Source: Candidatus Dojkabacteria bacterium
GTDB taxonomy: Bacteria > Patescibacteriota > Dojkabacteria > SC72
Direction of reading: 5' to 3'
Assembly (NCBI GenBank): GCA_012842045.1
Contig: DUTP01000002.1
Coordinates: 35,601 to 99,600, forward strand
DNA length: 64,000 nucleotides
Shown: positions 1 to 64,000 of the stretch, one piece after another
How positions within the stretch are numbered: position 1 is the stretch's first letter
How the letters are laid out: each line of letters opens with the position of its first letter
Translations under genes and position numbers: made by a program
Notes under the pieces: model-generated
What the model saw: only the letters and a program-made list of their open reading frames with translations
Database searches by the model: none
Told to the model about the DNA's origin: nothing

Positions 1-1089
1 TCTAAAGAAGAATGGGCTAAATTAGGTTGGGCTAGAGCTACTGACTATATAGATGAAATGATAACTTTAATATCTTTAATCGAGAAAAATGGTCATACCT
101 ATGAAACTGAACAAGCTCTGTATTTTGATGTTTCAACCTTTCCGGAATATTTTGAATTTTCAGGTCAGAAATTAGAAGAGAAACAGATTGCCGTGAGAGA
201 AGAAGTCAAAGAAGACCCTTACAAGAAAAATCCTGCAGATTTTGTTCTATGGATGAAAAGATATGGAAAGTACGAGAATCACATGATGCATTGGGATTCT
301 CCTTGGGGTGATGGTTTTCCTGGTTGGCATATCGAATGTTCGGCTATGAGTTGGACACTACTTGGAGAGAAAATTGACATTCACACAGGAGGAACAGATT
401 TAGTATCAGTTCATCATTCAAATGAGATAGCTCAGAATGTTGGAGCATTTGGACACGATGTGGTTAAGTATTGGCTTCATAATGAGTTTGTGTATTCTTC
501 AAGTGATGAGAAACTCTCTAAGAGTAAGGGTAACGCATTAAGCTTAGAAGAGATAGAGAAGCTAGGTATTGATTTGATGGGTTTGAGATGGTACTACCTG
601 ACATCTAGTTATAAATCGCCTATGAAATTTAGTATAGAATCTTTGAAGTCAGCTGAGAAAGTATATCTTCGTACAGTAAAAACACTTACAGAACTGTATG
701 AAGGCAGGGAGGGGAATATAAATGAAGAATATGTGAATAACTTTAAAGAAGCCATATCAGATAATTTTAATACACCTAAGATGCTGGCTCTTTTAAATCA
801 ACTTATTAAATCTGATTTGAAGTCAGAAGACATTGTTGCTACTGCTTTTGAGTTTGATAAGGTTTTAGGATTAGATTTGAAGAAAACAGTATTAGAAGGG
901 AGTAAAGAGAAAAGTGAGGTACATTGGTCTGAAGTGAAGATTGCAGATTTAAAAATAGTTCTTGAAGATAGGGAAAAAGCTAGAAAAGATAAGGATTGGG
1001 AGAGGTCAGATGTCTTAAGGGAAGAAATACTAAAGATGGGGTATGAGGTTTTGGATAAAGAGGATGGTCAGTATGTTATCCGTATTTGA
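1..1089 (+). CDS. cysS: cysteinyl-tRNA synthetase, C-terminal part (5' end lies outside the window)
   Basis: The reading frame is open from base 1 with no upstream stop. Motifs [12 protein letters not shown] and KLSKSKGN (the KMSKS-type loop) are typical of class I CysRS. Confidence 0.85.
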
Positions 1090-1142
1090 CAAGCTGAAAA
1101 AAATGTGTAGAATGGTATCGCTTTACCTAGATGGTTTAGAAT

Positions 1143-1235
1143 ATGAATAAAACAGAAAAGAAAAGTAATAAGTATATATTAGCTTACTCCTTGTTATTCT
1201 TAATTCCTCTATTAGTACTCTTTATCAAGGGTTAA
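1143..1235 (+). CDS. possible 30-aa hydrophobic small peptide (MNKTEKKSNKYILAYSLLFLIPLLVLFIKG)
   Basis: ATG..TAA ORF of my own reading in a 298-bp AT-rich intergenic region. It has a single predicted TM segment and no clear SD. Confidence 0.2.
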   Translation: MNKTEKKSNKYILAYSLLFLIPLLVLFIKG

Positions 1236-1387
1236 AAGATTTCCATTATTTGTTTGTATTTTTCTCTAATCTATGAGATATTGTATACATGTTAGTTTGT
1301 ATATATCTTGAGCTATTAACCGCTTTTGATGGAGATATACTAGACTACTAAAAGTTCATTCTTATATAAATTAATTGTTGTTTATTA

Positions 1388-2788
1388 ATGGAGCAAGAAA
1401 CTTATATCAGTAATTCTGAATGGGAAGAGAAAGATAACATGGTCAATTTAGTAGTGGAAAAGTATAAGGATGGGCTGTCTAGTTATAGGATTGAAATAAA
1501 TCCAGAGTTTGTACAAGAGTGTTATACGCATGATAGAGCATGGGACGAAGAGTACAAGAAGTTTGTAGCACATGATTATCCATATACTATGTCTCCACAA
1601 ACAACACGTTTAATTGCTTCAGTATCGACGGAATTAAAAGAAAAAATGATGGAAGCTGGGTTTCATTTGGAAAGCTGGATGAAGTTTTCTGAAAGTGAGC
1701 CTTATGTTATGGGTGTTTTACGACGTGTAATGGTAACGGATACGATTGAACCCATTATTGGGTATACTGATGAAATGGCGGTTCATTTAGCAGACTTAAA
1801 AGCAGAATCTCCTGATAAATTACTTCACATTAGGTCTTTCTTCAGTGGTGCATCTGTTGCTGATAAAAGTCTAATTGCTCGTTTATATCAAATGGGTGTA
1901 TCTGCAAACTTGTTAGCAACGGATCTATCTGCAGATTCTATTGCAGTAGGAGCTTTGAACTTTGAAGTGTGGAATCAAATGTTACCAGAACAAGATAGGT
2001 ATGAGATCCATATAGTTAATGGAGATGCTCCAGAGGAGCTTCTAGAGAAGGATAAAACAATAATATTGCAAATTGGTGATGCTATAACTGCATCTAAGAA
2101 AGACTCGTTTAATTCAACGAAATTTGACGCATTGATTGTAGATAATGGTTTTCAATATATAGATAAATCAGCGACAGAAGAAATTATATCTAATGTTCTA
2201 CAAAATAAAGGTGAAAGAGGTTTATATATAGGTACTCTTGGTTTGGATTCTGAAATAAGGGTTAATATTTCTCCTGTAACACATCTTAAAGAAATTTTAA
2301 AGGCTTCTGTAGGTAAGGATTTATCTGGAGAGTATTCTAAAAGATATTTTCCTCATATTCCTTATAACTATCTGCATAGATATAGATTCAGTGTAGATGA
2401 GAACAATCAAATTCTTATTGACAAAGTTTCTTCTGATGGTTCTGCAAGGATGTATACTTGGTTAGCTCACTTGCTTAAGACTGACAGGAAGATGTTTAGT
2501 GAGGTGTTAAAAGCAATAAAATCAGCAACAGATTTGTCTAAGATAAATATGGAGGTTGAAACGACTCCATTTGATTATCACCAAGCTATGTTAGATGCAG
2601 TAGACAAAAATAATATGGTTGCTGAAGTGTTAGAGTCACCTTTGAACTATGAAGACTTTGGCTTTACAAAAGTAAGTAAAGATATTTATTCTGGTCCAGA
2701 AGGGGAAGTTGATGGAGCTACAATGTTGAGAATGTGCAAGCATCAAGATCCTTTGGTTTTAAGAAGAAGTAGAGTTCTGGTTAAATAA
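1388..2788 (+). CDS. hypothetical protein (466 aa), no recognisable family
   Basis: Long ORF with normal composition and an ATG start, preceded by a roughly 300-bp AT-rich leader. I recognise no motif. Confidence 0.6.
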   Translation: MEQETYISNSEWEEKDNMVNLVVEKYKDGLSSYRIEINPEFVQECYTHDRAWDEEYKKFVAHDYPYTMSPQTTRLIASVSTELKEKMMEAGFHLESWMKFSESEPYVMGVLRRVMVTDTIEPIIGYTDEMAVHLADLKAESPDKLLHIRSFFSGASVADKSLIARLYQMGVSANLLATDLSADSIAVGALNFEVWNQMLPEQDRYEIHIVNGDAPEELLEKDKTIILQIGDAITASKKDSFNSTKFDALIVDNGFQYIDKSATEEIISNVLQNKGERGLYIGTLGLDSEIRVNISPVTHLKEILKASVGKDLSGEYSKRYFPHIPYNYLHRYRFSVDENNQILIDKVSSDGSARMYTWLAHLLKTDRKMFSEVLKAIKSATDLSKINMEVETTPFDYHQAMLDAVDKNNMVAEVLESPLNYEDFGFTKVSKDIYSGPEGEVDGATMLRMCKHQDPLVLRRSRVLVK

Positions 2789-2806
2789 AAATTAAAGATT
2801 TTTGAT

Positions 2807-5095
2807 ATGAATATAAATATCATAGGCATAATAACCTTGTTTTTTGCAGTGGTTAACATTGTTTTGGGTGTTTTTGTTCTGTTACGAAATCCGCGAAAAT
2901 CAAATAATATTGTCTATGCATTGAACGTCTTTTCTATTGCGGTATGGATTATCTTAACCTATTTTTATAATAATCCGATTGTATATTCTCCAAAGATATG
3001 GTTGAAGATGGTATACGTGTCTTCTTACGGTATGTTATTTACCCAATTACTTTTTGCTTATTATTTCCCAAGGAAAATTGAAGGAAAACTCATGTATTAC
3101 GTTATACCTATTGTTTTAACGTTAATTCCAAGTATATATGTTCTATTAGTTAAGAACTCTGTTATAGATAGTGTAGTACACTATCCAGACAGTTTTATTT
3201 CTGTAGCTAAAATGGGACCTGATTACTGGATATATACATTGCCGAATGTTTTAGGAATTCTTTTAATAGCACCATACTTCTTATTTAAAAGTAAAGCATT
3301 TACTGGATATGAAAAAGCTCAAGTAAGATTTTATATCATTGGTGCTCTGCTTATGATGGTTCCTTTAGTGATCGTAGACTATTTTATTCCTATAATGACA
3401 GGAGACACAAAGTATTTTGTTCTAGGACCACTATTTGCTATTCCTTTTACAATTGGAGCTGCATATCCTATTCTCCAAAGTAGATTTGTTAGGATTCCTG
3501 TCATTCTTGGTAACGTTGTTGTGTCTATATTAAAGTTAGTCTTTATATACTTTTCTCTGCTTTTCTTTACCGTTTTCTTAAAGTCTGGTTACTATTTAAA
3601 CTCGGACAGATTTCTTGCTATTTTTGTATTTGCACTATTACTCACTGCTTTCTATTTCTACATCTTCAAAAAAATGATGGATCTGCTACTTGATTTTATT
3701 GACAAAGCAAGAAAAAAAAGAGAGGTTGTAGAAAGGAATTTCTTGCAAGTTAGTGGTGTAGAGTTAACAATGGATAGAATTTTAGTTAATCTTCAAAGGA
3801 GTGTAAAAGCTTTATTCAATATCCCTAAATCTGGCATTTTGTTGTTTGACAAAGTTAGTTTTACAGAGAAATATTTTTCATACCCTCAATCAGGCGATTT
3901 CGCAATGAAAGATCTTTTGAATATTGTTCAATTTTGGAGCAAAGCAAGGCTTGGGAATATGATTGTGGCTGATGAGGTTAGAAAAGGGAATATTTTACAA
4001 GGAAGCGAAATACCTGAGAATATAATTCAGGTGTTAGATTTTATGGATAAACATAAGATCGCTGTACTATATCCGTTTAATACGAGGACTAGATTTAATG
4101 GTTTGCTAATTTTGGGTTATAGAGAGGATGGATATCCTTTAGCTTTGGATGAGATAGAGATACTAGAGAGAATGGTTGATAATACAAGTATTTCAATAGG
4201 AAGGGCAATATTATATGATGAAATTCAAGAATTTAGTGGCACTTTAGAACAACAAGTAAATGAACAAACACAAGAACTTCAACAAACAGTATTAGAACTA
4301 GAAGAAGCTAGAAGAAAAGAAAGAGATATGTTAGATATCATGGGTCATGAATTAAGAACACCTGCCACTGTGGTAAAACTAAATGCATCTCTGTTAGAAC
4401 AATATATACATAGTAATCCTAAAAACTTCAAAAAATACTTAGACAGGATAAAGAATAGTATTGAAAATGAAATAAGGTTGATAGACACATTACTCTCTAG
4501 TGCTAAGCTAGAAGGCGAAATGATGGACCTTAACAGAGAGAGAGTTTCTGTACCAGAACAGATAGAAACAGTTATACATGCATATGAATATCAAGCAGAA
4601 GCAAAAGAACTTAAGTTAATATCTAATATAGATGATGACACCAAAGATGTATTTGCAGATAGAGTGAGAGTAGTAGAGATAGTAGACAACCTGGTTAGTA
4701 ATGCTGTCAAATATACAGATGAAGGCTCTATCATTGTAAAAACAGAAAATGATGGTGAATATGTAAAGGTAAGTGTCACTGATACAGGAAAAGGTATCCC
4801 CGAGGAAGAAATACCTAAACTGGGTACTAAATTCCATAGGGTGGAAAAATATATTAATGAGGATAAAGAGAATCCAATAGTAAGTCCAGGAGGAACAGGT
4901 CTAGGTCTTTATGTTGTCTTTGCTTTAATAGAAATGATGGATGGTAAAATATGGGTAGAGAGTCAAGTCGGTAAGGGTACAACCTTCTTTTTCACACTAC
5001 CAGTATACAAAGGTCAAAGAGATGATATAGTGTATACCAAAGAAAAAGATATGTTTAGAAAATTTGGTCTTAAAGGAAGTAGAAAAGAAAAGTAA
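2807..5095 (+). CDS. membrane sensor histidine kinase (polytopic N-terminal domain, GAF-like middle, HisKA + HATPase_c)
   Basis: The N-terminal half has 8 or more hydrophobic segments. The H-box is MGHELRTPATVV. The G-box region is GTGLGLYVVFALIEMMDGKIWVESQVGKGTTFFFTLP. No response regulator gene lies in the window. Confidence 0.85.
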   Translation: MNINIIGIITLFFAVVNIVLGVFVLLRNPRKSNNIVYALNVFSIAVWIILTYFYNNPIVYSPKIWLKMVYVSSYGMLFTQLLFAYYFPRKIEGKLMYYVIPIVLTLIPSIYVLLVKNSVIDSVVHYPDSFISVAKMGPDYWIYTLPNVLGILLIAPYFLFKSKAFTGYEKAQVRFYIIGALLMMVPLVIVDYFIPIMTGDTKYFVLGPLFAIPFTIGAAYPILQSRFVRIPVILGNVVVSILKLVFIYFSLLFFTVFLKSGYYLNSDRFLAIFVFALLLTAFYFYIFKKMMDLLLDFIDKARKKREVVERNFLQVSGVELTMDRILVNLQRSVKALFNIPKSGILLFDKVSFTEKYFSYPQSGDFAMKDLLNIVQFWSKARLGNMIVADEVRKGNILQGSEIPENIIQVLDFMDKHKIAVLYPFNTRTRFNGLLILGYREDGYPLALDEIEILERMVDNTSISIGRAILYDEIQEFSGTLEQQVNEQTQELQQTVLELEEARRKERDMLDIMGHELRTPATVVKLNASLLEQYIHSNPKNFKKYLDRIKNSIENEIRLIDTLLSSAKLEGEMMDLNRERVSVPEQIETVIHAYEYQAEAKELKLISNIDDDTKDVFADRVRVVEIVDNLVSNAVKYTDEGSIIVKTENDGEYVKVSVTDTGKGIPEEEIPKLGTKFHRVEKYINEDKENPIVSPGGTGLGLYVVFALIEMMDGKIWVESQVGKGTTFFFTLPVYKGQRDDIVYTKEKDMFRKFGLKGSRKEK

Positions 5096-5139
5096 AACAG
5101 TGTATTCTTTAAAAGTATTTAATATAAATAAATATAAAA

Positions 5140-5346
5140 ATGGTAGTAACAATTAAAAAAGATGCATGTGTAATGTGTGGATCATGTGTAGCTCTCTGTC
5201 CAGAAGTATTTGAAATGAAAGATGATGGTACTGTTGATGTTAAAGCAGAATATCAAGGTAAGCCAATAGAGGATGAAGCAATTAAGGAAAAGGTTAAACA
5301 GGCTGCAAATGCATGCCCAACAACAGCTATAGAGATAAAAGAATAA
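5140..5346 (+). CDS. fdx: small 4Fe-4S ferredoxin
   Basis: 68 aa with CVMCGSCVALCP ... ACP cysteine spacing, typical of single-cluster Thermotoga/Pyrococcus-type ferredoxins. Confidence 0.8.
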   Translation: MVVTIKKDACVMCGSCVALCPEVFEMKDDGTVDVKAEYQGKPIEDEAIKEKVKQAANACPTTAIEIKE

Positions 5347-5762
5347 TGGATGATTGTATTTTTTGTAAAATAGTGAAAGGAGAAATTCCTTCATATAGAG
5401 TCTATGAAGATGATGATATCCTTGCTATGTTAGATATCAATCCTTTTAGTAAAGGACATCTCTTAGTACTTCCTAAAGAACATTTTGAAAATATCTATGA
5501 TATTCCTACTGAACTATTTAGTAAATTAATGACAAAGAGTAAAAAGATTGCTGAAGTTCTTAAAGAAAAACTAAATCCAGAAGGTATGATACTACAGCAA
5601 AACAGTGGAGAAAAAGCAGGACAATCAGTACATCATATTCATATACACCTAAAGCCAGTATACAAAGATACAGATATACCTGCAGAAAAACATCTTAGAC
5701 AAGAACTCACACAAGAAGAACTACAAGAAATTCACTCATTACTTCTCTTGGAAGAACTCTAA
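5347..5762 (+). CDS. HIT-family (histidine triad) nucleotide hydrolase
   Basis: Histidine triad HHIHIHL. The ATG at 5347 directly follows the ferredoxin stop. The ORF-track start at 5313 is an in-gene ATG of the ferredoxin in another frame. Confidence 0.85.
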
Positions 5763-6602
5763 CACATTATCAATATACTCTGTATCAATATCAAAATGTC
5801 CTTTACCTTCTAATGTAATAATAGGGACTTCTTTTCCTTCTTTCTTTAATCTTGCTACAAAATCTCTAGACATAGAGTAGGGTACATTCACATCCTTATC
5901 ACCATGCCAAATCTTAATATCCAAATCCATAATTCTCTCAACTCTCTTCTTGTTCCAATTAGAAGCATATGAAGTAGGAGCTAACAGAGCAATCTTCTTA
6001 ATATTCTCAGGATATTCATGAGCAAAATTCATAGTAGGTAGACCACCCATACTAAAACCTAAAAGATAGAGATCTTTAGAACCATGGAAATTTGTTTTAA
6101 TGTGTTCAACTAACTTCCTGTTATCTTCAATAGACTGAGCATTCCCCCAGTTATCACCATGAGCATTGGAAGCTGCAAAGATAAAACCATTTTTAGCGAA
6201 AGTGTCTGCATACAATCTAAGGTCACTAAGTAGGGGGTTATCCTCCTTGTCATTCACTACAAAAGTAGAACCGTGATTATAGATAACAATAGGTCTAGGA
6301 TAATCCTTCTCTTTTAGTCCCTCCTCAGTTGCAATGTATGCCATCTGTCCATCAATAACTTCGAAAGATTCTAGTCTCTTGTATTCTCTAACAACAACTT
6401 CTTCTTCCTTCTCTTTTTGTTCTTCTACAATATCAACCTTCTCTTTGTTCTCTTTCTGTTCTCTCCTTTTCTCTAACAATGAATTTCCCAATACAAAAAG
6501 AAGAAAAGCAACAATAGCTATACCGATTAATTTTACCCAGTAAGAGTTTCCTCCATCTTTTTTTCTTTCAGGTATATTTTTTGTATTCCAATTAATTCCC
6601 AT
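5739..6602 (-). CDS. membrane-anchored alpha/beta-hydrolase (esterase/peptidase-like)
   Basis: N-terminal TM anchor and a GFSMGG nucleophile elbow (G-x-S-x-G). Its 3' end overlaps the convergent HIT gene by 24 nt. Confidence 0.75.
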   Translation of the reverse strand: MGINWNTKNIPERKKDGGNSYWVKLIGIAIVAFLLFVLGNSLLEKRREQKENKEKVDIVEEQKEKEEEVVVREYKRLESFEVIDGQMAYIATEEGLKEKDYPRPIVIYNHGSTFVVNDKEDNPLLSDLRLYADTFAKNGFIFAASNAHGDNWGNAQSIEDNRKLVEHIKTNFHGSKDLYLLGFSMGGLPTMNFAHEYPENIKKIALLAPTSYASNWNKKRVERIMDLDIKIWHGDKDVNVPYSMSRDFVARLKKEGKEVPIITLEGKGHFDIDTEYIDNVLEFFQEK

Positions 6603-6656
6603 CTACTATATAATATCAGACTGTTCAAAAATATCTAATATATTATAAAACAAACT

Positions 6657-7403
6657 ATGGCAAAGCCCAAGCAAGATGAAGAGACAGTAATTAATCTGGA
6701 CTCTTTTGCAATTCCAATTGCAATTATAGTAGTAGGAGTAATCATCGCTGTCTTAGTAACTTTTACTAAAAAGGATACAAATCAAGTAGATACTACTTCT
6801 CCAAGTAAAGAAACAGTTACAAGCGATACAGGAACTTCTGAAGAATTTGAGAAAGCTTCTACTGTTCTAAGAGAGTCTCCATATGTCGGAGACAAAGGTA
6901 AAGCGAAAGTTGCAGTTGTTGAGTTTAGTGATTTCCAGTGTGGGTATTGTAAACGACATGCAGAGCAAGTATATCCTGAATTAAAAACAAAATATGTTGA
7001 TAAAGGAGAGATTATCTATGTCTTCAAATCATTTCCATTAAGAGAAAGTGGTTTAAGTTACAACGCTGCCCTTGCAGCTGAGTGTGTTGCTAAATCAGTT
7101 AAAGGAGATGAGTTTGGAGCATTCTTTGAAAAGATGTTTGATATTACAAGCGATGCAGAGATTAGAAGTGAAGCAGAAAAAGCAGGATTGAAAGCAAGTG
7201 ATTATGAAGCTTGTATTGCAAGCCAAGAGATAAAAGATAAGCTTGCAGCAAACAAAGAGGATGGTTCAAATGCAGGAGTTCAGGGAACACCAGGATTCGT
7301 TGTTGGTAAAATAGGTGAAGATGGTAAGATAGATGGTGTTCTCATTAGAGGTGCATATCCTCTTGCAGATTTCGAAAGAGCAATTGCAATGTACTTGGAA
7401 TAG
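6657..7403 (+). CDS. DsbA-family thiol:disulfide oxidoreductase, membrane-anchored
   Basis: TM anchor plus thioredoxin-fold active site FSDFQCGYCKR (CxxC). Confidence 0.8.
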   Translation: MAKPKQDEETVINLDSFAIPIAIIVVGVIIAVLVTFTKKDTNQVDTTSPSKETVTSDTGTSEEFEKASTVLRESPYVGDKGKAKVAVVEFSDFQCGYCKRHAEQVYPELKTKYVDKGEIIYVFKSFPLRESGLSYNAALAAECVAKSVKGDEFGAFFEKMFDITSDAEIRSEAEKAGLKASDYEACIASQEIKDKLAANKEDGSNAGVQGTPGFVVGKIGEDGKIDGVLIRGAYPLADFERAIAMYLE

Positions 7404-7425
7404 TTAATTAAAAACTATAACAAAG

Positions 7426-7457
7426 AAAAAGGGAGGTATTTCTACCTCCCTTTTTTC
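7426..7457. terminator. bidirectional Rho-independent terminator between convergent genes
   Basis: aaaaaGGGAGGTAtttcTACCTCCCtttttt is a perfect 8-bp GC-rich stem with a 4-nt loop. It is flanked by an A-run upstream and a T-run downstream. Confidence 0.7.
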
Positions 7458-7470
7458 TATTTCCGTAACC

Positions 7471-8637
7471 TTACTTCTTTACTACCTTTGCTTTCTTACT
7501 AATCTCTTTTTGTACTTTTAATGCATCTGCTTTCATTCTTACAAATGCTCCCATTGCAGTACATACTAAAACAGAACTATATATACCAGATACTACTGGT
7601 ATAAATGAAATTAGTGAAGATAAAACCCTACCTATGAGTAGAGACTTAAAAGGTCTGTACTCTTTAATTTTGAATAGACCTAGTATCTCAGAACCGATAG
7701 CAAGTTCTACCCAGAGTCTACCAAATATTCCTACGAACACCATGAAAGCAAGTAATAACATTGCTATTGGCATTCCTACAACAGTCACAAATAACATTAC
7801 GACTGGAATTCCAGCACATAGGAAGATTGCAATACCCAAACCAAAACTCTTTAGAAACTCTGTAGTAGAGCCAGTAATCTTCTTTACAATTGCTCCTGTC
7901 TTAACAGGTGTCAAGTATATGAGGAAAACTCCTGCTAAGAGTAATGCGGTCGAAGAGATTACAGTATTTTTGAAAGTCTTTAAGAATTTCTCTTGCTGAG
8001 TAGGCTCTTTCTCTTGTTTGCTCTTATCAAAACCTTGACTTTTTGCAATCTCATCTATTTTCTTAGCGTCATAAATCTCTCGTCCAACTTTCTTCTCATC
8101 TATTTCATACTTCTCGGAAATAACTATAGCTTCTCCAGCAATATTTGCATCAATTGCTGTTTTTCCAGCAAACACTCTCAAGTCATCTCCCACTTTGCCT
8201 GAGATTAAACTTTGAGCAGTAAAAGATGTTAGATCTTTAAAAGTAGATCCATTATGTTTTTGCATATAAGCAAAGACTGTTGCTTTCCCTGAGATTTCAC
8301 CATCCATGTTAACATTGTAACCAAAGGTGTATAGGTCACCTAGTATTCTAGACTTAGTACCAAGTTCAACAGTATTGGAGAAGGTGTAGAGGTTACCTGT
8401 AACATACCCATCCATCTTTATCTTTTCAGCAAAGATAAAAAGATCACCATTTACTCTCCCAGTAATATCGACACTATCTGAGAAGATGTAAAGATTGTCC
8501 TCAACACTCTCTTCCTGTTCTAGAACAAATTCTTTCTCGAAGGAAAACTCTGCAGCATCTGCTCTCTTAGGTGCAAACACTCCGAAGATCAAGAACATTG
8601 TCAGTATTGGGACTAACAAAGAAAATCTTTTCTTCAT
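7471..8637 (-). CDS. secreted/membrane protein with an N-terminal repeat (beta-helix-like GDLYTF/GNLYTF/GDLFIF) domain and a polytopic C-terminal domain
   Basis: Has a signal peptide. Its repeated G-(D/N)-L-(Y/F)-(T/I)-F units resemble bactofilin/DUF4097-type beta-helical repeats. The C-terminal 150 aa carry 4 or more TM helices. Confidence 0.6.
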   Translation of the reverse strand: MKKRFSLLVPILTMFLIFGVFAPKRADAAEFSFEKEFVLEQEESVEDNLYIFSDSVDITGRVNGDLFIFAEKIKMDGYVTGNLYTFSNTVELGTKSRILGDLYTFGYNVNMDGEISGKATVFAYMQKHNGSTFKDLTSFTAQSLISGKVGDDLRVFAGKTAIDANIAGEAIVISEKYEIDEKKVGREIYDAKKIDEIAKSQGFDKSKQEKEPTQQEKFLKTFKNTVISSTALLLAGVFLIYLTPVKTGAIVKKITGSTTEFLKSFGLGIAIFLCAGIPVVMLFVTVVGMPIAMLLLAFMVFVGIFGRLWVELAIGSEILGLFKIKEYRPFKSLLIGRVLSSLISFIPVVSGIYSSVLVCTAMGAFVRMKADALKVQKEISKKAKVVKK

Positions 8638-8687
8638 TAATATTTTAAATAAAAAATTAAATACATCTTAATTTTAACAAGTTTTAA

Positions 8688-8715
8688 TTGTTTTGATAAG
8701 TAATTGGGGTATAAT
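8688..8715 (+). promoter_or_regulatory. sigma70-like promoter TTGTTT-16 nt-TATAAT at the head of the glycan gene cluster
   Basis: -35 at 8688-8693 and -10 at 8710-8715. The -10 ends 6 nt before the ATG at 8722, so the transcript could be leaderless. Confidence 0.3.
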
Positions 8716-8721
8716 GGGTCA

Positions 8722-9573
8722 ATGAAAATACTAATAGTCATAGTAAACTACAATGGAAAGCACCTTCTAGAGAAGAATCTTCACTCTGTTGTTGAGAATG
8801 GATATGAGGATTCAGATATTGTAGTTGTCGATAATGCATCTGTAGATGGTAGTATTGAATATCTTAAACAAGAATTTCCTTCTGTAAAGATAGTTGAGAG
8901 TAGAGAGAACTTAGGTTTTGGTAGAGGAAATAATTTGGGTGTTAAGGAGTATCCCAACTATGATGCATACCTTTTCCTAAACAATGATATCTCTGTACCC
9001 AAAGGATTTTTAGACAATCTAGTCAAAGAATTACAAAAAGAAAATGTTGGAGCAGTTGGTCCAAAGGTTTTGTATTCTAAAGAAAAGGTAGGAAGTGAGA
9101 AGAGAATCATTAATTCTGCAGGAATAGAGGTTGATGATCACTACATGGCATATGATAGATACGATAAGGAAGAAGATAAACCTAAATACAATGTAGTAGA
9201 GGAAGTTGATGCACTCATGGGTGGAGCATTTTTAATTAAAAGGGATGTTTTTGAAAAAGTAGGAGGTTTCAATTCTAATATGTTCCTGTACTATGAGGAC
9301 ATCGATCTTTCACTTAGGATTAGGGATTTAGGGTATAAACTTTACTACGTAGGAACATCAGAGGTATATCATGACCATATGGCATCTTCTAAAAGTTTAG
9401 GTACTAGAAAGAGGAACATCATGAACATGCAAAACAGATTTAGAAGCATACAGAGTAGAAAGGGTATTTGGGTGGCAATAAGGGAGGTAATCTGGTATCT
9501 TTTTAACTGGTTAGTATGGAAAATGATATACTCTAGGAGAATTACTTTAAAAGAATTTTTAAAGGAGAAATAA
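8722..9573 (+). CDS. family-2 glycosyltransferase
   Basis: ILIVIVNYNGKHLL ... VVVDNASVDGS is an N-terminal GT2 signature. The ORF-track start at 8704 is a TTG upstream of a -10 box, so the ATG at 8722 is preferred. Confidence 0.8.
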   Translation: MKILIVIVNYNGKHLLEKNLHSVVENGYEDSDIVVVDNASVDGSIEYLKQEFPSVKIVESRENLGFGRGNNLGVKEYPNYDAYLFLNNDISVPKGFLDNLVKELQKENVGAVGPKVLYSKEKVGSEKRIINSAGIEVDDHYMAYDRYDKEEDKPKYNVVEEVDALMGGAFLIKRDVFEKVGGFNSNMFLYYEDIDLSLRIRDLGYKLYYVGTSEVYHDHMASSKSLGTRKRNIMNMQNRFRSIQSRKGIWVAIREVIWYLFNWLVWKMIYSRRITLKEFLKEK

Positions 9574-10346
9574 TGAACAAGAATGATTTAGACCTTTACA
9601 AACAATTTGTAAAAACAACTTTCAAGATGAGATACAAAGGCTCTATCTTGGGTTTCTTTTGGGTTCTTCTTAAACCTTTCTTTATGTTCCTCATTCTCTT
9701 CCTAATCTTCTCACATACAGCATCAGCAGTTGGAGGTCTTACACAGCAACAATATGCCGTCTATCTTCTCTCAGGATTGATAGTATATACATTCTTTAAT
9801 GAAGGTATGATTTGGGGTATGGGTTCAATAATGGAAAGAGCTCAGTTGATTGTTAAAATCAACTTCAAAAGAGATGTAGTAGTTGCTAGCTCTCTAAGCA
9901 TGGCACTTATTAACTTCTCAATTAACCTCTTAATTGTACTTGTAGTGGCATTAATACTGAAAATCAATATCAGTCTAATTGGCCTTGCATATGTTTTTCT
10001 CATAGGTCTTACCATGTTTCTATCTCTTTACGGTGTCTCCTTCTTTACCAGTATATGGCTTGTTCATGTAAGAGACTTGCAACATATTATGGAGCTTGTT
10101 TTACAACTTCTCTTCTATGCTAGTGCGGTATTTTTCCCAGTTGAAATGATTCCAGAGAAGTACAGATTCATTGTCTACTACAACCCAATGGCAAGATTTG
10201 TAAAAGCTGTAAGAGAAGCATTAATATTTGGAGAAGTTACAGATCTAAAGTTTGTCATTCTAGCTTTGGCTGTCTCAATAGTTTTAGTAATTCTTGGGAA
10301 GATATATTTTAACAAACATATTAAAAAAGTAGCTGAACATTTTTAA
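9573..10346 (+). CDS. ABC-2 type polysaccharide/teichoic-acid exporter permease (Wzm/TagG-like)
   Basis: Six TM segments and the N-terminal FKMRYKGSILGFFWVLLKPF motif typical of Wzm/TagG. Overlaps the upstream GT2 by 1 nt. Confidence 0.85.
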   Translation: MNKNDLDLYKQFVKTTFKMRYKGSILGFFWVLLKPFFMFLILFLIFSHTASAVGGLTQQQYAVYLLSGLIVYTFFNEGMIWGMGSIMERAQLIVKINFKRDVVVASSLSMALINFSINLLIVLVVALILKINISLIGLAYVFLIGLTMFLSLYGVSFFTSIWLVHVRDLQHIMELVLQLLFYASAVFFPVEMIPEKYRFIVYYNPMARFVKAVREALIFGEVTDLKFVILALAVSIVLVILGKIYFNKHIKKVAEHF

Positions 10347-10350
10347 AAAT

Positions 10351-11085
10351 ATGGAAGATAATGTAGCAATAAAAGTAACAAATTTAACAAAGAGATTTAG
10401 AATACCAGAACATGGTTCTCCTACTACTTTGCAAGAGAGATTTGTAAATCCTTTTGCAAAGAAGAAGATGATTGACTTTGTTGCTCTTAAAGATCTCTCT
10501 TTTGATGTTAAAAAGGGAGAGTTCTTTAGTGTAATTGGTCCTAATGGTGCAGGTAAGTCTACATTGTTAAAGTTAATATCAGGAATATATATCCCTGATG
10601 GAGGTAAAATTGATGTTAATGGTAAGCTTGTTCCTTTCTTGGAATTAGGTGTTGGTTTTAATCCGGATCTTAGTGCAAAAGAGAATGTATATCTTAATGG
10701 TACAATTCTTGGTCTTACCGAAAAAGAAATTAATGAGAGTGTAGATGATATCTTTGATTTTGCTGAGCTCAAGGAGTTTGAAGACCTTTCCATTAAAAAG
10801 TTTTCATCTGGTATGCAGGTTAGATTAGCATTTTCAATTGCAATTAGAGTTAAGTCAGATATTTTAGTACTTGATGAGGTATTAGCTGTAGGCGATGGAG
10901 AGTTCCAAAAGAAATGTTTTGCATATTTTGATGATATTGTTGGTAAGAAGACAATACTGTTTGTATCTCATGGGTTAGAGAGTGTAAGAAGATATTCCGA
11001 TAGAGTACTTTGGTTAAAGGAAGATAAGACATATGAGATAGGGGAGCCTAATGATATTGTTGATAGATATAGTGCTACCTTTTAG
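10351..11085 (+). CDS. ABC exporter ATP-binding protein (Wzt/TagH-like)
   Basis: Walker A GPNGAGKST, signature FSSGMQVRLAFSIA, Walker B ILVLDEVLAVGD. Confidence 0.9.
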   Translation: MEDNVAIKVTNLTKRFRIPEHGSPTTLQERFVNPFAKKKMIDFVALKDLSFDVKKGEFFSVIGPNGAGKSTLLKLISGIYIPDGGKIDVNGKLVPFLELGVGFNPDLSAKENVYLNGTILGLTEKEINESVDDIFDFAELKEFEDLSIKKFSSGMQVRLAFSIAIRVKSDILVLDEVLAVGDGEFQKKCFAYFDDIVGKKTILFVSHGLESVRRYSDRVLWLKEDKTYEIGEPNDIVDRYSATF

Positions 11086-11109
11086 CAACTTAAGTTACTA
11101 CTAGAATAT

Positions 11110-12987
11110 ATGAGGATAATTGAACTTTTTCAGAGGATAGTAAGTAGAATTCCAATATATTTCAAACAACTAATTACCTCTTTTAAAAAACATGGTATCT
11201 TAAATACCTTCAAGAGAATATTAAAAAAGATTTGGAGATTTGTAATAACTGGTGGAGATGGTTCTAAGCTAATGAGAATATCATATGGGGAATGGATGGA
11301 GAATGTAGAGAGTAAGTATCTCAACGAAGAATCAATGAAGAGAGATTTGAAGAAACTTAAGGTTAATCCTAAGTTTTCAATAGTATTTCCTGTGTGGAAT
11401 AAGTCTGAAGAGATGTTACAAGCAGCCTTGGATTCAATTACTTCACAGGTATATGATAATTGGGAGATATGTATATCTGATGGTTCTACTAAGAATGTTA
11501 AAGAGACGAGAGAGTTTCTTAAGAACTTTGCTAAGAAGTATGGTAAGAAGGTTAAGTTTTCTACGATTGATATTGAAGGAATTAATATAATTGAGAATAG
11601 TAATAATGCATTGAGTTTGGCAACTGGAGAGTATGTTGTCTTTATGGATTGTGATGATGAGATATCTAAGAATTGTTTGTTGGAGTTAGCTAAGGGTATT
11701 GAAAAACATCCTGAAGTAGAATTCATGTACAGTGATTTTGATAAGATTGATGAAAACGGTAAAAGGTTTGATCCTTCTTTTTGGCCTGATTGGTCTCCCC
11801 ACACACTTACAGCACAGATGTATACAACTCATGTTACTTGTTACCGTAGGGATGTAGTAGAGGAGTTAGGAGGACTTGTTAAGAGTACTGAGGGTGCGCA
11901 GGATTGGGATTTAGTAATGAGATATCTTACAAGAGGGAATTGGAAGGTTTTACATATTCCTAAGATACTCTACCATTGGAGGGTATATCCAGGTTCTACT
12001 GCTTTAGCAGGTAGTGGTGCTAAGAGTTGGGCATACGAGAATCAGAGAGCAGTACTAGAGAGATATCTTGAGAGGAGAAAATTAAAGGGAGAGGTGCTAG
12101 AAGGTCCTTTTGAAGGAGCTTGGAGAATTAAGTTTAACATTATCGGTAATCCTAAAGTTAGTATTGTGATACCAACTAAGGACAAGGTGGATTACTTAGA
12201 AAGAGCAATTGATAGTATTTGGGAACATACGAAATATAAAAATTATGAAATAGTTATAGTTGATAACAGGAGTGAAGAGGAAGAAACAAAGGAGTATTTT
12301 GAAGAGATTAAAGAGAAAGGTGTTAAGGTTTTGGAATATGATAAACCATTTCATTTTGGTAAGTTGTATAACTGGGCAGCTACTAAGGTTGATGGTGAAT
12401 ATATGTTGGTACTTAATAATGATGTTAAGGTTCTTAATGATGATTGGTTAGAGAGTATGTTAGAGTGGGCTCAATTACCAGAAGTAGGTAGTGTAGGAGC
12501 TAAGCTTTACTATCCTGATGGTAAGATTCAACATGCAGGAGTAATTGTTGGTGCTGGAGGAGCAGCTGCACACTCTCATAGGTTGTTAGATGGAGATGTA
12601 TTTGGTTATGAGGGTTGTGTTGTTAATGTCAGAAACTATTTAGCAGTTACAGGAGCTTGTATGATGGTAAGCCGAAAGCTCTTTTTAGATATGGGAGGTT
12701 TTGATGAACAGTTTGATCCTGCGTATCAAGATGTTGATTTTGGAATTAGGTTGTATGATGAGAAAGGTTTGTTCAATGTATATACCCCTTATACAGAACT
12801 CATACATTATGAATCTGTGACTAGGTTTGATAGTAAGAACAAAGAAAAATTAGAGAAGGATACAGTTAATGCAGAGAAATTAAGAAAGAAATGGCCACAA
12901 TATATTGAATATATGGGAGGTAGGGACCCTTTCTACAATGACAACCTATCCTACGCCCATGAAGATTTTAGGATAAGAAGAGAGTAG
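11110..12987 (+). CDS. two-domain family-2 glycosyltransferase
   Basis: Two successive GT2 cores (PKFSIVFPVWNKSE... and PKVSIVIPTKDKVDYLERA...), each with DxD-type motifs. This architecture is usual for Wzm/Wzt-dependent polymerising glycosyltransferases. Confidence 0.8.
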   Translation: MRIIELFQRIVSRIPIYFKQLITSFKKHGILNTFKRILKKIWRFVITGGDGSKLMRISYGEWMENVESKYLNEESMKRDLKKLKVNPKFSIVFPVWNKSEEMLQAALDSITSQVYDNWEICISDGSTKNVKETREFLKNFAKKYGKKVKFSTIDIEGINIIENSNNALSLATGEYVVFMDCDDEISKNCLLELAKGIEKHPEVEFMYSDFDKIDENGKRFDPSFWPDWSPHTLTAQMYTTHVTCYRRDVVEELGGLVKSTEGAQDWDLVMRYLTRGNWKVLHIPKILYHWRVYPGSTALAGSGAKSWAYENQRAVLERYLERRKLKGEVLEGPFEGAWRIKFNIIGNPKVSIVIPTKDKVDYLERAIDSIWEHTKYKNYEIVIVDNRSEEEETKEYFEEIKEKGVKVLEYDKPFHFGKLYNWAATKVDGEYMLVLNNDVKVLNDDWLESMLEWAQLPEVGSVGAKLYYPDGKIQHAGVIVGAGGAAAHSHRLLDGDVFGYEGCVVNVRNYLAVTGACMMVSRKLFLDMGGFDEQFDPAYQDVDFGIRLYDEKGLFNVYTPYTELIHYESVTRFDSKNKEKLEKDTVNAEKLRKKWPQYIEYMGGRDPFYNDNLSYAHEDFRIRRE

Positions 12988-12989
12988 CT

Positions 12990-14336
12990 ATGAAAAAAAA
13001 GAAAAGAAAAATAGAGTGGAAGAAAATAAACAAGATAATACTTACAGTACAGTTAGTTATATTTTTTGTTTTTGGTCTCTTTCTTGCACTAAATATTAGA
13101 ACAAATATTGGTCCTGATGAGCCTCACCACTTCTATGTAGCACATGCATATTCTGAAACTTGGGGAGTACCCGAAAACACACCAGCAACATATCAGTTTG
13201 GAGATATTACATCGGCCAATGTTCTAGCACATTGGATCAATGCAAGGTTGTTAAATATGAATTTCCTTAAGGTCGATGAACTACATCTTCTAAGAATATT
13301 CAACCTCTTAACTTCCGTTGGTGCACTACTTCTGTTCTACAAATTAACAGGATATGTAATTAAGAAGGAGAAGTATCGCACTATCCCTGTCATCCTTCTA
13401 GCAAACACCCTTATGTTCCAATTTCTTTCTGGAATGATTAACTATGATAATCTCACCAACTTTTTTGCAGTACTTTCAATAATCTACTTTGTGAAGATAT
13501 TTAAAGAGCCAAAAGAGATAAAGAACTACGCGTTATGGGCAATCTTTACTTGTTTAGGTGTTCTTACAAAATATACAATTTTTCCACTTGCTCTAGTAGA
13601 ATTCATCTTAATTATCAGTATCCTCATCAAAGAGAAAGTGAAGTTTAATATGAAGGAGAAGAAGTTTTGGTTGTATGTACTTCTTGTTTTAATCTTTCTT
13701 CTACCAGTAGTTCTCTTGTATGGAAAAAATATTGTTACATACAAACATCTTTTTCCTCGTTGTGAAGAAGTTATGACAGTTGAGCAATGTATGAACAGTG
13801 GTGTTTTTAGAAGGGACTATGGACAGTCAGCAGGGATAAAGTTGTTAAGTAAAGAGGGGATAGGAATGGTCTTCTCGAGAAGGTGGAATCCTGTTAAATA
13901 CTTCTTAAAATGGTCTTGGGAGATGAATCATAGGATCTATGGCATTATGGCTCACAAAGACATGTTTATGCCACACAATCTTCATCTTACCTTTGCAATA
14001 TATCCAATATCATTTGTGTTTCTTTTTCTCAAAGATCTAAAGAAAAAAGAGAAGTTAGATATCTACCTACTAATAGTTCTTCTCTTCTATACCTTCGTTC
14101 TAGCATTTGTACAAAACTATCCAACATATCTAAACAGAAATGGTGTGATATTTGCTCTTCAAGGAAGATATATCTTTCCTGTAATATTCATCTACTATAC
14201 TCTTCTAGTGAAATATATTGGAGAAATTAAGAATAAATATGTGAGAATATTGTTCTTTGTAATACTCATAACAATGTTTCTTCTCTCTTGTATTCCATTC
14301 TTCCTTTTGAGTGTTACACCGGATTGGTTTGTTTAA
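12990..14336 (+). CDS. polytopic membrane protein, GT-C-fold (ArnT/PMT-like) glycosyltransferase candidate
   Basis: 10 or more TM helices and a first-loop DEPHHF motif that resembles the DE motif of GT39/GT83 enzymes. Confidence 0.55.
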   Translation: MKKKKRKIEWKKINKIILTVQLVIFFVFGLFLALNIRTNIGPDEPHHFYVAHAYSETWGVPENTPATYQFGDITSANVLAHWINARLLNMNFLKVDELHLLRIFNLLTSVGALLLFYKLTGYVIKKEKYRTIPVILLANTLMFQFLSGMINYDNLTNFFAVLSIIYFVKIFKEPKEIKNYALWAIFTCLGVLTKYTIFPLALVEFILIISILIKEKVKFNMKEKKFWLYVLLVLIFLLPVVLLYGKNIVTYKHLFPRCEEVMTVEQCMNSGVFRRDYGQSAGIKLLSKEGIGMVFSRRWNPVKYFLKWSWEMNHRIYGIMAHKDMFMPHNLHLTFAIYPISFVFLFLKDLKKKEKLDIYLLIVLLFYTFVLAFVQNYPTYLNRNGVIFALQGRYIFPVIFIYYTLLVKYIGEIKNKYVRILFFVILITMFLLSCIPFFLLSVTPDWFV

Positions 14337-14384
14337 TATGTATCTTTGGAATATAATAGCTTAGTTATTTTACAAAAAACACAT

Positions 14385-15659
14385 ATGAAAAAAGTATCAA
14401 TAGTAGGACTTGGTTATGTTGGATTACCACTAGCTCTTGCAATAGAGAGGAGTAAGAAGTATGAAGTGGTAGGTTTTGATATTAGTAAAGATCAAGTTAA
14501 GAAAATACTCTCAAAGGAGTGTCCCATTACAGATGAGCTAGCAGAGAGAGACCTTAATGAATTAGATCTTCATGCAACAACAGATAGTGATGAGTTAAAG
14601 GATACGGATATCTTCATCATATGTGTACCTACACCTGTTCTTGATGACTATACTCCAGACTACACACCTGTAATTAGTGCAGGTAAAACAATATCTAAGT
14701 ACTTAAAGAAAGGTGCTACTGTTGTTTTAGAATCAACAGTTAATCCAGGTACATGTGAAGAAATTTTAGTTCCTGTTTTGGAGGAAGGTAGTAAGTTAGT
14801 TGCAGGTAAAGATTTCAATGTAGCTATGTGTCCTGAGAGAATTAATCCTGGTGACCCTAAGTGGAATGTTTACAATATTCCTAGGAATATTGGTAGTCTA
14901 ATGAAAGAGAAAACAAAAGAGATTGCTGATTTCTACAGAAGTTTCTTAGATGCAGAGATTAATGAGGTATCTACTATCAAGGTGGCTGAATCTACAAAGA
15001 TTGTTGAGAATGCATTTAGAGATATTAATATTGCATATGTTAATGAGCTTGCTAAATCTTTTGATGCAATGGATATTGATCTAATTGAAACTCTAAAGGG
15101 TGCTTCTACCAAACCTTTCTCTTTCATGGTACATTGGCCAAGTAGGGGAGTTGGGGGACATTGTATTGCAGTTGATCCATATTACTTAATCAAAAGGGCA
15201 CAGGAAGCAGGTTTTGATCACAGATTCTTGAAGATAGCTAGAGATATTAACAACAGTATGCCAGAGTATACAGTATCTAGATTGCAAGAGGGACTTAATG
15301 AGATAGAGAAGTCAGTAAAGGGTACTAAGGTTGGATTACTAGGTTTAAGTTACAAATCTAATGTAGCAGACCTTAGAGAGAGTCCTAGTTTAGAGATATT
15401 GGATATATTAAAGAAAATGGGTGCAGAGGTAATATCATATGATCCTCATACATTAGATATCTCTGATGTGAAAGAATTAGATGATTTGTTGGAGAAAGTA
15501 GATGCCGTTATACTAGGTACATATCATGATATCTTTGGTGATTTAACAGAAGAGATACTTAAGAGGAAGAATATCAAGGTGGTGGTAGATGGGGTGAATA
15601 AGTTGGATAAGGAGAGGTTAGTAAAAGGTAAGGTGATATATAGAGGAATTGGGAGATAA
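14385..15659 (+). CDS. UDP-sugar 6-dehydrogenase family (UDP-glucose/UDP-ManNAc dehydrogenase)
   Basis: N-terminal Rossmann IVGLGYVGLPLA and the catalytic-cysteine region GGHCIAVDPYY. The ATG at 14385 is preferred over the track start. Confidence 0.85.
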   Translation: MKKVSIVGLGYVGLPLALAIERSKKYEVVGFDISKDQVKKILSKECPITDELAERDLNELDLHATTDSDELKDTDIFIICVPTPVLDDYTPDYTPVISAGKTISKYLKKGATVVLESTVNPGTCEEILVPVLEEGSKLVAGKDFNVAMCPERINPGDPKWNVYNIPRNIGSLMKEKTKEIADFYRSFLDAEINEVSTIKVAESTKIVENAFRDINIAYVNELAKSFDAMDIDLIETLKGASTKPFSFMVHWPSRGVGGHCIAVDPYYLIKRAQEAGFDHRFLKIARDINNSMPEYTVSRLQEGLNEIEKSVKGTKVGLLGLSYKSNVADLRESPSLEILDILKKMGAEVISYDPHTLDISDVKELDDLLEKVDAVILGTYHDIFGDLTEEILKRKNIKVVVDGVNKLDKERLVKGKVIYRGIGR

Positions 15660-15679
15660 TTTTAAAATAACATAATACT

Positions 15680-16627
15680 ATGAAACTACTAATATACATG
15701 CCTGCCCTTAATGAAGAGAAAGGATTAGGTGGAGTAATTAAAGACCTACCTAAGAAGATAGATGGTATTGATGAGATTAAAACATTAGTTGTAGATGATG
15801 GGAGTACGGATAGGACAGTTGAAATTGCAAGAGAAAATGGTGCAGATGTAATTAGTCATGGTACAAACAAGGGAGTAGGTAGTGCATTCCATAGTGCAGT
15901 AGAGTATGCATTGGATAATAGGGTGGATATATTAGTGAGTATAGATGCTGATAGACAATTTAATAGTAAACAGATACCAGACATAATACAACCAATACTA
16001 AAAAATGAAGCTGATATGGTTACAGGTGATAGATTCCATAGTGGTATTCCAGAGAATATGTCTAAGACAAAGTACTGGGGAAACAAACAGATGTCTAGGT
16101 TAATATCCTTACTTAGTGGTAAGAAGTTTAGAGATGTGTCATGTGGTTTTAGAGCATATGGTAGAGAAGCATTACTCAAATTAAATCTCTTTGGTCAGTT
16201 TACATATACTCAAGAGACAATCATGGATATGGTATTTAAAGGTATGAGGGTGATAGAGTTTCCAATAGATATTAAGTATTTTAAGGAGAGAAAGTCTAGA
16301 GTAGCTAGTAGTATTTTGAACTATATGTTTAGAACCTTAAAGATAATCATTCGTACAGTTAGAGATTACAAACCTATGATTTTCTTTGGAGGTATGGGAG
16401 CAATTCTCTTACTTATAGGTATGGGGTTTGAAGCATTCCTCTTCTATCACTATTTTACAGCAGGTCGTTTTTCACCATACAAGGCTGTTGGATTCATAGG
16501 ATTGGGATTCTTAGTATTTGGTTTGTTGTTGGTAATAGTAGGATTATTAGCAGATATGTTTAATAGAGTAAGAATTAATCAAGAAAAAATACTTTATGAA
16601 TTAAAGAAAGGGAAGTATGAAGAGTAA
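15680..16627 (+). CDS. polyprenol-phosphate sugar synthase (DPM1/GtrB/CsbB-like GT2) with a C-terminal TM pair
   Basis: GT2 core LVVDDGSTDRT plus a C-terminal two-helix membrane anchor, as in Dpm1/GtrB. Confidence 0.8.
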   Translation: MKLLIYMPALNEEKGLGGVIKDLPKKIDGIDEIKTLVVDDGSTDRTVEIARENGADVISHGTNKGVGSAFHSAVEYALDNRVDILVSIDADRQFNSKQIPDIIQPILKNEADMVTGDRFHSGIPENMSKTKYWGNKQMSRLISLLSGKKFRDVSCGFRAYGREALLKLNLFGQFTYTQETIMDMVFKGMRVIEFPIDIKYFKERKSRVASSILNYMFRTLKIIIRTVRDYKPMIFFGGMGAILLLIGMGFEAFLFYHYFTAGRFSPYKAVGFIGLGFLVFGLLLVIVGLLADMFNRVRINQEKILYELKKGKYEE

Positions 16628-17696
16628 GGTATGCTATATTCTCTCCTACAAAGCCCCCAACTATGTTAGAACAACATCCTTAATTAATGCATTATCTCGT
16701 CTAGAGAATATAGAACTTTTTCAAGCAAGAAACAAATCAAAAGGGTTAATAAGATATTTTGAGACCTTCTTCAATTTTCTAAAAATACGATTTAAAGTAA
16801 ATCCAGATATTTACATAATTGGATTTAGAGGACATGAGATATATTGGTTGTATAGAATTTTTGGACTGAGAAAGAAGTTTGTTTTTGATGCAATGATGTC
16901 TCCATATGATTCTTTAGTAAATGAAAAGAAAACATTACAAAAGAATTCCTTGTTAGCAAAGATAATATATTTTCTTGAAAGAAGTATATTAAGAAATGCA
17001 GAGTATGTTCTTACAGATACTAATCTTCATGCTTCTTTCTTTGCTAAAACTTTTGGTATAGATAAAAAGAAAATTAAAGTTATTCCAGTTGGTACAGATG
17101 AGGGTATGTTTGATATGGAGAAGACGAAAGAGATTAATTTAGGAGAGGAGTTTACACTTTTCTTCTATGGTACATTTCTTCCTTTGCATGGTATAGATGT
17201 GATTTTGAAAGCAGCTAAACTTTTAGAGAAGTACCCAATTAAATTCATCATAGCTGGTGGTAGGGGAAATAAAAAAGCATTAAAGGAGTTTAGAGATGAG
17301 GTTGAGAATCTATCTTTAAAGAATGTAGAGTACTTTGAATGGATAGAATTTGATAAGTTACCTCAATATATTAAGTCTGCAGATCTTTGTTTGGGAGGTG
17401 CTTTTGGAGGTACACCACAGGCAAGGAGAGTTATTACTGGTAAGACATGTCAATTTCTACAGATGGGTAGACCCACTGTTATTGGTAAGATTGATGAGAA
17501 TGTAGGGTTTGTAGATAAAAAGAACTGTTTACTTGTAGAACAAGGTGATGCTCAGGATTTAGCAGATAGTATACTTTGGGCATATGAAAACAGGGAGAAG
17601 TTAGATGATATTGGTAAGCAAGGAAGAGAGCTTTTTAAGGAGAGGTTTACACATGATAGACTTAAGGATAAATTTGATTTCCTTAACAAAACATAG
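16617..17696 (+). CDS. GT-B fold (GT4-like) glycosyltransferase
   Basis: The C-terminal Glycos_transf_1-like region FTLFFYGTFLPLHGIDVILKAA...FIIAGG is present. The start overlaps the upstream gene by 11 nt. Confidence 0.6.
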   Translation: MKSKVCYILSYKAPNYVRTTSLINALSRLENIELFQARNKSKGLIRYFETFFNFLKIRFKVNPDIYIIGFRGHEIYWLYRIFGLRKKFVFDAMMSPYDSLVNEKKTLQKNSLLAKIIYFLERSILRNAEYVLTDTNLHASFFAKTFGIDKKKIKVIPVGTDEGMFDMEKTKEINLGEEFTLFFYGTFLPLHGIDVILKAAKLLEKYPIKFIIAGGRGNKKALKEFRDEVENLSLKNVEYFEWIEFDKLPQYIKSADLCLGGAFGGTPQARRVITGKTCQFLQMGRPTVIGKIDENVGFVDKKNCLLVEQGDAQDLADSILWAYENREKLDDIGKQGRELFKERFTHDRLKDKFDFLNKT

Positions 17697-17725
17697 TAGT
17701 CTACTTAATCTAATTATTCGATATT

Positions 17726-18337
17726 ATGAAAGAATTTACAGGCAAATATACTGATAGTGGGAAGATAGGAAATATGCTCCTAGATAACTATTTTCGTTCT
17801 CTGGAAATATTACTTAATAAAATACCTAAGCAAGAATTGAAGAACAGAAAGATTCTTGAAGTTGGTTGTGGTTCTGGTTACTCTACCGAGAGAATTAAAG
17901 AAATGCTTCCTAAGAATGTGGAATTTACTGCTTCAGATATAGAAGATGAGAATGTAAAGAATGCTAAAAAGAAGCTAGGTAAATCTTTCGTTGTGACTAA
18001 AGAGAGCGTTTATGATTTACAAAGAAAAGACAAATCGATAGATTTGATATTTTTGTTAGAGGTATTAGAACATTTAGAATACCCAGATAAAGCGTTAAAA
18101 GAACTTAAGAGAGTAGGTAGAAATTATGTAATAATAGGTGTTCCAAGAGAGCCCATCTGGAGAATCTTGAATATGGCTCGTCTTAAGTATTTGAAAGATT
18201 TTGGTAACACTCCTGGTCATATACAGCATTGGGGTAGGAGATCTCTTTTGAAATTCCTTAAGAGTAAGGGATTTGAAATAGTAGGAGTAGAGAATCCTCT
18301 TCCTTGGACTATAGTTCTAGTAAAGATATCAAAATAG
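17726..18337 (+). CDS. class I SAM-dependent methyltransferase
   Basis: Motif I ILEVGCGSGYST, followed by an acidic residue and the post-I/II pattern. Confidence 0.75.
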   Translation: MKEFTGKYTDSGKIGNMLLDNYFRSLEILLNKIPKQELKNRKILEVGCGSGYSTERIKEMLPKNVEFTASDIEDENVKNAKKKLGKSFVVTKESVYDLQRKDKSIDLIFLLEVLEHLEYPDKALKELKRVGRNYVIIGVPREPIWRILNMARLKYLKDFGNTPGHIQHWGRRSLLKFLKSKGFEIVGVENPLPWTIVLVKISK

Positions 18338-18338
18338 A

Positions 18339-19295
18339 ATGAAAAAATTACTTAAATATTTAAAAATTGTCATAACCATAGCTGTTTTAGGTTTCTTTGT
18401 TTACTATTTCATTAACAACAAAGAAGATCTTCTTAAAGTATTATCTGTTCCAATTCTTCCTTTGGTAGGAATAATGATTTCTTACAGTATTGTCTTTTAT
18501 CTTAATGGGGTATTTATAAAAGTAATTTTGAAAACATTTAAAAAGAAGATATCTCTCATAGAGTCTTTCTATGTATCTGTCATATCTTCGTTAGGTAATT
18601 ACTTTTTACCAATGAGGGGAGGTGCTGTTATTAGGTCTGTGTATTTAAAAAAGAATTTTGAATTTCCATATGAGTATTTTGTTTCTACTTTGTATGGATA
18701 TTATATTATTGTTTTCTTAGTTAATGCTTTTGTTGGCTTAATATCCTTAGTTGTTATTTCGATGAAGTATGGTATTACATCTATACCTTTGTATCTTTTC
18801 TTTGGGGGTCTTTTTGTAGCTATGTTAGTACTTAGTTTTGTTAAATTTCCAGTTAAGAAGATTAAGGGTAGTAAGAATAAGGTAATAGATAAGGTGTTGA
18901 GTGTTATTAAGAATATATTAGAAGGTTGGAATATGATTGTAGAGAATAAAAGGTTGTTAATTTCTTTAATAGTAATAACTTTAGTAGCATTAGTTGCAGG
19001 TATAGCTTTGTTCTATTTTGAGTTTAGAGCACTAAGTATAGATGCTAGTATTATGAATGTTATCTTATATAACTGTTTATCAGGAGTATCATTGTTAGTT
19101 AGTATTACACCTGGATCATTAGGTATTAGAGAGGGGATATTCTCTATTACTTCTGATATACTAGGTATTAGTAATGAACAGATTATGCAATTAGCATTAT
19201 TAGATAGAGGTGTTAGTGTTATTGTATTAGTTGTGTTGTTTGTGCCTCTATATACGATTGTAAGTTTTAAAAAGAGATATGAAGCTTCTAAGTAG
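18339..19295 (+). CDS. flippase-like membrane protein (UPF0104 / lysyl-PG-synthase TM-domain family)
   Basis: 8 TM helices and the family hallmark LPMRGGAVIRSVYL. Confidence 0.65.
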   Translation: MKKLLKYLKIVITIAVLGFFVYYFINNKEDLLKVLSVPILPLVGIMISYSIVFYLNGVFIKVILKTFKKKISLIESFYVSVISSLGNYFLPMRGGAVIRSVYLKKNFEFPYEYFVSTLYGYYIIVFLVNAFVGLISLVVISMKYGITSIPLYLFFGGLFVAMLVLSFVKFPVKKIKGSKNKVIDKVLSVIKNILEGWNMIVENKRLLISLIVITLVALVAGIALFYFEFRALSIDASIMNVILYNCLSGVSLLVSITPGSLGIREGIFSITSDILGISNEQIMQLALLDRGVSVIVLVVLFVPLYTIVSFKKRYEASK

Positions 19296-22095
19296 ATTAA
19301 AAAATTTTTATCAGAAGAACAAAAATGTCATAGAAATAATTAGTTTGATATTTTTAGTTATTGTTATATTTATCCTTTTTTTTCACAAATTTTTCATTAA
19401 AGGCGAATTGGTAAATGCCTCAAGTTTTCTTTATCTTTGGTATCCTTGGGCTAAAGTTCGTCCAGAAAATTTAACAGGAATACAAAATTTTATAGTAAGT
19501 GATTGGGTAGACTTTCATATCCCTTCTTTCACATATGTCAAAAATGCCAGCTTGAAATTAATTGCTAGTGGGTATAGTTTCAGATCAAGTTGGGGAACTC
19601 CATCTGGGAGTATTATGGGCATTGTTACTATTCATGAACCATTGATACTGTTTTTCATAAAAGTGTTTAAAGAGCAACTGGGAGCAACCTTGTTGTTTAT
19701 TGCCAAACCTGTGTTAGCTTTTATTGGTGCCACTCTTCTTTTTAAAGAGTTAAAATTAAACAGGTATGTATCACTACTTTGCAGTTTATCTTTTGCTTTC
19801 AGTGTGCCTGTAATATCATTTATCTATGGAACACCAATAACTGGTATTGTTGCTCTTGTTTTTATTTTCTACTTTGTTGTTAGACTGTCGAAAACCTTGA
19901 GTGTAAAAAACATAGTGTTTTATGTTTTATCAACAATATGGCTAATAACTACTGGGTTCCCATCAACAATTATGTATGGGGTGATTTTTTCTTTTCTGTT
20001 ATTTGTTTTTCTTGTTTTAACGAATAAGGATTTTGATAAAAAAAAGAAGATTCAGATAATTTCTTTTTTTACAATTGTTAATTTACTCATTTTAGGTATT
20101 TGGGCTTGGAGTATTCTTCCTAATCTAACCAATTTACGTGGTGTTGATTTAAGATACAGAGAAGGTTATGGTGCTAAAAAATTGCATGGAAGTCATTTCC
20201 TTCAGTGGTTATATCCAAACTTTTGTGGTAATGCTACAACTATACCTCGGGTTTGTGATTCAAACTGGATTGAAACATCAACATCTTCAGGTATTGTTTC
20301 GCTGATTACCCTTTTTCTTGGATTACCAGCAATTCTGTTTAAACATAAAAACAGGAGATTCTTTCTTTACTTTCTATTTATAACTTGTTTTTCTTTCTTC
20401 TTAATATTTAATGTTGGGGGCATTACAGAGATTGTTGCCAAGTTGCCTCTATTCTCTATTTCTCCTAGTACTAGATTAGTCTTTCTAATTCCATTACTAA
20501 CAACTGTTTCAGCATGTTTATCCTTTGATATTATTTTGAAAGAATGTAAAAATAAGGAGAATAGACAGAAAATCATACTCTTTTGGGTTGCGATTGGAGT
20601 TGTGATTGCCATAATTTTTAGCATTAATTTTGATAAATTGACAGGACATCTGCGGTTATTAGATAGACCTTCTTTAATAAGAGATGCTAAAGAATTCTTA
20701 GTTGTTGCAGTTTTAGGTTTAACTATTCTTCTTCTAACCTTATTTATAAAAAACAAGCTTATAAAGAAAGTTTTATTAGTAATATTGTCTCTTATTGCTG
20801 TCTTTGACTTATATTTTTATAATTCCAATTTCCTACCTTATCTGAAGGAAGAGTATGTTTTTCCTATGACAGAAGGTATAGAGTATTTACAAAAAAACAC
20901 TAAACCAGAAGATAGAATTTTCGCCATAGAGAGAGTTTTTCTTCCTAATACCAATTACTATTACGGTATCAACTCACTAACAGGGCATGATTGGAGGACA
21001 GAGGCTTTTAATGAGGCAATGCAACCTATTGAGGAAGGGGTGTTTAAGCATGCAGGTACAATGCAGTTCTTTAATCGAGTAAAAGTACGGATTTCTTCTG
21101 AAGATATCAAAAATTATTTAAGATTTAATAGGATAAAGTACATTGTGCAGGGTCCTTCATCACTAAACCCTGAAGATGATGTAGCTTTTATTCAGTCTAA
21201 TGTTAGTGACTATATTAATGTAAAAGAACCTATTAAATATATTATTGATATTAGCCAGCCTGAGGTTTTGGAAAATATTCATTTAAGAGGTTTGTGTAAT
21301 AGTGAAATGAAAGAAATTTTTGGTAAGAACGATGTTAGAGTAAATGTTATTGATGAAAAAGGAGAGTCATTATTAGTACCAATATTAGAAATCAATTCTA
21401 AATGTGTAGGCGAAGATTACTTAAAAATACGAACAGCAAAAGTAAAGCTTGAAGAAAATTCAAAATTAAGTTTGGAGATACTAAATTCTAAAAATTGGAA
21501 ACTAGCTGCTTATTCAGCTCAAGATATAAGAAAAGATACTACCTTAGAAGGGAATATTAATACATATGAATTGGTAGGCATGATATTTGCTAGGGTGTCA
21601 GAAAAAGAGATTTACCCAAAGGTTCACGATAAGGGGGACTTATTGATTCATGCAGTATCCGAAAAGACTTCCACAGCATATTTTTATTCATGTAAAGATT
21701 TGAGTGATGAAGAATGTAAAAACAATTTAAAGAACTTTAAGATTACTAATCCTAGGGATTTAAGAGAGTTTAATGAGGTTTTTCAGACATTTCAAGAGGT
21801 TCCCTTTAATTATTATAAAGAGGGAGAAATGTCTTTTGACACATCAGGAGTTAATGAACGAGGAGTTATTATTTTAAGTGATAACTATTTTAAAGGTTGG
21901 AATTCCAAAGAAGGAGAGGTGTTTAAAGGATTTCTTGGTAGTATGAATATTTTTGTTGAAAAGCCAGGGGATAGTGTCAATCTTAGTTATACGAATGAAT
22001 ATCTGTTAGCAGGGATTATAATTTCGGTGATTTCAACATCTTTACTTGCAGGTTTATTGTTGTTCTATAGAAAGAAGAAACTACTTGTGGAGTAA
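19279..22095 (+). CDS. large (938 aa) polytopic membrane protein, YfhO-like GT-C glycosyltransferase candidate
   Basis: Roughly 14 TM segments in the N-terminal 500 aa, a large extracytoplasmic C-terminal domain and a final TM helix. The size and topology match the YfhO family. Confidence 0.55.
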   Translation: MKLLSRLKNFYQKNKNVIEIISLIFLVIVIFILFFHKFFIKGELVNASSFLYLWYPWAKVRPENLTGIQNFIVSDWVDFHIPSFTYVKNASLKLIASGYSFRSSWGTPSGSIMGIVTIHEPLILFFIKVFKEQLGATLLFIAKPVLAFIGATLLFKELKLNRYVSLLCSLSFAFSVPVISFIYGTPITGIVALVFIFYFVVRLSKTLSVKNIVFYVLSTIWLITTGFPSTIMYGVIFSFLLFVFLVLTNKDFDKKKKIQIISFFTIVNLLILGIWAWSILPNLTNLRGVDLRYREGYGAKKLHGSHFLQWLYPNFCGNATTIPRVCDSNWIETSTSSGIVSLITLFLGLPAILFKHKNRRFFLYFLFITCFSFFLIFNVGGITEIVAKLPLFSISPSTRLVFLIPLLTTVSACLSFDIILKECKNKENRQKIILFWVAIGVVIAIIFSINFDKLTGHLRLLDRPSLIRDAKEFLVVAVLGLTILLLTLFIKNKLIKKVLLVILSLIAVFDLYFYNSNFLPYLKEEYVFPMTEGIEYLQKNTKPEDRIFAIERVFLPNTNYYYGINSLTGHDWRTEAFNEAMQPIEEGVFKHAGTMQFFNRVKVRISSEDIKNYLRFNRIKYIVQGPSSLNPEDDVAFIQSNVSDYINVKEPIKYIIDISQPEVLENIHLRGLCNSEMKEIFGKNDVRVNVIDEKGESLLVPILEINSKCVGEDYLKIRTAKVKLEENSKLSLEILNSKNWKLAAYSAQDIRKDTTLEGNINTYELVGMIFARVSEKEIYPKVHDKGDLLIHAVSEKTSTAYFYSCKDLSDEECKNNLKNFKITNPRDLREFNEVFQTFQEVPFNYYKEGEMSFDTSGVNERGVIILSDNYFKGWNSKEGEVFKGFLGSMNIFVEKPGDSVNLSYTNEYLLAGIIISVISTSLLAGLLLFYRKKKLLVE

Positions 22096-23028
22096 TCCTC
22101 TTACCTTCCTCACCAACTTAACAACAGTATTTTTTAAAATCCTATTGTTAATAGCTTTATCCCATATCCTATACCCAGGATTGTTTCTAATTATCTCTAT
22201 TCCTGCTCTCTGTTTCTCAAATTCATTTTCATAAAAACTTTTAATATGTTTGAGGTCTCCAATCCTAATGACTGTCTCTTTATCTTTTAGCCGATTGTCA
22301 GTTGTCTCTCTGGATTTTAACCACTTTTCATAATTATCTTCATTAAAAGTATCAGTAATATCATTTCTTCTCCTATACTCTGATATTGGTACATCTAATT
22401 GTATAAAGGAAAACTCTTCTTTTAATATTAATTGTTTAAGAAAATCCCAATCCTCTAGATATGTCATATCTTCATTAAACTTAACACCGTCTAACAAGCT
22501 TGTTTTTAGGATAAATGTATTAAAAGGAATAAAGTTTTCTAAAAGTAGGAGAGGTTTTGAAAACTCTTGATAAGGTCTCTTAGCTTTAGAAACAGTATAG
22601 AGATATTCCTCACCTGCAATGTTTGTCTCTAACCTTTCAATAACATCTATACTTCTTCCTAGTGCAAATGTTTTATCATTATCTTCTAATGCTTTTATCA
22701 AAGTTGAACCCATATTTGGATAATAGATATCATCATCATCCAAAAAAGATAAATATTCACAATCTAAGTTTTTAAGTGCGGCATTAAGAGGGTAGGATCT
22801 ATTACCTTGCTTATCTCTTAAAACAATCGGTTTGATGTTAAGCATCTTTTGGAAAGGCTTGATGAATGAAAGAGTTTTTTCTATTATCTTTTCGTTATTA
22901 CTATGTATCATCAACAAGACCAAAAGATTCTCATATGTTTGAGCTATTAGTGAGTTAAGAGCATTGTTTAATTCTAGCTCTAAACCCTTTCCTTGTGTTC
23001 TTAGTACAACTGTCCACTTACCTTTCAT
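22081..23028 (-). CDS. family-2 glycosyltransferase
   Basis: VVLRTQG ... SLIAQTYENL ... FLDDDD is an N-terminal GT2 core with a DxD motif. Its 3' end overlaps the convergent YfhO-like gene by 15 nt. Confidence 0.7.
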   Translation of the reverse strand: MKGKWTVVLRTQGKGLELELNNALNSLIAQTYENLLVLLMIHSNNEKIIEKTLSFIKPFQKMLNIKPIVLRDKQGNRSYPLNAALKNLDCEYLSFLDDDDIYYPNMGSTLIKALEDNDKTFALGRSIDVIERLETNIAGEEYLYTVSKAKRPYQEFSKPLLLLENFIPFNTFILKTSLLDGVKFNEDMTYLEDWDFLKQLILKEEFSFIQLDVPISEYRRRNDITDTFNEDNYEKWLKSRETTDNRLKDKETVIRIGDLKHIKSFYENEFEKQRAGIEIIRNNPGYRIWDKAINNRILKNTVVKLVRKVRGLLHK

Positions 23029-23901
23029 TTACATTACCCATCTAAAATTAGTATAGTCTTGGTTCTTGTCTATGAACCTTCTAAAATAGGTTCTCTTCTT
23101 TAAAGTCTTTTTCATTTCTTGGAACTTCTTTAGTATCTCTTTTCTATGTGGATCATCTTTACCAATGAGGTTTATATATCTTTCTACATCTTTATCTGTA
23201 GAGAGTTTATATCTTAAGTATAGTTCTGCAGCTTGTTTGTTTATTCTTGTAAAATCACTTTCTTCAGATACATCGGTATCCTTTGTCAAGTGAGTAAATT
23301 GAGCATTGGGTAAATGTAAGATTTTATATTTATTCATCCTCATTCTCATTGAAAGATCAACATCCTCTCCATACATGAAAATATTTTCATCAAACATTCC
23401 AATATTTTCAAATGCTTTAGAGTTTATTACTGTTCCTGCACCCGAGATCCAATTTGTTTCCAAGGTCTGAGGGTTAAAGTACTTAGGATGTTCACTTGGA
23501 AACTGTGCTAATTCTAGTAAACCCCAATTGACATCTTTAAGTTGTTCTAAGTATTTGACAATGTTGTCTATGAGATTGTGATGAATAATACTGTCTGGAT
23601 TTAATATGATAAAAGAATCTCCGTATGAATCTTTGTTCTTTCTATATACTTCATTATGTCCCTTGCCAAAACCATAGTTGGGTTGCTTATTTAGTGTGAT
23701 TTTGATGCTTTCTCCTATGTTTTTCTTTGATTGTTCAATAATATCTTTGACTTTAGTGAACTCCTTGGTGTCTTCTGATTGATCAACAAAGTGAAAATAT
23801 GTTAATAATTTTGTTTTTTCTAAGACTTCTATGCTTTTTAATAATTTTACCAAGTCATTACTTGAAAAGTATAGAAGAATTTGAATATCTAGTCGTTTCA
23901 T
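23029..23901 (-). CDS. family-2 glycosyltransferase (rhamnosyl/galactosyl-transferase-like)
   Basis: GFGKGHN ... ILNPD ... YGEDVDLSMR, typical GT2 motifs. Confidence 0.75.
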   Translation of the reverse strand: MKRLDIQILLYFSSNDLVKLLKSIEVLEKTKLLTYFHFVDQSEDTKEFTKVKDIIEQSKKNIGESIKITLNKQPNYGFGKGHNEVYRKNKDSYGDSFIILNPDSIIHHNLIDNIVKYLEQLKDVNWGLLELAQFPSEHPKYFNPQTLETNWISGAGTVINSKAFENIGMFDENIFMYGEDVDLSMRMRMNKYKILHLPNAQFTHLTKDTDVSEESDFTRINKQAAELYLRYKLSTDKDVERYINLIGKDDPHRKEILKKFQEMKKTLKKRTYFRRFIDKNQDYTNFRWVM

Positions 23902-23902
23902 T

Positions 23903-25360
23903 TTATTTTTCTTTTATCTTACTCTTAATCTTACGATATTTTTCTAATGTCTGCCAAATCCTTCCTTTCTTAAAGGATTGGAACTCTTCAATTTCTAGTT
24001 TATTCTTATCAATTTGTTCTTCTAGGGCACTATTCTTTTGTTCAATAGATTTTACATACTCATATTCTGAATATTTCTCAATATCATTTATCTCTTTCTC
24101 CTCAAGCCCATGTGTTGTTTTAAGTATCTCTCGTAATGAGATGTCTTTGGTATTATTAATTCCAACTTTATCAAAAATATAATTCTGATGTTTTTTGTAG
24201 ATATCAATAATAGGAGGGTTTGTTAATCGCCATTCTATATACTCTTGCTTTAACATTAAATCCCAAGGGACATAATATCCAAAGATCATAAAGTTAAGGT
24301 ATTCGGTATCAACAACAGATTCATCTTCGTATTGGAAGTGATTGATAGATTTAAATGAAAACGGCATATTATCACTTAATAGATACACAGTTTTACCAAG
24401 CAACATCGCATCAAATGCTATATTAGAAACATATGTTAGGATTCTTTTGCATTTTGATATCCAATAGGTGGCTCTTGGTGATTTGTCTAAGTACCAATCA
24501 GGATGTCCTATCTCTCTGTCAGGTTCTATCCTATGCCTTATCGTTACTTCATTTGGTGTGAACAGTTTATTTATAGTAGCAAGTGTTTTGTCAAGAGATT
24601 CATTCTTATGTATTTCGTACAAGTAATCATTTTTAAATGGAGGAGATATACCTAATTCATAAACAGGTGGCTTTTGTAATTCTTTTATCAGTTTTAAATC
24701 CTCAGTATAGAGGAGTAGGGCGAGTAATTCTTCTCTAGATAGTATCTTTAAGCTTTTATTTCTTTCCTTTTTAAATTCGTGAAATAGTTTTAGGCAATAG
24801 TCATTGTCAAATTTATCGGTAAAAGAGAAATATGACAATGTCATTCTATAGTTAACCTTTCTAACAGAGGATAATTCTTGAGTAATTAAGTGTAAGTTTC
24901 TTTTTTTCGAAATACTCGCAAGACTAGGATTCCAATACCAAGTGAGTATCGCATCTACTTTTTGAGAATAATCTTTCTCTATCTTGTCTAATTTGTTGTT
25001 GATAAATTCAATGTAATTTGTATTGGTATTGGATATAAAGTTGATTTGGTCTTTAAGTGTTGCTCTCTTCCCTCCGCTTATACTCAGTGTTTCTTCGTTT
25101 GTTATTGAATATTTTTTAAATTTTTTGGTCTCTGCATTTACTTTTCTCTTTTCTTCAATATCCTCATTAGGTTTCTCATATGTTTCATTTAATGCATTAA
25201 TTTCTTGGTTAAAAAAGTTTTCTTGAGCTATTAGTGGCATATTATTATTAACACTGTAGTTCGAGTACATCTCAAACACCCAACTTAAAAGAGGTTTTTC
25301 TGTATAGTAATGAAAAGCATCAAACACTATTGGGACGACAAGTTTTTTCTTTGTACTCAT
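23903..25360 (-). CDS. capsule-polysaccharide-biosynthesis-like protein (KpsC/KpsS family-like), putative glycosyltransferase
   Basis: The C-terminal segment ILTYVSNIAFDAMLLGKTVYLLSDNMPFSF resembles the conserved VvTinStvGfEAlllGkpV motif of the capsule-synthesis (PF05159-type) family. The C-terminus is coiled-coil. Weak call. Confidence 0.45.
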   Translation of the reverse strand: MSTKKKLVVPIVFDAFHYYTEKPLLSWVFEMYSNYSVNNNMPLIAQENFFNQEINALNETYEKPNEDIEEKRKVNAETKKFKKYSITNEETLSISGGKRATLKDQINFISNTNTNYIEFINNKLDKIEKDYSQKVDAILTWYWNPSLASISKKRNLHLITQELSSVRKVNYRMTLSYFSFTDKFDNDYCLKLFHEFKKERNKSLKILSREELLALLLYTEDLKLIKELQKPPVYELGISPPFKNDYLYEIHKNESLDKTLATINKLFTPNEVTIRHRIEPDREIGHPDWYLDKSPRATYWISKCKRILTYVSNIAFDAMLLGKTVYLLSDNMPFSFKSINHFQYEDESVVDTEYLNFMIFGYYVPWDLMLKQEYIEWRLTNPPIIDIYKKHQNYIFDKVGINNTKDISLREILKTTHGLEEKEINDIEKYSEYEYVKSIEQKNSALEEQIDKNKLEIEEFQSFKKGRIWQTLEKYRKIKSKIKEK

Positions 25361-25579
25361 AATGCTCTCATTATATCAAAGAATAGAGGACTTGTTCTGT
25401 TTGAGAGCCTTGAAGTTTTTAGAATACCATCACTTTACCAATGAAGACATATATCTTTTTGAACTTGTAGAATTTTTTTGGTGGATTAAATGCTAGACAG
25501 ATATTCTAATTCCTTACCACTTCATTAAAAGAAACCCTTATCTACTAGACAAAACATAGAGTTTGTATATAATGAGATT

Positions 25580-26431
25580 ATGTCTAGAATTAAAAAAGAC
25601 ACCATCCAAGCAAAAGGTTTTAACATTGAAATATATACCGAAGACTATAAGAATGATTACATTAGCCTAACTGATATAGCTAGGTATAAGAACTCTTACG
25701 AACCTAGTGATGTTATAAAAAACTGGTTAAGAAGAAAAGATACCATTGAGTTTCTAGGACTATGGGAGAGTTTGTACAACAAAAATTTCAATTCGGTCGA
25801 ATTCGACCGAATTAAATCTGAAGCAGGCAGTAATGCATTTACTCTTTCTCCTAAAAGATGGGTAGAAACATCAGGTGCGATAGGGATTGTTACTAAAGGT
25901 GGACGATATGGTAGAACTTTTGCTCATAAAGATATTGCTTTTAAATTTGCTTCTTGGATCTCAGCAGAATTTGAATTGTATATAATAAAGGATTATCAAA
26001 GACTAAAGGAAAGTGAAAATTCTAGATTGTCATTATCCTGGAATTTACACAGAGAAATTTCAAAAATCAACTATCGTATTCATACAGATGCAATTAAAGA
26101 ATACCTAGTAAAAGATTTAAGTGATGAACAATTGTCTTACAAATATGCAGATGAGGCAGATATGTTAAATGTTGCACTGTTTAACAAAAGAGCAAAAGAA
26201 TGGAGAGATGAAAACCCTAATCTAGAAGGTAATATTAGAGACTATGCAAGTTTAAATGAATTGTTAGTACTTGCGAATATGGAGAATTACAACGCTATCT
26301 TAATTGAAAAAGGTATTGAACAAAAAGAAAGAATGATTGAATTAAGAAGGCTGGCTAGAACACAATTTTTGTCTTTAGAGAGAAAAGGGAATAAGAGTAT
26401 AAGGAAGTTGTCAGGTAAAAATAGTAACTGA
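25580..26431 (+). CDS. KilA-N domain protein (phage/mobile-element associated)
   Basis: N-terminal FNIEIYTEDYKNDYISLTDIARYKN ... FASWISAEFELYIIKDY matches the KilA-N DNA-binding domain pattern. Confidence 0.75.
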   Translation: MSRIKKDTIQAKGFNIEIYTEDYKNDYISLTDIARYKNSYEPSDVIKNWLRRKDTIEFLGLWESLYNKNFNSVEFDRIKSEAGSNAFTLSPKRWVETSGAIGIVTKGGRYGRTFAHKDIAFKFASWISAEFELYIIKDYQRLKESENSRLSLSWNLHREISKINYRIHTDAIKEYLVKDLSDEQLSYKYADEADMLNVALFNKRAKEWRDENPNLEGNIRDYASLNELLVLANMENYNAILIEKGIEQKERMIELRRLARTQFLSLERKGNKSIRKLSGKNSN

Positions 26432-26540
26432 TTGTTGAAATTAGATTATATTCCAACTAAACATTCCCCCTTCACATCCTCTCATTAATTTAGTACCCTA
26501 TAATCGTTAGGATATCTAAATTTATTTACTCTTAAATAAT

Positions 26541-27557
26541 ATGAAAATCCTAGTAACAGGTGGAGCCGGCTTCATAGGCTCAAACTTCATAAAATACTGG
26601 ATGAAAAAATATCCAGAAGATAAAATAGTAAACCTAGATTTACTAACATACGCAGGTAATCTAGAAAACCTAAAGGAGGTAGAGAATAATCCAAACTATG
26701 AATTCGTAAAAGGAGACATATGTGATAAAGACCTAGTAATGGATCTAACCAAAGGTATGGATCTCATTGTACACTTCGCTGCAGAATCACATGTAGATAG
26801 AAGTATAGAAGGACCAGAAGTATTCATTAAAACAAATGTAATGGGTACACAGAACCTTCTAGAAGCAGCATTCCAAAATGGTGGTATTAGATTCCATCAT
26901 GTATCAACAGATGAAGTATTTGGTGAATTACCAATAGATAAACCAGAATTAAAATTTACAGAAGATATGCCATATGCACCTAGAAGTCCATACTCTGCAT
27001 CTAAAGCAGCATCAGACCATTTAGTCAGAGCATACTTCCATACCTTTAAATTACCAATCACAATCTCTAACACATCAAACAACTATGGACCAAATCAATA
27101 CCCAGAGAAATTAATACCATTGATTGTAACTAGAGCAATGATGGACCAAGAAATACCAGTATATGGAGATGGTAAACAGATTAGAGACTGGGTACATGTA
27201 TTAGATCATGTACGAGGTATTGAGTTGTCAATAAAGGATGGAAAGTTAGGAGAAACATATCTCTTTGGAGGTGATGGTGAAAGAGAGAACATATGGATTG
27301 TAAAAACAGTATTGGAATATCTAAACAAACCAGAATCACTCATAGTTCATGTAGGAGACAGAAAAGGTCATGATGTAAGGTATGCAATTGATAACTCCAA
27401 ATCAGAGAAAGAATTAGGTTACAAACCAGAGAAGAGTGTAGAAGAGTGGTTAAAGGATACAGTACAGTGGTATGTAGATAACAAGGATTGGTGGGAGCCA
27501 CTAAAACCAGTAGCAGACAAACAAGCAGAAAGATATTTAGAGAAAAGATTAGATTAA
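26541..27557 (+). CDS. rmlB: dTDP-glucose 4,6-dehydratase
   Basis: MKILVTGGAGFIGSNF Rossmann, catalytic YSASKAASD, extended SDR family. Confidence 0.9.
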   Translation: MKILVTGGAGFIGSNFIKYWMKKYPEDKIVNLDLLTYAGNLENLKEVENNPNYEFVKGDICDKDLVMDLTKGMDLIVHFAAESHVDRSIEGPEVFIKTNVMGTQNLLEAAFQNGGIRFHHVSTDEVFGELPIDKPELKFTEDMPYAPRSPYSASKAASDHLVRAYFHTFKLPITISNTSNNYGPNQYPEKLIPLIVTRAMMDQEIPVYGDGKQIRDWVHVLDHVRGIELSIKDGKLGETYLFGGDGERENIWIVKTVLEYLNKPESLIVHVGDRKGHDVRYAIDNSKSEKELGYKPEKSVEEWLKDTVQWYVDNKDWWEPLKPVADKQAERYLEKRLD

Positions 27558-27575
27558 TTTAGTATTCACATATAT

Positions 27576-28664
27576 ATGAAAGCACTCATATTAGCAGGAG
27601 GTAGAGGTACAAGACTAAGACCTCTTACACATACTAAAAACAAACATATGTTACCCATTGGTAACAGACCTATGATAGAGAGAATTATCAAGGATGCAGT
27701 AGATTTAGGAATTAAGGATATCATTATTAACATTAACAAGGGTGATAAAGAGATGCCTGAGCTACTTGGAGATGGTAAAAGATTTGGTAGGGGAGTAAAG
27801 CTCCACTACATAGAACAACCAGAACCAAATGGAATGATGTATCCAATTAAACTAGCTGAAAAGTTGATAGGGGATGAAGAATTTCTCTTCTCTGCTGGTG
27901 ATAATATCTTAACAGGTGGTCTTAAGAAACATTATGCTGATTTTAAAAAGAAGAAATCAGATGCTCATGTATTAGTTGTAAGAAGACCAGACTATCAAAA
28001 TTTTGGTGTTGCAGTAATGGAAGATGATAAGATTGTAAATACAGTAGAGAAACCTCAAGAGTTTGTAAGTGATTTAGTCCTCTCAGCTATTTACTTCTTT
28101 ACACCTGCTGTATTTAAAGCTTTTGATTATGCAAAACCAATAGATCCAAAGGGTACTGGGAAAGCAGAATACTATCCTCCAGTAATTAACAACTGGTTGA
28201 TTGAGAATGGATATACCTTCACAGCATCAGAAGTAACAGGATGGTGGAAGGATACAGGAGCTCCAGAGGATCTTATCTTAGCAAACAGATTAATCCTTGA
28301 AAGAGAGTGTTTAGATGAGTGTAAGGGTAAGGTAAAGGATAGTAAGATAGAGGGAAATGTTGAGATAGGGAAGGGTTCTGTTGTTAAAAACTCAATCTTA
28401 AGAGGACCAATATCTATTGCAGACAATGTTACTGTTGAGAATGCATACATTGGACCATTCACATCTATTGGAGAAGGTAGTGTAATTAAAGATGCTGAAA
28501 TAGAGAATAGTATATTGATGGGTAATTGTAATGTACATAACCTTCATGAGAGATTAGACAGTTCTTTGATTGGTTGGAATGCAGAGGTGACAACAAAGGA
28601 ATCACTTCCTAAGGCAGATACTCTACTTATTGGAGATGATTCTAAGGTGATATTAGCTAAGTAG
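27576..28664 (+). CDS. rmlA: glucose-1-phosphate thymidylyltransferase, long (archaeal-type) form with C-terminal left-handed beta-helix
   Basis: MKALILAGGRGTRLRPLT sugar-nucleotidyltransferase motif, followed by hexapeptide repeats in the C-terminal 120 aa. Confidence 0.8.
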   Translation: MKALILAGGRGTRLRPLTHTKNKHMLPIGNRPMIERIIKDAVDLGIKDIIININKGDKEMPELLGDGKRFGRGVKLHYIEQPEPNGMMYPIKLAEKLIGDEEFLFSAGDNILTGGLKKHYADFKKKKSDAHVLVVRRPDYQNFGVAVMEDDKIVNTVEKPQEFVSDLVLSAIYFFTPAVFKAFDYAKPIDPKGTGKAEYYPPVINNWLIENGYTFTASEVTGWWKDTGAPEDLILANRLILERECLDECKGKVKDSKIEGNVEIGKGSVVKNSILRGPISIADNVTVENAYIGPFTSIGEGSVIKDAEIENSILMGNCNVHNLHERLDSSLIGWNAEVTTKESLPKADTLLIGDDSKVILAK

Positions 28665-28744
28665 GATTAAAAATTAATTAAAAATGTACTTCCAGAGGGG
28701 CTTTCTGCTTGTTTGTGTTTGGGTGCTTTGGGTATAATTGAATT

Positions 28745-29269
28745 GTGCCCAAAAAGAAATATCCAACAATATATGCATTTATAGATAGTCAAAACCTCAA
28801 CTTAGGTACTTCAAAAGATATATACCATAGAGGTAAGATTATCTATCATGGTTGGAAGTTAGATATGAAAGGTTTTCATAGATATCTAACGGAAAAGCTA
28901 CGAGTTGACAAAGCTTTTTTGTTTCTAGGATATATTAGAAACAATGAAAAGATGTATCAGAAGTTTAGGGAATATGGATATGACATAATCTTTAAACCTA
29001 CTGTTAGAGGGCAAGGAGGAAAACCAAAAGGTAATATTGATGCAGAGTTAGTTCTTTACTCTTCAGCAATATTTTTTAAAGAATTTGATAAAGGAATTTT
29101 TGTTTCAGGGGATGGAGATTTTCATTGTTTGTATAAATTTATGAAAGAGAAAGGTAAACTACAATCGATCTTAATACCAAATAGATATACACAATCTAAA
29201 TTGCTTGAGGATTTTGAAGTGTATAAAAGACAATTATTTTATGATAAATCTTTGTTGGAGCAAAAATAA
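28745..29269 (+). CDS. NYN/LabA-like (PIN-fold) domain protein
   Basis: The AFIDSQNL ... NIDAELV ... FVSGDGDF acidic pattern matches the NYN/LabA domain. A GTG start is the only in-frame start after the upstream stop. Confidence 0.65.
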   Translation: MPKKKYPTIYAFIDSQNLNLGTSKDIYHRGKIIYHGWKLDMKGFHRYLTEKLRVDKAFLFLGYIRNNEKMYQKFREYGYDIIFKPTVRGQGGKPKGNIDAELVLYSSAIFFKEFDKGIFVSGDGDFHCLYKFMKEKGKLQSILIPNRYTQSKLLEDFEVYKRQLFYDKSLLEQK

Positions 29270-29465
29270 TGGGAGGCGTTACTCAGCACCTCGTAAGTGC
29301 AGGCTCGTATTCTCCCTCATGATTGTTACCATTATATCCTTTTCACTTATTTTCTACAACTTTTCTTTTTACAAATATATTAACTAATGGTTGGATAAAA
29401 TAGTTCATTATCTTGTAGCTAAGAAAGATTGCTAATACACAATTATTCTGTTATATTCTACTAAG

Positions 29466-30047
29466 ATGAGAAGGAATAAAAATAAGCTAAAAAACCTAAT
29501 AGTTTATATCCTTTCCGAATACAATAACTCAAACCTAACAGAGACCAAACTACAAAAACTACTCTACTTCTGTGATTTTGAATGCTACGAGATTAGTGGT
29601 AAATCAATAACAGGGTTTAAGTACAAGAAAAATCACTACGGTCCAACAATAATAGATTTAAGTGATTATCTCAAGGAGTTAAAAGAAGAGGGATATATTG
29701 AGATTATAGAAGGAGAAACAAGTTACGGTTCTCCTAAAAAAACATTTGCTCTTAAGAAAAGTATTGGAGATTTTAGAAAGGTGTTCACAGATTTAGAACT
29801 TAAAACAATTGATGATGTAAACAATGCATATGTAGGTCTTAAGCCTACAGAGATAAGTAAGTTATCTCATTCAGATTTTCCATATCTAGCAACCAATGAT
29901 AGGGAATATATAGACTATAATCTAGTTAAATATCGTGATACTGAGGAAGCAAATCAGGCAAAAGAAGACTATTCTGCTTTCTCATCTGGGGAGTTTTCCA
30001 ACATTGTAGGTAAATTTGCTAAAACTCTTCAGGATAGTGGAAATTAA
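29466..30047 (+). CDS. Panacea-domain (DUF4065, SocA/GepA-like) antitoxin-type protein
   Basis: N-terminal TKLQKLLYFCDFE ... HYGP matches the hallmark Panacea/DUF4065 motif (TKLqKLLYf...hGPv). Confidence 0.7.
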   Translation: MRRNKNKLKNLIVYILSEYNNSNLTETKLQKLLYFCDFECYEISGKSITGFKYKKNHYGPTIIDLSDYLKELKEEGYIEIIEGETSYGSPKKTFALKKSIGDFRKVFTDLELKTIDDVNNAYVGLKPTEISKLSHSDFPYLATNDREYIDYNLVKYRDTEEANQAKEDYSAFSSGEFSNIVGKFAKTLQDSGN

Positions 30048-30420
30048 AGACTATGGAAACAGTTTAATATCTTCTGATTTAAAGAGGCTTAAAAAACTTA
30101 GGTCTTTAGAGAAGGATTTAGAAACTTACTTCATTGCTCACAAGAATACTTTTTTAGAGAACGGTCTTCTTAGTTGTAAGATTGCAGATGGTAAAACACC
30201 AGATGGCTTAATATATTGGGTATGTAAGGAAAGAATAGTGGTTACAAATCCTAAAACAGGTGCAAGTGATGGTTGTAGACTATGGTTTTTAATCATATTT
30301 GAAAGTCCTATAAAAGCTCATTATGTAAAAACTCTCTTGTATTCTGCTAAGGAGGAAAAGAAATTTCCAAAAGATAAATGTTATCAAAATATAAAGAAGG
30401 CACTGGAGAGCATTTTGTAA
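30016..30420 (+). CDS. hypothetical 134-aa protein, candidate toxin partner of the Panacea-domain gene
   Basis: Overlaps the Panacea gene by 32 nt. A TTG start is the first start after the in-frame stop at 30007, and a GGT SD-like sequence lies 6 nt upstream. I recognise no fold. Confidence 0.4.
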   Translation: MLKLFRIVEIKDYGNSLISSDLKRLKKLRSLEKDLETYFIAHKNTFLENGLLSCKIADGKTPDGLIYWVCKERIVVTNPKTGASDGCRLWFLIIFESPIKAHYVKTLLYSAKEEKKFPKDKCYQNIKKALESIL

Positions 30421-30456
30421 CTTAAGATATTAACTGTTTTTACGTATAACTCATTT

Positions 30457-30465
30457 TGATATAAT
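30457..30465 (+). promoter_or_regulatory. extended -10 TGATATAAT upstream of rmlC
   Basis: TGnTATAAT, 29 nt upstream of the rmlC ATG, in the 73-bp gap after the Panacea-associated ORF. Confidence 0.4.
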
Positions 30466-30493
30466 GTAAAATAAATTCAAACTAATCATACAT

Positions 30494-31045
30494 ATGGAAT
30501 TTGAAAAAGTAGAACATCTACCAGACTTGGTAGTAGTAACCCTTAAAGCTTTTCATGATGACAGAGGTTTCTTTGAAGAAACATATGATGAAGACAAGTT
30601 TAGAGAAGCAGGTCTTCCTACTAATTGGGTGAAAGATAATCACTCACAATCTTGTAAGAATGTGCTAAGAGGTATGCATTGGCAGATAGGACCAAATGCA
30701 CAGGATAAATTTGTAAGAGTAATTAGAGGAAAAGCAATTGATGTAGCTGTAGATATTCGAAAAGGATCTCCTACATTTGGACAGTATCATATGGTTGAAT
30801 TAACAGAGGATAATCATACAGGATTCTTCATACCTAAAGGTTTTGCTCATGGATTCTTAGCATTAACAGATAATGTTGATTTTGAATACAAAGTGACTGG
30901 TAAATATGATAAAGAGAGTGAGAGGTCTTTTAGGTGGAATGACCCTGATGTAAACATACCTTGGGGTGTAGAGAAACCGGTTCTTTCTGATAAAGATGCT
31001 AATGCTCCATTACTTAAAGATTTAGGTGATGAAGATATATTTTAA
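30494..31045 (+). CDS. rmlC: dTDP-4-dehydrorhamnose 3,5-epimerase
   Basis: Cupin fold with VLRGMHWQ and the catalytic His/Tyr pattern. 183 aa. Confidence 0.9.
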   Translation: MEFEKVEHLPDLVVVTLKAFHDDRGFFEETYDEDKFREAGLPTNWVKDNHSQSCKNVLRGMHWQIGPNAQDKFVRVIRGKAIDVAVDIRKGSPTFGQYHMVELTEDNHTGFFIPKGFAHGFLALTDNVDFEYKVTGKYDKESERSFRWNDPDVNIPWGVEKPVLSDKDANAPLLKDLGDEDIF

Positions 31046-31061
31046 TTTAGTGAAAATCTAA

Positions 31062-31964
31062 ATGAGTAAGAAGATACTAGTATTTGGTGCAAATGGTATG
31101 TTGGGTTCATATCTGTCAAACTACTTTGGAAAGAAGGGGTATGAAGTTGTCAAGACAGATAGAGATAATGATGATGAGAAAAAAATAGTGGGAGTAGATA
31201 TTACTAATAAGAAAGGATTGCAGGATTTTGTAACTGAGCAAAACCCCGACTGTGTGATTAACTGTGCAGCATATACTAATGTAAACCAAGCAGAATCAGA
31301 ACCAGAAGTGGCAAATACTGTAAATGCAGATGCTCCTAAATATATGGCAGAGGTTTCCAAAGATTTAAATATTCCACTCATACATATCTCTACCAATGAA
31401 GTATTTGGAGATGGAGAATATGATGAAGAAAGTAAAGAGTTTAATCCTCTAAATGAATATGCAAAAAGTAAAAGGAGAGGAGAAGAAAACATTGAGAATG
31501 TAGGTGGTACATACTACATATTTAGGACTTCATGGCTATTTGGACCTAATGCAAAAAACTTTATTAAATTTGTAACTGAAACAGAAGCAACTGAAGAGAA
31601 ACCCCTAACAATTGTTACTGATGAAAAGGGTTGTCCTACATATGTTGGATATTTGACAAGAAGAATGGAGGAGGCTGTTGAGTCTAAGATCGAGCCTGGA
31701 ATATATCATGTATGTAGTTCTGATATGATTTCTAGATATGAATTTGCACTACAGATACTTGAAACTCAGGGTATAGAGAAACCAGTTATTCCAGTAGAGA
31801 AAAAAGATCTTCCACCTAGACCTGTCATTTCACCTTCTAATCAGTTAATTAATACAAAGTTTCCTGAGCATCCAACATCATATGAGATGTTAGTTAAATA
31901 TGTGGAAGAGATGAAACAAGACAGAGATAATGCTGGAAAGAAGGAGACAGTTTATGGAAATTGA
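31062..31964 (+). CDS. rmlD: dTDP-4-dehydrorhamnose reductase
   Basis: MSKKILVFGANGMLGSYL Rossmann motif, and the length and layout of RmlD. Confidence 0.85.
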   Translation: MSKKILVFGANGMLGSYLSNYFGKKGYEVVKTDRDNDDEKKIVGVDITNKKGLQDFVTEQNPDCVINCAAYTNVNQAESEPEVANTVNADAPKYMAEVSKDLNIPLIHISTNEVFGDGEYDEESKEFNPLNEYAKSKRRGEENIENVGGTYYIFRTSWLFGPNAKNFIKFVTETEATEEKPLTIVTDEKGCPTYVGYLTRRMEEAVESKIEPGIYHVCSSDMISRYEFALQILETQGIEKPVIPVEKKDLPPRPVISPSNQLINTKFPEHPTSYEMLVKYVEEMKQDRDNAGKKETVYGN

Positions 31965-32670
31965 GGATAGGGAGGTAAGTACAATCAATAACGTGAATAA
32001 TAACGACATAGAGTCATTACGTGGTTGTTTTGATGAGGCTATAGTTGTTCTACAAGGAGGAATAGTAAAAGGGCCTTATGGAGGAGCTAAAATTCCTAAG
32101 CTCCCAAGAATGAGACAATTTGCAGCCATCGCAAGTTATTATGATGCTCTTGATCAAGGAAAATCTCCTGTAATAATACTCTCAGGGGGAGCTAGTATTA
32201 ATATCGAAGACGGTGTTTGTTCAGAAACCTTTTTAATGAAAAAACATATGGTTGAGTCATATGGTATTGAACCTTGGAGAATTATCGAAGAAGACAGATC
32301 TATAGATACTGCTACGAATGCAGAGTGTAGTGCTGAGATTTTGGAGATATTAGGGTTTCTTGAGAATGGTAATGTTAAATTAATTACAAATGCATTTCAT
32401 TTAGATAGATCTAAAATGTTGTTTGATAGGTGCTACAAAGGAGATATAACTCCAGTTGCAGCAGAGAGTGTGTTAATAGCAAGGGGAGAGAAAAGTCGGC
32501 TACCAGGAGATGCTTTTGACTATGGTTATGGAGAATATGCTAAGCTGTTCCTAGACACAGAAGAGAACAAGAGGTTAGAAAGGAAAGACAGACTTCTCAA
32601 GGCAATATACTCTTCAGTTATTGGTACAAAACTTGTGAGTTCTTGGGCAATAATGACTAGGGAAAAATAG
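31954..32670 (+). CDS. DUF218 (YdcF/ElyC/SanA-like) domain protein
   Basis: VIILSGGASI ... TATNAECSAEIL matches the DUF218 core. The ATG at 31954 overlaps the rmlD stop by 11 nt. The track start is 31930. Confidence 0.6.
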   Translation: MEIEDREVSTINNVNNNDIESLRGCFDEAIVVLQGGIVKGPYGGAKIPKLPRMRQFAAIASYYDALDQGKSPVIILSGGASINIEDGVCSETFLMKKHMVESYGIEPWRIIEEDRSIDTATNAECSAEILEILGFLENGNVKLITNAFHLDRSKMLFDRCYKGDITPVAAESVLIARGEKSRLPGDAFDYGYGEYAKLFLDTEENKRLERKDRLLKAIYSSVIGTKLVSSWAIMTREK

Positions 32671-32704
32671 GTGACTATTCTCCCAAAAACAGGTAATATA
32701 TCAT

Positions 32705-33898
32705 ATGCATATAATAATTGATGCAACTACAACTCAAGACCAATTCGCATATGCTGGTGTTGGGCAGTATACGAAAAATATCATTCTCTCACTTCTTAAA
32801 AACAATCCGAGTACCACATTTAGTATATTAAAGTTTAGAGATAAGATTTCAACATTAGATAAAGATATATCCAAATTCAAGAATGTAGAATTGGTAGACA
32901 TAGGTAATTACAAGGTGAACGATTACAAGAATGACATATGGTATTACACAAAGGTGTTACCTGTTATAAAGAAGATAAGGAGAGAGGATAGTATATACTT
33001 CTGCCCATACTTCTGGAGAAACTTTCCCTCTGATATTATGCCAACAGTACTTTTTGTTCATGACATGAATCTTCCCCTCTTTAATATGTACTCTCAACAA
33101 TCACCAATACACAACTTCATTAGAAAGATACAGTATTGGATGACATTAAATAAGTCTAAGGATTGTAAATATATACTTTGCAATTCCGATACTACAAGGA
33201 AAGATTTTCTTAAATTCTATCCTGATTATCCAGTAGAACAAACAGATTTTACATACCTAGGGATTAATATAGAAGAGAAACAGATATCGTTAGATAAATT
33301 ACTACCTCATGACTATAAGGAGAAAAAATATTTCATCTATCTAGGAGGTGGTATTAACAGAAGTAAGAATTCAATAGGGGTGATAAAGGGATATAAAGTA
33401 TTTTTAGATAAGGTAAGAGATGATGGTATAAACATAGAGGATGCTCCTTATCTAGTAATTGCAGGTGGGAAATTTCAGGATACAACTAAGCCAGAGGTTA
33501 AAGAGTTATATGACTATATAGAAGAACATGGTATAGAAAAAAAAGTTGTGTTAACAGGTTTCTATGAAGATAAACAGGCATATTCTCTTCTAAATAACTC
33601 CCTTGGTTTTCTGCATCTTGCCTTGTATGAGGGTTTTGGTATTTCATCTGCTGAAGCCTTAAGAGCAAAGACTCCTACTATACTACATAAAAACCCTGTA
33701 TATGAAGAAATCTTTAAAGATGTTTCAATGCTAGTTGATGGATTAAATGAAGAAGAGGTCGGGGGTACGATATATGATATCTACAAAAACAGAGAGAAAT
33801 ACCAAACAATGATACAGAAAGGGTATGATTTGTCTTTGACATTTACATGGGATAAATGTGCAGCAGAAACCTTTAAAATTTTTGAGAAGTTAATGTGA
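32705..33898 (+). CDS. GT4-family (GT-B) glycosyltransferase
   Basis: The C-terminal EGFGISSAEALRAKTPTI is the E-x7-E-type GT4 motif. Confidence 0.75.
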   Translation: MHIIIDATTTQDQFAYAGVGQYTKNIILSLLKNNPSTTFSILKFRDKISTLDKDISKFKNVELVDIGNYKVNDYKNDIWYYTKVLPVIKKIRREDSIYFCPYFWRNFPSDIMPTVLFVHDMNLPLFNMYSQQSPIHNFIRKIQYWMTLNKSKDCKYILCNSDTTRKDFLKFYPDYPVEQTDFTYLGINIEEKQISLDKLLPHDYKEKKYFIYLGGGINRSKNSIGVIKGYKVFLDKVRDDGINIEDAPYLVIAGGKFQDTTKPEVKELYDYIEEHGIEKKVVLTGFYEDKQAYSLLNNSLGFLHLALYEGFGISSAEALRAKTPTILHKNPVYEEIFKDVSMLVDGLNEEEVGGTIYDIYKNREKYQTMIQKGYDLSLTFTWDKCAAETFKIFEKLM

Positions 33899-34383
33899 GT
33901 ATTGGAACAATCTTACTCTACATCTTAGCAGGTGTTCTAGCTGTTGCAGGTGTAATAACTACAATCTTCTCCCTACCGGGTGTCTGGTTGGTATATATAG
34001 CTACAGTGATAATAGGTGCAATAGGGGGTTTTCAAGTTATTACACCACTAACACTAGTAATTCTCCTTATCATATCCATCCTTTCAACCTTTGCAGATGA
34101 ATTAGCAGCAGTACTGGGTACTAAAAAAGCAGGAGGATCTAAATATGGAACAATAGGTTCAGTCGTTGGTTCAATAGTAGGAGGTATTGTAGGTAATATC
34201 TTGGGAGTATTCATAGGGGCATTCTTAGGAGCAGCACTCTTTGAATATATCTTTGCTAAGCAAGACTTAAAGAAGAGTATTAAATTAGGTTTTGTGTCAT
34301 TCTTAGGGTTTTTAATAGGAACAGGATTAAAGATAGCTGTAAATATTGGAATTATTGTCTTTGTACTCGTTAAGTTATTGTAA
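33895..34383 (+). CDS. DUF456-family small membrane protein
   Basis: Glycine-rich multi-TM protein of 162 aa. The GTG start overlaps the GT4 stop (ATGTGA). Confidence 0.6.
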   Translation: MSIGTILLYILAGVLAVAGVITTIFSLPGVWLVYIATVIIGAIGGFQVITPLTLVILLIISILSTFADELAAVLGTKKAGGSKYGTIGSVVGSIVGGIVGNILGVFIGAFLGAALFEYIFAKQDLKKSIKLGFVSFLGFLIGTGLKIAVNIGIIVFVLVKLL

Positions 34384-34973
34384 AGAATTAGATTCCCATT
34401 CATATCCTCAATAATGTAGAGATCCTCACTTCTCACAAACACTCTTCTTACATCAATATATCTAGGAATATCAAAAGAATATTTTCTGTAAGGAGAATCT
34501 ATCTCCTCTTTCTTTTCACTCTCAATGTTGATTTTGAAAAAATGCTCTTCTAAAAAATCCATAGCAGTAACAGCAATAATCTCTTCCTCATCCATATATA
34601 TCGGTCTAATTGTTTCAAACACCTTTATCTCCTTAATCAAATTCCCATCCTTATTCTTAATTCTAAAAATTGTTGAAAACTCCTCAGGAGAGTGGATTAT
34701 GAAATGTTCAAATTCACAAAACATTAACTCACCCTTATTATTTACACTTACAAAAGAATTAGGTTCTCTTTCACTTAACTGCTCTAAATCTTTGGAGAGA
34801 ATATTGTATTTAAAGATATCTTTCTCTTGTACAATCAAAACCTCCTCATTAGATATCCAACTTATTTGATGAGGATGCGAAATTCCCTCTATTAGCTCGA
34901 AATTACCTTGTTTGATAATAGTACAAGGGAAGAGGGTATAAAGGATGAGTGCTATTAACAATGCTTTTAGCAT
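34032..34973 (-). CDS. secreted hypothetical protein; its 3' third lies antisense to the DUF456 gene
   Basis: Clear signal peptide (MLKALLIALILYTLFPC). The first ~195 aa have normal composition. The last ~117 aa are Pro/Thr-rich, as expected for antisense reading of a Gly-rich gene. Confidence 0.4.
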   Translation of the reverse strand: MLKALLIALILYTLFPCTIIKQGNFELIEGISHPHQISWISNEEVLIVQEKDIFKYNILSKDLEQLSEREPNSFVSVNNKGELMFCEFEHFIIHSPEEFSTIFRIKNKDGNLIKEIKVFETIRPIYMDEEEIIAVTAMDFLEEHFFKINIESEKKEEIDSPYRKYSFDIPRYIDVRRVFVRSEDLYIIEDMNGNLILYNNLTSTKTIIPIFTAIFNPVPIKNPKNDTKPNLILFFKSCLAKIYSKSAAPKNAPMNTPKILPTIPPTIEPTTEPIVPYLDPPAFLVPSTAANSSAKVERMDMIRRITSVSGVIT

Positions 34974-34990
34974 ATCTTTCTTAACTAAAA

Positions 34991-36085
34991 TTATCTCCCA
35001 GGGTGTGGATTATCACCACTCAACCTTCCTGGATATTTTTTGTAATTAGCAGTTGGTATGAGATCCCAATCCTGTTCGATATATTTCACAGGATCTACAT
35101 GTGTACTCTGACTTCTTTTTTTTCTTGTCTCAAAATGGAGGTGATAGGCAAGAGGTTGGCAGTTCCAACTCCCACTATTTCCAGTCTTTGCAATTACCTC
35201 TCCTTTCTTTACCTTCTTTCCTACATCTACATATGATTGGTCAAGGTGGAAATATACTGTATGCATACCGTTATCATGTTTTACTGTTAGGAAATTACCT
35301 CCTGAATGGCACTTACCGTAATATGTATCATATCCTTTTGCTATAACTACACCATTTCCAACAGCACGGGTCTCTTGTTTCGCTACACTAAAATCAATGC
35401 CGGTGTGTGGTTTTTGGTAGTCAGTATATCCATGCCATTGTGATACACCTACTGGTTTTGAGAATGGAAATATGAATGGTTTTACACTTTTTCCTAGAAC
35501 TTTCTCTTTTTGTTTTTGAGGAGGCTTTGATTTAATTGTAGGTGTAGTTTTAACTATTGGTTTAGAATCAGGTTTCTCTTTCACAGTTGGTTGTTGAGGT
35601 GTTGGATTTTCGTTGTTTCCTTTTTGAAATCTTTTTAACCAATATTCTGGAATATCCATCCCTATACCAAGAACTAAAATATCACTAGCATAGGTGTATT
35701 CCTCCCTCTCTGGTGTGTAATATTTATCACTATCATAATAGTAGAGTTGAAGAACAATTACACTTTTTTGAGATGGAAGGATGGTATATTGCATATCTTG
35801 TGTTGTTTTAAATGACATACTCATTTGAAAATCACCAATGACATAGTAGAAGTATGGAGCATAGCAATATTTCCTCTTAGGATTTTTGTTTTTCCATGTT
35901 AGAAGTATATTCTCTCCTAATTCAAATCTTTGTCCATATTTAGGTGTAAGAATTTCAATATCTTGATTCTTTGATATGAGGTCTTCTCTAATTCCTGGGA
36001 CATTTGTCATTGGTTCTTCTTGTGCAAAAAGAGGCATTAGGATAGTTGCTAATATTGTAGTTAATGTTGTAAGTATTTTTCTCAT
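34991..36085 (-). CDS. M23-family (LytM-type) peptidoglycan metalloendopeptidase with signal peptide
   Basis: HTGIDFS ... HLHFE Zn-binding motifs (HxxxD ... HxH). Confidence 0.85.
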   Translation of the reverse strand: MRKILTTLTTILATILMPLFAQEEPMTNVPGIREDLISKNQDIEILTPKYGQRFELGENILLTWKNKNPKRKYCYAPYFYYVIGDFQMSMSFKTTQDMQYTILPSQKSVIVLQLYYYDSDKYYTPEREEYTYASDILVLGIGMDIPEYWLKRFQKGNNENPTPQQPTVKEKPDSKPIVKTTPTIKSKPPQKQKEKVLGKSVKPFIFPFSKPVGVSQWHGYTDYQKPHTGIDFSVAKQETRAVGNGVVIAKGYDTYYGKCHSGGNFLTVKHDNGMHTVYFHLDQSYVDVGKKVKKGEVIAKTGNSGSWNCQPLAYHLHFETRKKRSQSTHVDPVKYIEQDWDLIPTANYKKYPGRLSGDNPHPGR

Positions 36086-36176
36086 ACTTAAACCTTACAC
36101 TACAAAGATTAAATCTAGATTAAATGTAAAATTAAAAATTTAACTTCTTTTGTTTTCTGTAAAATATGTTCTAGGG

Positions 36177-36185
36177 TGGTATAAT
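36177..36185 (+). promoter_or_regulatory. extended -10 element TGGTATAAT upstream of secA
   Basis: Exact TGnTATAAT, about 43 nt upstream of the secA ATG. Confidence 0.4.
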
Positions 36186-36227
36186 GAAGGGTGAATTTTG
36201 ATATTAGAATTAAAGAAAGGTAAGTAT

Positions 36228-39137
36228 ATGTTTAAATTTCTAACAAAACTTTTTGACTCCAATGAGAAACAATTGGCAAAGATTCAACCAATTGTTGATG
36301 AAATCAATTCTTTGGGAGACGATATCTCTAAACTCTCAGATGAAAAGTTGAAAGAGAAGACTAGTCAATTTAGAAAGAAATTGGGTGTTGATTTAGAGAC
36401 ATGTAGGACAGATTTTACAACTCTCTCTGATGAAGAATTGAATAAAAGGTTGGATAATGAGAAGGAGAAGTTGTATGAGATTCTTCCTGAAGCATTTGCT
36501 GTTGCTAGAGAAGCGTCTAGCAGGGTTGCTAATCACAAACATTTTGATGTTCAAGTTATGGCTGGCTATGTCTTGTTTGATAACAAAGTAGCAGAGCTGT
36601 TCACAGGTGAGGGTAAAACATTAGCAGCAAACCTACCTTTGTATCTCTATGCCCTTACAGGTAGAGGAGCTCATTTAGTTACAGTAAACGACTATCTTGC
36701 ACGAAGAGATGCTGAATGGACCGGCCATATTATGAACTCTTTAGGTATTACTGTTGGTGCAATTAACTCTGGTAAACAGTACAGATTTGTTGATGATGAG
36801 GAAGCAATCAAGATTAAGGGAGATGAAGCTAAAGAATTGATTAAGGAGAGGAAACAGAAAGAGAAAGAAGTAGGTAGACTTAAGTATGACCATATGAGTG
36901 GAGTTAATCTTGTTGAGTGTACCAAAGCAGAAACATATGCTTGTGATATTGTTTACGGTACAAACAGTGAGTTTGGTTTTGACTATCTTAGAGATAATAT
37001 GGCAAGAAGTCTTGAGGAAAGAGTACAAGGTCCTAGATATTTTGTAATTGTTGACGAGGCGGACTCAATCTTGATAGATGAAGCACGAACCCCTCTCATT
37101 ATCTCCACAAGTGCTGATACTGCAAATGACCTCTACAAACAGTTTGCATCTTTAGTAAATACTCTTCAGAAAGATGTTCACTACAGTGTTGATGAAAAAG
37201 CGCATGCAGTTTCACTTAATCAAGAAGGTATGGATGCTGTAGAGAAGGCTTTGAAGGTAGATAATGTGTATGAGGATGCACAGTTGGCATATCATTTAGA
37301 TAATGCACTTAAGGCAAAAGAACTGTATCACTTAGATGATGAATATATGATTAGGAACGGTGAAGTTCTCATTGTTGATGAATTTACAGGTCGAGCTATG
37401 GAGGGAAGAAGATACAGTGAAGGTCTTCATCAAGCGATAGAGGCTAAGGAAGGTGTAGAGGTAAAGAAGGAGTCTAAAACAATGGCTACGATTACCTTAC
37501 AGAACTTCTTTAGACTATACAAATTCCTCTCTGGTATGACAGGTACAGCTATTACAGAAGCAGAGGAGTTTTCTCAAATATACAATCTTGATACCATTGT
37601 TGTTCCTACCAACCAACCAGTTGTTAGACAAGATTACAATGATGTTGTTTACAGAACTCAGGAGGGAAAGTTTAGAGCAATAATTAGGGAGATAATTGAA
37701 CATCACAAGAAAGGACAACCAATACTTGTTGGTACTACATCTGTTGAGAAATCTGAAGTTCTTTCAGATATGCTAAAGAAAGAAGGTATTAAGCACAATG
37801 TTCTTAATGCAAAACAACATGAATTAGAAGCTAAGATTGTGTCTGAAGCAGGACAACTAGGTGCAGTTACCATTGCAACTAATATGGCTGGTAGAGGTAC
37901 AGATATTGCACTTGGTGAGGGTGTAAAAGAAGTAGGTGGTTTGTATGTAATCGGTTCAGAGAGACATGAATCTAGAAGAATTGATAATCAGTTAAGAGGT
38001 AGGTCTGGTAGACAGGGAGACCCTGGTGAGTCTAAGTTCTTTGTTTCTTTTGAAGACGACCTCATGAGAATTTTTGGTGGAGACAGGATGAAATTAATTA
38101 TGGAACAGGTAGGGCTTGAGGATGATGTAGAGATCTCTGTTGGTTTAATCGGTAAAACAATTGAGAATGCACAGAAGAAGGTTGAGGCCTCAAACTATGA
38201 TATTAGGAAGAGGTTAGTAGAATATGATGATGTTCTTAATCAACAAAGAGAAATAATCTATACCATCAGAAGGAAAACTCTCGAAGCTAAAGCTCAAACT
38301 GGAGTGAAGTTGAGTGAAGAGGATATGAAGAAAGATCTTAAGATGTGTAAGGAGGTCGAGATTGAAAGAGTTCAGGATGGTTTAGATGGTTTTGCTTTAA
38401 ACAGAGAGAGTAGTTGGGAAATTGAAGAACTAAAGAAGTTTAAATTTCCATTTTCTCCTTTAGAGAAATGGATACTTAAAAAAGCATTAGAGTATGTAGA
38501 CTTCTTAACGGCATCATCTCTAGCTGATGATATGGAGATAGATAATATTGAAGAAAGGAAAATCTTCATTGAGATAAATAATCTTCTGACAGACGAGTTT
38601 GTAGAAGCTACATCAATGACACTTGGATACAAGGATAGTATTGATATGTTTAGAGATATGTATGAATTATCTGATGTACAAAGGAGTGCACAGATAAAGA
38701 GGATGGTATTAACAGCATTTGTATTACATCTTTACTCAATCGGTTATGAAGCAGCTGATAATTTGTCTAGGTATTTAGTCCTCCAGTCATATGACAAATT
38801 CTGGATGGAACATCTAGATACAATGACAGATTTGAGAGAGGGTATTTCTTTAAGAAACTTGGCTCAAAAAGATCCTTTAGTAGAGTACAAGAATGAGGGT
38901 TTTGATCTGTTTGATCAGATGTTAAAGAAGGTTGATGAGTTTGTAATTACAAGATTCTTTAAGGTTAGGTTAGTAACAAATGAAGCACAGGTACAACAGA
39001 AGACAAGTAGTGGTGAGGATAATAGGCCTGGTAAGGTAGCTAAACAGAAGACTGTACATAAAGGAAACAAAGTAGGAAGAAATGATCCTTGTCCATGTGG
39101 AAGTGGAAAGAAGTACAAGAAGTGTTGTGGAAGGTGA
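36228..39137 (+). CDS. secA: preprotein translocase ATPase SecA
   Basis: DEAD-like motor motifs (VMAGYVLFD, TGEGKTL, DEADSILIDEARTPLIIS) and the C-terminal zinc finger CPCGSGKKYKKCCG. The ATG at 36228 has a GAAAGG SD. The track start is a TTG. Confidence 0.95.
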   Translation: MFKFLTKLFDSNEKQLAKIQPIVDEINSLGDDISKLSDEKLKEKTSQFRKKLGVDLETCRTDFTTLSDEELNKRLDNEKEKLYEILPEAFAVAREASSRVANHKHFDVQVMAGYVLFDNKVAELFTGEGKTLAANLPLYLYALTGRGAHLVTVNDYLARRDAEWTGHIMNSLGITVGAINSGKQYRFVDDEEAIKIKGDEAKELIKERKQKEKEVGRLKYDHMSGVNLVECTKAETYACDIVYGTNSEFGFDYLRDNMARSLEERVQGPRYFVIVDEADSILIDEARTPLIISTSADTANDLYKQFASLVNTLQKDVHYSVDEKAHAVSLNQEGMDAVEKALKVDNVYEDAQLAYHLDNALKAKELYHLDDEYMIRNGEVLIVDEFTGRAMEGRRYSEGLHQAIEAKEGVEVKKESKTMATITLQNFFRLYKFLSGMTGTAITEAEEFSQIYNLDTIVVPTNQPVVRQDYNDVVYRTQEGKFRAIIREIIEHHKKGQPILVGTTSVEKSEVLSDMLKKEGIKHNVLNAKQHELEAKIVSEAGQLGAVTIATNMAGRGTDIALGEGVKEVGGLYVIGSERHESRRIDNQLRGRSGRQGDPGESKFFVSFEDDLMRIFGGDRMKLIMEQVGLEDDVEISVGLIGKTIENAQKKVEASNYDIRKRLVEYDDVLNQQREIIYTIRRKTLEAKAQTGVKLSEEDMKKDLKMCKEVEIERVQDGLDGFALNRESSWEIEELKKFKFPFSPLEKWILKKALEYVDFLTASSLADDMEIDNIEERKIFIEINNLLTDEFVEATSMTLGYKDSIDMFRDMYELSDVQRSAQIKRMVLTAFVLHLYSIGYEAADNLSRYLVLQSYDKFWMEHLDTMTDLREGISLRNLAQKDPLVEYKNEGFDLFDQMLKKVDEFVITRFFKVRLVTNEAQVQQKTSSGEDNRPGKVAKQKTVHKGNKVGRNDPCPCGSGKKYKKCCGR

Positions 39138-39157
39138 TAAGATAAAATAGTAGTGTT

Positions 39158-39976
39158 TTAGTCCTCTGTACTTATCGTTATCTCTCCTACACCTCCCGAG
39201 ATATCAACAGTATGTATACCATTTCCATATACTCCTGACTGTATACTATTTCTATCAAGTTTAATATCACCTAAACCTTTATCAACATTGAAAGTATAGT
39301 TTTTATAACTATCTAATAGGTTTAGACCTACTTCTCCAACTCCAGCATCAATCTTGTTTCTACCTGTTAAAGATAGTGTCGCATTAAATGTTCCAACACC
39401 TAAATCAGCATCTAGATTATTAAGTTTTCCATCATGGACAGTTAATTCTCCAACCCCACCAGACAATTTAATTTCATTAGTAACATCAATTCTACCTATT
39501 GTTACCTCACCAGCACCCAAATTGATTCTTGCATTCTTACAATACAATTCTTCAATTGAAACCTTTCCTGCACCTGTCTCAATACTAACTGCATCTAATG
39601 CTCTATCAGTAGGTAAAACAACAATCAGTTCTAAATCTCTATTTCTGTAGAAAAAACCTTCTCTATGATTATCGGTAATAATTATTGAATTTCTTTGTGT
39701 TTCAATAGTTAAATCTTTGTTATTAGTAACCACAGAGAACTTATCTCCTGTTTTTACAGTTAATCTACTTATCTTAGTATGTATATCTAAATTATCGTAA
39801 TCCTCAAAGTCAAAGTTAATATCCCTTTCAACCAAAGCTTCTGCTTTTTGATTTGTATCAAAAAAGAAACCACCAACAAACAGTAAACCACCTACTGCAA
39901 CTCTAAATATTCCAATAATTAAAACAATTGCAAATACAAGAGCACTGTACTTTATAATTTTTTGAAAGTTTTTCAT
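39158..39976 (-). CDS. DUF4097-family beta-helical (putative adhesin-like) protein with N-terminal membrane anchor
   Basis: TM anchor followed by repeated G-x-G-x-V/I-x-V beta-strand units typical of DUF4097. Confidence 0.6.
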   Translation of the reverse strand: MKNFQKIIKYSALVFAIVLIIGIFRVAVGGLLFVGGFFFDTNQKAEALVERDINFDFEDYDNLDIHTKISRLTVKTGDKFSVVTNNKDLTIETQRNSIIITDNHREGFFYRNRDLELIVVLPTDRALDAVSIETGAGKVSIEELYCKNARINLGAGEVTIGRIDVTNEIKLSGGVGELTVHDGKLNNLDADLGVGTFNATLSLTGRNKIDAGVGEVGLNLLDSYKNYTFNVDKGLGDIKLDRNSIQSGVYGNGIHTVDISGGVGEITISTED

Positions 39977-40674
39977 TTTACTTCTGTGCCTCCAAAGATA
40001 TTAGTTGAGTTTATATATATTGTCTTTTTACTCTTACTATCTTTTTTATCTTTACTTTCTTCTTTCTTCTTACCTGTCTTGTTATCTAAACCACCAAATA
40101 TTGATGTATGTACTACTTTAACTTCTACATCATCTGGGACATATATCTCTATACCACCAAATATTGCTGTTGTTTCTATTACAGCATCTTCTTTGATAAT
40201 TGCATTTCTTAAGTCACATTCAATAGCTCCAAAGATAGCACTTAATTCTAAGTTTTTTACCTCTTCATCTAATACAATCTTTTGACCACTAAATGTAGAG
40301 AAATATTCTTCACCTTTTTTATCTTTGCTAATCTCTTTAATCTTCTTAGTTGTTGGAGCATCAATTGTATTTTTAAACAATACAACGAGACCACTACCAA
40401 CTAAAATAGCAGGGAAGATTAAATGTCCAATTTTCTCGAAGGAGATAATCCCTTGTACTAGGAGTAATATTGAACATCCAATTATTATGCCTATTAAATT
40501 ACCAATTTTGTCTTCATCTTTTATTAAACCAATTAGACTAGGGATAATGATAAATAGTGTCCACCAACCTTTAAAGAATAGGTTGACATTAAGTATTCCT
40601 GAGGCTTTAAGCCCCCATATTACACCAATAGCGATTAAAGCTATTCCCCAAATAGTTTTATTGGAGTTTTTCAT
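39973..40674 (-). CDS. LiaF-like / DUF2154 cell-envelope stress membrane protein
   Basis: N-terminal 4-TM domain plus a C-terminal repeated IFGG(I/L/T)E motif typical of the LiaF/YvqF C-domain. Overlaps the DUF4097 gene by 4 nt. Confidence 0.6.
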   Translation of the reverse strand: MKNSNKTIWGIALIAIGVIWGLKASGILNVNLFFKGWWTLFIIIPSLIGLIKDEDKIGNLIGIIIGCSILLLVQGIISFEKIGHLIFPAILVGSGLVVLFKNTIDAPTTKKIKEISKDKKGEEYFSTFSGQKIVLDEEVKNLELSAIFGAIECDLRNAIIKEDAVIETTAIFGGIEIYVPDDVEVKVVHTSIFGGLDNKTGKKKEESKDKKDSKSKKTIYINSTNIFGGTEVK

Positions 40675-40790
40675 ATGCTTTTCTTTTACAAAATTATTTA
40701 CACCACTTACAATAATTGTAACATAAAAATTTTTGTTTTTGTGTCGAGTTGGACGAATCCTGTAGGAAAACTTAGTGGATTGTTGCTATG

Positions 40791-40799
40791 TGTTATAAT
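40791..40799 (+). promoter_or_regulatory. extended -10 TGTTATAAT upstream of the HD-domain gene
   Basis: TGnTATAAT, 12 nt upstream of the ATG at 40811. Confidence 0.35.
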
Positions 40800-40810
40800 C
40801 ACACAGTTCA

Positions 40811-41893
40811 ATGAGTGAAAGAAATGAAATCGAAAACATAGATAATAGTGATGTAATAATACCTGAAATTGATTACATAGACTATGTAGACAGAGAAGTA
40901 AGGGAATATTTTGATATTTTAGAACCTGAATATCCAGAATGGTTAAATGAATATATAAATACAGACATTTTACTAAAACAACAACATATTAGTACTACAT
41001 GTGGCACAATATACTCAGATCTGTTTGAAAGTGATTTTAGTCTTTCAAGTTTGGATCACTCTATCGGTGTAGCTCTTATCTGTTGGCATTTTACACATGA
41101 TAAGAAAATTACATTAGCTGGACTATTCCACGATGTAGCAACTCCAGTATTTAAACATACAATAGACTTCCTAAAAGGTGACCATATGACACAAGAAGCA
41201 ACAGAAGAATTGACATCTGATATTATATCTAGTTCGGAAGAAGTAATGTCTTTGTTGAGGAGAGATAACATAGAATTATCAGAGATTGATGATTATGCAA
41301 TATATCCAATAGCAGATAATTCAACACCAATGTTAGCAGCTGATAGACTGGAATATTCTTTGTCACATGCTTTGTTTACCTACAAGTTGTTGGGGAAGGA
41401 CAAGATAAAGGAGATATATGATGATATTGAAATACAGATTAATGAACATGGGAAACAAGAACTGGGTTTTAAAACTAAAAAGATAGCCAGAGAGTTAGTT
41501 AAGGTGACAAGTAAGCTATCTATAATATATCGTGATGATAGGACAAGGTACTCTATGCAGTTCTTAGCAGATATAGTTAAGAAATTACATGAAGAAAAAG
41601 TTATTACAGAATCTGATTTATATAATCTAACGGAAAAGGAAGTTATAGATATTATTGAAAAATCGAAGTATGCAGATGTGTTTAAGAAGTGGAAGAATGC
41701 CAAAAAGGTAAAAACATCAAAAGAGAAACCTAGCAATGTATATTATGTGCATCAGGGTTCTAAGGTAAGGTATATAGATCCTTTAGTGAACGGAGTAAGA
41801 ATGTCTAAGGCATGTAAGATAGCGAATAAGATGATTCAAAAGAATTTGTCTTATGATATGGATAACTATGTTTATTTAGATTTTGATTTTTGA
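40811..41893 (+). CDS. HD-domain phosphohydrolase
   Basis: HSIGVALICWHF ... GLFHDVATPVFKH is an H...HD metal-binding motif. Confidence 0.75.
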   Translation: MSERNEIENIDNSDVIIPEIDYIDYVDREVREYFDILEPEYPEWLNEYINTDILLKQQHISTTCGTIYSDLFESDFSLSSLDHSIGVALICWHFTHDKKITLAGLFHDVATPVFKHTIDFLKGDHMTQEATEELTSDIISSSEEVMSLLRRDNIELSEIDDYAIYPIADNSTPMLAADRLEYSLSHALFTYKLLGKDKIKEIYDDIEIQINEHGKQELGFKTKKIARELVKVTSKLSIIYRDDRTRYSMQFLADIVKKLHEEKVITESDLYNLTEKEVIDIIEKSKYADVFKKWKNAKKVKTSKEKPSNVYYVHQGSKVRYIDPLVNGVRMSKACKIANKMIQKNLSYDMDNYVYLDFDF

Positions 41894-42068
41894 TATACCC
41901 AGTTCTGAAACAAGTTACAATATAAAAAATTTCAAATAATCCCAAATTATAGTTTCTAACTATTTCCCCACAACATCTCCTGTTGCTAAAAACCCTTGTA
42001 ATAGTAAGGGGAAAGTAGAGAGTGTTTTTTCTTTAAAATAATAGTAAAAATTTTACACTATGAGTTTC

Positions 42069-42097
42069 TTGACACACTATACACCCTATACTATTCT
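42069..42097 (+). promoter_or_regulatory. sigma70-like promoter (TTGACA-17 nt-TATTCT) upstream of 42109
   Basis: Perfect -35 TTGACA with 17-nt spacing to a 4/6 -10. The spacer contains the recurring TACACCCTATA 11-mer. Confidence 0.35.
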
Positions 42098-42108
42098 AAA
42101 TATACGAT

Positions 42109-42636
42109 ATGGCAACACCTAAGAAAACAAAAAAAGATGAATTAATTCCTGTACGTAGAAGTGTTCATGTTGTATATCTATCATGTCCTCACTGTAGTCA
42201 TGAGATGGATAGTATAAAGCTTTGTCCTAAATGTAATGAACCAATGAGAGTGATTGATGTTGTTGAGAAGTTTGGTGAGGAAGCAGATAGATTTCTTGAG
42301 AGGTTAGAAAAGAGAAAGAAAAAAGGTGAGGATGGTGAGAGTGTATCCATGACAGAGGAAGATGAAGATCTTGAGATGGATAAGGAGGAGCCAAACATTA
42401 TCCTTCTTGGTGTTGATGATGATACTCTTGATGATGGTATTGATCCTTTTGATAATACAGATGATGCATCTCTGGATGTTATTTTCCCCGATGAAGGAGG
42501 AGATTCTACTCAACATGTAGAAGATGCTTCTTTGGATGATGATTTAGCTAAAGCTTTGGAACAGTTGGATGCAGAAGAAGAGAATGTCACAGCTGAAGAT
42601 TTTGGATTTGAAGATGGTGAAATACCAGAACTTTAA
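42109..42636 (+). CDS. zinc-ribbon protein with a long acidic C-terminal tail
   Basis: CPHCSHEMDSIKLCPKCNE (C4 ribbon) followed by a D/E-rich low-complexity tail. Confidence 0.55.
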   Translation: MATPKKTKKDELIPVRRSVHVVYLSCPHCSHEMDSIKLCPKCNEPMRVIDVVEKFGEEADRFLERLEKRKKKGEDGESVSMTEEDEDLEMDKEEPNIILLGVDDDTLDDGIDPFDNTDDASLDVIFPDEGGDSTQHVEDASLDDDLAKALEQLDAEEENVTAEDFGFEDGEIPEL

Positions 42637-42645
42637 TTTATTCCA

Positions 42646-42815
42646 GGTTCCCTTATCAATTTCCCTTTATATACCAAGGACTATATCTGTTTTATGACGA
42701 TTAGTTAATATGCTATAAGTTGTAGAAGGAAAGCTACATATCTTCTAGTAAGTTAAATATTATCTCAAAAACTCATATAGTCCTTTCCTAGACAGTTAAA
42801 ATTGATAAGGGAACC
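42646..42815. repeat. 170-bp nested inverted-repeat element (possible structured RNA or MITE-like element)
   Basis: Outer perfect 15-bp IR GGTTCCCTTATCAAT (42646-42660) with ATTGATAAGGGAACC (42801-42815). Inner perfect 11-bp IR AAGGACTATAT (42676-42686) with ATATAGTCCTT (42775-42785). Confidence 0.5.
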
Positions 42816-42855
42816 GTGTTATAATAATTAATATCTAAACTAATTTCTAATAAGT

Positions 42856-43407
42856 ATGAAAAACATAATAGTAGCAGTAGTTGGTCTTTGTGGTGCAGGT
42901 AAATCAGAAGTTACGAATATGTTTGTTGAAAACAAATTTGAAAAGGTATACTTCGGAGATGTTACTTTTGATGAAATGAAGAAGAGGAATATGGAAATTA
43001 CTGAAGAGAATGAGAGAGTAATAAGAGAAGAACTTAGAGCAACAAATGATATGGCAATATATGCTAAGAAGAGTGAACCTAAGATAAAGAAAGCATATGA
43101 GGAAGGTAAAAATGTTGTAGTAGAAAGCCTCTACTCGTGGAGTGAGTATAAATATCTAAAGGAGATATACAAAGATAGTTTTAAGCTACTAGCAGTTGTA
43201 ACAGATAGAGACTTGAGAGCTGAGAGATTAAAAAACAGACCACATAGACCACTTACAGATGAGGAAGTTACACAGAGAGACTATGCAGAGATTGAAAATA
43301 TTGAAAAATCTGGTCCTATCGCCATTGCAGACCATTTTGTTTTAAACAATGGAACTTTTGAAGAGTTAAAGAAACAAGTTCAGGAATATATAGATTCCAT
43401 TATCTAA
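42856..43407 (+). CDS. P-loop nucleotide kinase (archaeal-type dephospho-CoA kinase / adenylate-kinase-like)
   Basis: Walker A VVGLCGAGKSEV, a lid-like RLKNRPHRPL region, 183 aa. Confidence 0.55.
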   Translation: MKNIIVAVVGLCGAGKSEVTNMFVENKFEKVYFGDVTFDEMKKRNMEITEENERVIREELRATNDMAIYAKKSEPKIKKAYEEGKNVVVESLYSWSEYKYLKEIYKDSFKLLAVVTDRDLRAERLKNRPHRPLTDEEVTQRDYAEIENIEKSGPIAIADHFVLNNGTFEELKKQVQEYIDSII

Positions 43408-43411
43408 GTTT

Positions 43412-43726
43412 CTAAACAATAGGCTTTTTAAGAAGTTCTAGTATTACTTCAAAATTGTCATCAGGTGAACTCCTTACTCTGTGTTTGTAGCCACAACTTT
43501 CGCATCTGTAATATATTCTAAAGATGTCTTTCTTAACTTCGGCAGTAATAGGTTTCATCAATCCTTCACATTTACACTCTCTATCACCAGGATTAATATC
43601 AACATGTTTAGAGTAAAGACATTTTGGACAATGATCGGTATACCCATCTCCTTTAACGGGAGTATTGCAATTAGCACATATGAAGTCTTCTTTTGTAGAT
43701 TTAAATTTCTTACTCATAACACACAA
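43412..43726 (-). CDS. RNHCP-domain zinc-ribbon protein
   Basis: FICANCNTPVKGDGYTDHCPKCLYSKHVD ... CESCGYKH matches the RNHCP domain pattern. Confidence 0.6.
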   Translation of the reverse strand: MCVMSKKFKSTKEDFICANCNTPVKGDGYTDHCPKCLYSKHVDINPGDRECKCEGLMKPITAEVKKDIFRIYYRCESCGYKHRVRSSPDDNFEVILELLKKPIV

Positions 43727-43771
43727 TTATACAACAGATGCCTTTACCATTCTTCTAAGGTATAATATCGC

Positions 43772-44953
43772 ATGTATAATCTACACAACAAATTTCCCAA
43801 GGTCGCAGTTGTAGCAGACCAGATGACATCTTTTGGTGGTGCAGATAGGGAGATGTATTCAATGTTGAAAGTATTCCCAGATGCAGATATATATACAGTT
43901 CTTTTCTACAAAGAGAAATATCCAACTCTGAAAAACAAAGTATATACATCATTTGTACAAAAGTGGGTTAAGGTGTTTGGGAAGAAATTCCATAGACATC
44001 TTAAAGTATTAAATCCTTTTGCATATGAAGGATTCGATTTAAGGGGATATGATTTAGTAATTAGTATATCAGCAGGTCCAGCCAAGTCAGTGATTACAGG
44101 AGTAGACCAACCACACCTAGCTATGGTTATGACACCACCTAGAAGTCTTTGGGATAATGAGTTGAATGTAAGGGGTTCTAAACTTAAATGGATTTACAAA
44201 CCTCTTTCCCATATTCTTAACACATACCTAAGAGTTTGGGATGTTAGTATTGCTAAAAGGGTTGACTACTGGAGTGCAAATTCAAAATTTATTGCACAGA
44301 AGATAAAGAAGACATATGGAGTAGATGCACGAGTAATATATCCAGGTGTAGAAGAGAAATATTTTAAACAATTAAAAGAAACGAAGGAAGGTGAAAGATT
44401 AATTAAAGATACAAAGGAGAAATTTTTCATTCCCGATGATTTTGTTCTAGTTGTTTCAAGGCTATATGACTACAAGAGAGTAGATTGGGCAATACGATCA
44501 TGTATTGAAAGCGGAGATAATTTAGTAATTGTAGGTGAAGGTCCAGATAGAAGATATTTAGATAAAGTTGCAAGAGGGTATAAAAACATACAGTTTTTGG
44601 GATTCATTAAGGATGAAGAAGTTCAAGCATTGTACAGTATGGCTAAGGTTTTGCTCTTTTGTGGAATTGAAGATTTTGGTTTAGTACCAGTTGAAGCTAT
44701 GGCAAGTGGAACACCAATATTTGCATACGGTTATGGTGGTGTATTGGAAACTGTTAAGAAGGGTGTAACTGGAGAGTTTTTCATAAACGAAGAAGAATTG
44801 GTACAGTTACTTAAGAATTATAATAAAAGGGGGTATAATGAGAAAGAGATTATAGAGCATGCGCAGACCTTTAATGAAAAGAGTTTCTTAATTAATTTTA
44901 CTAACTACCTTAAAGAAATCTATGAAAAAGAAAGGACAAGGAGACAGGGTTAA
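43772..44953 (+). CDS. GT4-family glycosyltransferase
   Basis: EDFGLVPVEAMASGTPIFAY is the canonical GT4 E-x7-E motif. Confidence 0.8.
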   Translation: MYNLHNKFPKVAVVADQMTSFGGADREMYSMLKVFPDADIYTVLFYKEKYPTLKNKVYTSFVQKWVKVFGKKFHRHLKVLNPFAYEGFDLRGYDLVISISAGPAKSVITGVDQPHLAMVMTPPRSLWDNELNVRGSKLKWIYKPLSHILNTYLRVWDVSIAKRVDYWSANSKFIAQKIKKTYGVDARVIYPGVEEKYFKQLKETKEGERLIKDTKEKFFIPDDFVLVVSRLYDYKRVDWAIRSCIESGDNLVIVGEGPDRRYLDKVARGYKNIQFLGFIKDEEVQALYSMAKVLLFCGIEDFGLVPVEAMASGTPIFAYGYGGVLETVKKGVTGEFFINEEELVQLLKNYNKRGYNEKEIIEHAQTFNEKSFLINFTNYLKEIYEKERTRRQG

Positions 44954-46106
44954 AGATATTAAAGTAGCAGTAGTTTGTGAACCTCTCTACAAATGGGGAG
45001 GAGCAGAACTACACTTGAAGTACATTCTTGAAGCTTTTCCTAATTCAGAACTCTTTACTGCATATTATGATGCAGAACTTGTTAAAAAAGAATTCAAAGG
45101 TATCAAAGTACACCATTCATTTATGCAATACCTTCCTTGGAAGGATAAATTGAGGTATCTCTACCTTCTTCTTAATCCTTTGGCATATAAAAGTTTTAAC
45201 TTTAAAGATTTTGATGTAATTGTTTCTCTCTCATCTCACTTTGCTAAATTTGCACATACAGATGGAGTTCCACATATAGATGATTGTTTAACTCCTCCAA
45301 AATTCTTTTGGCAGAAAGATGATAGGACTCTTAAGAGTAAAGAGCAGATGAGTGGGATAAATAAGGTGCTCTTCTCGATATATTCGTTTTTCATGGATAC
45401 ATTTCTTGAAAGGCTATGGCAAAAGTGGGATAGAAATGCAGCAAGGAAATGTACCAGGATAATTGCTAATTCTAAGGTAGTTAAGAAGAGAATAAAGAAA
45501 TTCTATGGATGTGACTCAGATGTAATATATCCACCTGTTGAAGTTGATAAAATTTTGAAACATCCAAAAGTTAACAGAAAGGAGAATTGGTATCTCTATC
45601 TTGGTCGGGTTGAGAGATACAAAGGAGTACATCTTGCAATTAAAGCTTGTGATAGGTTAGATCTACCACTTAAAATTGCTGGAGCAGGACAGGACTTAGA
45701 AGCTATGAAAGAACTTGTTGATAAATTAGGTGCGAAAGGTATTGTAAAGTTCCTAGGTTTTGTTTCAGAGGAGGAGAAATATGACCTTATGAGTAAAGCC
45801 AGAGCATTGATTCTTCCAATTAGGGGAGAGGATTTTGGTTTGGTACCTGTTGAAGCGAATGCTTTTGGTACACCCGTCATTGCATACAAAGATGGAGGTG
45901 TAATGGAAACAATATCAGAAGAAAATCCTGCAACAGGAGTATTCTTTGAAGAGTACACAGTTGATTCTCTTGTTAAAGTTCTAAAAAACTTCAAGCCAGA
46001 AAAATATACGCAAGATAATTGTAGAAAACAGGCACAAAATTTTGCATCTGAAATATTTGTATACAAGCTACAAAACTATGTCAGGGACACCATACAAAGT
46101 AGTTAA
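44922..46106 (+). CDS. GT4-family glycosyltransferase
   Basis: EDFGLVPVEANAFGTPVIAY. A paralogue of the preceding gene. Confidence 0.8.
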   Translation: MKKKGQGDRVKDIKVAVVCEPLYKWGGAELHLKYILEAFPNSELFTAYYDAELVKKEFKGIKVHHSFMQYLPWKDKLRYLYLLLNPLAYKSFNFKDFDVIVSLSSHFAKFAHTDGVPHIDDCLTPPKFFWQKDDRTLKSKEQMSGINKVLFSIYSFFMDTFLERLWQKWDRNAARKCTRIIANSKVVKKRIKKFYGCDSDVIYPPVEVDKILKHPKVNRKENWYLYLGRVERYKGVHLAIKACDRLDLPLKIAGAGQDLEAMKELVDKLGAKGIVKFLGFVSEEEKYDLMSKARALILPIRGEDFGLVPVEANAFGTPVIAYKDGGVMETISEENPATGVFFEEYTVDSLVKVLKNFKPEKYTQDNCRKQAQNFASEIFVYKLQNYVRDTIQSS

Positions 46107-46734
46107 GAGAGTGTTGGATGTAATTCTGTCCTTTTCTCTTCTAATTCTTTTTTCACCTTTGCTTCTTCTTGTTTCAATATTAATTTTTTTAACTGATGGT
46201 AAGAATATTTTTGTAAAAGAACCTCTTAGACACGGATATGGTGGTAAAGAATTTAGAATGTTTAAGTTTAGAACAATGATTCCTAATGCTCATAGAGAGT
46301 TGTTAGAAAATCCAAAGTACAAGAGATTAAAGGAGAAGTGGAAAAAGAATGGTAACAAACTAAAAGTTGATGAAGATTCTAGAATTACATGGATAGGGAA
46401 GATTCTTAGGAAAACGGATATGGATGAATTACCTCAACTATTGAATGTTTTAATCGGTCAGATGTCTCTTGTTGGTCCTAGACCTACATACAAAACGGAG
46501 ATAGAGGTGCATTTGAAAAAATACCCAAAGGATAAACAACATCTTAAATATGTTTTTAGAGTAAGTCCTGGTATAACTGGTATATGGCAAGTTTCTGGTA
46601 GAAATGATATTTCACTACATAAGAGATTAGCTATGGAAGCAACATATGCAAGAAACTTAAACTTTCTTACAGACTTAAAAATTCTTCTTAAAACGCCTAA
46701 AATTGTGCTAAGTAGGGAGGGGGCATATGAGTAG
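46081..46734 (+). CDS. polyprenyl-phosphate sugar phosphotransferase (bacterial sugar transferase, WbaP/WcaJ C-terminal-domain type)
   Basis: KRVLDVILS...LLLLVSILIF TM helix, then KEFRMFKFRTM ... ELPQLLNVLIGQMSLVGPRP (PF02397 signature). The ATG at 46081 is chosen. The track start 46042 would overlap the upstream gene by 65 nt. Confidence 0.85.
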   Translation, partial: SGTPYKVVKRVLDVILSFSLLILFSPLLLLVSILIFLTDGKNIFVKEPLRHGYGGKEFRMFKFRTMIPNAHRELLENPKYKRLKEKWKKNGNKLKVDEDSRITWIGKILRKTDMDELPQLLNVLIGQMSLVGPRPTYKTEIEVHLKKYPKDKQHLKYVFRVSPGITGIWQVSGRNDISLHKRLAMEATYARNLNFLTDLKILLKTPKIVLSREGAYE

Positions 46735-47335
46735 AGATGTTGTAACTGTAATAAAATCGGTGAATTACTCGGAAGCGGATAAGGTGCTTACTGTTTTTGG
46801 TAGAGAGAGGGGTAAGTTTACTTTGTTTGCCAAAGGAATAAGGAAGATTAACAGTAAGAATAGGGGGAATGTTCAGACTTTGAGTACAAGTAAGATATCT
46901 TTTTATGAAGGTAAAGGAATGCCATTGTTAACAGAATCGGAATTAGTACAAATTCTTGATTTTGATAATATCCATGTTGAAAATATTCGTAGGGTTTTGT
47001 TTCTTCTTAATCACTTCTTACAAGAATATGATGCATATCCCAAATTGTTTGATGCTCTACAAAGTGCTATCAAAAAAGGTCTTGATTTAGAATCTGTTAA
47101 TAGATTGAGATTAATCTTCTTAAGAGAGATGGGATTTTTAGTTGATTTTAATCATTGTAAATATTGTAATTCTAGTGAGAATATAGGGTATTTGGATGGA
47201 AAAGACTTTGCACTTGTTTGTGAAAATTGCTACAGTATATACAAGGCAAAGTACCTAGGAGAGAGTCCTTACAACTCTAAGATTTTTACAGATGCCTTAG
47301 ATAGGTATATTAAGAAAATAGTTGAAGAAATATAA
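46727..47335 (+). CDS. recO: DNA repair protein RecO
   Basis: N-terminal OB-fold pattern (VIKSVNYSEADKVLTVF..GKFTLFAKG) and a C-terminal C4 zinc motif CKYCNS ... CENC. Confidence 0.8.
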   Translation: MSRDVVTVIKSVNYSEADKVLTVFGRERGKFTLFAKGIRKINSKNRGNVQTLSTSKISFYEGKGMPLLTESELVQILDFDNIHVENIRRVLFLLNHFLQEYDAYPKLFDALQSAIKKGLDLESVNRLRLIFLREMGFLVDFNHCKYCNSSENIGYLDGKDFALVCENCYSIYKAKYLGESPYNSKIFTDALDRYIKKIVEEI

Positions 47336-49776
47336 TGAAATTTAAGACTGCTCTGACGACAATTTGTTTTTTTCTTCTCTCTTTTTTACTTTTAAATACT
47401 TTTTCCTTTGCTTACAGTACTATTAGTATTCCAACAGAAGTTATAGTTGGTGTAGATGCATATTCACAACTTAGTCTAAGTCCTCAAAATGTTGAGATTT
47501 CTCAACCATCAGCTGTTTTGATACGGTCTTATGACTCTAACATGCAACCTAGACCAAACAGGGAGATAGAGATATTTATAGATGGCTCATCTGTAAATGT
47601 GACCATTGTGCAACCACCTAATACAGATGCTAATGGAGCTACTGAAGGTGCTGTAAGTGCTACTGTTGCGGGTACGTATAGAGTTTGTGCAAGAGATATT
47701 ACTGGAGGTGTTAGTGTTCAAATTCAAAAATGTGAGATACTCTATGTTACTCCTGTTGCAGTACCTGTTATGGCTGCAGAGCCTCAATATACTGCAGGTA
47801 CTGAGAATACAGTATCTTGGGGAATTACAGGAACAAATGCATATCAATATTATGTAGAGGTAAGTACTGAACCCAACTTTTCCACCATACACAATAGTAG
47901 TGGTTGGATAAGTGGTATCTCTACAACCTTTAGTGGTCTTTCTAGTGGTCAGATATACTACTATCGAGTAAAAGCTAGGAATCAATGGTTAGGAGAGAGT
48001 GTATGGTCAAATAGTGTGTATTCTGTACAGGAGGCCAGTGCACCACAGATAACATTAATAAACACATCGAAACCTCCAGGAGCAACCACGACAACGTTTA
48101 ACCCTGATTCCTTTGTTTCTTTGACATACAGAATTGTAGATAACATAGCTGTTGTTTCTAGAAGTATCGAAGTCATTCTGCCAAATGCTCAGAAGGTTTC
48201 TGTTCCATATTCGGATGTTTTAAATGGTGATGTATGGAATGTTAAAATAAGGCTTGGTGATTTACCAAAAGAAGAAGGCAATTTGTTTTCAGCTTACAGC
48301 TTCTATGTTGAAGCAGAAGATAATGTTGGCAACAAGAGTTGGGATAATTCCGCTAGTGTAAGCTTCCCAACACCAGAACCTGAAACTCCACCAACAAAGC
48401 CTGGAGAACCAGTAGTGATATCTGAAGGGTATACAGACACACCAACTTGGACATGGGTCCCTTCGTATGATAAGGATGGAAATGTTGTCACAGAATATAT
48501 TGTGGAATGGTGTCAAAATGAAGATTTCTCTAACTGTGAAGAAAATTCTGTCAGAATAGATCAGAATTCCTTTACACCATCATCTCCTCTTGCCATAGGT
48601 AATTGGTATATTCGAGTTAAGGGTGTAGATAAAAATGGTATGGAGAGTGAATGGGTGTTAGGTATGACAGAAATTAAAGAGAAGGAAGAAGAGCTAGAAC
48701 CAGAGATTCCAATTGATGATGAGGAACCGGAGAAACCTCAAATAAAGAAAATTATAGAATGGACCAGCAAGAATATTACTCAACCAATTGCTGATACAGT
48801 AGAGAAAATTGTCGAAAATACCATTGGTCAGTTAGAGCAAGAAGAGGTGGAAACAGTTGCAGTAGGAGCAACCTTAGCTAATGTAACACTGGGTATGACT
48901 ATGGTTCTCAATCTTTTAGGTACAGTACCATATATGATTATCCAAAGTTCTTTGGCTATCTTAAGCTTCTTTGGGTTTAGGGCTGTTGGAACAATCTCTG
49001 GTTATGTTTACGATTCCATTACAAAAGACCCACTTAAACAAGTTATTATTAGAGTCTATACAAAAGATGGTAAGTTAATTTGGACAGATGTTACAGATGC
49101 TCATGGTAGATACAAGACTCCAGAGATTGAAAATGGACAATATTATATTAGTGTTAGTGCCAATGGATTTTCTTTTCCTTCTTCTGTGATTACTGGTACA
49201 TCTGATTATCCATTAGAGAATGTATATAGAGGAGATACATTCTCAGTTTCAAATAAGGCTATTCCTAAGTTCTCAATTCCTCTGGATTCTCAGAAGGCAA
49301 CAAAGAGGGAGAGGATTAGTCAGATGTTCCTTTCTAGAACTAAATGGATTTGGAGAGTATTACATTTAATTCTTTTCTTAATAGGATTGATATTTAGTGT
49401 CTATGCGGTAAAGATAAACCCTGTTTGGTGGACCTATCTTATCCTTTTCCTCTATATTCCTTCTTTAGTTTTGATAATTCTATCTTTTAGAAGTAAGAAG
49501 GAGGAGTATGGTGTGATTAAAAATGAGGAAGGCAAATTAATTTCAGGTTTGGTTGTCTCCCTCTTAGATAGTGAGTTTGAGAATGTTGTGGCTACTAGAG
49601 TTACAGACAAGTCTGGGAGATACAGATTCTTGGTAGATAAAGGAAGTTACTCTATCATTATATCCAATCCTAATTATATTTTAGTTAATGAGGAGGAATA
49701 CAACAATATTTCTGTAACTTCAGATAAGACTTCTGTACTTGCTCCTAATTTGGTAGTGAAGAGAAAGAGTGATTAG
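47335..49776 (+). CDS. large surface protein: signal peptide, FN3-like repeats, TM segments and two carboxypeptidase-regulatory-like beta-sandwich domains
   Basis: YYRVKARNQW FN3 motif. ISGYVYDS...DAHGRYKTPEIENGQYYISV and ISGLVVSLLDS...DKSGRYRFLVDKGSYSI are CarbopepD_reg-like domains. Confidence 0.6.
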   Translation: MKFKTALTTICFFLLSFLLLNTFSFAYSTISIPTEVIVGVDAYSQLSLSPQNVEISQPSAVLIRSYDSNMQPRPNREIEIFIDGSSVNVTIVQPPNTDANGATEGAVSATVAGTYRVCARDITGGVSVQIQKCEILYVTPVAVPVMAAEPQYTAGTENTVSWGITGTNAYQYYVEVSTEPNFSTIHNSSGWISGISTTFSGLSSGQIYYYRVKARNQWLGESVWSNSVYSVQEASAPQITLINTSKPPGATTTTFNPDSFVSLTYRIVDNIAVVSRSIEVILPNAQKVSVPYSDVLNGDVWNVKIRLGDLPKEEGNLFSAYSFYVEAEDNVGNKSWDNSASVSFPTPEPETPPTKPGEPVVISEGYTDTPTWTWVPSYDKDGNVVTEYIVEWCQNEDFSNCEENSVRIDQNSFTPSSPLAIGNWYIRVKGVDKNGMESEWVLGMTEIKEKEEELEPEIPIDDEEPEKPQIKKIIEWTSKNITQPIADTVEKIVENTIGQLEQEEVETVAVGATLANVTLGMTMVLNLLGTVPYMIIQSSLAILSFFGFRAVGTISGYVYDSITKDPLKQVIIRVYTKDGKLIWTDVTDAHGRYKTPEIENGQYYISVSANGFSFPSSVITGTSDYPLENVYRGDTFSVSNKAIPKFSIPLDSQKATKRERISQMFLSRTKWIWRVLHLILFLIGLIFSVYAVKINPVWWTYLILFLYIPSLVLIILSFRSKKEEYGVIKNEEGKLISGLVVSLLDSEFENVVATRVTDKSGRYRFLVDKGSYSIIISNPNYILVNEEEYNNISVTSDKTSVLAPNLVVKRKSD

Positions 49777-49824
49777 AAATGTATTGAAAAAAACTCTGTT
49801 TATTATTATAATCTCTCTGTTTAT

Positions 49825-49897
49825 GGGTGCATAGCTCAATCGGTAGAGCAAACGACTCTTAATCGTTTGGTTCAGGGTTCGAGTCCCTGTGCACCCA
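49825..49897 (+). tRNA. tRNA-Lys (anticodon CTT)
   Basis: 73-nt cloverleaf. Acceptor GGGTGCA/TGCACCC, D-arm GCTC/GAGC, anticodon stem AACGA/TCGTT with loop CTCTTAA, T-arm CAGGG-TTCGAGT-CCCTG, discriminator A. CCA is not encoded. Confidence 0.9.
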
Positions 49898-49969
49898 TTT
49901 CTTGTAATAGTAATATTCAAAAGTCTTTCATTCTCTGGTCTTTGCAGTTATCCCTTACTATAATTAAGA

Positions 49970-50470
49970 ATGATGTCAGATGCATTAGAAGGAAACAAAC
50001 CTTTATTTATAAAAGAGCTATATTCAGCTCATAAGATGATATCAACAAGAAAAACTGTTACAGATAAACACACCAGCTATATTTCAGAATGGTTTAAACT
50101 ACTAAAACCTATTTCTTGGAAGATATTTCATATGCGTAATATAGATCAAATAGAGTGGAGAAGAATAGTAGATGAGGTTAATAAAAACATGGTTAAGACA
50201 GATAAAAACGAGAAAGAATTCATAAGGATAGAGAAGATAATGAAAGATAATACTAAAATATTAAAGCAGATTGTTTCTAAACAAGGTTGTATTACCATAT
50301 CAGAATTTGGATTAATTGCTAGTCATTGTGCTTGGTTAATAGTTCAACATTCAGATCATGATTTAGATTTTCAAAAAGAATATCTAAGGATTATGAAAGA
50401 GAATAGGGGAGATGTTTTAGAAAGAGATATTAATGCATTGGAGGGGAGGGTTGTGAATATTAATAATTAG
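49970..50470 (+). CDS. hypothetical protein (166 aa)
   Basis: ORF with normal composition immediately downstream of tRNA-Lys. No recognisable motif. Confidence 0.45.
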   Translation: MMSDALEGNKPLFIKELYSAHKMISTRKTVTDKHTSYISEWFKLLKPISWKIFHMRNIDQIEWRRIVDEVNKNMVKTDKNEKEFIRIEKIMKDNTKILKQIVSKQGCITISEFGLIASHCAWLIVQHSDHDLDFQKEYLRIMKENRGDVLERDINALEGRVVNINN

Positions 50471-50527
50471 ATTTAAAACTTTCTCATATACACATCTGTA
50501 CACCCTATAGTGTTTTGTTGGTAAAAA

Positions 50528-50536
50528 TGGTATAAT
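50528..50536 (+). promoter_or_regulatory. extended -10 TGGTATAAT upstream of the small membrane-protein gene
   Basis: Exact TGnTATAAT, 39 nt upstream of the ATG, followed by a strong SD AGGAGAG. Confidence 0.4.
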
Positions 50537-50574
50537 ATACTCTAGCACTTAAAAAAATAGAAAGGAGAGAGCAT

Positions 50575-50787
50575 ATGCATCCCGCATTTTATGCTTTTTT
50601 AGGAATAGGACTCTTCTTCCTATTCATCGGTATTATCTCGCCTGCTGGTAAGCAGGATATAAAGGGGAAACACTTCTACAGAGTACAGGACAGAGCTTTT
50701 GCAGAAGAGCCAAAAGCAACTTCCTACTTCGTCGCAGCCTGTCTCATTGCGATTGCAATTCTTATTGCATTCGGTGTGTTGTTTTAA
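50575..50787 (+). CDS. 70-aa two-TM small membrane protein
   Basis: Strong SD (aaaGGAGAGagcatATG), an extended -10 promoter, two hydrophobic helices and a downstream hairpin plus T-run. Confidence 0.55.
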   Translation: MHPAFYAFLGIGLFFLFIGIISPAGKQDIKGKHFYRVQDRAFAEEPKATSYFVAACLIAIAILIAFGVLF

Positions 50788-50868
50788 GTGTGAGCCTAAA
50801 GTTGGGGTTTATATATGAGTTAATTCTCTATCAAATCCTGTAAATCTTTAGGCACTTTTTTTATTAAT

Positions 50869-52506
50869 CTAAATCTTTTTACTCATATACAACTCACCTC
50901 TCTTGTATCCTAACTTCTTGTAATACTCTCTAGTGCCAATAGCAGAGATAACAGAAATTTTCTCAAAACCTTTCTTTTTAGAAATATCTTCCGCTATCTT
51001 TATCAACTCCTTACCTAATCCTAAATGCTGAGATTCTCCTTGTTTACTCTCTCTATCTATCCCTACAACCTTACCATAAACATGTACCTCTCTAATGATC
51101 GAAGTGTTTTGTAACTCCTCTAATCTGTGTTTTCTACTTAATACCTTTTTAGGTAAAAATAATCTTAAAAATCCACATATCTTATCACTCTTCTTTGTTT
51201 TGTATGAAATGAAAATATCTGTACCTACAGTACTCTTGTATGTAATCTTCTCTAACTTAATATCATCTTTAGAAATCTCCTCTCCCTTAATTTCTCTACT
51301 TCTAATATCTTGTGATTCAATTCCTTTCTTTTTTAAATACTCTTCAACAACCTCTCTTAGGTTAGTTTTCTTGTTTCCTGCTGCAATCTCTGTAGATGGA
51401 ATATCCCTAATTACTCTGGATAATCTACAATATCTAGGAGTGGACGCAATACACTCACCAACAACCCTTATCAATGTTCTCTCACTATATGGTTTATACT
51501 TTCCTTCTTTGTAAAGGTCATACAACTCGGTACCTTCAATGACTGAAGTAGGATAGATCTTCATCTCATCTGGATGATACGGTTCAGTAAATAACTCTTT
51601 GTATCCAGAAATATCTAACTTAGGTGTAGAGAGATAGAGATTGGGCATCCAATGACCATGTATCTTAAAGCCAAACATTCTTAACAATTCAAAAGCTCTT
51701 TTTGTATCTTCATTGTCTCTTCCAGTTTGATTCTCTCTCAATACCTTATCCGACAGCGATTGAATACCAATCTGTATCTTTGTAGCACCAAGTCTTCTGA
51801 GGTACATTAACTCTCCAACTGTGATAAAGTCAGGTCTTGTTTCAAGAACTAAACCTACATTTCTACAATATGCAGTTTCATTCTTAATCTGCTCCTTTTC
51901 TAAATCTTCCCAATCAGTCTGTTCCATTGCAAACTCTCTTGGTTGGATATATTCCTTTGTACTCTTCTTAACTCTGTTTAATGCTCTAAAACACTCCTTT
52001 ACAAACCATACCTTGTAATTACCATCATATGCAGAGAATGTACCACCTAGGATAATTAACTCAACCTTCTCAATATTATGACCAACATTCTTTAGTGCAA
52101 CCAACCTGTTATACACCTGTGCATACGGATCAAACTTCAACTTTAATGCTCTCTGTGCACCGGGTTCTGAAGCTATGTAACTTTTTGGTACACTTCTGTC
52201 ATTAGGACAGAATATACAGTTACCAGGACAGTAATAGGGCATAGTCATGACTGTAACAACAGCCACACCTGAATTAGTTCTAGTTGGTTTTAACCTGATT
52301 CTTTTTTCAATTAGAGATACATCTGTTTTTGAAAACACTTTTTTTACTAAATCAAACTTCTTTACTAGTTCATCGTTGCGATATATGGAGCCGTTCTTTT
52401 TTTTGTAGTTTCTTAGAATCTTGTTTAAAGATTTGTTTTCATCCCATTCTTTCTGAGAAGCAATGTCTGAAAAAATCTCTTTGATTCTATCTGTATTTTT
52501 ACTCAT
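50869..52506 (-). CDS. ELP3-like radical-SAM / GNAT protein (tRNA wobble-uridine modification family)
   Basis: Radical SAM cluster motif CPGNCIFC (CxxxCxxC) in the N-terminal half. C-terminal GNAT motifs (HLGLGKELIKIAEDISKKKGFEKISVISAIGTREYYKKLGY). 545 aa, as for archaeal/bacterial Elp3. Confidence 0.8.
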   Translation of the reverse strand: MSKNTDRIKEIFSDIASQKEWDENKSLNKILRNYKKKNGSIYRNDELVKKFDLVKKVFSKTDVSLIEKRIRLKPTRTNSGVAVVTVMTMPYYCPGNCIFCPNDRSVPKSYIASEPGAQRALKLKFDPYAQVYNRLVALKNVGHNIEKVELIILGGTFSAYDGNYKVWFVKECFRALNRVKKSTKEYIQPREFAMEQTDWEDLEKEQIKNETAYCRNVGLVLETRPDFITVGELMYLRRLGATKIQIGIQSLSDKVLRENQTGRDNEDTKRAFELLRMFGFKIHGHWMPNLYLSTPKLDISGYKELFTEPYHPDEMKIYPTSVIEGTELYDLYKEGKYKPYSERTLIRVVGECIASTPRYCRLSRVIRDIPSTEIAAGNKKTNLREVVEEYLKKKGIESQDIRSREIKGEEISKDDIKLEKITYKSTVGTDIFISYKTKKSDKICGFLRLFLPKKVLSRKHRLEELQNTSIIREVHVYGKVVGIDRESKQGESQHLGLGKELIKIAEDISKKKGFEKISVISAIGTREYYKKLGYKRGELYMSKKI

Positions 52507-52552
52507 ATTTCTGTTATCCTATATTATCTAATATTTTAAACATTCTTTCCAG

Positions 52553-53167
52553 ATGAAAAAACCAAAAATGGCACAAGAGAGAACATTGGTGTTACTTAAA
52601 CCAGATGTTTTACAAAGGCAGTTAGTAGGTGAGATACTTACTAGATTTGAGAGGAAAGGTATTAAGATGACTGCAATTAAGATGCTTAATGCAACTAAGG
52701 AGCAGGTAGGTGAGCACTATATTGATGAAGAAGGGTATTTAATTGAGACAGGTGAGAAGGCTAAGAAGGGTGCTATTGCAAGAGGTGAAGATATTAGTAA
52801 CTGGAATTCATTAGAACAAGGTAAGAAGATTAGACAGAGGAATATTAACTATCTTACATGTGGTCCAATTGTAGCTATTGTATTTGAAGGTTTTGGAGTT
52901 ATTACTCAGGTTAGGAAGATTTTAGGTAGTGCTAGTCCAGCAGATGGTGATATTGGTACTATTAGAGATGACTACTCACTGGATACATATGCTCTTGCAG
53001 ACTTTTTAGATAGGTCTACTATGACTATGTTACATGCTTCGGATTCTGTAGAGAATGCAGAAAGGGAACTAAAGATATGGTTTAAGGAGAGTGAGATATG
53101 TAATGATTATGAGACTGGTGTAGAGAAGATCTTCTATGATGCTGAGTGGACTAAGGGAAGTAGGTAG
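52553..53167 (+). CDS. ndk: nucleoside diphosphate kinase, long variant with internal insertions
   Basis: ERTLVLLKPDVLQRQLVGEILTRFERKGIKM ... GTIRDDY ... MLHASDSVENAERELKIWF match NDK motifs. At 204 aa it is about 40-50 aa longer than typical NDK. Confidence 0.8.
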   Translation: MKKPKMAQERTLVLLKPDVLQRQLVGEILTRFERKGIKMTAIKMLNATKEQVGEHYIDEEGYLIETGEKAKKGAIARGEDISNWNSLEQGKKIRQRNINYLTCGPIVAIVFEGFGVITQVRKILGSASPADGDIGTIRDDYSLDTYALADFLDRSTMTMLHASDSVENAERELKIWFKESEICNDYETGVEKIFYDAEWTKGSR

Positions 53168-53214
53168 ACTTTTAATTGTCAAGTTATTTGTCAACATAAT
53201 TGACAAGGTCTTCC

Positions 53215-53838
53215 TTACAACTTCAATATCTCATCTATAACTTCTTGCTTTTCTAATATATTTATTTTCTTCTTAGGAAGAGTAGATAAAAATTTCTTTA
53301 AAGCTTTAAAATCCTTCTTCATATCTTCTTTAAGATTAGGATTGTAAAGTGCAGCTGCAGGATGATACATAGCAAATATCGGAATACCTGTTGGATGTTC
53401 AAATGCTTGTCCATGAGAAGCTGTAATACTTGCACCTGGTACAAACCTACCTAATGCATGCCTTCCTAATGTTACAATTACCTTAGGTTTTACAAACACT
53501 AGTTCTGCATTCAGCCATACTCTACATGCATTCTTTTCATCATCTTGTGGATCTCTGTTAGAAGGAGGTCTGTATTTAACAATATTACTAACATATACCT
53601 CTTCTCTTGTATATCCAATACTTTGTAATAGTTCATCTAAGAATTTACCAGCAGAACCTACAAATGGTCTACCTTGTAGATCTTCATGTTTACCAGGAGC
53701 TTCACCTATGAAGAGTATTCCAGATGATGGGGGAGTTATTTCATATACTGGTTGGGTGGCTGTTTCTTTTAATCCACAATCATTATTTACAGCATAGTAC
53801 TCGTGTAGATCTTTGAGAGTTTTGAAATCAGTTTTCAT
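53215..53838 (-). CDS. family-4 uracil-DNA glycosylase
   Basis: GEAPGKHEDLQGRPFVGSAGKFLDELL (the GEAPG motif of UDG family 4/5) and a C-terminal HPAA region. Confidence 0.85.
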   Translation of the reverse strand: MKTDFKTLKDLHEYYAVNNDCGLKETATQPVYEITPPSSGILFIGEAPGKHEDLQGRPFVGSAGKFLDELLQSIGYTREEVYVSNIVKYRPPSNRDPQDDEKNACRVWLNAELVFVKPKVIVTLGRHALGRFVPGASITASHGQAFEHPTGIPIFAMYHPAAALYNPNLKEDMKKDFKALKKFLSTLPKKKINILEKQEVIDEILKL

Positions 53839-53892
53839 TAATTGATTATATCATTTTATATAGGAAGAATTATTGAAGAGACCTGTAGTATT

Positions 53893-53901
53893 TGTTATAA
53901 T
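53893..53901 (+). promoter_or_regulatory. extended -10 TGTTATAAT upstream of an unannotated small ORF
   Basis: TGnTATAAT, 45 nt upstream of the ATG at 53947. Confidence 0.35.
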
Positions 53902-53946
53902 GTTGGTGTGTATTAACAAAATTCAAAATCTCGAAAGGAGGATGAT

Positions 53947-54054
53947 ATGACAACTATGACAACCCAAATCATTGGTGTGGCAATATTGTTTTTATTATGG
54001 ATTACCACAATAGTGGTAGTTCTTAAGTTACAAAATAAAAAAGAATAAAGTCCT
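53947..54054 (+). CDS. unannotated 35-aa single-TM peptide (MTTMTTQIIGVAILFLLWITTIVVVLKLQNKKE)
   Basis: Near-perfect SD AAAGGAGG 6 nt upstream of the ATG, an extended -10 upstream, a hydrophobic core and a KK-rich C-terminus. Not in the ORF track because it is short. Confidence 0.45.
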
Positions 54055-54217
54055 TATTGTTAATACACCCCGAAAAGCTAAATCTTTGTACATATTTTTG
54101 TATAAGTCTTTTTAGTCTGAGTAGGGTTTCTTTCTTTTAATATTGTTCATATCCCTTAAAATTGATATATTTAAATAGTAGTGAAGGTTATGTATATAAC
54201 TTTTTACATAAATAACT

Positions 54218-55210
54218 ATGAAAGAAGAAAGTAATAATACAAAGAAACTTTCTTTAGATAAAAAGCAGATAATTCTGCTTGTTTTCTTAATATTTCTCAT
54301 CCTTATCTTCTCTGTCTTTCTCTATGTAAGAAAGAATAGAAATAGTGATACAAAACAGGATCAAGGAGAAGAGAAGATTGTTTCAGAATTAGAAGATGAA
54401 GAAGATTTAGGTGAGTCATTAGAGGAAGAGAATGTAGAAGAGGATATAGAAGAATCAACACCAGAATCAAGTAAATCAACAACACCATCTAAACCATCAG
54501 AATCTAAAGAACCTAAAAAGCCAGTTGAAGAAAAAACTCCAGAGAAACCAGATCCACCCAAGCCTCTCACTCCACGAGAGCAAGTTGAAAGTTTATGGAC
54601 TCCTGATGCTACGAGTGTAATTATAGATTCAAAAGAGACCATTACAATTAATGGTACAAAATATTTAACAGTAACAGTAAGAAGGGGAACACTTAAAGTT
54701 GGAGATACTCTTAAACAAACAGGTATTTGTGGGATAGTACCTGATGTCTCAACCAAAGTAAGGAGAATGATTAAGGCAGGAAAGTTGGTAAATTCTGCAA
54801 CTGTGTCAGAGTCAGTTGGTATTGCTATGGATAATGATTATTTCTACAAACGAGCAACCTTTGGTACAGATATGCAATTAGCTACTAAAGTAAAACTTAA
54901 AGTATATGTATTTACTAAGGAAGAAGGAAACTCGAAAGAACAATCTGTTGTAAATAATCAAGGTTATCTTCTTTCTTTCGTACCTGAAGACCCTTCGGGT
55001 AGAACCTTCATAACAGGAAACGGTACTCCTGTAATATCACAACCTATTAAACCTGGAGAAGTTGCAGAGATAGAGGTAAAGAAATTTATAATGCTTGGAG
55101 GTCCTGCTTTGTATGAACCAGGAACAAGAATAAAAGTTAAAGATCAGAATACTAATGAGCAGATAGGTATTGCAGTTATTACTGGATATCCACCATGTCC
55201 ACATAAATAG
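54218..55210 (+). CDS. membrane-anchored extracytoplasmic protein with an acidic/proline-rich linker
   Basis: N-terminal TM helix, an E/D/S/P-rich low-complexity linker, then a 200-aa globular domain. No family recognised. Confidence 0.55.
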   Translation: MKEESNNTKKLSLDKKQIILLVFLIFLILIFSVFLYVRKNRNSDTKQDQGEEKIVSELEDEEDLGESLEEENVEEDIEESTPESSKSTTPSKPSESKEPKKPVEEKTPEKPDPPKPLTPREQVESLWTPDATSVIIDSKETITINGTKYLTVTVRRGTLKVGDTLKQTGICGIVPDVSTKVRRMIKAGKLVNSATVSESVGIAMDNDYFYKRATFGTDMQLATKVKLKVYVFTKEEGNSKEQSVVNNQGYLLSFVPEDPSGRTFITGNGTPVISQPIKPGEVAEIEVKKFIMLGGPALYEPGTRIKVKDQNTNEQIGIAVITGYPPCPHK

Positions 55211-55250
55211 GGGTTAAAGAGTTAGTGTTGTAGAAGTATATACAGGGTTT

Positions 55251-55691
55251 TTACTTAGCAACCCAAAAAGTTACCTGTCCTATCTTTGTATTAGGATATA
55301 TCTTAACTGGTTGTACTACATGAATTGTTAGAGTAGGTCTCTGTATAGAACCAAGATCTATTAAATCAGCAGTAATATTTACAAAGATACCCAGTCTACC
55401 TGTGGATGACCTACCTTTGATAATGGGAACAAAGTGGTTACTACCAATTTTCTCTTTAGTCTTACCAATATATATTTTCTTGGGACTAAGTATTAAACCA
55501 CTAGGAGGTATCTTTATCTCCTCAAGAGGGTTTTCTTCAGTAGGATCTAATATATTCTTCTTGTATGTGTAGAGAGTATTATCAATATGAAAATCATATG
55601 AATTAGTCTCAACATCCTCAATGTTAAAAGGATCTATGATAATCCTTCCTTTTTTAACCTCTTTTTGTATCTCTTTACCTGTTAATATCAT
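55251..55691 (-). CDS. dCTP deaminase / dUTPase family protein (archaeal DCD-DUT type), copy 2
   Basis: MILTGKEIQKEVKKGRIIIDPF ... NSYDFHI ... GRSSTGRLGIFV ... KIGQVTFW parallels M. jannaschii DCD-DUT motifs (MILSDKDI...KRIIIKPF...SYDV...GRSSLGR...RIGQLIF). Confidence 0.8.
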   Translation of the reverse strand: MILTGKEIQKEVKKGRIIIDPFNIEDVETNSYDFHIDNTLYTYKKNILDPTEENPLEEIKIPPSGLILSPKKIYIGKTKEKIGSNHFVPIIKGRSSTGRLGIFVNITADLIDLGSIQRPTLTIHVVQPVKIYPNTKIGQVTFWVAK

Positions 55692-56203
55692 TTTTCGTTA
55701 TATAGTTGACTAGGATATGGTTCATTCTGCTCAGCATAGAACTCTGTTTTTTGTATATCAATATCTCCTTTTGGTATCCAGAATGTAACCTGTCCTACCT
55801 TCATATTAGGATATATTCTTAATCTTTGCACTACCTTTATTTCTAATGTCCATTTATGAGCTTTACCTAATTGTCCTAGATCTGCTGTAATTTGAAGAAA
55901 CATACCTAATTTAGCAATACTGTTTCTTCCTATGAGAGATGTTACAAACTTCTTACTTCCAATCTTTTCAACAGTTGTACCAAGATAGAGTTTGTTTGGT
56001 TCTAAAACAAATCCTCTTTTTGGTATAGTGAACTCCTTTATCTTAGGTTTTTTTCTTTTATCACCAACATCTTTTATCTCAATTAGTGTTGGACTTAGGG
56101 AGTATATATAGCTGTTAGGTTTGATGTTTTTTCTACTAAAAGGAGTTATTGTAATATTTCCTTTTTTTACTTCTTTTTCTATCTCTTTGGCAGTTAGTAT
56201 CAT
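55688..56203 (-). CDS. dCTP deaminase / dUTPase family protein, copy 1 (tandem paralogue)
   Basis: MILTAKEIEKEVKKGNITITPF ... NSYIYSL ... GRNSIAKLGMFL ... KVGQVTFW. Overlaps copy 2 by 4 nt (ATGA). Confidence 0.8.
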   Translation of the reverse strand: MILTAKEIEKEVKKGNITITPFSRKNIKPNSYIYSLSPTLIEIKDVGDKRKKPKIKEFTIPKRGFVLEPNKLYLGTTVEKIGSKKFVTSLIGRNSIAKLGMFLQITADLGQLGKAHKWTLEIKVVQRLRIYPNMKVGQVTFWIPKGDIDIQKTEFYAEQNEPYPSQLYNEK

Positions 56204-56263
56204 GCATCCATTATATATGTAAAATATATTGTATGAAAGAGATGATGTTTATAGGTGTAGACT

Positions 56264-56755
56264 TTACTCTAACGGAATTCCTTTTTCTAAATCAATCAAC
56301 TTCTTCTTTATCTCAACTCCTCCTTTGTAACCAATCATTGCACCTGTTGTTGCTATTACTCTATGACATGGTATGAGAATAGGGAGAGGATTACGATTAC
56401 ATACCATACCTACAGCTCTGTATGCTTTTGGATTATTTACTTTCCTAGCGATATCTTTGTATGTAATTGTTTTGCCATATGGAATCTTTTTTAATATTTT
56501 CATTATCCTTGAGAAGAATGAAGATGCAGAGGTGTAGTATATATCAATATCAAAGGTTTTTCTTTTTCCATCTAGATATTCATTAATCTGTTTGATAGTT
56601 TTCTTTTTGAGAGGGGTATCTTTCTCTGTCCATGATGGATCATATCTTTCACCATCAAAAACTACTGCTATTACTTTCTCATTCTTTTCACCTATACCTA
56701 TCTTTCCAACCTTAGTATCATAGAAATATATTGTTACCATACTATATTGTAGCAT
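56264..56755 (-). CDS. ogt: methylated-DNA--protein-cysteine methyltransferase (Ogt/MGMT)
   Basis: Active-site motif PCHRVI and a helix-turn-helix region (ITYKDIARKVNNPKAYRAVG). Confidence 0.85.
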   Translation of the reverse strand: MLQYSMVTIYFYDTKVGKIGIGEKNEKVIAVVFDGERYDPSWTEKDTPLKKKTIKQINEYLDGKRKTFDIDIYYTSASSFFSRIMKILKKIPYGKTITYKDIARKVNNPKAYRAVGMVCNRNPLPILIPCHRVIATTGAMIGYKGGVEIKKKLIDLEKGIPLE

Positions 56756-56810
56756 ATGGGTGATTTAAATGCATATGGACAGTTTATAGCAACCTATAGT
56801 ATAATATAGT

Positions 56811-57284
56811 ATGTATTTAGAACAAGACCAAAATATGGAAGATAAATTATTTGAATCAATTGGTACTGAAAATTTGCCCAAGGAATATACTCCTACTCCT
56901 TTAGTTTTAGAAAATGTTGTTGGTTGGGATAAATCAGAGGAAATTCCTGAAACTGGTGGAATACAGTTAAATACTGACGGATTGTTTTGTCATCCAAATG
57001 GTCATACTTTCTTAGAAGCTCCAATGTCAAGATTCTTTTTAGATCCTCGCAAATGCTGTGCTGATGTTATCATAGCAAACAAAGGAAATGAAGAATGGGC
57101 AATAATCTATGCTATTTACACAAATCCACAATTTGCAAGAAAAGGTGAAGCTACAAAATTAACAAATGCTTTAAAAAAAGTTTTTGAACCACAGTTTTTA
57201 CTTGGTATGTCTACTCCATTAACATCGGAAGGTGTAAGGTTTGCTAGTAAACTTGGTTTGAAGATAGTTCCTATATTACTGTAA
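56811..57284 (+). CDS. hypothetical protein, possible GNAT-like acetyltransferase
   Basis: The C-terminal QFARKGEATKLTNALKKVF weakly resembles GNAT motif A. Low confidence. Confidence 0.4.
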   Translation: MYLEQDQNMEDKLFESIGTENLPKEYTPTPLVLENVVGWDKSEEIPETGGIQLNTDGLFCHPNGHTFLEAPMSRFFLDPRKCCADVIIANKGNEEWAIIYAIYTNPQFARKGEATKLTNALKKVFEPQFLLGMSTPLTSEGVRFASKLGLKIVPILL

Positions 57285-57402
57285 TTGTTGGCGTTAATTT
57301 TCTGGTTATATTGAAATAATATATGGAGAGCGGAGGTTGAGACCCTACTTTTTATAGGAACTGTAGTGTTGTTCAGGAGTAGATTGCTATATATATACAA
57401 AA

Positions 57403-57411
57403 TGGTATAAT
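57403..57411 (+). promoter_or_regulatory. extended -10 TGGTATAAT upstream of proS
   Basis: Exact TGnTATAAT, 32 nt upstream of the ATG at 57443. Confidence 0.4.
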
Positions 57412-57442
57412 ATCAGGAATATTAGATAACAAAAATTTCTTT

Positions 57443-58747
57443 ATGGAATATGAAAGTATAAAGTTTAAGGATGAATACGAGGGTAATAGTATTGAAACAT
57501 TCAAAGATGTCAGCTCAGAACATGAAGCCTTAAATGCTAGACTCCTTATACAAGCGGGTTTTATTAATCAAGAATTAGCAGGAGTTTATTCATATACTAG
57601 GTTGGGTTATGAAGTATTGAACAATATTGAGGAAATAACAAGGAGTCATATGAGAAAGGTTGGTAATGAAGTGCTTCTTCCAGCCTTACAACCTGTTGAT
57701 AATTGGAAAATAACTGACAGACTTGATACTGTCAGCTCTCTTTTTGAAGCTCGTGGTGCAAATAGTCTTTCAAGAGAAAACAACCCTAGTAGGTATATTT
57801 TAGGTCCAACACACGAAGAGATAATTACACCTCTTGCTAAGAAATATATTAAGAGTTATAGAGATTTCCCTGTTAGTTTCTTTCAATTCCAAACCAAATT
57901 TAGAAATGAAGCAAGACCAAAGTCAGGATTATTAAGAGGTCGAGAATTTCTTATGAAAGATATGTATTCCTTTCATCCAGATAAAGAAGATATGGAAGAG
58001 TTCTATGACAGGGTTAAGAACGAATATACTGAATTATTTAAGGATTTAGGAATAGGTGATGATACATTCTTTACTTATGCATCGGGTGGAGATTTTACAG
58101 ATGGTTTCTCTCATGAGTTTCAAACGTTACTACCAAATGGTGAAGATATGATTTATATAGATAGAGAGAAAAATGTTGCTTATAATGAAGAAATAGCAAC
58201 CCCAGAAAACGAAAAAAGATTAGGTGTAAGCTTTCAAAATTTAGAGAAAGTTCCTGCTTGCGAGGTAGCTAATATTTTCCCACTTAACCTCAAATACTCA
58301 AAACCTTTTAATTTGACTTATACAGATAAGGATGGAACTGTAAAACCAGTCTATATGGGGTGTTATGGTATAGGAATATCAAGGTTAATGGGTGTAATTG
58401 CTGAGAAGTTTGCTGATGAGAAAGGTTTAGTTTGGCCGGAAAATGTTGCCCCTGCAAAATTTCATATTGTTACTTTAGCAAACAAAGAGGATGAGGAATC
58501 CTATCTTCTTTCACAGAAGCTCTTTGATTTAATAGGTAGTGATGCCTTGTGGGATAGAAGGAATAGAGTTAGTGCAGGAGAAAAATTAAGAGATGCTGAT
58601 TTAATAGGTTGTCCGTATAAAGTAATTATCTCAAATAGAAGTATAAGTAATAAGGGGGTAGAAGTTCAGAAAAGATCTACAGGTGAAAAGTTTTATATGT
58701 CTATAGGTGAGTTAATAGATAATTTTGGAGGTCCTAGACGATTTTAG
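57443..58747 (+). CDS. proS: prolyl-tRNA synthetase, short form lacking the INS editing domain
   Basis: Class II motif 2 FRNEARPKSGLLRGREFLMKDMYSFH and motif 3 GCYGIGISRLMGV. 434 aa. Confidence 0.85.
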   Translation: MEYESIKFKDEYEGNSIETFKDVSSEHEALNARLLIQAGFINQELAGVYSYTRLGYEVLNNIEEITRSHMRKVGNEVLLPALQPVDNWKITDRLDTVSSLFEARGANSLSRENNPSRYILGPTHEEIITPLAKKYIKSYRDFPVSFFQFQTKFRNEARPKSGLLRGREFLMKDMYSFHPDKEDMEEFYDRVKNEYTELFKDLGIGDDTFFTYASGGDFTDGFSHEFQTLLPNGEDMIYIDREKNVAYNEEIATPENEKRLGVSFQNLEKVPACEVANIFPLNLKYSKPFNLTYTDKDGTVKPVYMGCYGIGISRLMGVIAEKFADEKGLVWPENVAPAKFHIVTLANKEDEESYLLSQKLFDLIGSDALWDRRNRVSAGEKLRDADLIGCPYKVIISNRSISNKGVEVQKRSTGEKFYMSIGELIDNFGGPRRF

Positions 58748-58766
58748 TTTATAAGGATTTAACTAT

Positions 58767-59981
58767 TTGAAGTTGCTAAAGTTTGAACTTACAGAAAAGG
58801 ATAGAGAACGTTATGAATCTCGTGTGCGAAGAATAAAAAAAGCAGGATATTTCTTTCAGATAGAAGACTTAGAAACGTTAACTGAGGTAGATACAGAGCA
58901 TCTTACTATATGGGGTCGAGTTTTGCGATTAAGGAAATTAAAGACCAAGTTATTGGTAGATTTTTTATCAAATGGCTTAATTAGAGTACTTATTGTAACT
59001 GGTTCGAGGAGGAAAATCTTTGAAAAATTAATCAGAATATATGATTATTTGTGTATAATAGGGGTGGAAAAGGACAATGAAGACATAATAGTCAAAAGCT
59101 TCACAGTAGTGTCTCCTTGTGCAATTTCTGTTAATACAAATGAGATTAAATACCTACATCAAAGACTTATATCTAATTGTTCAGATATGAGGATTCTTAA
59201 GCAATATTCGGATTGGTTTTATAAAATCTCAAAATTGATGAGAAAGAATGGGTTTATGGAAGTTCGTACACCTACATTACTGAAAACTTTCTATGCTGGT
59301 AATGCTAGACCTTTTGTAACTTATTCTAATAACTTCCACAAAAATCTATATTTAAAATTCTCATCGGAACCTTTATTAAAAGAGATTTTAGCAGGAGGTG
59401 CAGATAAGGTATATGAGTTTAGTTCTGTTTTTAGAAATGAAGCAGACAGCAAAAATAAAAATTATGAATTTAAAGTTTTAGAGTTTTGTACTTCTAATGA
59501 AAGTCTTGCTCAAACGAGAACTTATTTAGAAGAAATAGTATATTTGTTCCTCGGAATTAAAAATATTCCAGAGATAGATTTTAGAGCTTTATGTGATGGA
59601 AAAAGAATTAGGAATAAGTTTAAATATTTCAAAAAGACTATTGTTCCTAGTCTTCAAGAACCAGTCTTTGTAACACATATTCCTTCTGGGCAATCTCCAT
59701 TTATAGCAGAATGTAAAGAGGACCAACTGTATTCTGAGAGACAGTTTCTGGTTATTAATGGTATGACAATATCAGAGATTTATCAAAACGAAAGAGATCC
59801 TTTTAAACAATTAGATTTTTTGAAAAAACAGTTCCTTAAAGAACGTGATTATAAAATAGATTATTCCTCGTATATTCATTCTCAGCTTGTAGGTAGTCCT
59901 ATTATTAATATGTGTTTTATCTCTATTAATAGATTGATTATGGTTGCTACAGGGCAAGAAGATTGTCGCAGTATGATATAA
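58767..59981 (+). CDS. divergent class IIb lysyl-tRNA-synthetase-like protein (short, 404 aa)
   Basis: N-terminal LysRS-like OB region (DRERYESRVRRIKKAGYFF ... LTIWGRVLRLRKLKTKLLVDF). Motif 1 FMEVRTPTL and motif 2 FRNEADSKNKNYEFKVLEF are present. Motif 3 is degenerate: CFISINRLIMV where GlGiGiDRLvM is expected. TTG start. Confidence 0.6.
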   Translation: MKLLKFELTEKDRERYESRVRRIKKAGYFFQIEDLETLTEVDTEHLTIWGRVLRLRKLKTKLLVDFLSNGLIRVLIVTGSRRKIFEKLIRIYDYLCIIGVEKDNEDIIVKSFTVVSPCAISVNTNEIKYLHQRLISNCSDMRILKQYSDWFYKISKLMRKNGFMEVRTPTLLKTFYAGNARPFVTYSNNFHKNLYLKFSSEPLLKEILAGGADKVYEFSSVFRNEADSKNKNYEFKVLEFCTSNESLAQTRTYLEEIVYLFLGIKNIPEIDFRALCDGKRIRNKFKYFKKTIVPSLQEPVFVTHIPSGQSPFIAECKEDQLYSERQFLVINGMTISEIYQNERDPFKQLDFLKKQFLKERDYKIDYSSYIHSQLVGSPIINMCFISINRLIMVATGQEDCRSMI

Positions 59982-60012
59982 TTTTATTTAATTTTATTTA
60001 ATTTTTAAATCT

Positions 60013-60576
60013 ATGAAGAAGTTAGATTTTATCCTCATAGGGGTAATTGCAGGTTTAACTGCAGTATTAGATTATATTGGAGTCATAGGGCTTCCAACTG
60101 GAGTGTTTAGTATATCTACACTGTATATAGGTGGGGCATTTTATACTCTTTTTGGTTTGTGGTTTAGAAAAGATGCTTATATAGGAATGTATCTTGGTTT
60201 GTTGCTAGGAGCTGTTATAAGTGGGACATTTACTCCATATGCTTTTCTTTTAGCTTGGGGAAATGTTTTGGGTGTATTAGTTGTAGTTGCAGGTTTTAAG
60301 TACATAAAAGCACTTGACTATCGATTGGTAAAATATTATGACTATATTGCATTTGTTCTTCTAGTGTTTCTTGGGCAAATAGTATCGTCTAACTATACTA
60401 TTAGAGGTTTAAACTTCTTTGGACTAATTCCAGATGTCGCTGTTGTGCCTTCTATAACTAGTTGGATTATTGGAGGTATGATTGTTAACATTGTAATTGC
60501 AATACCTCTATTAAAAATCTTAACACCTATTGTTGAGAGTAAAATCCTAAAGAAATATGATGTTGACAAAAAGTGA
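60013..60576 (+). CDS. 6-TM small membrane protein, candidate ECF-transporter substrate-specific (S) component
   Basis: 187 aa with about 6 hydrophobic helices. Sits upstream of T-component-like and A-A' ATPase genes. Family not identified. Confidence 0.45.
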   Translation: MKKLDFILIGVIAGLTAVLDYIGVIGLPTGVFSISTLYIGGAFYTLFGLWFRKDAYIGMYLGLLLGAVISGTFTPYAFLLAWGNVLGVLVVVAGFKYIKALDYRLVKYYDYIAFVLLVFLGQIVSSNYTIRGLNFFGLIPDVAVVPSITSWIIGGMIVNIVIAIPLLKILTPIVESKILKKYDVDKK

Positions 60577-61378
60577 TTATTTAAATGAAGGTCTTGTTCA
60601 TCTAGTTTATAAAAAAGGGAATTCTGTTTTTAAAGTTCCGAAAGACAACTTTGTAACGTTTAATAGTAAAGAACATTTTGAAATAGAAAAGACATCTTTG
60701 GATATCTTACGAAATCATGGATTTCCTGCAGTACGAGTTAGAAAAATATATGAAAAAGGAGAATTGGTTCCTTCTAAGTATGTTTTAGAAGAAGATTATC
60801 TGAGTGGAATTGTAAAGGATAATAAGGATATAAGTCTAACAGAGAGAAGAAGTATTGTTGACATAATGCTAGGAATCAATCAAATAAAAATTCCTAGATT
60901 TGGCTCTATAACAAAAGAAGGGGTTGGTATAAATGCTTCTTGGAGGGAATTTTTAGAGAATATTATATGCGATAATACTGAAATATTGGTCAGTTATCTT
61001 AGCGATAAAAAAATGAGGGATATACTTAATACTCTTCATGATTTTTTAAATGATGTTCCTCAGCTAATTCAGGGATATTTTTTGCTTTTAGACACAAACT
61101 CTAATAATTTTATATTTAATGAACAAGGTGATATTATAGGACTAATAGATGTGGATCACCCAGCAAGTGGTGATCGGCTTTATGATTATGCAGCTTTAGA
61201 ATGGTTTCACCCAATTTCCTTCTCTGTACTAGAAGAATTAATTAAATTTAAGGACTATGAAAGAGAATTAATGTATTATTATTCTTTATTATTTGGGATA
61301 TCTACACTAAAGTTTGAAATAGTTAATAATCTAAATACTAAAGAGACAATGATGAAATTGTATGCAAAATCTATATAA
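60557..61378 (+). CDS. APH/choline-kinase-family small-molecule kinase
   Basis: Catalytic-loop-like LLLDTNSNNFIFN and the IDVDHPASGDRLYDYAAL (DxD...D) activation segment, typical of the phosphotransferase enzyme family. Confidence 0.65.
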   Translation: MMLTKSDYLNEGLVHLVYKKGNSVFKVPKDNFVTFNSKEHFEIEKTSLDILRNHGFPAVRVRKIYEKGELVPSKYVLEEDYLSGIVKDNKDISLTERRSIVDIMLGINQIKIPRFGSITKEGVGINASWREFLENIICDNTEILVSYLSDKKMRDILNTLHDFLNDVPQLIQGYFLLLDTNSNNFIFNEQGDIIGLIDVDHPASGDRLYDYAALEWFHPISFSVLEELIKFKDYERELMYYYSLLFGISTLKFEIVNNLNTKETMMKLYAKSI

Positions 61379-62042
61379 GTACAAAACATTCTTATATTAT
61401 TTCCCAGCAGATAGCTTTGTTTGGAAGATTAATCCTTTGTTTAAACTCTTTGTGTACTTGTTTATAAATATAATAGTGCTTATAAGTCATTTTTACTTAT
61501 TAAATCTTTTCCTATCAATATTAATATTGATATTACTTGTGCTTATAGGTTTCTTTAATTATAGGAAGATACTTTTCAGGACTTTGACAATTTCTTTAAT
61601 TTTATTTTTCCTCTTGTCGCTCTTTTTCCAATTATTAACCTATCGAAACAATGGTATTACAACAGAAGAGTTGTTAACCTCTATAGCTTTTATATTTCCT
61701 TTTCTTAGTAAGTGGTTTTTAATAAATATGTCGGGTTTGTTTCTATTAACCACATTTTCGCAAAGAGAACTAATATGTGTTTTGACTAAATTAAAACTAA
61801 ACTTCAAGTGGCTAATCTCAATAATGGTGGCTTTTAATATGATAGGGAAATTGCTAGAAAGTTTGGATGATATTAATCTAGCATTGCAATCTAGGGGGTT
61901 TAAAGATAAAAAAATAAAGAATGTGTTTCTAAAATTTCGATATATTTTTTCTTCTATGTTGATTGATAATATTGAGTATATTTCATCGTTGAGAGCAACT
62001 TTTATGTTTAATTATGAGGATATAAAAGAGAAATATGAATGA
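61362..62042 (+). CDS. polytopic membrane protein, candidate ECF-transporter T component (EcfT/CbiQ-like)
   Basis: 226 aa with 5-6 TM helices, between the kinase and the double-ATPase gene. Weak family assignment. Confidence 0.45.
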   Translation: MQNLYKYKTFLYYFPADSFVWKINPLFKLFVYLFINIIVLISHFYLLNLFLSILILILLVLIGFFNYRKILFRTLTISLILFFLLSLFFQLLTYRNNGITTEELLTSIAFIFPFLSKWFLINMSGLFLLTTFSQRELICVLTKLKLNFKWLISIMVAFNMIGKLLESLDDINLALQSRGFKDKKIKNVFLKFRYIFSSMLIDNIEYISSLRATFMFNYEDIKEKYE

Positions 62043-63309
62043 TATTTTGAAGGTAAGTATAAGGGAATTTTCGTATCCTGAAAGTAGCAAGACTATTTTA
62101 TCGAATATTGAGTTAGAGTTTAAAAAGGGTGAGATTATTCTTCTTCAAGGGTCTGTAGGATCTGGAAAGACTACATTTCTAAAATTAATTTCTGGGATTA
62201 TTCCTAATTTTGAATTTGGAGAATTAGAAGGTTCTATAGTTTTGGGTAATAAGGAGGTTGGAGAGGCCACTTTCTCTTCTTCTGCATATTGTTTTCAGAA
62301 TTCTGACAATCAGGTGATATTTGACAATGTTCAAGAACAATTTTTGCAAAATTCTAAAGCAAAGTTTTTTCAAAAATATGGAATTGATAAGTTATTGGAT
62401 AAATCTCTAGCTGATTTATCTAAAGGACAGAGAAAATTTATAACATTGCTTAGTACTATTTCTAAGAAGAAGGATTTATATGTTTTTGATGAACCAATGG
62501 ATTTATTGGATGAAGCAAAGCAGATTATAATATTGGAAGAACTAAAGAAGTTATCTTCTGATTCCATAATTGTTATTTCTTCACATAATACATCAGTTGC
62601 GAAAATAGCAACAAGAATTTTAACTTTAAGGGAGGGAAATTTATACGATACAACTTCTAAATCTATTAAACAAGTCTTTAATAAGTATCGCAGGATCTCA
62701 AGAAAGTTTAGTAATAAAGAGATTTTTCATTGTGAAGATATATCTTTTCTGTATCAGGACGCATTTATTGCAATGAAGTTTCCTTCTTTGAAAATAAGGA
62801 ATAATGATATCATAGGCTTAATAGGTATTAATGGTGGTGGGAAAACAACATACCTTAAATTAATATCTGGGGTAATAGAACCAACTTTTGGTCGAATACA
62901 AAACAGGGCGTTTGAACGATTTGGTTTCTTAACCCAAGATCCTGATAAACAGCTTTTTGGAAATACAGTATATGAAGAATTGTTTATCGGTATAGACAAG
63001 ATATCAGTGGAGCATATAAAGAAAGCTCAATATTACCTAAAATGTACAAAATTAAGTGCTTGTAAAAAGCAGCATCCGATATTCCTAAGTGGGGGACAAA
63101 AGCAAATACTTGTGTTTATATCGTTGTTAATGCATGAACCAGAAATCTTATTTCTTGATGAATTTACAAGAAATTTAGATATTAATAGTGTGAATATTAT
63201 TCTTTCGCTTATAGAAGAATACAGGAAAAATCGCGATTTAGCTGTTGTATTTACAGATCAGGTTGATGAGTATCTTACATTATTATGTGATAAGGTTATT
63301 AAAATATAA
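62035..63309 (+). CDS. fused tandem ABC ATPase (EcfA-EcfA'-like duplicated nucleotide-binding domains)
   Basis: Two sets of motifs: GSVGSGKTT / LSKGQRKFITLL / LYVFDEPMDLLD, and GINGGGKTT / LSGGQKQILVFISLL / ILFLDEFTRNLD. Confidence 0.8.
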   Translation: MNDILKVSIREFSYPESSKTILSNIELEFKKGEIILLQGSVGSGKTTFLKLISGIIPNFEFGELEGSIVLGNKEVGEATFSSSAYCFQNSDNQVIFDNVQEQFLQNSKAKFFQKYGIDKLLDKSLADLSKGQRKFITLLSTISKKKDLYVFDEPMDLLDEAKQIIILEELKKLSSDSIIVISSHNTSVAKIATRILTLREGNLYDTTSKSIKQVFNKYRRISRKFSNKEIFHCEDISFLYQDAFIAMKFPSLKIRNNDIIGLIGINGGGKTTYLKLISGVIEPTFGRIQNRAFERFGFLTQDPDKQLFGNTVYEELFIGIDKISVEHIKKAQYYLKCTKLSACKKQHPIFLSGGQKQILVFISLLMHEPEILFLDEFTRNLDINSVNIILSLIEEYRKNRDLAVVFTDQVDEYLTLLCDKVIKI

Positions 63310-63448
63310 TAGTTGTTGTTTTTTGAGGTTGAGAAGTTTCTTTTGTCTATAACCTTTTCTATTGTAGTAAGGTTTTGTTTCGTTGTATTATAATAGATAA
63401 TCAAATCGCATTTATAGGGCATATTTATTAAATTGTTAAATTATAACG

Positions 63449-63979
63449 ATGAGAATAATATTACTATCAGGACAAAATATCTCTAACAAAGAATGGATAG
63501 AGATTGTAGAGAAGAAATTCCAAGAGAAATTTTTTAATACGAAAATATCTTACTATACCCATTGGGAAAAAGAAGAGAAAGAAGCAGATATTGAATTAGA
63601 AACTAAGAAGTTTTTAGATATTGTAAACAGTTCTGATGAAGAATATATTCTTTTTGCTAAATCAATAGGTAGTATTATATTTCTCAACTCACTAAAGGAT
63701 TTAGAAAAGAAACCAAAAGGTGTATTAATTGTAGGTATGGCTTACAACTTGGGTAAGAAACTTAATTATGATTTTACTGATTTAGAGAAATATACTTCAT
63801 ACCCTGTTAATGTATATCAGAAAGAATTTGATCCAGCTGGTTTTTATGATGAAGTGAGAAATGTTAATGGTGGTAATGTTACTGTAAACAAGTATGAATG
63901 TGTAGGGGAGGAGGACAATAATCATAGGTATGAAAACTATGATTATCTTCTTGAGCTTCTAAATGGTTTAGTGAAGTAA
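63449..63979 (+). CDS. small alpha/beta-hydrolase-like protein (RBBP9/YdeN-type serine hydrolase candidate)
   Basis: MRIILLSGQN start and an AKSIGS nucleophile-elbow-like motif. 176 aa. Weak. Confidence 0.4.
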   Translation: MRIILLSGQNISNKEWIEIVEKKFQEKFFNTKISYYTHWEKEEKEADIELETKKFLDIVNSSDEEYILFAKSIGSIIFLNSLKDLEKKPKGVLIVGMAYNLGKKLNYDFTDLEKYTSYPVNVYQKEFDPAGFYDEVRNVNGGNVTVNKYECVGEEDNNHRYENYDYLLELLNGLVK

Positions 63980-64000
63980 ACTACTTCTTTATCTTCTCCT

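Follow-up and report, generated by a model that had tools for sequence, protein, structure and literature searches.

A cell-surface polysaccharide locus of Candidatus Dojkabacteria with an ABC exporter and a putative lipid-linked side-chain cassette

[quoted passage not shown] Published pathways for Rha-CWPS, the cell wall polysaccharides that are rich in rhamnose, share the design of the locus described here (PMC9574508), which corresponds to that of the streptococcal and lactococcal systems with a few parts swapped and also matches that of Klebsiella O-antigen systems. Because this design is familiar, the locus is less unusual than the label "composite", applied to it in a sequence-only reading of the same DNA, would suggest.

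Extent and recurrence of the locus

Spanning about 25 kb (8704-33898), this cell-surface polysaccharide locus belongs to Candidatus Dojkabacteria, an uncultivated, ultra-small member of Patescibacteria. Positions refer to the whole stretch of DNA analysed (64 kb, hereafter the window), and genes lie on the plus strand unless stated otherwise. Domains were assigned to all genes of the locus with Pfam and NCBIfam profiles, and every open reading frame named in the sequence-only reading was recovered in its place with the domains ascribed to it. That gene list had omitted a GT4 glycosyltransferase (16617-17696) and a GT99-like gene (23903-25360), and its count of five GT2 enzymes holds only if the GtrB-like synthase is included. 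The rmlBACD genes and one GT4 gene extend the locus rightward to about 33898.

Eleven plus-strand genes are tightly packed, with intergenic gaps of -17 to +29 nt. Many metagenomes carry the identical locus and other species keep its core, which rules out chance clustering. Another Dojkabacteria genome, at 56% identity, retains the order dehydrogenase, GtrB-like, methyltransferase, UPF0104, YfhO-like, GT2 and GT2, followed further on by rmlBACD and GT4.

Proposed polymer synthesis, termination and export

The Wzm-type ABC-2 permease (9573-10346, Pfam ABC2_membrane) has galactan Wzm and KpsM as its best NCBIfam matches, and among PDB chains it comes closest to Aquifex Wzm (6m96_B, E 1.9e-18), mycobacterial Wzm and TarG. 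The Wzt-type ATPase (10351-11085, Pfam ABC_tran) scores 180 bits against TagH and 167 bits against galactan Wzt, compared with 113 bits against the DrrA profile; its nearest solved structure is Aquifex Wzt (6amx, E 2.9e-53), followed by TagH/TarH and Mtb RfbE. With Aquifex Wzm-Wzt, TarGH and the mycobacterial galactan exporter as nearest solved relatives, the pair is supported as the glycan exporter that had been proposed, rather than a lipid or drug exporter. At 244 amino acids, Wzt consists of the nucleotide-binding domain only and lacks the carbohydrate-binding domain that is present in every characterised terminated O-polysaccharide system.

The exporter genes are flanked by a GT2 gene (8704-9573, Pfam Glycos_transf_2, 73 bits) and by a 625-amino-acid protein with two Glycos_transf_2 stretches (11110-12987), a candidate backbone polymerase whose nearest PDB chain, chondroitin polymerase 2z87, likewise has two GT2 domains. 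The order GT2, Wzm, Wzt, double GT2 is kept in loci L010, L011 and L068. Two further GT2 genes lie on the minus strand: one at 22081-23028 (Glycos_transf_2, 42 bits), whose homologue stays beside the YfhO-like gene in L001-L006, and a divergent one at 23029-23901 (Glyco_tranf_2_3, 30 bits). The first GT2 and the divergent GT2 match the rhamnosyltransferase profile TIGR01556 weakly (65.7 and 34.8 bits); both scores are far under the cut-off, and a rhamnosyltransferase assignment is correspondingly weak.

The supply of rhamnose is clearer. RmlB, dTDP-glucose 4,6-dehydratase (26541-27557; GDP_Man_Dehyd 269 bits, Epimerase 214 bits), the long form of RmlA (27576-28664; TIGR01208 348 bits, cut-off 320), RmlC (30494-31045; dTDP_sugar_isom 225 bits) and RmlD (31062-31964; RmlD_sub_bind 222 bits) are followed by a GT4 gene (32705-33898, Glycos_transf_1) that probably marks the right end of the locus; in L002-L005 and L089 a GT4 likewise follows rmlD. 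The proposal of a rhamnose-containing glycan is strengthened by these rml genes, which adjoin the locus here and in its relatives.

The GT99-like, WbbB-type glycosyltransferase (23903-25360, minus strand) combines an N-terminal Glyco_transf_99 domain (42 bits) with a C-terminal helical tail and matches WbbB in the PDB (5fa0, E 7e-9). Its invariant E161 and R166 correspond to E158 and R163 of WbbB, but it has an arginine in place of the essential histidine of the WbbB HP motif. Its tail, at residues 455-484, also occurs in proteins of L003 and L011 whose catalytic parts have no significant similarity. Members of this family carry coiled-coil tails, and each of the six contexts examined is a rhamnose/ABC glycan locus. 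The acceptor of WbbB is rhamnose, and glycan terminators typically combine a coiled coil with a C-terminal region for membrane binding or recruitment (PMC9587256, PMC11231755). The GT99-like enzyme is a candidate chain terminator that fits this role better than the methyltransferase considered below.

A small monotopic phosphoglycosyltransferase (Bac_transf 194 bits; TIGR03025 236 bits), encoded with two GT4 enzymes (both Glycos_transf_1) at 43772-46734, is the window's sole initiating enzyme. This block lies about 18 kb away, with SecA, an M23 peptidase, LiaF and further housekeeping genes between it and the locus, and its membership in this glycan pathway, where it had been assigned the supply of the lipid-linked primer, is uncertain. 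Domain searches of the 64-kb window detected neither an initiating enzyme of the WecA/TagO type nor an LCP ligase or a transferase of the O-antigen-ligase type, and Kdo and nonulosonic-acid synthesis genes are likewise absent from it.

The proposed lipid-linked donor cassette and the GT-C enzymes

The NDP-sugar 6-dehydrogenase (14346-15659; TIGR03026 386 bits, over its cut-off) is closest to UDP-HexNAc dehydrogenases, with 288 bits for UDP-ManNAc dehydrogenase and 240 for TviB compared with 173 and 139 for UDP-glucose dehydrogenases; in L010 a UDP-GlcNAc 2-epimerase is encoded two genes downstream of it. The next gene encodes a GtrB/DPM1/ArnC-like polyprenol-phosphate sugar synthase (15680-16627), a GT2 domain with two C-terminal trans-membrane helices, which matches AglJ (143 bits), Dol-P-hexose transferase (101 bits) and PpgS (83 bits) among NCBIfam profiles and ArnC (9hwj, E 9e-12) and DPMS (5mlz, E 8e-10) in the PDB. 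The GT4 enzyme that follows (Glycos_transf_1, Glyco_trans_1_4) also has counterparts in the cassettes of L011 and L094. The SAM-dependent methyltransferase (17726-18337; Methyltransf_11/25/23) had been suggested as a possible chain terminator. It accompanies GtrB-like, UPF0104 and GT-C genes in L001-3, L011, L013, L020, L032 and L094, and this co-occurrence makes it more likely a member of the donor cassette. In L094, from a distant Patescibacterium, five parts of the cassette (GT2, UPF0104, GT4, methyltransferase and YfhO) are found together.

The candidate flippase for lipid-linked sugars is a UPF0104/LPG_synthase_TM (PplT) protein (18339-19295; PF03706 109.6 bits) with about seven trans-membrane segments, which also exceeds the cut-off of the flippase-like family TIGR00374. 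We infer this role from family membership and gene context. It seems unlikely that the protein instead translocates phospholipids, the function proposed for stand-alone PplT, or serves a GT-C enzyme as an accessory subunit, with flipping carried out by a protein encoded elsewhere. In favour of that reading, MprF's translocation of aminoacyl-phosphatidylglycerol is the one activity in the family with experimental support, the UPF0104 profile has no match among solved structures, and the shared flippase CflA of L. lactis is encoded apart from the glycosyltransferase pairs. Against this stands the tight coupling to GT-C genes: the UPF0104 gene overlaps the next one by 17 nt, and a homologue precedes and overlaps a GT-C gene of the 448-amino-acid family described below in 26 of 38 Patescibacteria loci, with coupling to GtrB-like genes in several. 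Moreover, archaea retain a trio of AglD-like GT2, UPF0104 and PMT/STT3-like enzyme, some archaeal AglD proteins are fused to a UPF0104 domain (PMC5898192), and the window contains no GtrA, Wzx or MATE candidates.

Two large membrane proteins complete the set. The first, of 448 amino acids (12990-14336), is a GT-C glycosyltransferase of the DUF2142/PMT_2 type (PMT_2/PMT) with a DEPHHF motif at residues 43-48, right behind the first trans-membrane helix, and without the soluble domain that oligosaccharyltransferases have at the C-terminus. The second is a polytopic protein of 938 amino acids (19279-22095); its extracytoplasmic domain is beta-rich, and it has a trans-membrane anchor at the C-terminus. 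DUF7657 is its only Pfam match, but profile alignment with PF09586-bearing proteins (hhalign, 100% probability, E 5e-42, 535 columns) places it in the YfhO superfamily, in agreement with the YfhO-like character first read from its sequence. D75 is unchanged in 15 of 15 sequences, and the AlphaFold model (pLDDT 78.6) has PglB, STT3, AftD, AglB and ArnT as top Foldseek matches. The GT-C fold anticipated for both proteins was seen in the structure predictions. There are two GT-C enzymes but one synthase, an imbalance that counts against the explanation we prefer.

Proposed pathway and alternatives

The exporter relatives, GT-C folds and YfhO homology together support the coexistence of an ABC-dependent glycan pathway with an extracytoplasmic set of GtrB-like, flippase-like and GT-C proteins. 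We consider it reasonably probable that this is a rhamnose-rich wall-polysaccharide-type locus, in which Wzm/Wzt exports a polymer and a separate cassette supplies lipid-linked side chains for transfer outside the membrane. By family assignment, RmlA-D produce dTDP-rhamnose. The polymer would be built on a polyprenol carrier by cytoplasmic glycosyltransferases of the GT2 and GT4 families, the two-domain GT2 among them. The GT99-like enzyme may cap or limit the chain while its coiled-coil-like tail binds the membrane or a partner, and Wzm/Wzt, a known exporter family whose substrate is here predicted, would move the polymer across the membrane without a cap-reading domain. For the side-chain donor, the dehydrogenase would provide a probable HexNAc-uronic acid, the GtrB-like GT2 would transfer a sugar to polyprenol phosphate, the GT4 and methyltransferase could extend and methylate the lipid-linked sugar, and the UPF0104 protein would flip it outward. 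Outside the membrane, the YfhO-type and DUF2142/PMT_2-type enzymes would transfer the donor onto either the exported polymer or a different acceptor in the envelope.

It is improbable, in our estimation, that two independent pathways merely lie side by side, one making a self-sufficient ABC-exported polymer and the other glycosylating envelope proteins (cf. Ppm1/Pmt and PgfS/PgfM) or a membrane glycolipid. Most UPF0104-GT-C pairs in Patescibacteria do lack Wzm/Wzt or a double GT2 within 10 kb, and positions 47335-49776 encode a large surface protein rich in repeats. Yet the gene for the 448-amino-acid GT-C begins 2 nt behind the double GT2, within the exporter operon, here and in L010, L011 and L012. 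In 22 of 79 loci its family stands next to a double GT2, and in six it lies near Wzm; the former pairing extends to Chloroflexota and the association with Wzm/Wzt to L066, L068 and L085. The acceptor, for its part, is not predictable from the ranking of GT-C folds. A glycan of the Geobacillus stearothermophilus S-layer type, a capped rhamnan exported by Wzm/Wzt and transferred en bloc to a surface protein by a GT-C acting as oligosaccharyltransferase, is very unlikely: it would suit the AglB, PglB and STT3 matches of both GT-C enzymes, the small WbaP-like phosphoglycosyltransferase in place of WecA, the methyltransferase and rml genes, and the WsaF-type rhamnosyltransferase beside a GT99-like homologue (L093), but the window has neither a Wzy_C/O-antigen-ligase-type O-oligosaccharyltransferase nor a recognisable S-layer protein gene, the 448-amino-acid GT-C lacks the oligosaccharyltransferase-type soluble domain, and the GtrB-like synthase points to monophosphate-linked donors rather than en-bloc transfer.

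Within the rhamnose-rich wall-polysaccharide reading, the locus also varies between close relatives. DNA identity between sister strains falls sharply past about 16.6-17.7 kb, and these strains have a replaced arm right of UPF0104, a strain-to-strain exchange that resembles serotype-determining loci. In other Patescibacteria most UPF0104-GT-C pairs have no ABC exporter nearby, so their acceptor need not be an ABC-exported polymer.

Gene content and extent of the locus

Eleven plus-strand genes, with intergenic distances of -17 to +29 nt, form the left part of the glycan locus. Domain matches identify a GT2 glycosyltransferase (8704-9573), an ABC-2 permease (Wzm, ABC2_membrane, 9573-10346), an ABC ATPase (Wzt, ABC_tran, 10351-11085), a 625-aa protein with two GT2 domains (double GT2, 11110-12987), a polytopic 448-aa PMT_2/PMT protein (12990-14336), an NDP-sugar dehydrogenase (14346-15659), a GT2 with two predicted C-terminal trans-membrane (TM) helices (GtrB-like, 15680-16627), a GT4 (16617-17696), a SAM methyltransferase (17726-18337) and an LPG_synthase_TM/UPF0104 protein (18339-19295). 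The eleventh gene encodes a polytopic 938-aa protein, matched in Pfam by DUF7657 (19279-22095). Two GT2 genes (22081-23901) and a gene for a GT99-like 485-aa protein (Pfam PF21912, 23903-25360) follow on the minus strand. Next come the genes for RmlB, RmlA, RmlC and RmlD (26541-31964; RmlA scores above its equivalog cut-off) and, after rmlD, a GT4 (32705-33898). A second block at 43772-46734 encodes two GT4 enzymes and a 230-aa Bac_transf phosphoglycosyltransferase. All ORFs listed in the sequence-only reading were found where it placed them and with the domains it gave; it had missed the GT4 gene at 16617-17696 and the GT99-like gene. Its right boundary at 25360 has to be moved to about 33898, because the rml genes and the GT4 gene after them match the conserved gene order of a relative.

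The closest homologues are annotated as Candidatus Dojkabacteria (WS6, Patescibacteria/CPR). Positions 9279-32095 are 100% identical to a JGI metagenome contig, and the exact 938-aa protein is present in 39 blocks of the assembly collection. In a different Dojkabacteria genome (GCA_012513575.1), where the homologue of the 938-aa protein is 56% identical, the order is dehydrogenase, GtrB-like GT2, methyltransferase, UPF0104, YfhO-like, GT2, GT2, differing genes, rmlB, rmlA, rmlC, rmlD and GT4. The association of rml genes with the locus is conserved in homologous loci from other genomes (L001-L006 and L089). The GT2 and GT4 enzymes have only weak matches to rhamnosyltransferase models. The 64-kb window gave no initiating enzyme of the WecA/MraY type, no LCP or O-antigen ligase, no GtrA and no gene for ulosonic-acid synthesis. 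Neither promoter-like sites (77, versus 85.7 in shuffled controls) nor terminator-like sites (8 versus 7.0) were in excess in a scan of 7400-26600, therefore operon boundaries cannot be drawn from it.

The rest of the window carries housekeeping genes. Among the other genes, SecA (36198-39137) has a length of 979 aa and a DEAD-like match that spans residues 17-459 against a profile of 290 positions, which indicates that about 150 residues are inserted. On the minus strand, at 55251-56203, two dCTP deaminase-like genes (146 and 171 aa) stand in tandem. At 46727-49776, the end of the phosphoglycosyltransferase gene is overlapped by a gene for a short RecO (202 aa), after which comes a gene for an 813-aa protein with repeats of the CarboxypepD_reg/SdrD_B type; this protein may be exposed on the surface and could conceivably be glycosylated.

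The permease and ATPase genes are 4 nt apart, with GT2 genes on both sides. The nearest solved structures for Wzt are Aquifex aeolicus Wzt (E 2.9e-53), followed by TagH/TarH and the ATPase of the mycobacterial galactan exporter (Mtb RfbE); for Wzm they are Aquifex Wzm (E 1.9e-18), followed by mycobacterial (Mtb) Wzm and TarG. In NCBIfam, Wzt scores 180 bits with TagH versus 113 bits with DrrA, and both TagH and the galactan Wzt outrank DrrA and NodI. Thus, by structure-database and NCBIfam ranking, the nearest relatives are glycan and teichoic acid exporters, in agreement with the proposed glycan exporter, and nothing in these rankings points to a drug or lipid exporter. When ORFs of at least 100 aa in the window were scanned, there was no match above threshold to Polysacc_synt, Wzy or Wzy_C, so a Wzx/Wzy pair is absent from the locus. 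An LPS O-antigen was rejected as the product because the window lacks a WaaL/Wzy_C-type ligase, lipid A genes and Kdo genes and because Patescibacteria are not known to have an outer membrane. Teichuronic acid was also rejected; the matches to TuaG, TuaC and TuaD are all far below their cut-offs.

GT-C proteins and the candidate flippase

A GT-C fold was found, and the first loop on the outer side holds an acidic residue that is conserved; in the 448-aa protein, the DEPHHF motif (residues 43-48) lies directly past the first TM helix. The 938-aa protein combines about 13 TM helices with a beta-rich domain on the outer side (residues ~520-905, for which there are weak CBM-like matches), and it ends in a TM helix. 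For its predicted structure (pLDDT 78.6), all 14 Foldseek matches at E <= 0.001 are PglB, STT3, AftD, AglB or ArnT, so the model agrees with the GT-C fold suggested earlier for this protein. Profiles of the two GT-C proteins found no match among solved structures even at E 1-10, and the fold assignments therefore come from predicted structures. The 938-aa protein has no match to Pfam YfhO (PF09586) even at E <= 0.1, its only Pfam match being DUF7657 at 32.6 bits. Its label as "YfhO-like" is nevertheless valid at the superfamily level, because hhalign aligned its close homologues with eight PF09586 proteins at a probability of 100% (E 5e-42, 535 columns). A 56%-identical homologue is named "YfhO family protein" by NCBI. 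About 50 residues past the last helix of the TM bundle, at residues 568-574, the protein has a conserved T-G-H-D-x-R-T motif, which aligns with "GYDP" of PF09586 YfhO proteins and has a position like that of WWDYG in oligosaccharyltransferases.

The GtrB-like protein (GT2 domain at residues 5-165, TM segments at 232-250 and 272-290) has its best matches to AglJ, a Dol-P-hexose transferase, PpgS, ArnC and DPMS, and should, judging from these matches, make a polyprenol-monophosphate sugar. The window contains no match to the GtrA family (PF04138), and the sole flippase candidate is the UPF0104 protein, with about seven TM segments; a related locus, L092, does have GtrA. The UPF0104 profile did not match any solved structure even at E 1-10, and its link to MprF is therefore drawn only from Pfam PF03706.

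We scored the neighbors of 448-aa GT-C relatives with the proteins of the window in 79 loci from species-representative genomes. Among Patescibacteria loci with enough upstream sequence, 26 of 38 have a UPF0104 gene directly upstream of the GT-C gene and overlapping it, by 8-32 nt as called and by 110 nt in one locus; in other phyla such an overlapping upstream gene was found in 1 of 31 loci. The order GtrB-like, UPF0104, GT-C recurs in three loci (L025, L028, L038), and the order (dehydrogenase), GtrB-like, methyltransferase, UPF0104, GT-C in another three (L013, L020, L032). In the window, it is the YfhO-like gene that UPF0104 overlaps, by 17 nt, and the 448-aa GT-C gene starts 2 nt after the double GT2 gene. 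The 448-aa family adjoins double GT2 genes in 15 of 33 Chloroflexota loci and lies near Wzm/Wzt in L066, L068 and L085. Several Chloroflexota loci (Anaerolineae and others; L059, L060, L064, L065, L067, L070) carry alternating arrays (GT2x2, GT-C, GT2x2, GT-C) without UPF0104, which suggests a second, different functional pairing of the 448-aa family.

A flippase role for pfam03706/UPF0104 has been predicted for archaeal glycosylation pathways by Makarova et al. 2015, on the basis of AglD fusions and a conserved neighborhood of AglD-like GT2, UPF0104 and PMT/STT3-like genes (PMC5898192). A preprint names the domain PplT and lists its fusions to glycosyltransferases. The flippases listed in a review of multi-component systems are GtrA and Wzx only (PMC9574508), to which Kelly et al. 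added a MATE flippase. As judged from gene order, the pattern in Patescibacteria is the bacterial counterpart of the existing archaeal prediction and not a new idea.

A distant Patescibacterium (L094), whose YfhO is 28% identical, has a GT2, UPF0104, GT4, methyltransferase and YfhO, the same five components as window 15680-22095. Therefore, the GT4 and the methyltransferase belong with the cassette for the lipid-linked donor, which, by analogy, may be a methylated mono- or disaccharide; in L. lactis, C55-P-GlcNAc is elongated before flipping (PMC9574508). The dehydrogenase has its top scores with UDP-HexNAc dehydrogenases. In L010, a UDP-GlcNAc 2-epimerase (Epimerase_2, 175 bits; L010 13628-14722) fills the slot of the window's GT4, next to the GtrB-like gene on its downstream side and with the dehydrogenase two genes upstream, and in L003 an 88-aa epimerase remnant (L003 1692-1958) retains only its N- and C-terminal ends. 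Taken together, these observations hint at a HexNAc-uronic acid.

A candidate terminator and strain variation

The methyltransferase at 17726 had been suggested as a possible chain terminator. Its SAM methyltransferase domain is confirmed; termination of the backbone is the less likely role, because the gene accompanies the GtrB-like/UPF0104/GT-C cassette even where no exporter lies nearby, and the enzyme is more probably a partner of that cassette. We consider instead the GT99-like protein to be the best terminator candidate, because its architecture seems to resemble that of characterized terminators; in these, a coiled coil follows the catalytic domain, the C-terminus is a membrane or polymerase-recruitment region, and the catalytic type differs between serotypes (PMC11231755).

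The GT99-like protein matches the GT99 N-terminal domain (PF21912) at residues 105-181 with 42.3 bits (cut-off 27) and, collinearly, the structure of the WbbB beta-Kdo transferase (PDB 5fa0) at residues 288-404 (E 7e-9). With these two matches, similarity extends to each of the GT99 subdomains. WbbB caps a rhamnose-containing O-antigen, and its catalytic residues Glu158, Arg163, Asp232 and His265 (the "HP" motif) are conserved in all known retaining Kdo transferases (PMC9587256). In an alignment of 18 family sequences, E161 and R166 are invariant, with the spacing of WbbB E158 and R163, and D244, a candidate nucleophile, is kept in 16. At the HP position (residues 274-277), distant members have R-x-H-P, but R-(H/Y)-R-(I/V) is found in the window protein and in its relatives from Dojkabacteria; an arginine thus stands where WbbB has H265, reported to be essential, with the equivalence set by approximate register and not by structural alignment. 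Because of the altered HP motif, the protein is not an established member of GT99 as that family is defined catalytically.

Members of the GT99-like family occur in rhamnose/ABC-exporter glycan loci in all six contexts examined; the gene adjoins the double GT2 gene in L090 and L091 and lies three genes away from it in L092. The 64-kb window contains no KdsA/KdsB/NeuB-type genes, and a NeuB-type cluster is found beside a GT99-like homologue only in L090. The idea that retention of the HP motif tracks neighboring ulosonic-acid genes held in L090 and failed in L091-L093, and was dropped.

The C-terminal region of the GT99-like protein is, from sequence alone, a charged and helix-prone segment of about 60 residues. 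The last 30 residues (455-484; window 23903-23995) are EIEEFQSFKKGRIWQTLEKYRKIKSKIKEK, with a basic, aromatic consensus (EIEEFxSFKKGxIWxxLEKYRKI...). This tail recurs at the C-terminus of a 315-aa protein beside a methyltransferase (L003 10164-11108, minus strand, E 1e-9) and at that of a Methyltransf_24 enzyme, which matches a coiled-coil Pfam model (L011 19986-20933, minus strand, E 3e-6). The three tailed proteins have no significant similarity beyond the tail, and a regex search over all loci found the motif in these three protein types only. Distant GT99-like homologues have heptad-like repeats followed by SW(K/R)(I/V)TxP(I/L)R, with the W-x6-R spacing unchanged. It seems possible from these sequences that the shared tail may be a common docking or membrane-binding peptide.

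One observation counts against the GT99-like protein as a terminator. All characterized terminated systems carry a carbohydrate-binding module (CBM) on Wzt (PMC11231755). The Wzt of the window has none; it has a length of 244 aa and aligns to the nucleotide-binding domain only, compared with 404 aa for full-length Aquifex Wzt, and therefore a cap cannot gate export in the known way. The Wzt proteins of L090, L091 and L092 (242-248 aa) likewise lack this module.

The right part of the locus differs between close relatives. Compared with the two closest species representatives, the DNA remains 92-94% identical from 8.6 kb up to about 16.6 kb (L010) or 17.7 kb (L011); identity then collapses near the GT4, methyltransferase and UPF0104 genes, with the downstream arm replaced. 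The alignments suggest that the break at about 16600-17700 is a recombination breakpoint like those of serotype switching. The right arm of L011 encodes a GT2-GT4 fusion, a 522-aa protein with about ten hydrophobic segments and no Pfam match, and the tailed methyltransferase; that of L010 encodes GT2 enzymes and a protein of 653 aa that has about 14 TM segments and likewise matches nothing in Pfam. Thus, the arm with the YfhO-like, GT2, GT2 and GT99-like genes is one of several alternatives, as in serotype loci.

Small mobile- or defense-like genes inside the locus (window 25580-26431 and 28745-30420) also vary between near-identical strains. KilA-N is present in the window, L005 and L006 and absent from L004; NYN, SocA/Panacea and a 134-aa ORF occupy the interval from rmlA to rmlC in the window and in L006; in L004, L005 and L011, an inserted AAA_14/DUF4143 gene separates Wzt from the double GT2 gene; and a RhuM gene follows rmlD in L004 and L005.

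Relation to known systems and implications

An ABC-dependent rhamnan combined with extracytoplasmic multi-component glycosylation is the established model for streptococcal GAC/SCC and lactococcal cwps (PMC9574508), and analogous combinations are known for enterobacterial O-antigens and for mycobacterial arabinogalactan. The locus most likely works like the streptococcal and lactococcal Rha-CWPS systems (GAC gacA-L, S. mutans SCC/rgp, L. lactis cwps, S. thermophilus rgp); we do not file it as a member of that family, because the review excludes loci of poor homology (PMC9574508). Shared features are adjoining rmlA-D genes, GT2 and GT4 enzymes including a large multidomain GT, an ABC exporter without a carbohydrate-binding domain (RgpC/D, GacD/E there), strain-variable regions and, as proposed for the locus, side chains added outside by a GT-A polyprenol-P-sugar synthase, flippase and GT-C; in L. 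lactis, elongation of the lipid-linked donor takes place in the cytoplasm and precedes flipping, which may also hold here. S. thermophilus rgp loci hold a pair of "large multidomain GT + DUF2142 membrane protein" (PMC9574508, PMC9746298). The differences are that the host is a Patescibacterium and not a Firmicute, that the flippase candidate is UPF0104/PplT and not GtrA or Wzx, and that the GT99-like enzyme stands in place of the proposed RgpE cap. Additionally, the window lacks a GacJ/WpsB-type activator, a GroP transferase, and a TagO/WecA (PNPT) or LCP gene, and has a small WbaP-like transferase, a possible initiating enzyme for this polymer, 18 kb away.

ABC-dependent O-polysaccharide systems with coiled-coil terminators (E. 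coli O9a/K. pneumoniae O3 WbdD-WbdA; K. pneumoniae O12/R. terrigena WbbB) share with the locus Wzm/Wzt, a polymerase-like GT2 enzyme of several modules, a domain of the GT99 type (in the prototype, it caps a chain that contains rhamnose) and an apparent succession of catalytic domain, coiled-coil-like segment and basic aromatic C-terminal tail. Between serotypes of these systems, a glycosyltransferase and a methyltransferase can replace each other as terminator (PMC11231755, PMC9587256). In contrast to them, the locus has a Wzt without a CBM, a short helical segment of about 60 residues, no visible CMP-Kdo pathway, an arginine for the HP-motif histidine in this subfamily, and neither an outer membrane nor a lipid A-core to serve as acceptor.

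Three-component systems (GtrA/GtrB/GtrC; B. subtilis/Listeria CsbB-GtcA-YfhO; Citrobacter GT136 with a MATE flippase) likewise have a membrane-anchored GT2, a polytopic putative flippase, and GT-C transferases that include a YfhO homologue whose outward domain is large (PMC5836110, PMC8035078, PMC11127046). Here, however, UPF0104 replaces the GtrA-family protein, two GT-C proteins are present per synthase, and the cassette adds a dehydrogenase, a GT4 and a methyltransferase, so the donor may be a modified mono- or disaccharide. With the archaeal trio of AglD-like GT2, UPF0104 (arCOG00899) and PMT/STT3-like (arCOG00563) the locus shares three families in one conserved neighborhood (PMC5898192), and several of its genes have best matches of archaeal type, namely AglJ, the archaeal UDP-ManNAc dehydrogenase and long-form RmlA; it differs in being bacterial, in lying inside an ABC-exporter/rhamnose locus, and in encoding UPF0104 on its own, in overlap with the gene for the GT-C, and in both cases the role is a prediction. 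Mycobacterial arabinogalactan synthesis (GlfT2, Wzm/Wzt Rv3781/Rv3783, GT-C arabinosyltransferases, PpgS/Rv3779 GalN decoration) is similar at the family level only: it has a cytoplasmic GT2 polymerase, a Wzm/Wzt pair that is among the best matches to the window's exporter, and GT-C glycosylation outside with polyprenol-phosphate sugars, PpgS being among the GtrB-like matches, whereas the locus has no decaprenyl-phosphoarabinose pathway or galactofuranose genes and a different flippase family. The differences from known designs are the UPF0104 flippase candidate, two GT-C proteins with one synthase, the enlarged cassette, a GT99-like candidate terminator whose HP motif is altered, the lack of a CBM on Wzt, and the Patescibacteria host.

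We consider it possible, and somewhat short of probable, that the loci represent a distinct Patescibacteria class of multi-component glycosylation, in which UPF0104/PplT, a homologue of the MprF flippase domain translationally coupled to the GT-C, replaces GtrA/Wzx/MATE, as the bacterial counterpart of the predicted archaeal trio. In Dojkabacteria, this system would lie inside a strain-variable rhamnose-glycan locus, where swappable GT99-like or methyltransferase enzymes for tailoring or termination dock via a common 30-residue tail, without a cap-reading domain on Wzt. Current models are not overturned, and the main value of these results is in annotation and experimental targets. UPF0104/PplT, for which flipping of lipid-linked sugars was predicted in archaea in 2015 and which is tightly coupled to GT-C genes in the window and in 26 of 38 related loci, is a concrete candidate for the missing flippase function, and the tail that the exchanged tailoring enzymes have in common points to a docking principle for glycan terminators beyond Gram-negative bacteria.

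Ultra-small and thought to live attached to other microbes, the Patescibacteria (CPR) have cell surfaces that are poorly known, and their surface glycans are probably important in contact with hosts and in recognition by phages. A Dojkabacteria genome well under 1 Mb devotes about 25 kb to a strain-variable, rhamnose-linked glycan on the plan of a Gram-positive wall polysaccharide. If the UPF0104-based class is real, the locus, at about 3-4% of a genome of about 0.65-0.73 Mb, could be a main determinant of surface identity towards hosts or phages.

Follow-up and report, generated by a model that had tools for sequence, protein, structure and literature searches.

A putative Panacea toxin-antitoxin cassette and an older NYN nuclease gene between rmlA and rmlC in a Dojkabacteria genome

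Results

Genes of the rml locus

The window, a 64,000-nucleotide stretch of Candidatus Dojkabacteria DNA, carries a dTDP-L-rhamnose gene set, rmlABCD, in which all four enzymes are matched, rmlD by Pfam and the other three by NCBIfam models above curated cut-offs (Table 1). Against TIGR01214, rmlD scores 204.5 bits, slightly under the cut-off of 224.05. The host, a CPR bacterium, has a genome roughly 0.75 Mb in size. A preliminary description reported that the rml genes are split by a three-gene stretch, and the split is real: the ORFs of the region 28665-30493 and of the rml flanks all lie where that description put them, and an NYN gene, a Panacea (DUF4065) gene and a small ORF overlapping the latter occur between rmlB-rmlA and rmlC-rmlD. 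The Panacea gene and the small ORF are designated panA and panT below, and the pair PanAT. Among closely related strains this glycan locus is variable, with NYN, PanAT, rmlC, DUF218 and RhuM each gained or lost.

Table 1. Features of the rml locus, in window coordinates
Feature	Position	Strand	Basis or remark
rmlB	26541-27557	+	NCBIfam TIGR01181, 464.8 bits, exceeds curated cut-off
rmlA, long form (rmlA_long)	27576-28664	+	NCBIfam TIGR01208, 348.4 bits, exceeds curated cut-off
NYN cassette (promoter region, NYN gene, 3' element)	28665-29364	+	recurs whole in L021
Promoter-like site ahead of NYN, TTGTTT (28709-28714)-18 nt-TATAAT (28733-28738)	28709-28738	+	direct reading
NYN/LabA-like single-domain nuclease gene, 174 aa, GTG start	28745-29269	+	PF01936
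NYN-3' element, 59 nt: GGGAGGCGU, covarying hairpin, then UCGUAUUCUCCCU.AUGAU	29268-29326	+	sequence conservation and covariation
PanAT cassette, ~1.05 kb	29399-30420	+	blastn boundaries
Promoter-like site of PanAT cassette, TTGCTA-17 nt-TATATT, TG before -10 box	29429-29457	+	consensus scan
panA, Panacea-domain antitoxin, 193 aa	29466-30047	+	SocA_Panacea PF13274
panT, RelE/ParE-fold putative toxin, 127 aa, GTG start	30037-30420	+	overlaps panA by 11 nt (30037-30047)
Extended -10 box TGATATAAT upstream of rmlC	30457-30465	+	direct reading; kept in relatives
rmlC	30494-31045	+	NCBIfam TIGR01221, 213.1 bits, exceeds curated cut-off
rmlD	31062-31964	+	Pfam RmlD_sub_bind, 221.8 bits, E 1.3e-65

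The NYN gene and its position

The NYN assignment made earlier is borne out by a match to PF01936 (E 3.2e-8, 34.6 bits, cut-off 24.2), and 17 diverse homologues all keep the four acidic residues D14, D99, D123 and D125. The gene has at least 7,994 homologues, and identity across CPR lineages is about 57-60%. The function of LabA-type NYN proteins is listed as unknown (PMC5499597; PF01936, COG1432 group). The same subfamily is found wedged into restriction-modification operons (hsdM/hsdS, helicase/methylase), and distant homologues lie in phage regions, such as portal/terminase. The cassette copy in L021 is 81% identical to the window by blastn and lies in an unrelated context, flanked by a Pur_ac_phosph gene and EF-G.

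The preliminary description viewed all three intervening genes as wedged into a normally contiguous operon. In related Dojkabacteria, however, the NYN gene (73-84% identity) sits between rmlA and rmlC; rmlA-NYN-rmlC is the conserved order, and only the Panacea pair is sporadic. These comparisons indicate that the rmlA-NYN-rmlC arrangement predates the arrival of PanAT in related Dojkabacteria, the NYN cassette having probably stood there since the ancestor of these organisms. A foreign module inside the glycan locus is supported, for the PanAT cassette.

A covarying element 3' of NYN

The NYN-3' element follows the NYN stop codon immediately, directly or one base after it. Its flanks are near-invariant, and relatives about 80% identical in coding sequence carry it almost unchanged. 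Across distant CPR lineages the central hairpin shows covariation, with 89.6% of cells paired and six pairs changed on both sides; none of 500 shuffles paired equally well, and the covariance-model match is 82 bits. In thermodynamic folding the element does not stand out (z from -0.3 to -1.3), and the evidence that it is probably structured is comparative only. Rfam returned nothing at E<=10 for window positions 29200-29470 and nothing at E<=1 for five loci with divergent copies of the element, and scans of viral contigs found no copy.

Four other identities were considered for the element and rejected. Its loop, CUCGUAA, resembles the anticodon loop of a degenerate tRNA, but neither ARAGORN nor Rfam made a call, and both loop and stem vary in other lineages. 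A minus-strand mini-ORF (MRENTSLHLRGAE followed by a stop codon) was rejected because variants lose the stop codon. A minus-strand sRNA or terminator is suggested by a terminator-like match, but 19 cells that are G-U on the plus strand would turn into A-C mismatches on the other strand, compared with four in the reverse direction. The element does not behave as an integron attC site: it tracks one gene family, NYN, or stands alone after NYN loss, rather than lying at the ends of diverse cassettes, and the right end of PanAT lacks it. On the 748-kb Dojkabacteria contig JBMNHB010000001.1, for instance, rmlA is followed by the element, with NYN missing, and then by PanAT.

Promoter-like sites

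The promoter sequences reported earlier for NYN and rmlC are present on direct reading, but a consensus scan passes neither of them because the -35 hexamers are weak or absent; that of NYN matches the consensus at three of six positions. Six nt separate the NYN -10 box from the GTG, so the NYN mRNA may be leaderless or very short-leadered. The extended -10 box of rmlC is kept in L019, L022, L013 and L030, whether PanAT is present or not, and on this conservation the box is judged older than the PanAT insertion. Since rmlCD keeps a conserved -10 box of its own, the operon would have been split transcriptionally already before PanAT came. L013 and L009 retain both the -35 hexamer and the extended -10 box of the promoter-like site that belongs to the PanAT cassette.

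PanA and PanT

The earlier Panacea assignment agrees with the match of panA to PF13274, which covers residues 29-137 (E 2.8e-17, 64.1 bits, cut-off 25.7). Past the domain, an alignment of seven orthologues shows a conserved C-terminal tail of about 45 residues. No DNA-binding domain is recognizable in PanA. Both panA and panT have a dN/dS of 0.10, indicative of purifying selection.

The overlapping ORF had been described as a 134-aa frame starting at a TTG (30016-30420). That version is the mechanical maximum ORF; every homologue, as well as the GenBank gene call, starts at MEIKDYGN, and GTG 30037 is most likely the true start. The ORF itself, conserved as it is, stands as a genuine gene on the sequence evidence. 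Its family is rare and found only in metagenomes: it has 8 close homologues, and 1.84 billion proteins yielded 43 clusters at 50% identity, none of them named. Neither the PanT sequence nor a profile built on it gave a significant match in Pfam, NCBIfam, PADLOC, PHROGs or PDB sequences, and none of 41 family members has a Pfam or NCBIfam match.

The preliminary description saw no recognizable fold in this ORF and proposed a candidate new PanT toxin. Structure prediction gives a different picture, a RelE/ParE fold modeled with high confidence, in which an N-terminal strand and a helical hairpin pack on an antiparallel beta-sheet, and for which HigB2, HigB and RelE are nearest. Foldseek with the first model gave no significant match, its top entries being NTF2-like proteins with poor rmsd. 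The PanT profile finds HigB-2 among PDB sequences at E 0.3-0.5, and hhalign of the PanT family to HigB2/PF06296, in a 14-sequence alignment, gives a probability of 75.6% (P 2.4e-5) over 52 columns. Nor is such a partner new in kind: the commonest recognized PanT domain is MqsR-like, ParE is listed too (Kurata et al. 2022, PMC8832971), and MqsR has been placed in the RelE family (PMC5416850).

The active site of HigB2 comprises Arg51, Arg64, Tyr82 and Lys84, of which Arg64 and Tyr82 were probed by mutagenesis (PMC5416850). Only two of the four have aligned equivalents in PanT. R81, present in 41 of 41 members, pairs with Arg64, and Y102 (Tyr in 28 of 41, Phe in 13) pairs with Tyr82. Lys84 faces Ala104, next to K105, which is found in 15 of 41 members; no basic residue aligns with Arg51, while two basic residues, K64 and R66, are found on the same strand. 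Members of the RelE/ParE superfamily either cleave RNA or inhibit gyrase on one fold (PMC10440598), and PanT could be a ParE-like gyrase poison, or have some other activity than that of an mRNase, and still be neutralized by PanA. The missing Lys84 equivalent and the Phe at position 102 in part of the family favor that reading, as do the strongest invariants, D14, S23 and D27, which belong to the N-terminal helices, outside the RelE catalytic site, and which that site leaves unexplained. We consider it unlikely, given that the top structural and profile matches are mRNases (HigB2, HigB, RelE) and that K64, R66 and R81, invariant or nearly so, sit on the sheet where toxins of the RelE type bind mRNA phosphates.

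Conservation and boundaries of the PanAT pair

A Panacea gene lies upstream of panT in all nine gene contexts examined, across PanT identities of 31-95%, and the pair is all that these contexts share. The two genes overlap by 11-14 nt in most relatives (in L038 a gap of a few nt separates them), and they diverge together, with PanA identities of 46-50% going along with PanT identities of 45-51%. In unrelated contexts PanAT has serine recombinase, DNA-methyltransferase and TIR genes among its neighbors. The published description of PanAT systems calls for a Panacea antitoxin, two genes no more than 100 nt apart, and a conserved pair (PMC8832971); here there is a DUF4065/Panacea domain, an 11-nt overlap, and a pair that is kept while its flanks change. 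The small ORF, being genuine, conserved and co-inherited with the Panacea gene, is therefore a credible PanT, as the preliminary description had suspected in pairing the two.

By blastn the left edge of the cassette falls within 29344-29399 and the right edge within 30397-30449. Relatives without PanAT align up to about 29340 and resume at about 30450, and in relatives that carry PanAT elsewhere the alignment is limited to 29399-30397. Boundaries and distribution together indicate that PanAT is a sporadic mobile cassette. A search for a target-site duplication found a 9-nt direct repeat, ATATTAACT, flanking the cassette (29377-29385 and 30427-30435); it is not above chance because the same 1.3 kb has, besides it, six direct and 14 inverted repeats that are 9-16 nt long.

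Predicted PanAT pairs did not all act as toxin-antitoxin pairs in E. coli: some putative toxins were toxic without rescue by the cognate PanA, and others proved unclonable (PMC8832971). With the PanT catalytic set incomplete relative to HigB2, the Panacea protein and its partner might be a non-toxic pair such as a sensor and a regulator. We regard that as quite improbable; overlapping genes, antitoxin-first order and patchy, unrelated contexts are typical of mobile toxin-antitoxin cassettes, and the predicted fold of PanT is that of a toxin superfamily.

Independence of NYN and PanAT

NYN occurs without PanAT in L018-24, L027, L029, L021 and L043-47, in L018-24 and L027 at the rmlA-rmlC position, and PanAT occurs without NYN in L001-14, L026, L028 and L032-42, in at least seven contexts that include strains 94-97% identical in PanAT. 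In blastn comparisons with relatives the homology blocks of NYN and of PanAT stop at different points, and none of four other gene contexts examined for this NYN subfamily has a Panacea neighbor. Two points favor the suggestion that PanA is paired with the NYN RNase as its toxin, or that all three genes make up one system: they adjoin in the window, and 1.4 kb downstream of a distant PanAT pair (L050) a divergent NYN gene lies on the other strand. The separate distributions and edges make this suggestion very improbable, and NYN is judged not to be the partner.

Discussion

We favor, at a probability of about 0.7 for the explanation as a whole, the view that the rmlA-rmlC interval holds two independent accessory cassettes, an older NYN cassette and PanAT, the latter a PanA-PanT type II toxin-antitoxin pair. 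The domain identities, the predicted fold, the conserved pairing, the purifying selection, the cassette boundaries and the independent distributions are what the analysis shows. The mode of action that we infer from them would be as follows. PanAT would be transcribed from its own promoter, with panT probably coupled translationally to panA. Free PanT would arrest growth, most likely by ribosome-dependent endonucleolytic cleavage of mRNA, and PanA would neutralize it by direct binding, through the Panacea core or the conserved C-terminal tail. The pair might then act as a selfish, stabilizing or abortive-infection module; a link of the rml locus to phage receptors or abortive infection is speculation.

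A bolder reading concerns NYN. Together with its covarying 3' element, the gene may make up an undescribed, self-contained nuclease-plus-RNA module that spreads in CPR bacteria by insertion into operons (rml, type I R-M, helicase/methylase, portal/terminase), with distant versions in phages, and PanAT would then be a second passenger in a recombination-prone glycan locus. Possible roles of the element are then those of an RNA substrate or regulator of the nuclease, a type III-like RNA antitoxin, or a mobility signal. We put this reading forward tentatively, as unlikely.

Under the two-cassette explanation, PanAT is the ordinary kind of system, and NYN together with its hairpin was less to be expected. 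The value of the PanAT finding is modest: it adds a sequence-orphan putative toxin family of RelE/ParE fold to the known Panacea partners. It also shows a mobile putative toxin-antitoxin cassette kept in the surface-sugar locus of a bacterium whose genome is about 0.75 Mb, and since that locus differs among close strains, it offers a natural series of genomes with and without each cassette for study of cassette roles in CPR bacteria. As a lead NYN is of greater interest, being a very large and highly conserved CPR subfamily tied to a covarying 3' element and showing operon-invading behavior; the element is a concrete candidate substrate or partner for an orphan family of LabA-type nucleases.

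Comparison with known systems

The pair resembles the described PanAT systems (Kurata et al. 2022, PMC8832971; NetFlax, PMC10440598) in its Panacea antitoxin, antitoxin-first order, overlapping genes and changing flanks, and its predicted toxin fold is one that is common in the NetFlax network; MqsR-like and ParE PanTs are already on record. It differs in that this PanT sequence family has no Pfam, CDD-type or NCBIfam match, and in its CPR host with a genome of such small size. This PanA, moreover, is a standalone Panacea domain with a C-terminal tail, without the ZBD-HTH, PAD1 or Phd-C modules through which the characterized MqsR, toxSAS and Doc pairs are neutralized.

With HigB2 of Vibrio cholerae HigBA2 (PDB 5mje/5jaa; PMC5416850), the profile alignment spans beta2-beta4; the PanT strand G-x-R-(L/I)-(I/W)-(Y/F) holds the Arg64 equivalent and the strand L-L-x-(I/L)-Y the Tyr82 equivalent. 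In contrast, the Lys84 and Arg51 equivalents are unaligned, sequence identity is about 12%, and two features set PanT apart, an additional pair of C-terminal helices and a conserved N-terminal motif, D-L-K-R-L-K-K...S-L-x-x-D-L. The antitoxin here is a Panacea protein rather than HigA2 with its HTH, and the gene order is reversed.

The NYN gene invites comparison with the selfish free-standing nuclease genes, or "morons", of phage and restriction-modification operons, such as homing-endonuclease genes and prrC in a type I R-M operon. We know of no homing, cleavage or anticodon-nuclease activity in LabA-type NYN proteins, nor, to our knowledge, has the covarying NYN-3' element a counterpart in those systems. 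Like them, however, NYN is a single nuclease gene wedged into coherent operons, and it comes with its own promoter region and 3' hairpin both in the window and in the Dojkabacteria relatives.

Two cassettes between rmlA and rmlC

The rmlB, long-form rmlA and rmlC genes of the window (32.9% G+C) all score above their NCBIfam equivalog cut-offs; rmlD scores just under its own (204.5 versus 224), with a strong match to the Pfam RmlD model. Three genes do lie between rmlA and rmlC, at exactly the ORF positions of the preliminary description: a LabA-like NYN nuclease gene (PF01936, E 3.2e-8), a Panacea gene (panA, putative antitoxin; PF13274, E 2.8e-17), and a small overlapping ORF (panT, putative toxin). 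From sequence comparison and modeling, the segment appears to hold a conventional PanAT-type toxin-antitoxin cassette with a predicted RelE/ParE-fold toxin, and the rml operon would already have been split by the NYN cassette before PanAT dropped in.

The related loci (L numbers) come from contigs labeled Candidatus Dojkabacteria and, in some cases, Saccharibacteria. Those with NYN at 84% identity (L018-20, L027) or 73% (L022-24) read rmlA, NYN, rmlC, rmlD, (DUF218), glycosyltransferase, and M23 on the minus strand, with rmlB upstream of rmlA also seen in L018-20. PanAT is absent from all of these although NYN is present, and their alignment to the window runs to about 29340 and resumes from about 30450. 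Loci L005-11 carry a HIT-like gene, PanAT and then the orthologous 397-aa glycosyltransferase, rml genes being absent, and align only over 29399-30397, resuming from 32686. In strains 94-97% identical in PanAT, the order is rmlA-PanAT-rmlC and NYN is missing. Of these, L026, L028, L033 and L034 keep its last ~20 nt plus the 3' element, and L013, L014 and L032 keep no remnant of gene or element; the NYN block (window 28665-29364) is found at an unrelated place in L021 and L025. Because relatives have either cassette alone, with separate alignment breaks, NYN between rmlA and rmlC is probably the older state in this clade, and PanAT, about 1.05 kb long and with a promoter-like site of its own found by scan, is a cassette of sporadic occurrence. 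The proposed joint insertion of three genes is not supported: NYN looks to be an older resident and only PanAT sporadic. Nor does NYN qualify as the toxic partner of PanA, as had been suggested, since it occurs without PanAT in L018-24 and L027, and PanAT without it elsewhere. The extended -10 box of rmlC, TGATATAAT, is kept in relatives with and without PanAT.

No integrase is present with the PanAT cassette, and it has no significant terminal repeats. A 9-nt direct repeat, ATATTAACT, flanks it, and empty sites have one related copy (CATTAAC); we rejected it as an insertion mark because in this AT-rich stretch chance alone yields many repeats of that length. One may reasonably guess that the cassette moves by homologous recombination within a hypervariable glycan locus.

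Several neighboring features were seen. In L032, a strain 96% identical in PanT, PanAT is followed directly by rmlD, and rmlC and the NYN element are absent at the locus; making rhamnose would then require an rmlC elsewhere. In the close relative L026, a 241-aa orphan gene and a RhuM-family gene on the minus strand take the place of DUF218; with the solo NYN element there, this adds to the case for a hot spot of accessory genes at this locus. Just upstream of rmlB in the window, a KilA-N-domain protein matches PADLOC candidate defence model PDC-S22 over nearly its whole length (E 4.5e-127), and L021 has a copy, 83% identical, close to its relocated NYN gene.

Coordinates of features in the window and in related loci
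Feature	Sequence	Position	Remark
KilA-N-domain gene	window	25580-26431 (+)	
rmlA end	window	28664	three ORFs before rmlC
NYN -10 box to GTG start codon	window	28733-28747	TATAAT
NYN-3' element	window	29268-29326 (+)	59 nt; begins one base after NYN stop codon
Direct repeat	window	29377-29385; 30427-30435	
PanAT promoter-like site	window	29429-29457	
PanT N-terminal motif	window	30037-30120	PanT residues 11-27
rmlC start	window	30494	
NYN-3' element	L019	6539-6597	
NYN-3' element	L021	6545-6603	
NYN-3' element	L022	6524-6582	
NYN-3' element	L029	2372-2430; 2507-2566	
NYN-3' element	L043	3534-3592	
NYN-3' element	L045	3544-3602	
NYN-3' element	L046	3530-3587	
Second element variant	L043	2668-2710	
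Second element variant	L048	2967-3008	
Second element variant	L049	about 2966-3020	
DUF218 replacement	L026	4117-6152	
PanAT then rmlD	L032	3522-4880	
PanAT and NYN	L050	2453-5395	

The NYN gene and its 3' element

The best 120 of at least 7,994 NYN homologues are 56-90% identical and include members from Levybacteria, Parcubacteria and CPR3; the acidic residues are invariant. LabA-type NYN proteins are listed with function unknown (PMC5499597). The gene seems to behave like an operon-invading cassette, judging from its placement in the loci examined (L043/L044, L046/L047, L045, L048, L049). Elsewhere, members of the same subfamily are lodged within other operons, in the orders hsdM, NYN, NYN, hsdS, Abi_alpha, hsdR; PLD/SNF2 helicase, NYN, MmeI-type methylase; and HTH, NYN, SHOCT, NmeDI-like restriction gene. 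More distant homologues (44-45% identity) are placed between lambda-type portal and gpA terminase genes of a viral contig, or close to a CI-like repressor. In the window, 6 nt separate the end of the NYN -10 box from the GTG start codon, and the NYN mRNA may therefore be leaderless.

A candidate structured RNA follows the gene. The flanks, GGGAGGCGU and UCGUAUUCUCCCU.AUGAU, hardly vary even between CPR lineages that share only ~58% identity in NYN protein, and its central hairpin shows compensatory substitutions (GCAC/GUGC, AUAGAC/GUCUAU, CUAUC/GAUAG, AUUAUC/GAUAAU). Across eight distinct sequences 89.6% of cells pair, with six pairs changed on both sides; not one of 500 shuffles was as good, slid controls reached at most 52%, and the NYN-sense strand is the one favored by G-U pairs. 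By covariance model, the element follows every NYN gene of this subfamily among the loci examined; it also has a second tandem copy in L029 and persists at rmlA/rmlC despite NYN deletion in L026 and L030. A diverged solo element (38 bits) also stands in L026 next to the RhuM gene, just before the glycosyltransferase. More distant NYN genes are followed by a second variant, whose closing stem differs but covaries (GACAGGC/GCCUGUC versus GGCUGGC/GCCAGCC), with GGG/CCC or GGC/GCC as inner hairpin and with the same tail, AUCGUGAU (ATCGTGAT). Rfam 15 has no match to the element, and the main text of the searched catalogues of candidate structured RNAs does not mention NYN. As to its possible function, we put a 3' UTR element recognized or processed by NYN first, a plain terminator or processing signal second, and an RNA partner or a signal for mobility last. 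What deserves follow-up is the NYN gene together with its structured 3' element.

The small ORF as partner of the Panacea gene

Searches of Pfam, NCBIfam, PADLOC and PDB sequences find nothing that matches the small ORF, and its PHROG matches are only marginal (E 0.01-0.03). Eight close homologues are 49-94% identical; an exhaustive profile search of 1.84 billion proteins yields only 43 clusters at 50% identity, and none of ten members checked carries a name. All homologues start MEIKDYGN, equivalent in the window to GTG 30037, the GenBank gene call; the TTG at 30016 chosen previously only gives the ORF its maximum length. Every locus recovered has a Panacea gene immediately upstream, overlapping panT by 11-14 nt in most (in L038 panA stops a few nt before panT), and the flanking genes differ completely: HTH before the pair, serine recombinase and TIR gene after; serine recombinase before, DNA-methyltransferase gene after; adjoining ribosomal-protein genes; HIT-like gene before, glycosyltransferase after; several rml arrangements; and L050, whose PanT is 31% identical. 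The two proteins diverge in step, with 46-50% identity in PanA where PanT has 45-51%, and dN/dS of ~0.10 for each indicates purifying selection. These results agree with the in-silico criteria by which Kurata et al. (PMC8832971) called PanAT loci, and the small ORF is a real gene and the constant partner of the Panacea gene. In L050 a divergent NYN gene that lacks a type-1 element lies on the opposite strand, 1.4 kb downstream; this second NYN-PanAT co-occurrence may be chance.

Predicted fold of PanT

With a 9-sequence alignment, AlphaFold2 gave a PanT model of pLDDT 80.9, for which Foldseek found nothing significant. With 41 family members, pLDDT rose to 94.8 (pTM 0.87), with predicted topology beta-alpha-alpha-beta-beta-beta-beta-alpha-alpha. 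Independently of structure, the family profile weakly matches HigB-2 chains (E 0.3-0.5), and hhalign links the family to a 14-sequence alignment of the HigB2 family (PF06296) over 52 columns (probability 75.6%, P 2.4e-5). The model and these profile links make a RelE/ParE fold a well-supported prediction for an ORF earlier said to have no recognizable fold. The residues compared here, Arg51, Arg64, Tyr82 and Lys84 of Vibrio cholerae HigB2, come from mutagenesis (PMC5416850). In the hhalign alignment, family-invariant R81 aligns with Arg64, Y102 (Y or F in the family) with Tyr82, and Ala104 with Lys84; no basic residue aligns with Arg51, though K64 and R66 lie on the same strand. The strongest invariants, D14 (41/41), S23 and D27, in the N-terminal motif D-L-K-R-L-K-K...S-L-x-x-D-L, are outside the RelE-type active site. 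An mRNA endonuclease is the most likely reading of PanT activity, at roughly even odds.

Among PanTs, Kurata et al. (PMC8832971) found MqsR-like the commonest recognized domain and listed ParE too; the RelE family includes MqsR (PMC5416850), and the RelE/ParE fold recurs in NetFlax. Since such toxins are already listed, PanT is a new sequence family, not a new PanT class.

Follow-up and report, generated by a model that had tools for sequence, protein, structure and literature searches.

A discrete 170-nt inverted-repeat element occupies different intergenic sites in Dojkabacteria and resembles Correia/ERIC-like hairpin modules

The locus and its inverted repeats

The element that we describe here lies in the genome of a Candidatus Dojkabacteria bacterium, a member of the candidate phyla radiation (CPR), within a 64-kb stretch of DNA of ~31% G+C that was analysed as a whole and that we refer to as the window. 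It is 170 nt long, runs from position 42646 to 42815 on the + strand, and sits in an intergenic region (42637-42855) between two + strand genes. The upstream gene (42109-42636) encodes a zinc-ribbon protein of 175 amino acids with an acidic tail. It shares 99% identity with a protein of Candidatus Dojkabacteria found in metagenomes of anaerobic digesters and sewage, on contigs of up to 763 kb, and belongs to a family that we saw only in Dojkabacteria-type sequences. The downstream gene (42856-43407) encodes a P-loop AAA_18 kinase-like protein of 183 amino acids, as assigned by a Pfam scan. The stop codon of the zinc-ribbon gene ends at 42636 and is separated from the element by 9 nt, one fewer than the 10 nt given in a preliminary description of the locus, which had correctly placed the other end of the element 40 nt before the ATG of the next gene (42856). 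Across 27 proteins encoded at 25.5-56 kb of the window, the Pfam scan returned sugar-nucleotide and glycosyltransferase genes, SecA, LiaF-like, RecO, NDK, UDG and others; no transposase, integrase, reverse transcriptase or Cas protein was found among these 27, nor any tyrosine or serine recombinase among the proteins scanned at 25.5-56 kb.

Two concentric perfect inverted repeats bound the element. The outer one, GGTTCCCTTATCAATTT (42646-42662) and AAATTGATAAGGGAACC (42799-42815), had been located correctly before but with a length of 15 bp, and is in fact 17 nt long; the inner one, AAGGACTATAT (42676-42686) and ATATAGTCCTT (42775-42785), has the 11 nt originally reported. The further complementarity of GTTTT and AAAAC, said to bound a core of about 90 nt, was found at 42689-42693 and 42768-42772, with 88 nt separating the inner arms. 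When perfect, non-overlapping inverted repeats of 17 nt were sought within 400 nt, the window gave one and 200 Markov-simulated 64-kb sequences gave none, which, together with the z-score of -7.75 for the fold reported below, confirms that the element is real and beyond chance. Its coding capacity is nil, the longest internal open reading frames (ORFs) on either strand having 2-8 codons. Full-length copies span 157-170 nt, and the arm consensus across copies is GGTTMCCTTRTCAATTT. Another repeat in the window, at 53905-54071, does enclose an ORF, unlike the element.

Folded as + strand RNA, the 170 nt are predicted to form a single interrupted rod of ~57 base pairs, in which a helix P1 (17 bp) is followed by a 13 x 13 internal loop, a helix P2 (11 bp), an interrupted helix P3, a core helix P4 and an apical hairpin. 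The predicted energy was -58.1 kcal/mol compared to -29.1 ± 3.7 kcal/mol for shuffled sequences (z = -7.75; 0 of 200 shuffles matched it). The - strand RNA reached -55.5 kcal/mol (z = -5.8), so that stable structure beyond the arms is predicted for both strands, and the single-stranded DNA also folds well (z = -7.0). P1 is formed by the outer arms, and 17 of its 17 pairs are kept in all full-length copies. Both arms carry an outward-facing TTGATA or TTGACA located 8 nt from the tip of the element: In the window, the 3' arm contains TTGATA, and the reverse complement of the 5' arm likewise presents a -35-like TTGATA.

The internal loop is made up of CCCTTTATATACC (42663-42675) and TCCTAGACAGTTA (42786-42798), each 8/13 identical to the copy of a relative (locus L032; loci of relatives are given by such numbers), whose loop is smaller; its size is 13 x 13 in the window, 12 x 12 in L006, a sister strain, and ~8 x 7 in the minimum-energy fold of L032. 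P2 corresponds to the inner repeat and was recovered by repeat search, fold and alignment on both its strands. In P3, an interrupted 5' strand (GTTTT.TGA.GAT, 42689-42701; from the fold) pairs with a 3' strand (ATC TCA AAAAC, 42760-42772; from fold and alignment). The most conserved blocks of the element form P4: The 5' strand (ACGATTAGTTAAT.TGCTA..AAG, 42697-42719), (near-)invariant in the window, L006, L032 and L037, pairs with the 3' strand (CTTCTAGTAAGTTAAA, 42742-42757) via two conserved G·U pairs. The apical hairpin (TGTAG-AAGGAAAG-CTACA, 42721-42738) is variable, and it is missing in the L032 and L037 copies.

A promoter-like site of the downstream gene overlaps the end of the element (42796-42825, + strand; consensus match 10/12, TG present), with a -35-like TTAAAA inside the element and an extended -10 box, TGTTATAAT, at 42817-42825, which starts 2 nt past the end of the element. 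The same box recurs ~20 nt 3' of the element in L032, where it lies 5 nt before the ATG of a glycosyltransferase gene, an arrangement shared by the window's own glycosyltransferase gene (TATAAT at 43761-43766, ATG at 43772). In the L037 lineage, the arm yields TTGATA-17 nt-TATAAT-5 nt-ATG of a HAD hydrolase gene, and across contexts the distance from the end of the element to the -10 box is 1-20 nt. As promoter-like consensus matches showed no enrichment in this AT-rich region, these statements on promoters are weak and serve as leads only. A role as terminator was rejected, the U-tract being missing. Canonical terminator-like sites in this region numbered 5 versus 8.5 ± 3.4 in shuffles, i.e., they were not enriched, and hence they give no baseline for judging a terminator role of the element.

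Copies in related Dojkabacteria

Upon comparison with relatives, we found the element in three different genomic contexts. In the window and in sister strains, it lies between the zinc-ribbon and the kinase genes. In L032, it follows the kinase stop codon without a gap, has the same orientation and precedes a glycosyltransferase gene; this copy was 71% identical over 173 nt (E = 1e-20) by blastn against the loci of the relatives, and L033 carries a copy of the same type, with the contig ending inside it. In the third context, found in L037 and L043-L048, the element is placed between a cupin gene and the HAD hydrolase gene, both on the opposite strand. Here, identity to the other copies is 82-87% over the first 100 nt; the 3' half is diverged, and no rod is left (z about -1.9). 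In all three contexts, similarity starts at the first base of the 5' arm, and in both full-length copies it stops at the last base of the 3' arm, while the flanks are unrelated (window ...TTATTCCAG / GTGTTATAA...; L032 ...CAACTAA / CCCTCTC...; L037 ...TTGATTGT / degenerate). The element is a discrete unit whose homology stops precisely where the repeats end, and related Dojkabacteria carry it at different intergenic sites. We found no direct repeat of 2-10 nt, as a target-site duplication would leave, at any of the three sites.

The element is absent from the syntenic interval, 2.5-6 kb around the same genes, in six other lineages (L001-L005, L016, L027-L031 and L049-L051). Lineages with a zinc-ribbon protein of 61-76% identity have something else in the zinc-ribbon-to-kinase interval: ClpP in L001, L029 and L049, ClpP and a small ORF in L028, and two small ORFs in L016 and L027. 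The interval is empty in L003 and L032 (a gap of 17-22 nt), and in L005 the glycosyltransferase gene directly abuts the zinc-ribbon gene. The element is not a conserved feature of the zinc-ribbon/kinase site. In L027, GGTAAC and a pyrimidine tract upstream of the kinase promoter might be what is left of a 3' arm, but this was too weak to retain, and a covariance model of the element was blank there.

Within the species, a single variant, identical in ten contigs from different samples, is found at the same site, between the zinc-ribbon and kinase genes. This variant differs from the window by 11 substitutions in 170 nt, a divergence that is not above that of the flanking genes (97% and 92% nucleotide identity). 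Its arms are unchanged, P1 grows to 18 bp, and two changes convert a 2 x 2 mismatch adjoining P2/P3 into pairs (ATATGTGTTTT / AAAACACATAT); three of its transitions lead to G·U pairs on the + strand and two to A·C. The variant folds at -56.8 kcal/mol, compared to -45.5 ± 5.5 kcal/mol for random placement of the same changes (reached in 16 of 500 trials). Nine same-species contigs together show 2 segregating sites in the zinc-ribbon gene, 0 in the intergenic region of 224 nt and 56 in the kinase gene, with polymorphism jumping from 0 to ~10 per 100 nt just 3' of the element, from 8 nt into the kinase gene. A contig whose zinc-ribbon protein is 90% identical ends in the first 12 nt of the element at the same junction. 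Four short metagenome contigs (L026, L033, L046 and L048) end inside the element. An apparent 146-nt insertion in L011 proved to be a scaffold gap of Ns.

Within the reach of our searches, the element is present in a single copy per genome, since the window holds no second match and the representative genome a single one by a strict arm pattern, which could miss diverged or truncated copies elsewhere. Allowing for up to 3 mismatches, the 17-mer arm matched only the two arms of the element in the window, and the covariance model, built from the homologues and run with filters off, found no further copy in the 64 kb; on 21 loci from relatives, it detected nothing beyond the known copies. Scanning one genome per GTDB species for paired 11-mer arm cores 130-160 nt apart gave four matches, of which one was real: the Dojkabacteria representative genome, with a single copy on a 645-kb contig. 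We consider the matches in Bacteroidota, Prolixibacteraceae and Lachnospiraceae to be chance, as their likeness is confined to the 11-mers, without internal similarity. The additional copies that would mark a miniature transposable element with inverted repeats (MITE), a reading raised in the preliminary description, are accordingly absent from the window and, by the strict paired-arm pattern, from the representative genome.

Searches in other collections returned little. An Rfam 15 scan of the whole window at the gathering threshold yielded one tRNA only and no 6S RNA, leaving nothing above threshold for the element, and a search at E <= 10 on the element and its L032 copy found nothing meaningful, again including 6S. 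The best Rfam match of the element, the plant MIR6217 hairpin model with 18-27 bits against a threshold of 110, is a generic match to a long AU-rich hairpin. By blastn, the element had no match in phage and plasmid collections, and scans of viral contigs with the 17-mer arm, the core blocks and the 5' core block gave single chance matches only, without similarity beyond the pattern and in some cases in coding regions of giant viruses. Scanning metagenomes for the pair of core blocks that are most conserved recovered one real match, L037; the window's species is missing from that collection, such that absence there means little. Our literature search on 6S and other structured RNAs and on non-coding or mobile elements in Patescibacteria/CPR found nothing relevant.

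Maintenance of the hairpin and its core

The L032 copy permits a direct comparison of hairpin stability after substantial divergence. It folds at about -56 kcal/mol (-55.8 to -56.8; z = -7.4), and when we gave the window sequence the 34 substitutions and the 15-nt deletion of L032 at random positions, the resulting sequences folded at -29.0 ± 4.9 kcal/mol. None of 500 such simulated mutants reached the stability of L032, and on these grounds we conclude that the long hairpin of the element is maintained by selection. The helices change in step with this. P1 is a perfect 19-bp helix in L032 (5' arm GGTTACCTTGTCAATTTCT), and its two differences from the window in each arm are exactly compensatory (C-G to A-U and A-U to G-C); by a simple count, the chance of two 3'-arm changes hitting the partner positions with the complementary base is ~1 in 1,200. 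One more pair, in P3, has changed on both sides (G-C to A-U). In an alignment of four sequences, 95.5% of cells are paired compared to 37-50% when the partners are slid, and three pairs have changed on both sides compared to 0-1. A shuffle control of the alignment was not significant (42-53 of 500), owing to the small number of sequences, with three full-length sequence types only. The reading as a structured RNA, one possibility in the preliminary description, is supported as far as the hairpin goes: Its stability extends beyond the arms, and compensatory changes preserve it in the homologue of 71% identity.

Which strand would carry the function can be approached through the asymmetry of the fold. 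For the three full-length copies, the + and - strands fold at -56.7/-53.5, -56.8/-51.1 and -55.8/-48.1 kcal/mol, and the + strand has 2, 5 and 5 G·U pairs versus 0, 2 and 2 A·C mismatches. Two G·U pairs belong to the invariant core (alignment columns 65-108, U·G in 4/4 sequences; columns 68-105, G·U in three and A-U in L037). Since the + strand folds better and G·U pairs exceed A·C, the active form may be an RNA from the + strand, the strand of the flanking genes; with ~7 versus 2-3 independent events, the bias is suggestive only. The same positions bear on the earlier proposal of a protein-binding palindrome. Taken as purely a matter of DNA, this is now the least supported of the three original readings, as those non-Watson-Crick positions that are conserved show G·T on the + strand and not on the other.

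Conservation is highest in the interior of the element, at ACGATTAGTTAAT.TGCTA and TCTAGTAAGTTAAA, where 35/38 core positions are identical to L032. The arms follow with 30/34, the loop is the least alike (8 of 13 positions per side, as given above), and the apex is lost. A core that is more conserved than the arms would be unusual for a MITE and suggests a sequence-specific partner.

Candidate identities of the element

The reading that we favour is that of a Correia/ERIC-like insertable hairpin module that would be co-transcribed with the upstream gene, work in cis as a hairpin at the 3' end or for processing, and add to an adjacent promoter. We give it a probability of roughly 0.45, and prefer it because it combines the behaviour of an insertable unit with a constrained hairpin and core. 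The + strand of the element would be transcribed as the 3' end of the upstream mRNA, as we infer from its start shortly after a co-directional stop codon in two independent contexts, i.e., with two independent upstream genes (9 nt in the window, 14 nt in L006, 0 nt in L032). On that transcript, the ~57-bp rod, closed by a perfect helix of 17-19 bp, would act in cis, where it could block 3' exonucleases or be a processing site for a double-strand-specific nuclease of the RNase III type; either effect would make the upstream transcript independent of the gene that follows. In the DNA itself, the outward TTGAYA hexamers at the ends of the element may supply the -35 half of an adjacent promoter.

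Precedents for such a module exist in other bacteria. The Correia elements (CREE) of about 70-157 bp are intergenic, occur in >100 copies per genome, consist of an inverted repeat with a conserved directional core, and generate promoters at their ends; where transcribed with symmetrical ends, their long duplex is cleaved or bound by RNase III (PMC2649163). Like the CREE/NEMIS of Neisseria, the element is non-coding, has symmetrical ends, a conserved directional core and outward TTGAYA hexamers, and abuts -10 boxes. CREE make a TA target duplication; the element differs from them in having none, in being single-copy where this is testable, and in residing in a CPR bacterium, and the likeness described here is one of features. 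ERIC/IRU, RUP, BOX and REP/REPIN sequences are palindromes, imperfect and some tens of bp to ~130 bp long, of intergenic regions that are transcribed; as RNA they are reported to form hairpins and to change how stable the flanking mRNA is (reviewed in PMC2229807, PMC3184786, PMC10969869). A REPIN is made up of two short REP hairpins, which RAYT transposases move (PMC3337134). Unlike the multi-copy ERIC/REP families, the element forms one long rod, is single-copy, and has no associated transposase that we could see.

A different and rather unlikely explanation is that the element is a free-standing gene for a stable small RNA, whose closing helix would protect the ends and whose invariant core hairpin would bind a protein; in one version, it would be 6S-like, imitating an open promoter and tying up RNA polymerase. 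Its differing locations would then reflect a rearranged variable gene islet rather than transposition. The overall architecture is in keeping with such an RNA: At 157-170 nt, the element is a rod in which a 13 x 13 loop separates the 17-bp closing helix from the long helix further in, and 6S RNA (SsrS; ~150-200 nt) is likewise rod-like, with an internal bubble that parts its closing helix from a long inner one. The compensatory evolution and the + strand G·U pairs are in line with this, as are the absence of segregating sites from the 224-nt intergenic region of nine same-species contigs, the lack of any 6S or other Rfam RNA besides one tRNA in the window, and the survival of the invariant core ACGATTAGTTAAT / TCTAGTAAGTTAAA even in the rod-less L037 copy. 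However, the internal loop appears to be conserved neither in sequence nor in size, and no Rfam family, 6S or other, matched even at E <= 10. No upstream sequence, and hence no promoter, travels with the element, given that homology begins at the first arm base in all three contexts. It is moreover patchy among close relatives, missing within 2.5-6 kb of the same genes in six lineages and decayed in a seventh. Lastly, a perfect helix of 17-19 bp is an expected target of double-strand-specific nucleases and not a typical end of a stable RNA. The more specific proposal of an undescribed stable regulatory RNA of CPR, rod-shaped and 6S-like or protein-sequestering, with its invariant core hairpin as a specific site for binding a protein, that is accessory and horizontally exchangeable within a hypervariable islet, appears improbable to us.

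Comparably doubtful is the notion of a functionless MITE relic, in which the hairpin would be a by-product of a palindromic origin and would owe its perfection to having arisen recently or to repair templated by the hairpin (template switching), not to selection on an RNA. The behaviour of the element agrees with mobility, with three contexts, exact termini, and empty sites in relatives: It has terminal inverted repeats at its exact ends, is small and non-coding, is patchy and differs in site among relatives, and has one decayed copy. The contigs that end inside it (L026, L033, L046 and L048) do so as is seen at repeated or variant sequence, and its arms may resemble the ends of the IS6 family in geometry (GGTTC..., where a -35-like hexamer faces outward at 7-8 nt from the tip). 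We do not file it as a MITE, because neither further copies, looked for across the window and by the strict arm pattern in the representative genome, nor a target-site duplication at the three sites were found; nor did any transposase turn up nearby (25.5-56 kb). Against a mere relic, furthermore, the whole rod and not the arms alone keeps its stability after 29% divergence (0/500 controls), the interior is more conserved than the arms, and the divergence of the element within the species does not exceed that of its flanking genes.

That the element acts as double-stranded or extruded DNA, as a recombination or protein-binding site at the edge of a hypervariable gene islet comparable to attC or another recombinase target, is very unlikely: It lies at the left edge of the islet (from the zinc-ribbon to the glycosyltransferase genes) in the window and at the right edge in L032, the islet varies in content per lineage (empty in L005; ClpP, NYN, kinase, RNHCP or small ORFs elsewhere), same-species polymorphism rises sharply just 3' of it, and its single strand folds well as DNA, but its ends do not fit the attC core sites RYYYAAC / GTTRRRY, no tyrosine or serine recombinase is encoded at 25.5-56 kb, the L037 context is unrelated to the islet, and the core mismatches are G·T on one strand only, tolerated in RNA and giving an imperfect palindrome in DNA (8/11). 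An integron attC site, which is 57-141 nt long and works as a folded single strand, is likewise an imperfect inverted repeat directly after a stop codon in a variable gene array; the element is longer, its ends (GGTTCCC... / ...GGGAACC) lack the core consensus, and no integrase is found among the 27 neighbouring proteins.

Several other identities were rejected in turn. The neighbours, an AAA_18 kinase in the window and a glycosyltransferase in L032, do not include a reverse transcriptase domain as expected of a retron msr-msd; a type I toxin mRNA with a 5'-3' fold-back would need a small hydrophobic ORF and its ribosome-binding site enclosed by the closing helix, and the element has no ORF; and partner genes or motifs are missing for a CRISPR reading. 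An SRP RNA, considered for the apical GAAGGAAAGC, was dismissed because L032 and L037 lack the apex and Rfam gave no SRP match, and an IHF site (WATCAANNNNTTR) in the arms did not fit on inspection.

Returning to the Correia/ERIC-like module, the element would differ from the known kind in its single copy, its lack of target duplication, its long-term compensatory maintenance and its occurrence in a CPR genome. No long-standing question depends on it, and its main practical value is in annotation, where it accounts for a 220-nt intergenic gap and a promoter-proximal palindrome. It also provides a defined candidate RNA for metatranscriptomes of anaerobic digesters. For the biology of these bacteria, it suggests that streamlined genomes of 0.65-0.76 Mb tolerate, and perhaps use, Correia/ERIC-like elements.

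Variation around the inverted-repeat element

The 170-nt inverted-repeat element lies next to a stretch of high polymorphism. Among the same-species contigs that carry it at this site (L006-L015), which are near-identical elsewhere, the 552 nt of the AAA_18 kinase gene (positions 3753-4304, corresponding to window 42856-43407) contained 56 segregating sites, which formed mosaic blocks. In the same contigs, we counted 2 segregating sites in the 528 nt of the zinc-ribbon gene and 0 in the intergenic region, such that the rise in polymorphism starts just downstream of the element. This jump suggests recombination tracts.

A further observation concerns the degenerate copy of the element between the cupin and HAD genes. 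Upon comparing two lineages with this arrangement, L037 and L043, we found a 352-nt block (L037 851-1202) that was 100% identical and that spans the degenerate element and the ends of the adjoining genes, while the flanking sequence differed at 3-18 positions per 100 nt. Such identity points to either recent exchange or strong constraint. Separately, four short metagenome contigs (L026, L033, L046, and L048) end within the element. The samples concerned could contain further variants or copies of it, or the coverage could simply have been low.

The zinc-ribbon gene and the variable islet behind it

The zinc-ribbon gene (window 42109-42636) encodes a protein with a long acidic tail, for which we obtained no above-threshold Pfam family; in one source, it is labelled “DNA-directed RNA poly...”. 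Its homologues were found in Dojkabacteria-type sequences only, usually with secA adjoining. From this gene to the first glycosyltransferase gene (window 42637-43771) runs a gene islet that is hypervariable in Dojkabacteria, as seen by comparison with loci of relatives (L001-L005, L016, L027-L032, and L049-L051): It was empty in L005 and held varying sets of AAA_18 kinase, RNHCP, ClpP, NYN, and small ORFs in the other lineages.

Toxin-like features elsewhere in the window

A second inverted-repeat element of ~167 nt (window 53905-54071) is closed by 15-nt arms, GGTGTGTATTAACAA / TTGTTAATACACCCC. Between the arms lie a GGAGG ribosome-binding site and a hydrophobic 33-aa ORF, MTTMTTQIIGVAILFLLWITTIVVVLKLQNKKE (53947-54048, + strand). 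The element resembles a type I toxin mRNA whose 5' and 3' ends pair by folding back; its + strand fold has a z of -3.6. Midway through the dTDP-rhamnose gene cluster, two neighbouring genes encode an NYN-domain protein and a SocA/Panacea antitoxin-like protein, with a KilA-N domain gene just upstream (window 28745-30047 and 25580-26431 for the three). The NYN and SocA/Panacea genes appear to be a toxin-antitoxin or defence pair that was inserted there.

TATAAT boxes near start codons

In several genes, only 5 nt separate a TATAAT box from the ATG, as for the glycosyltransferase gene in the window (43761-43774) and in a relative (L032 3229-3248), and for the HAD gene (L037 925-950, - strand). 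This spacing suggests that leaderless mRNAs occur in this lineage.
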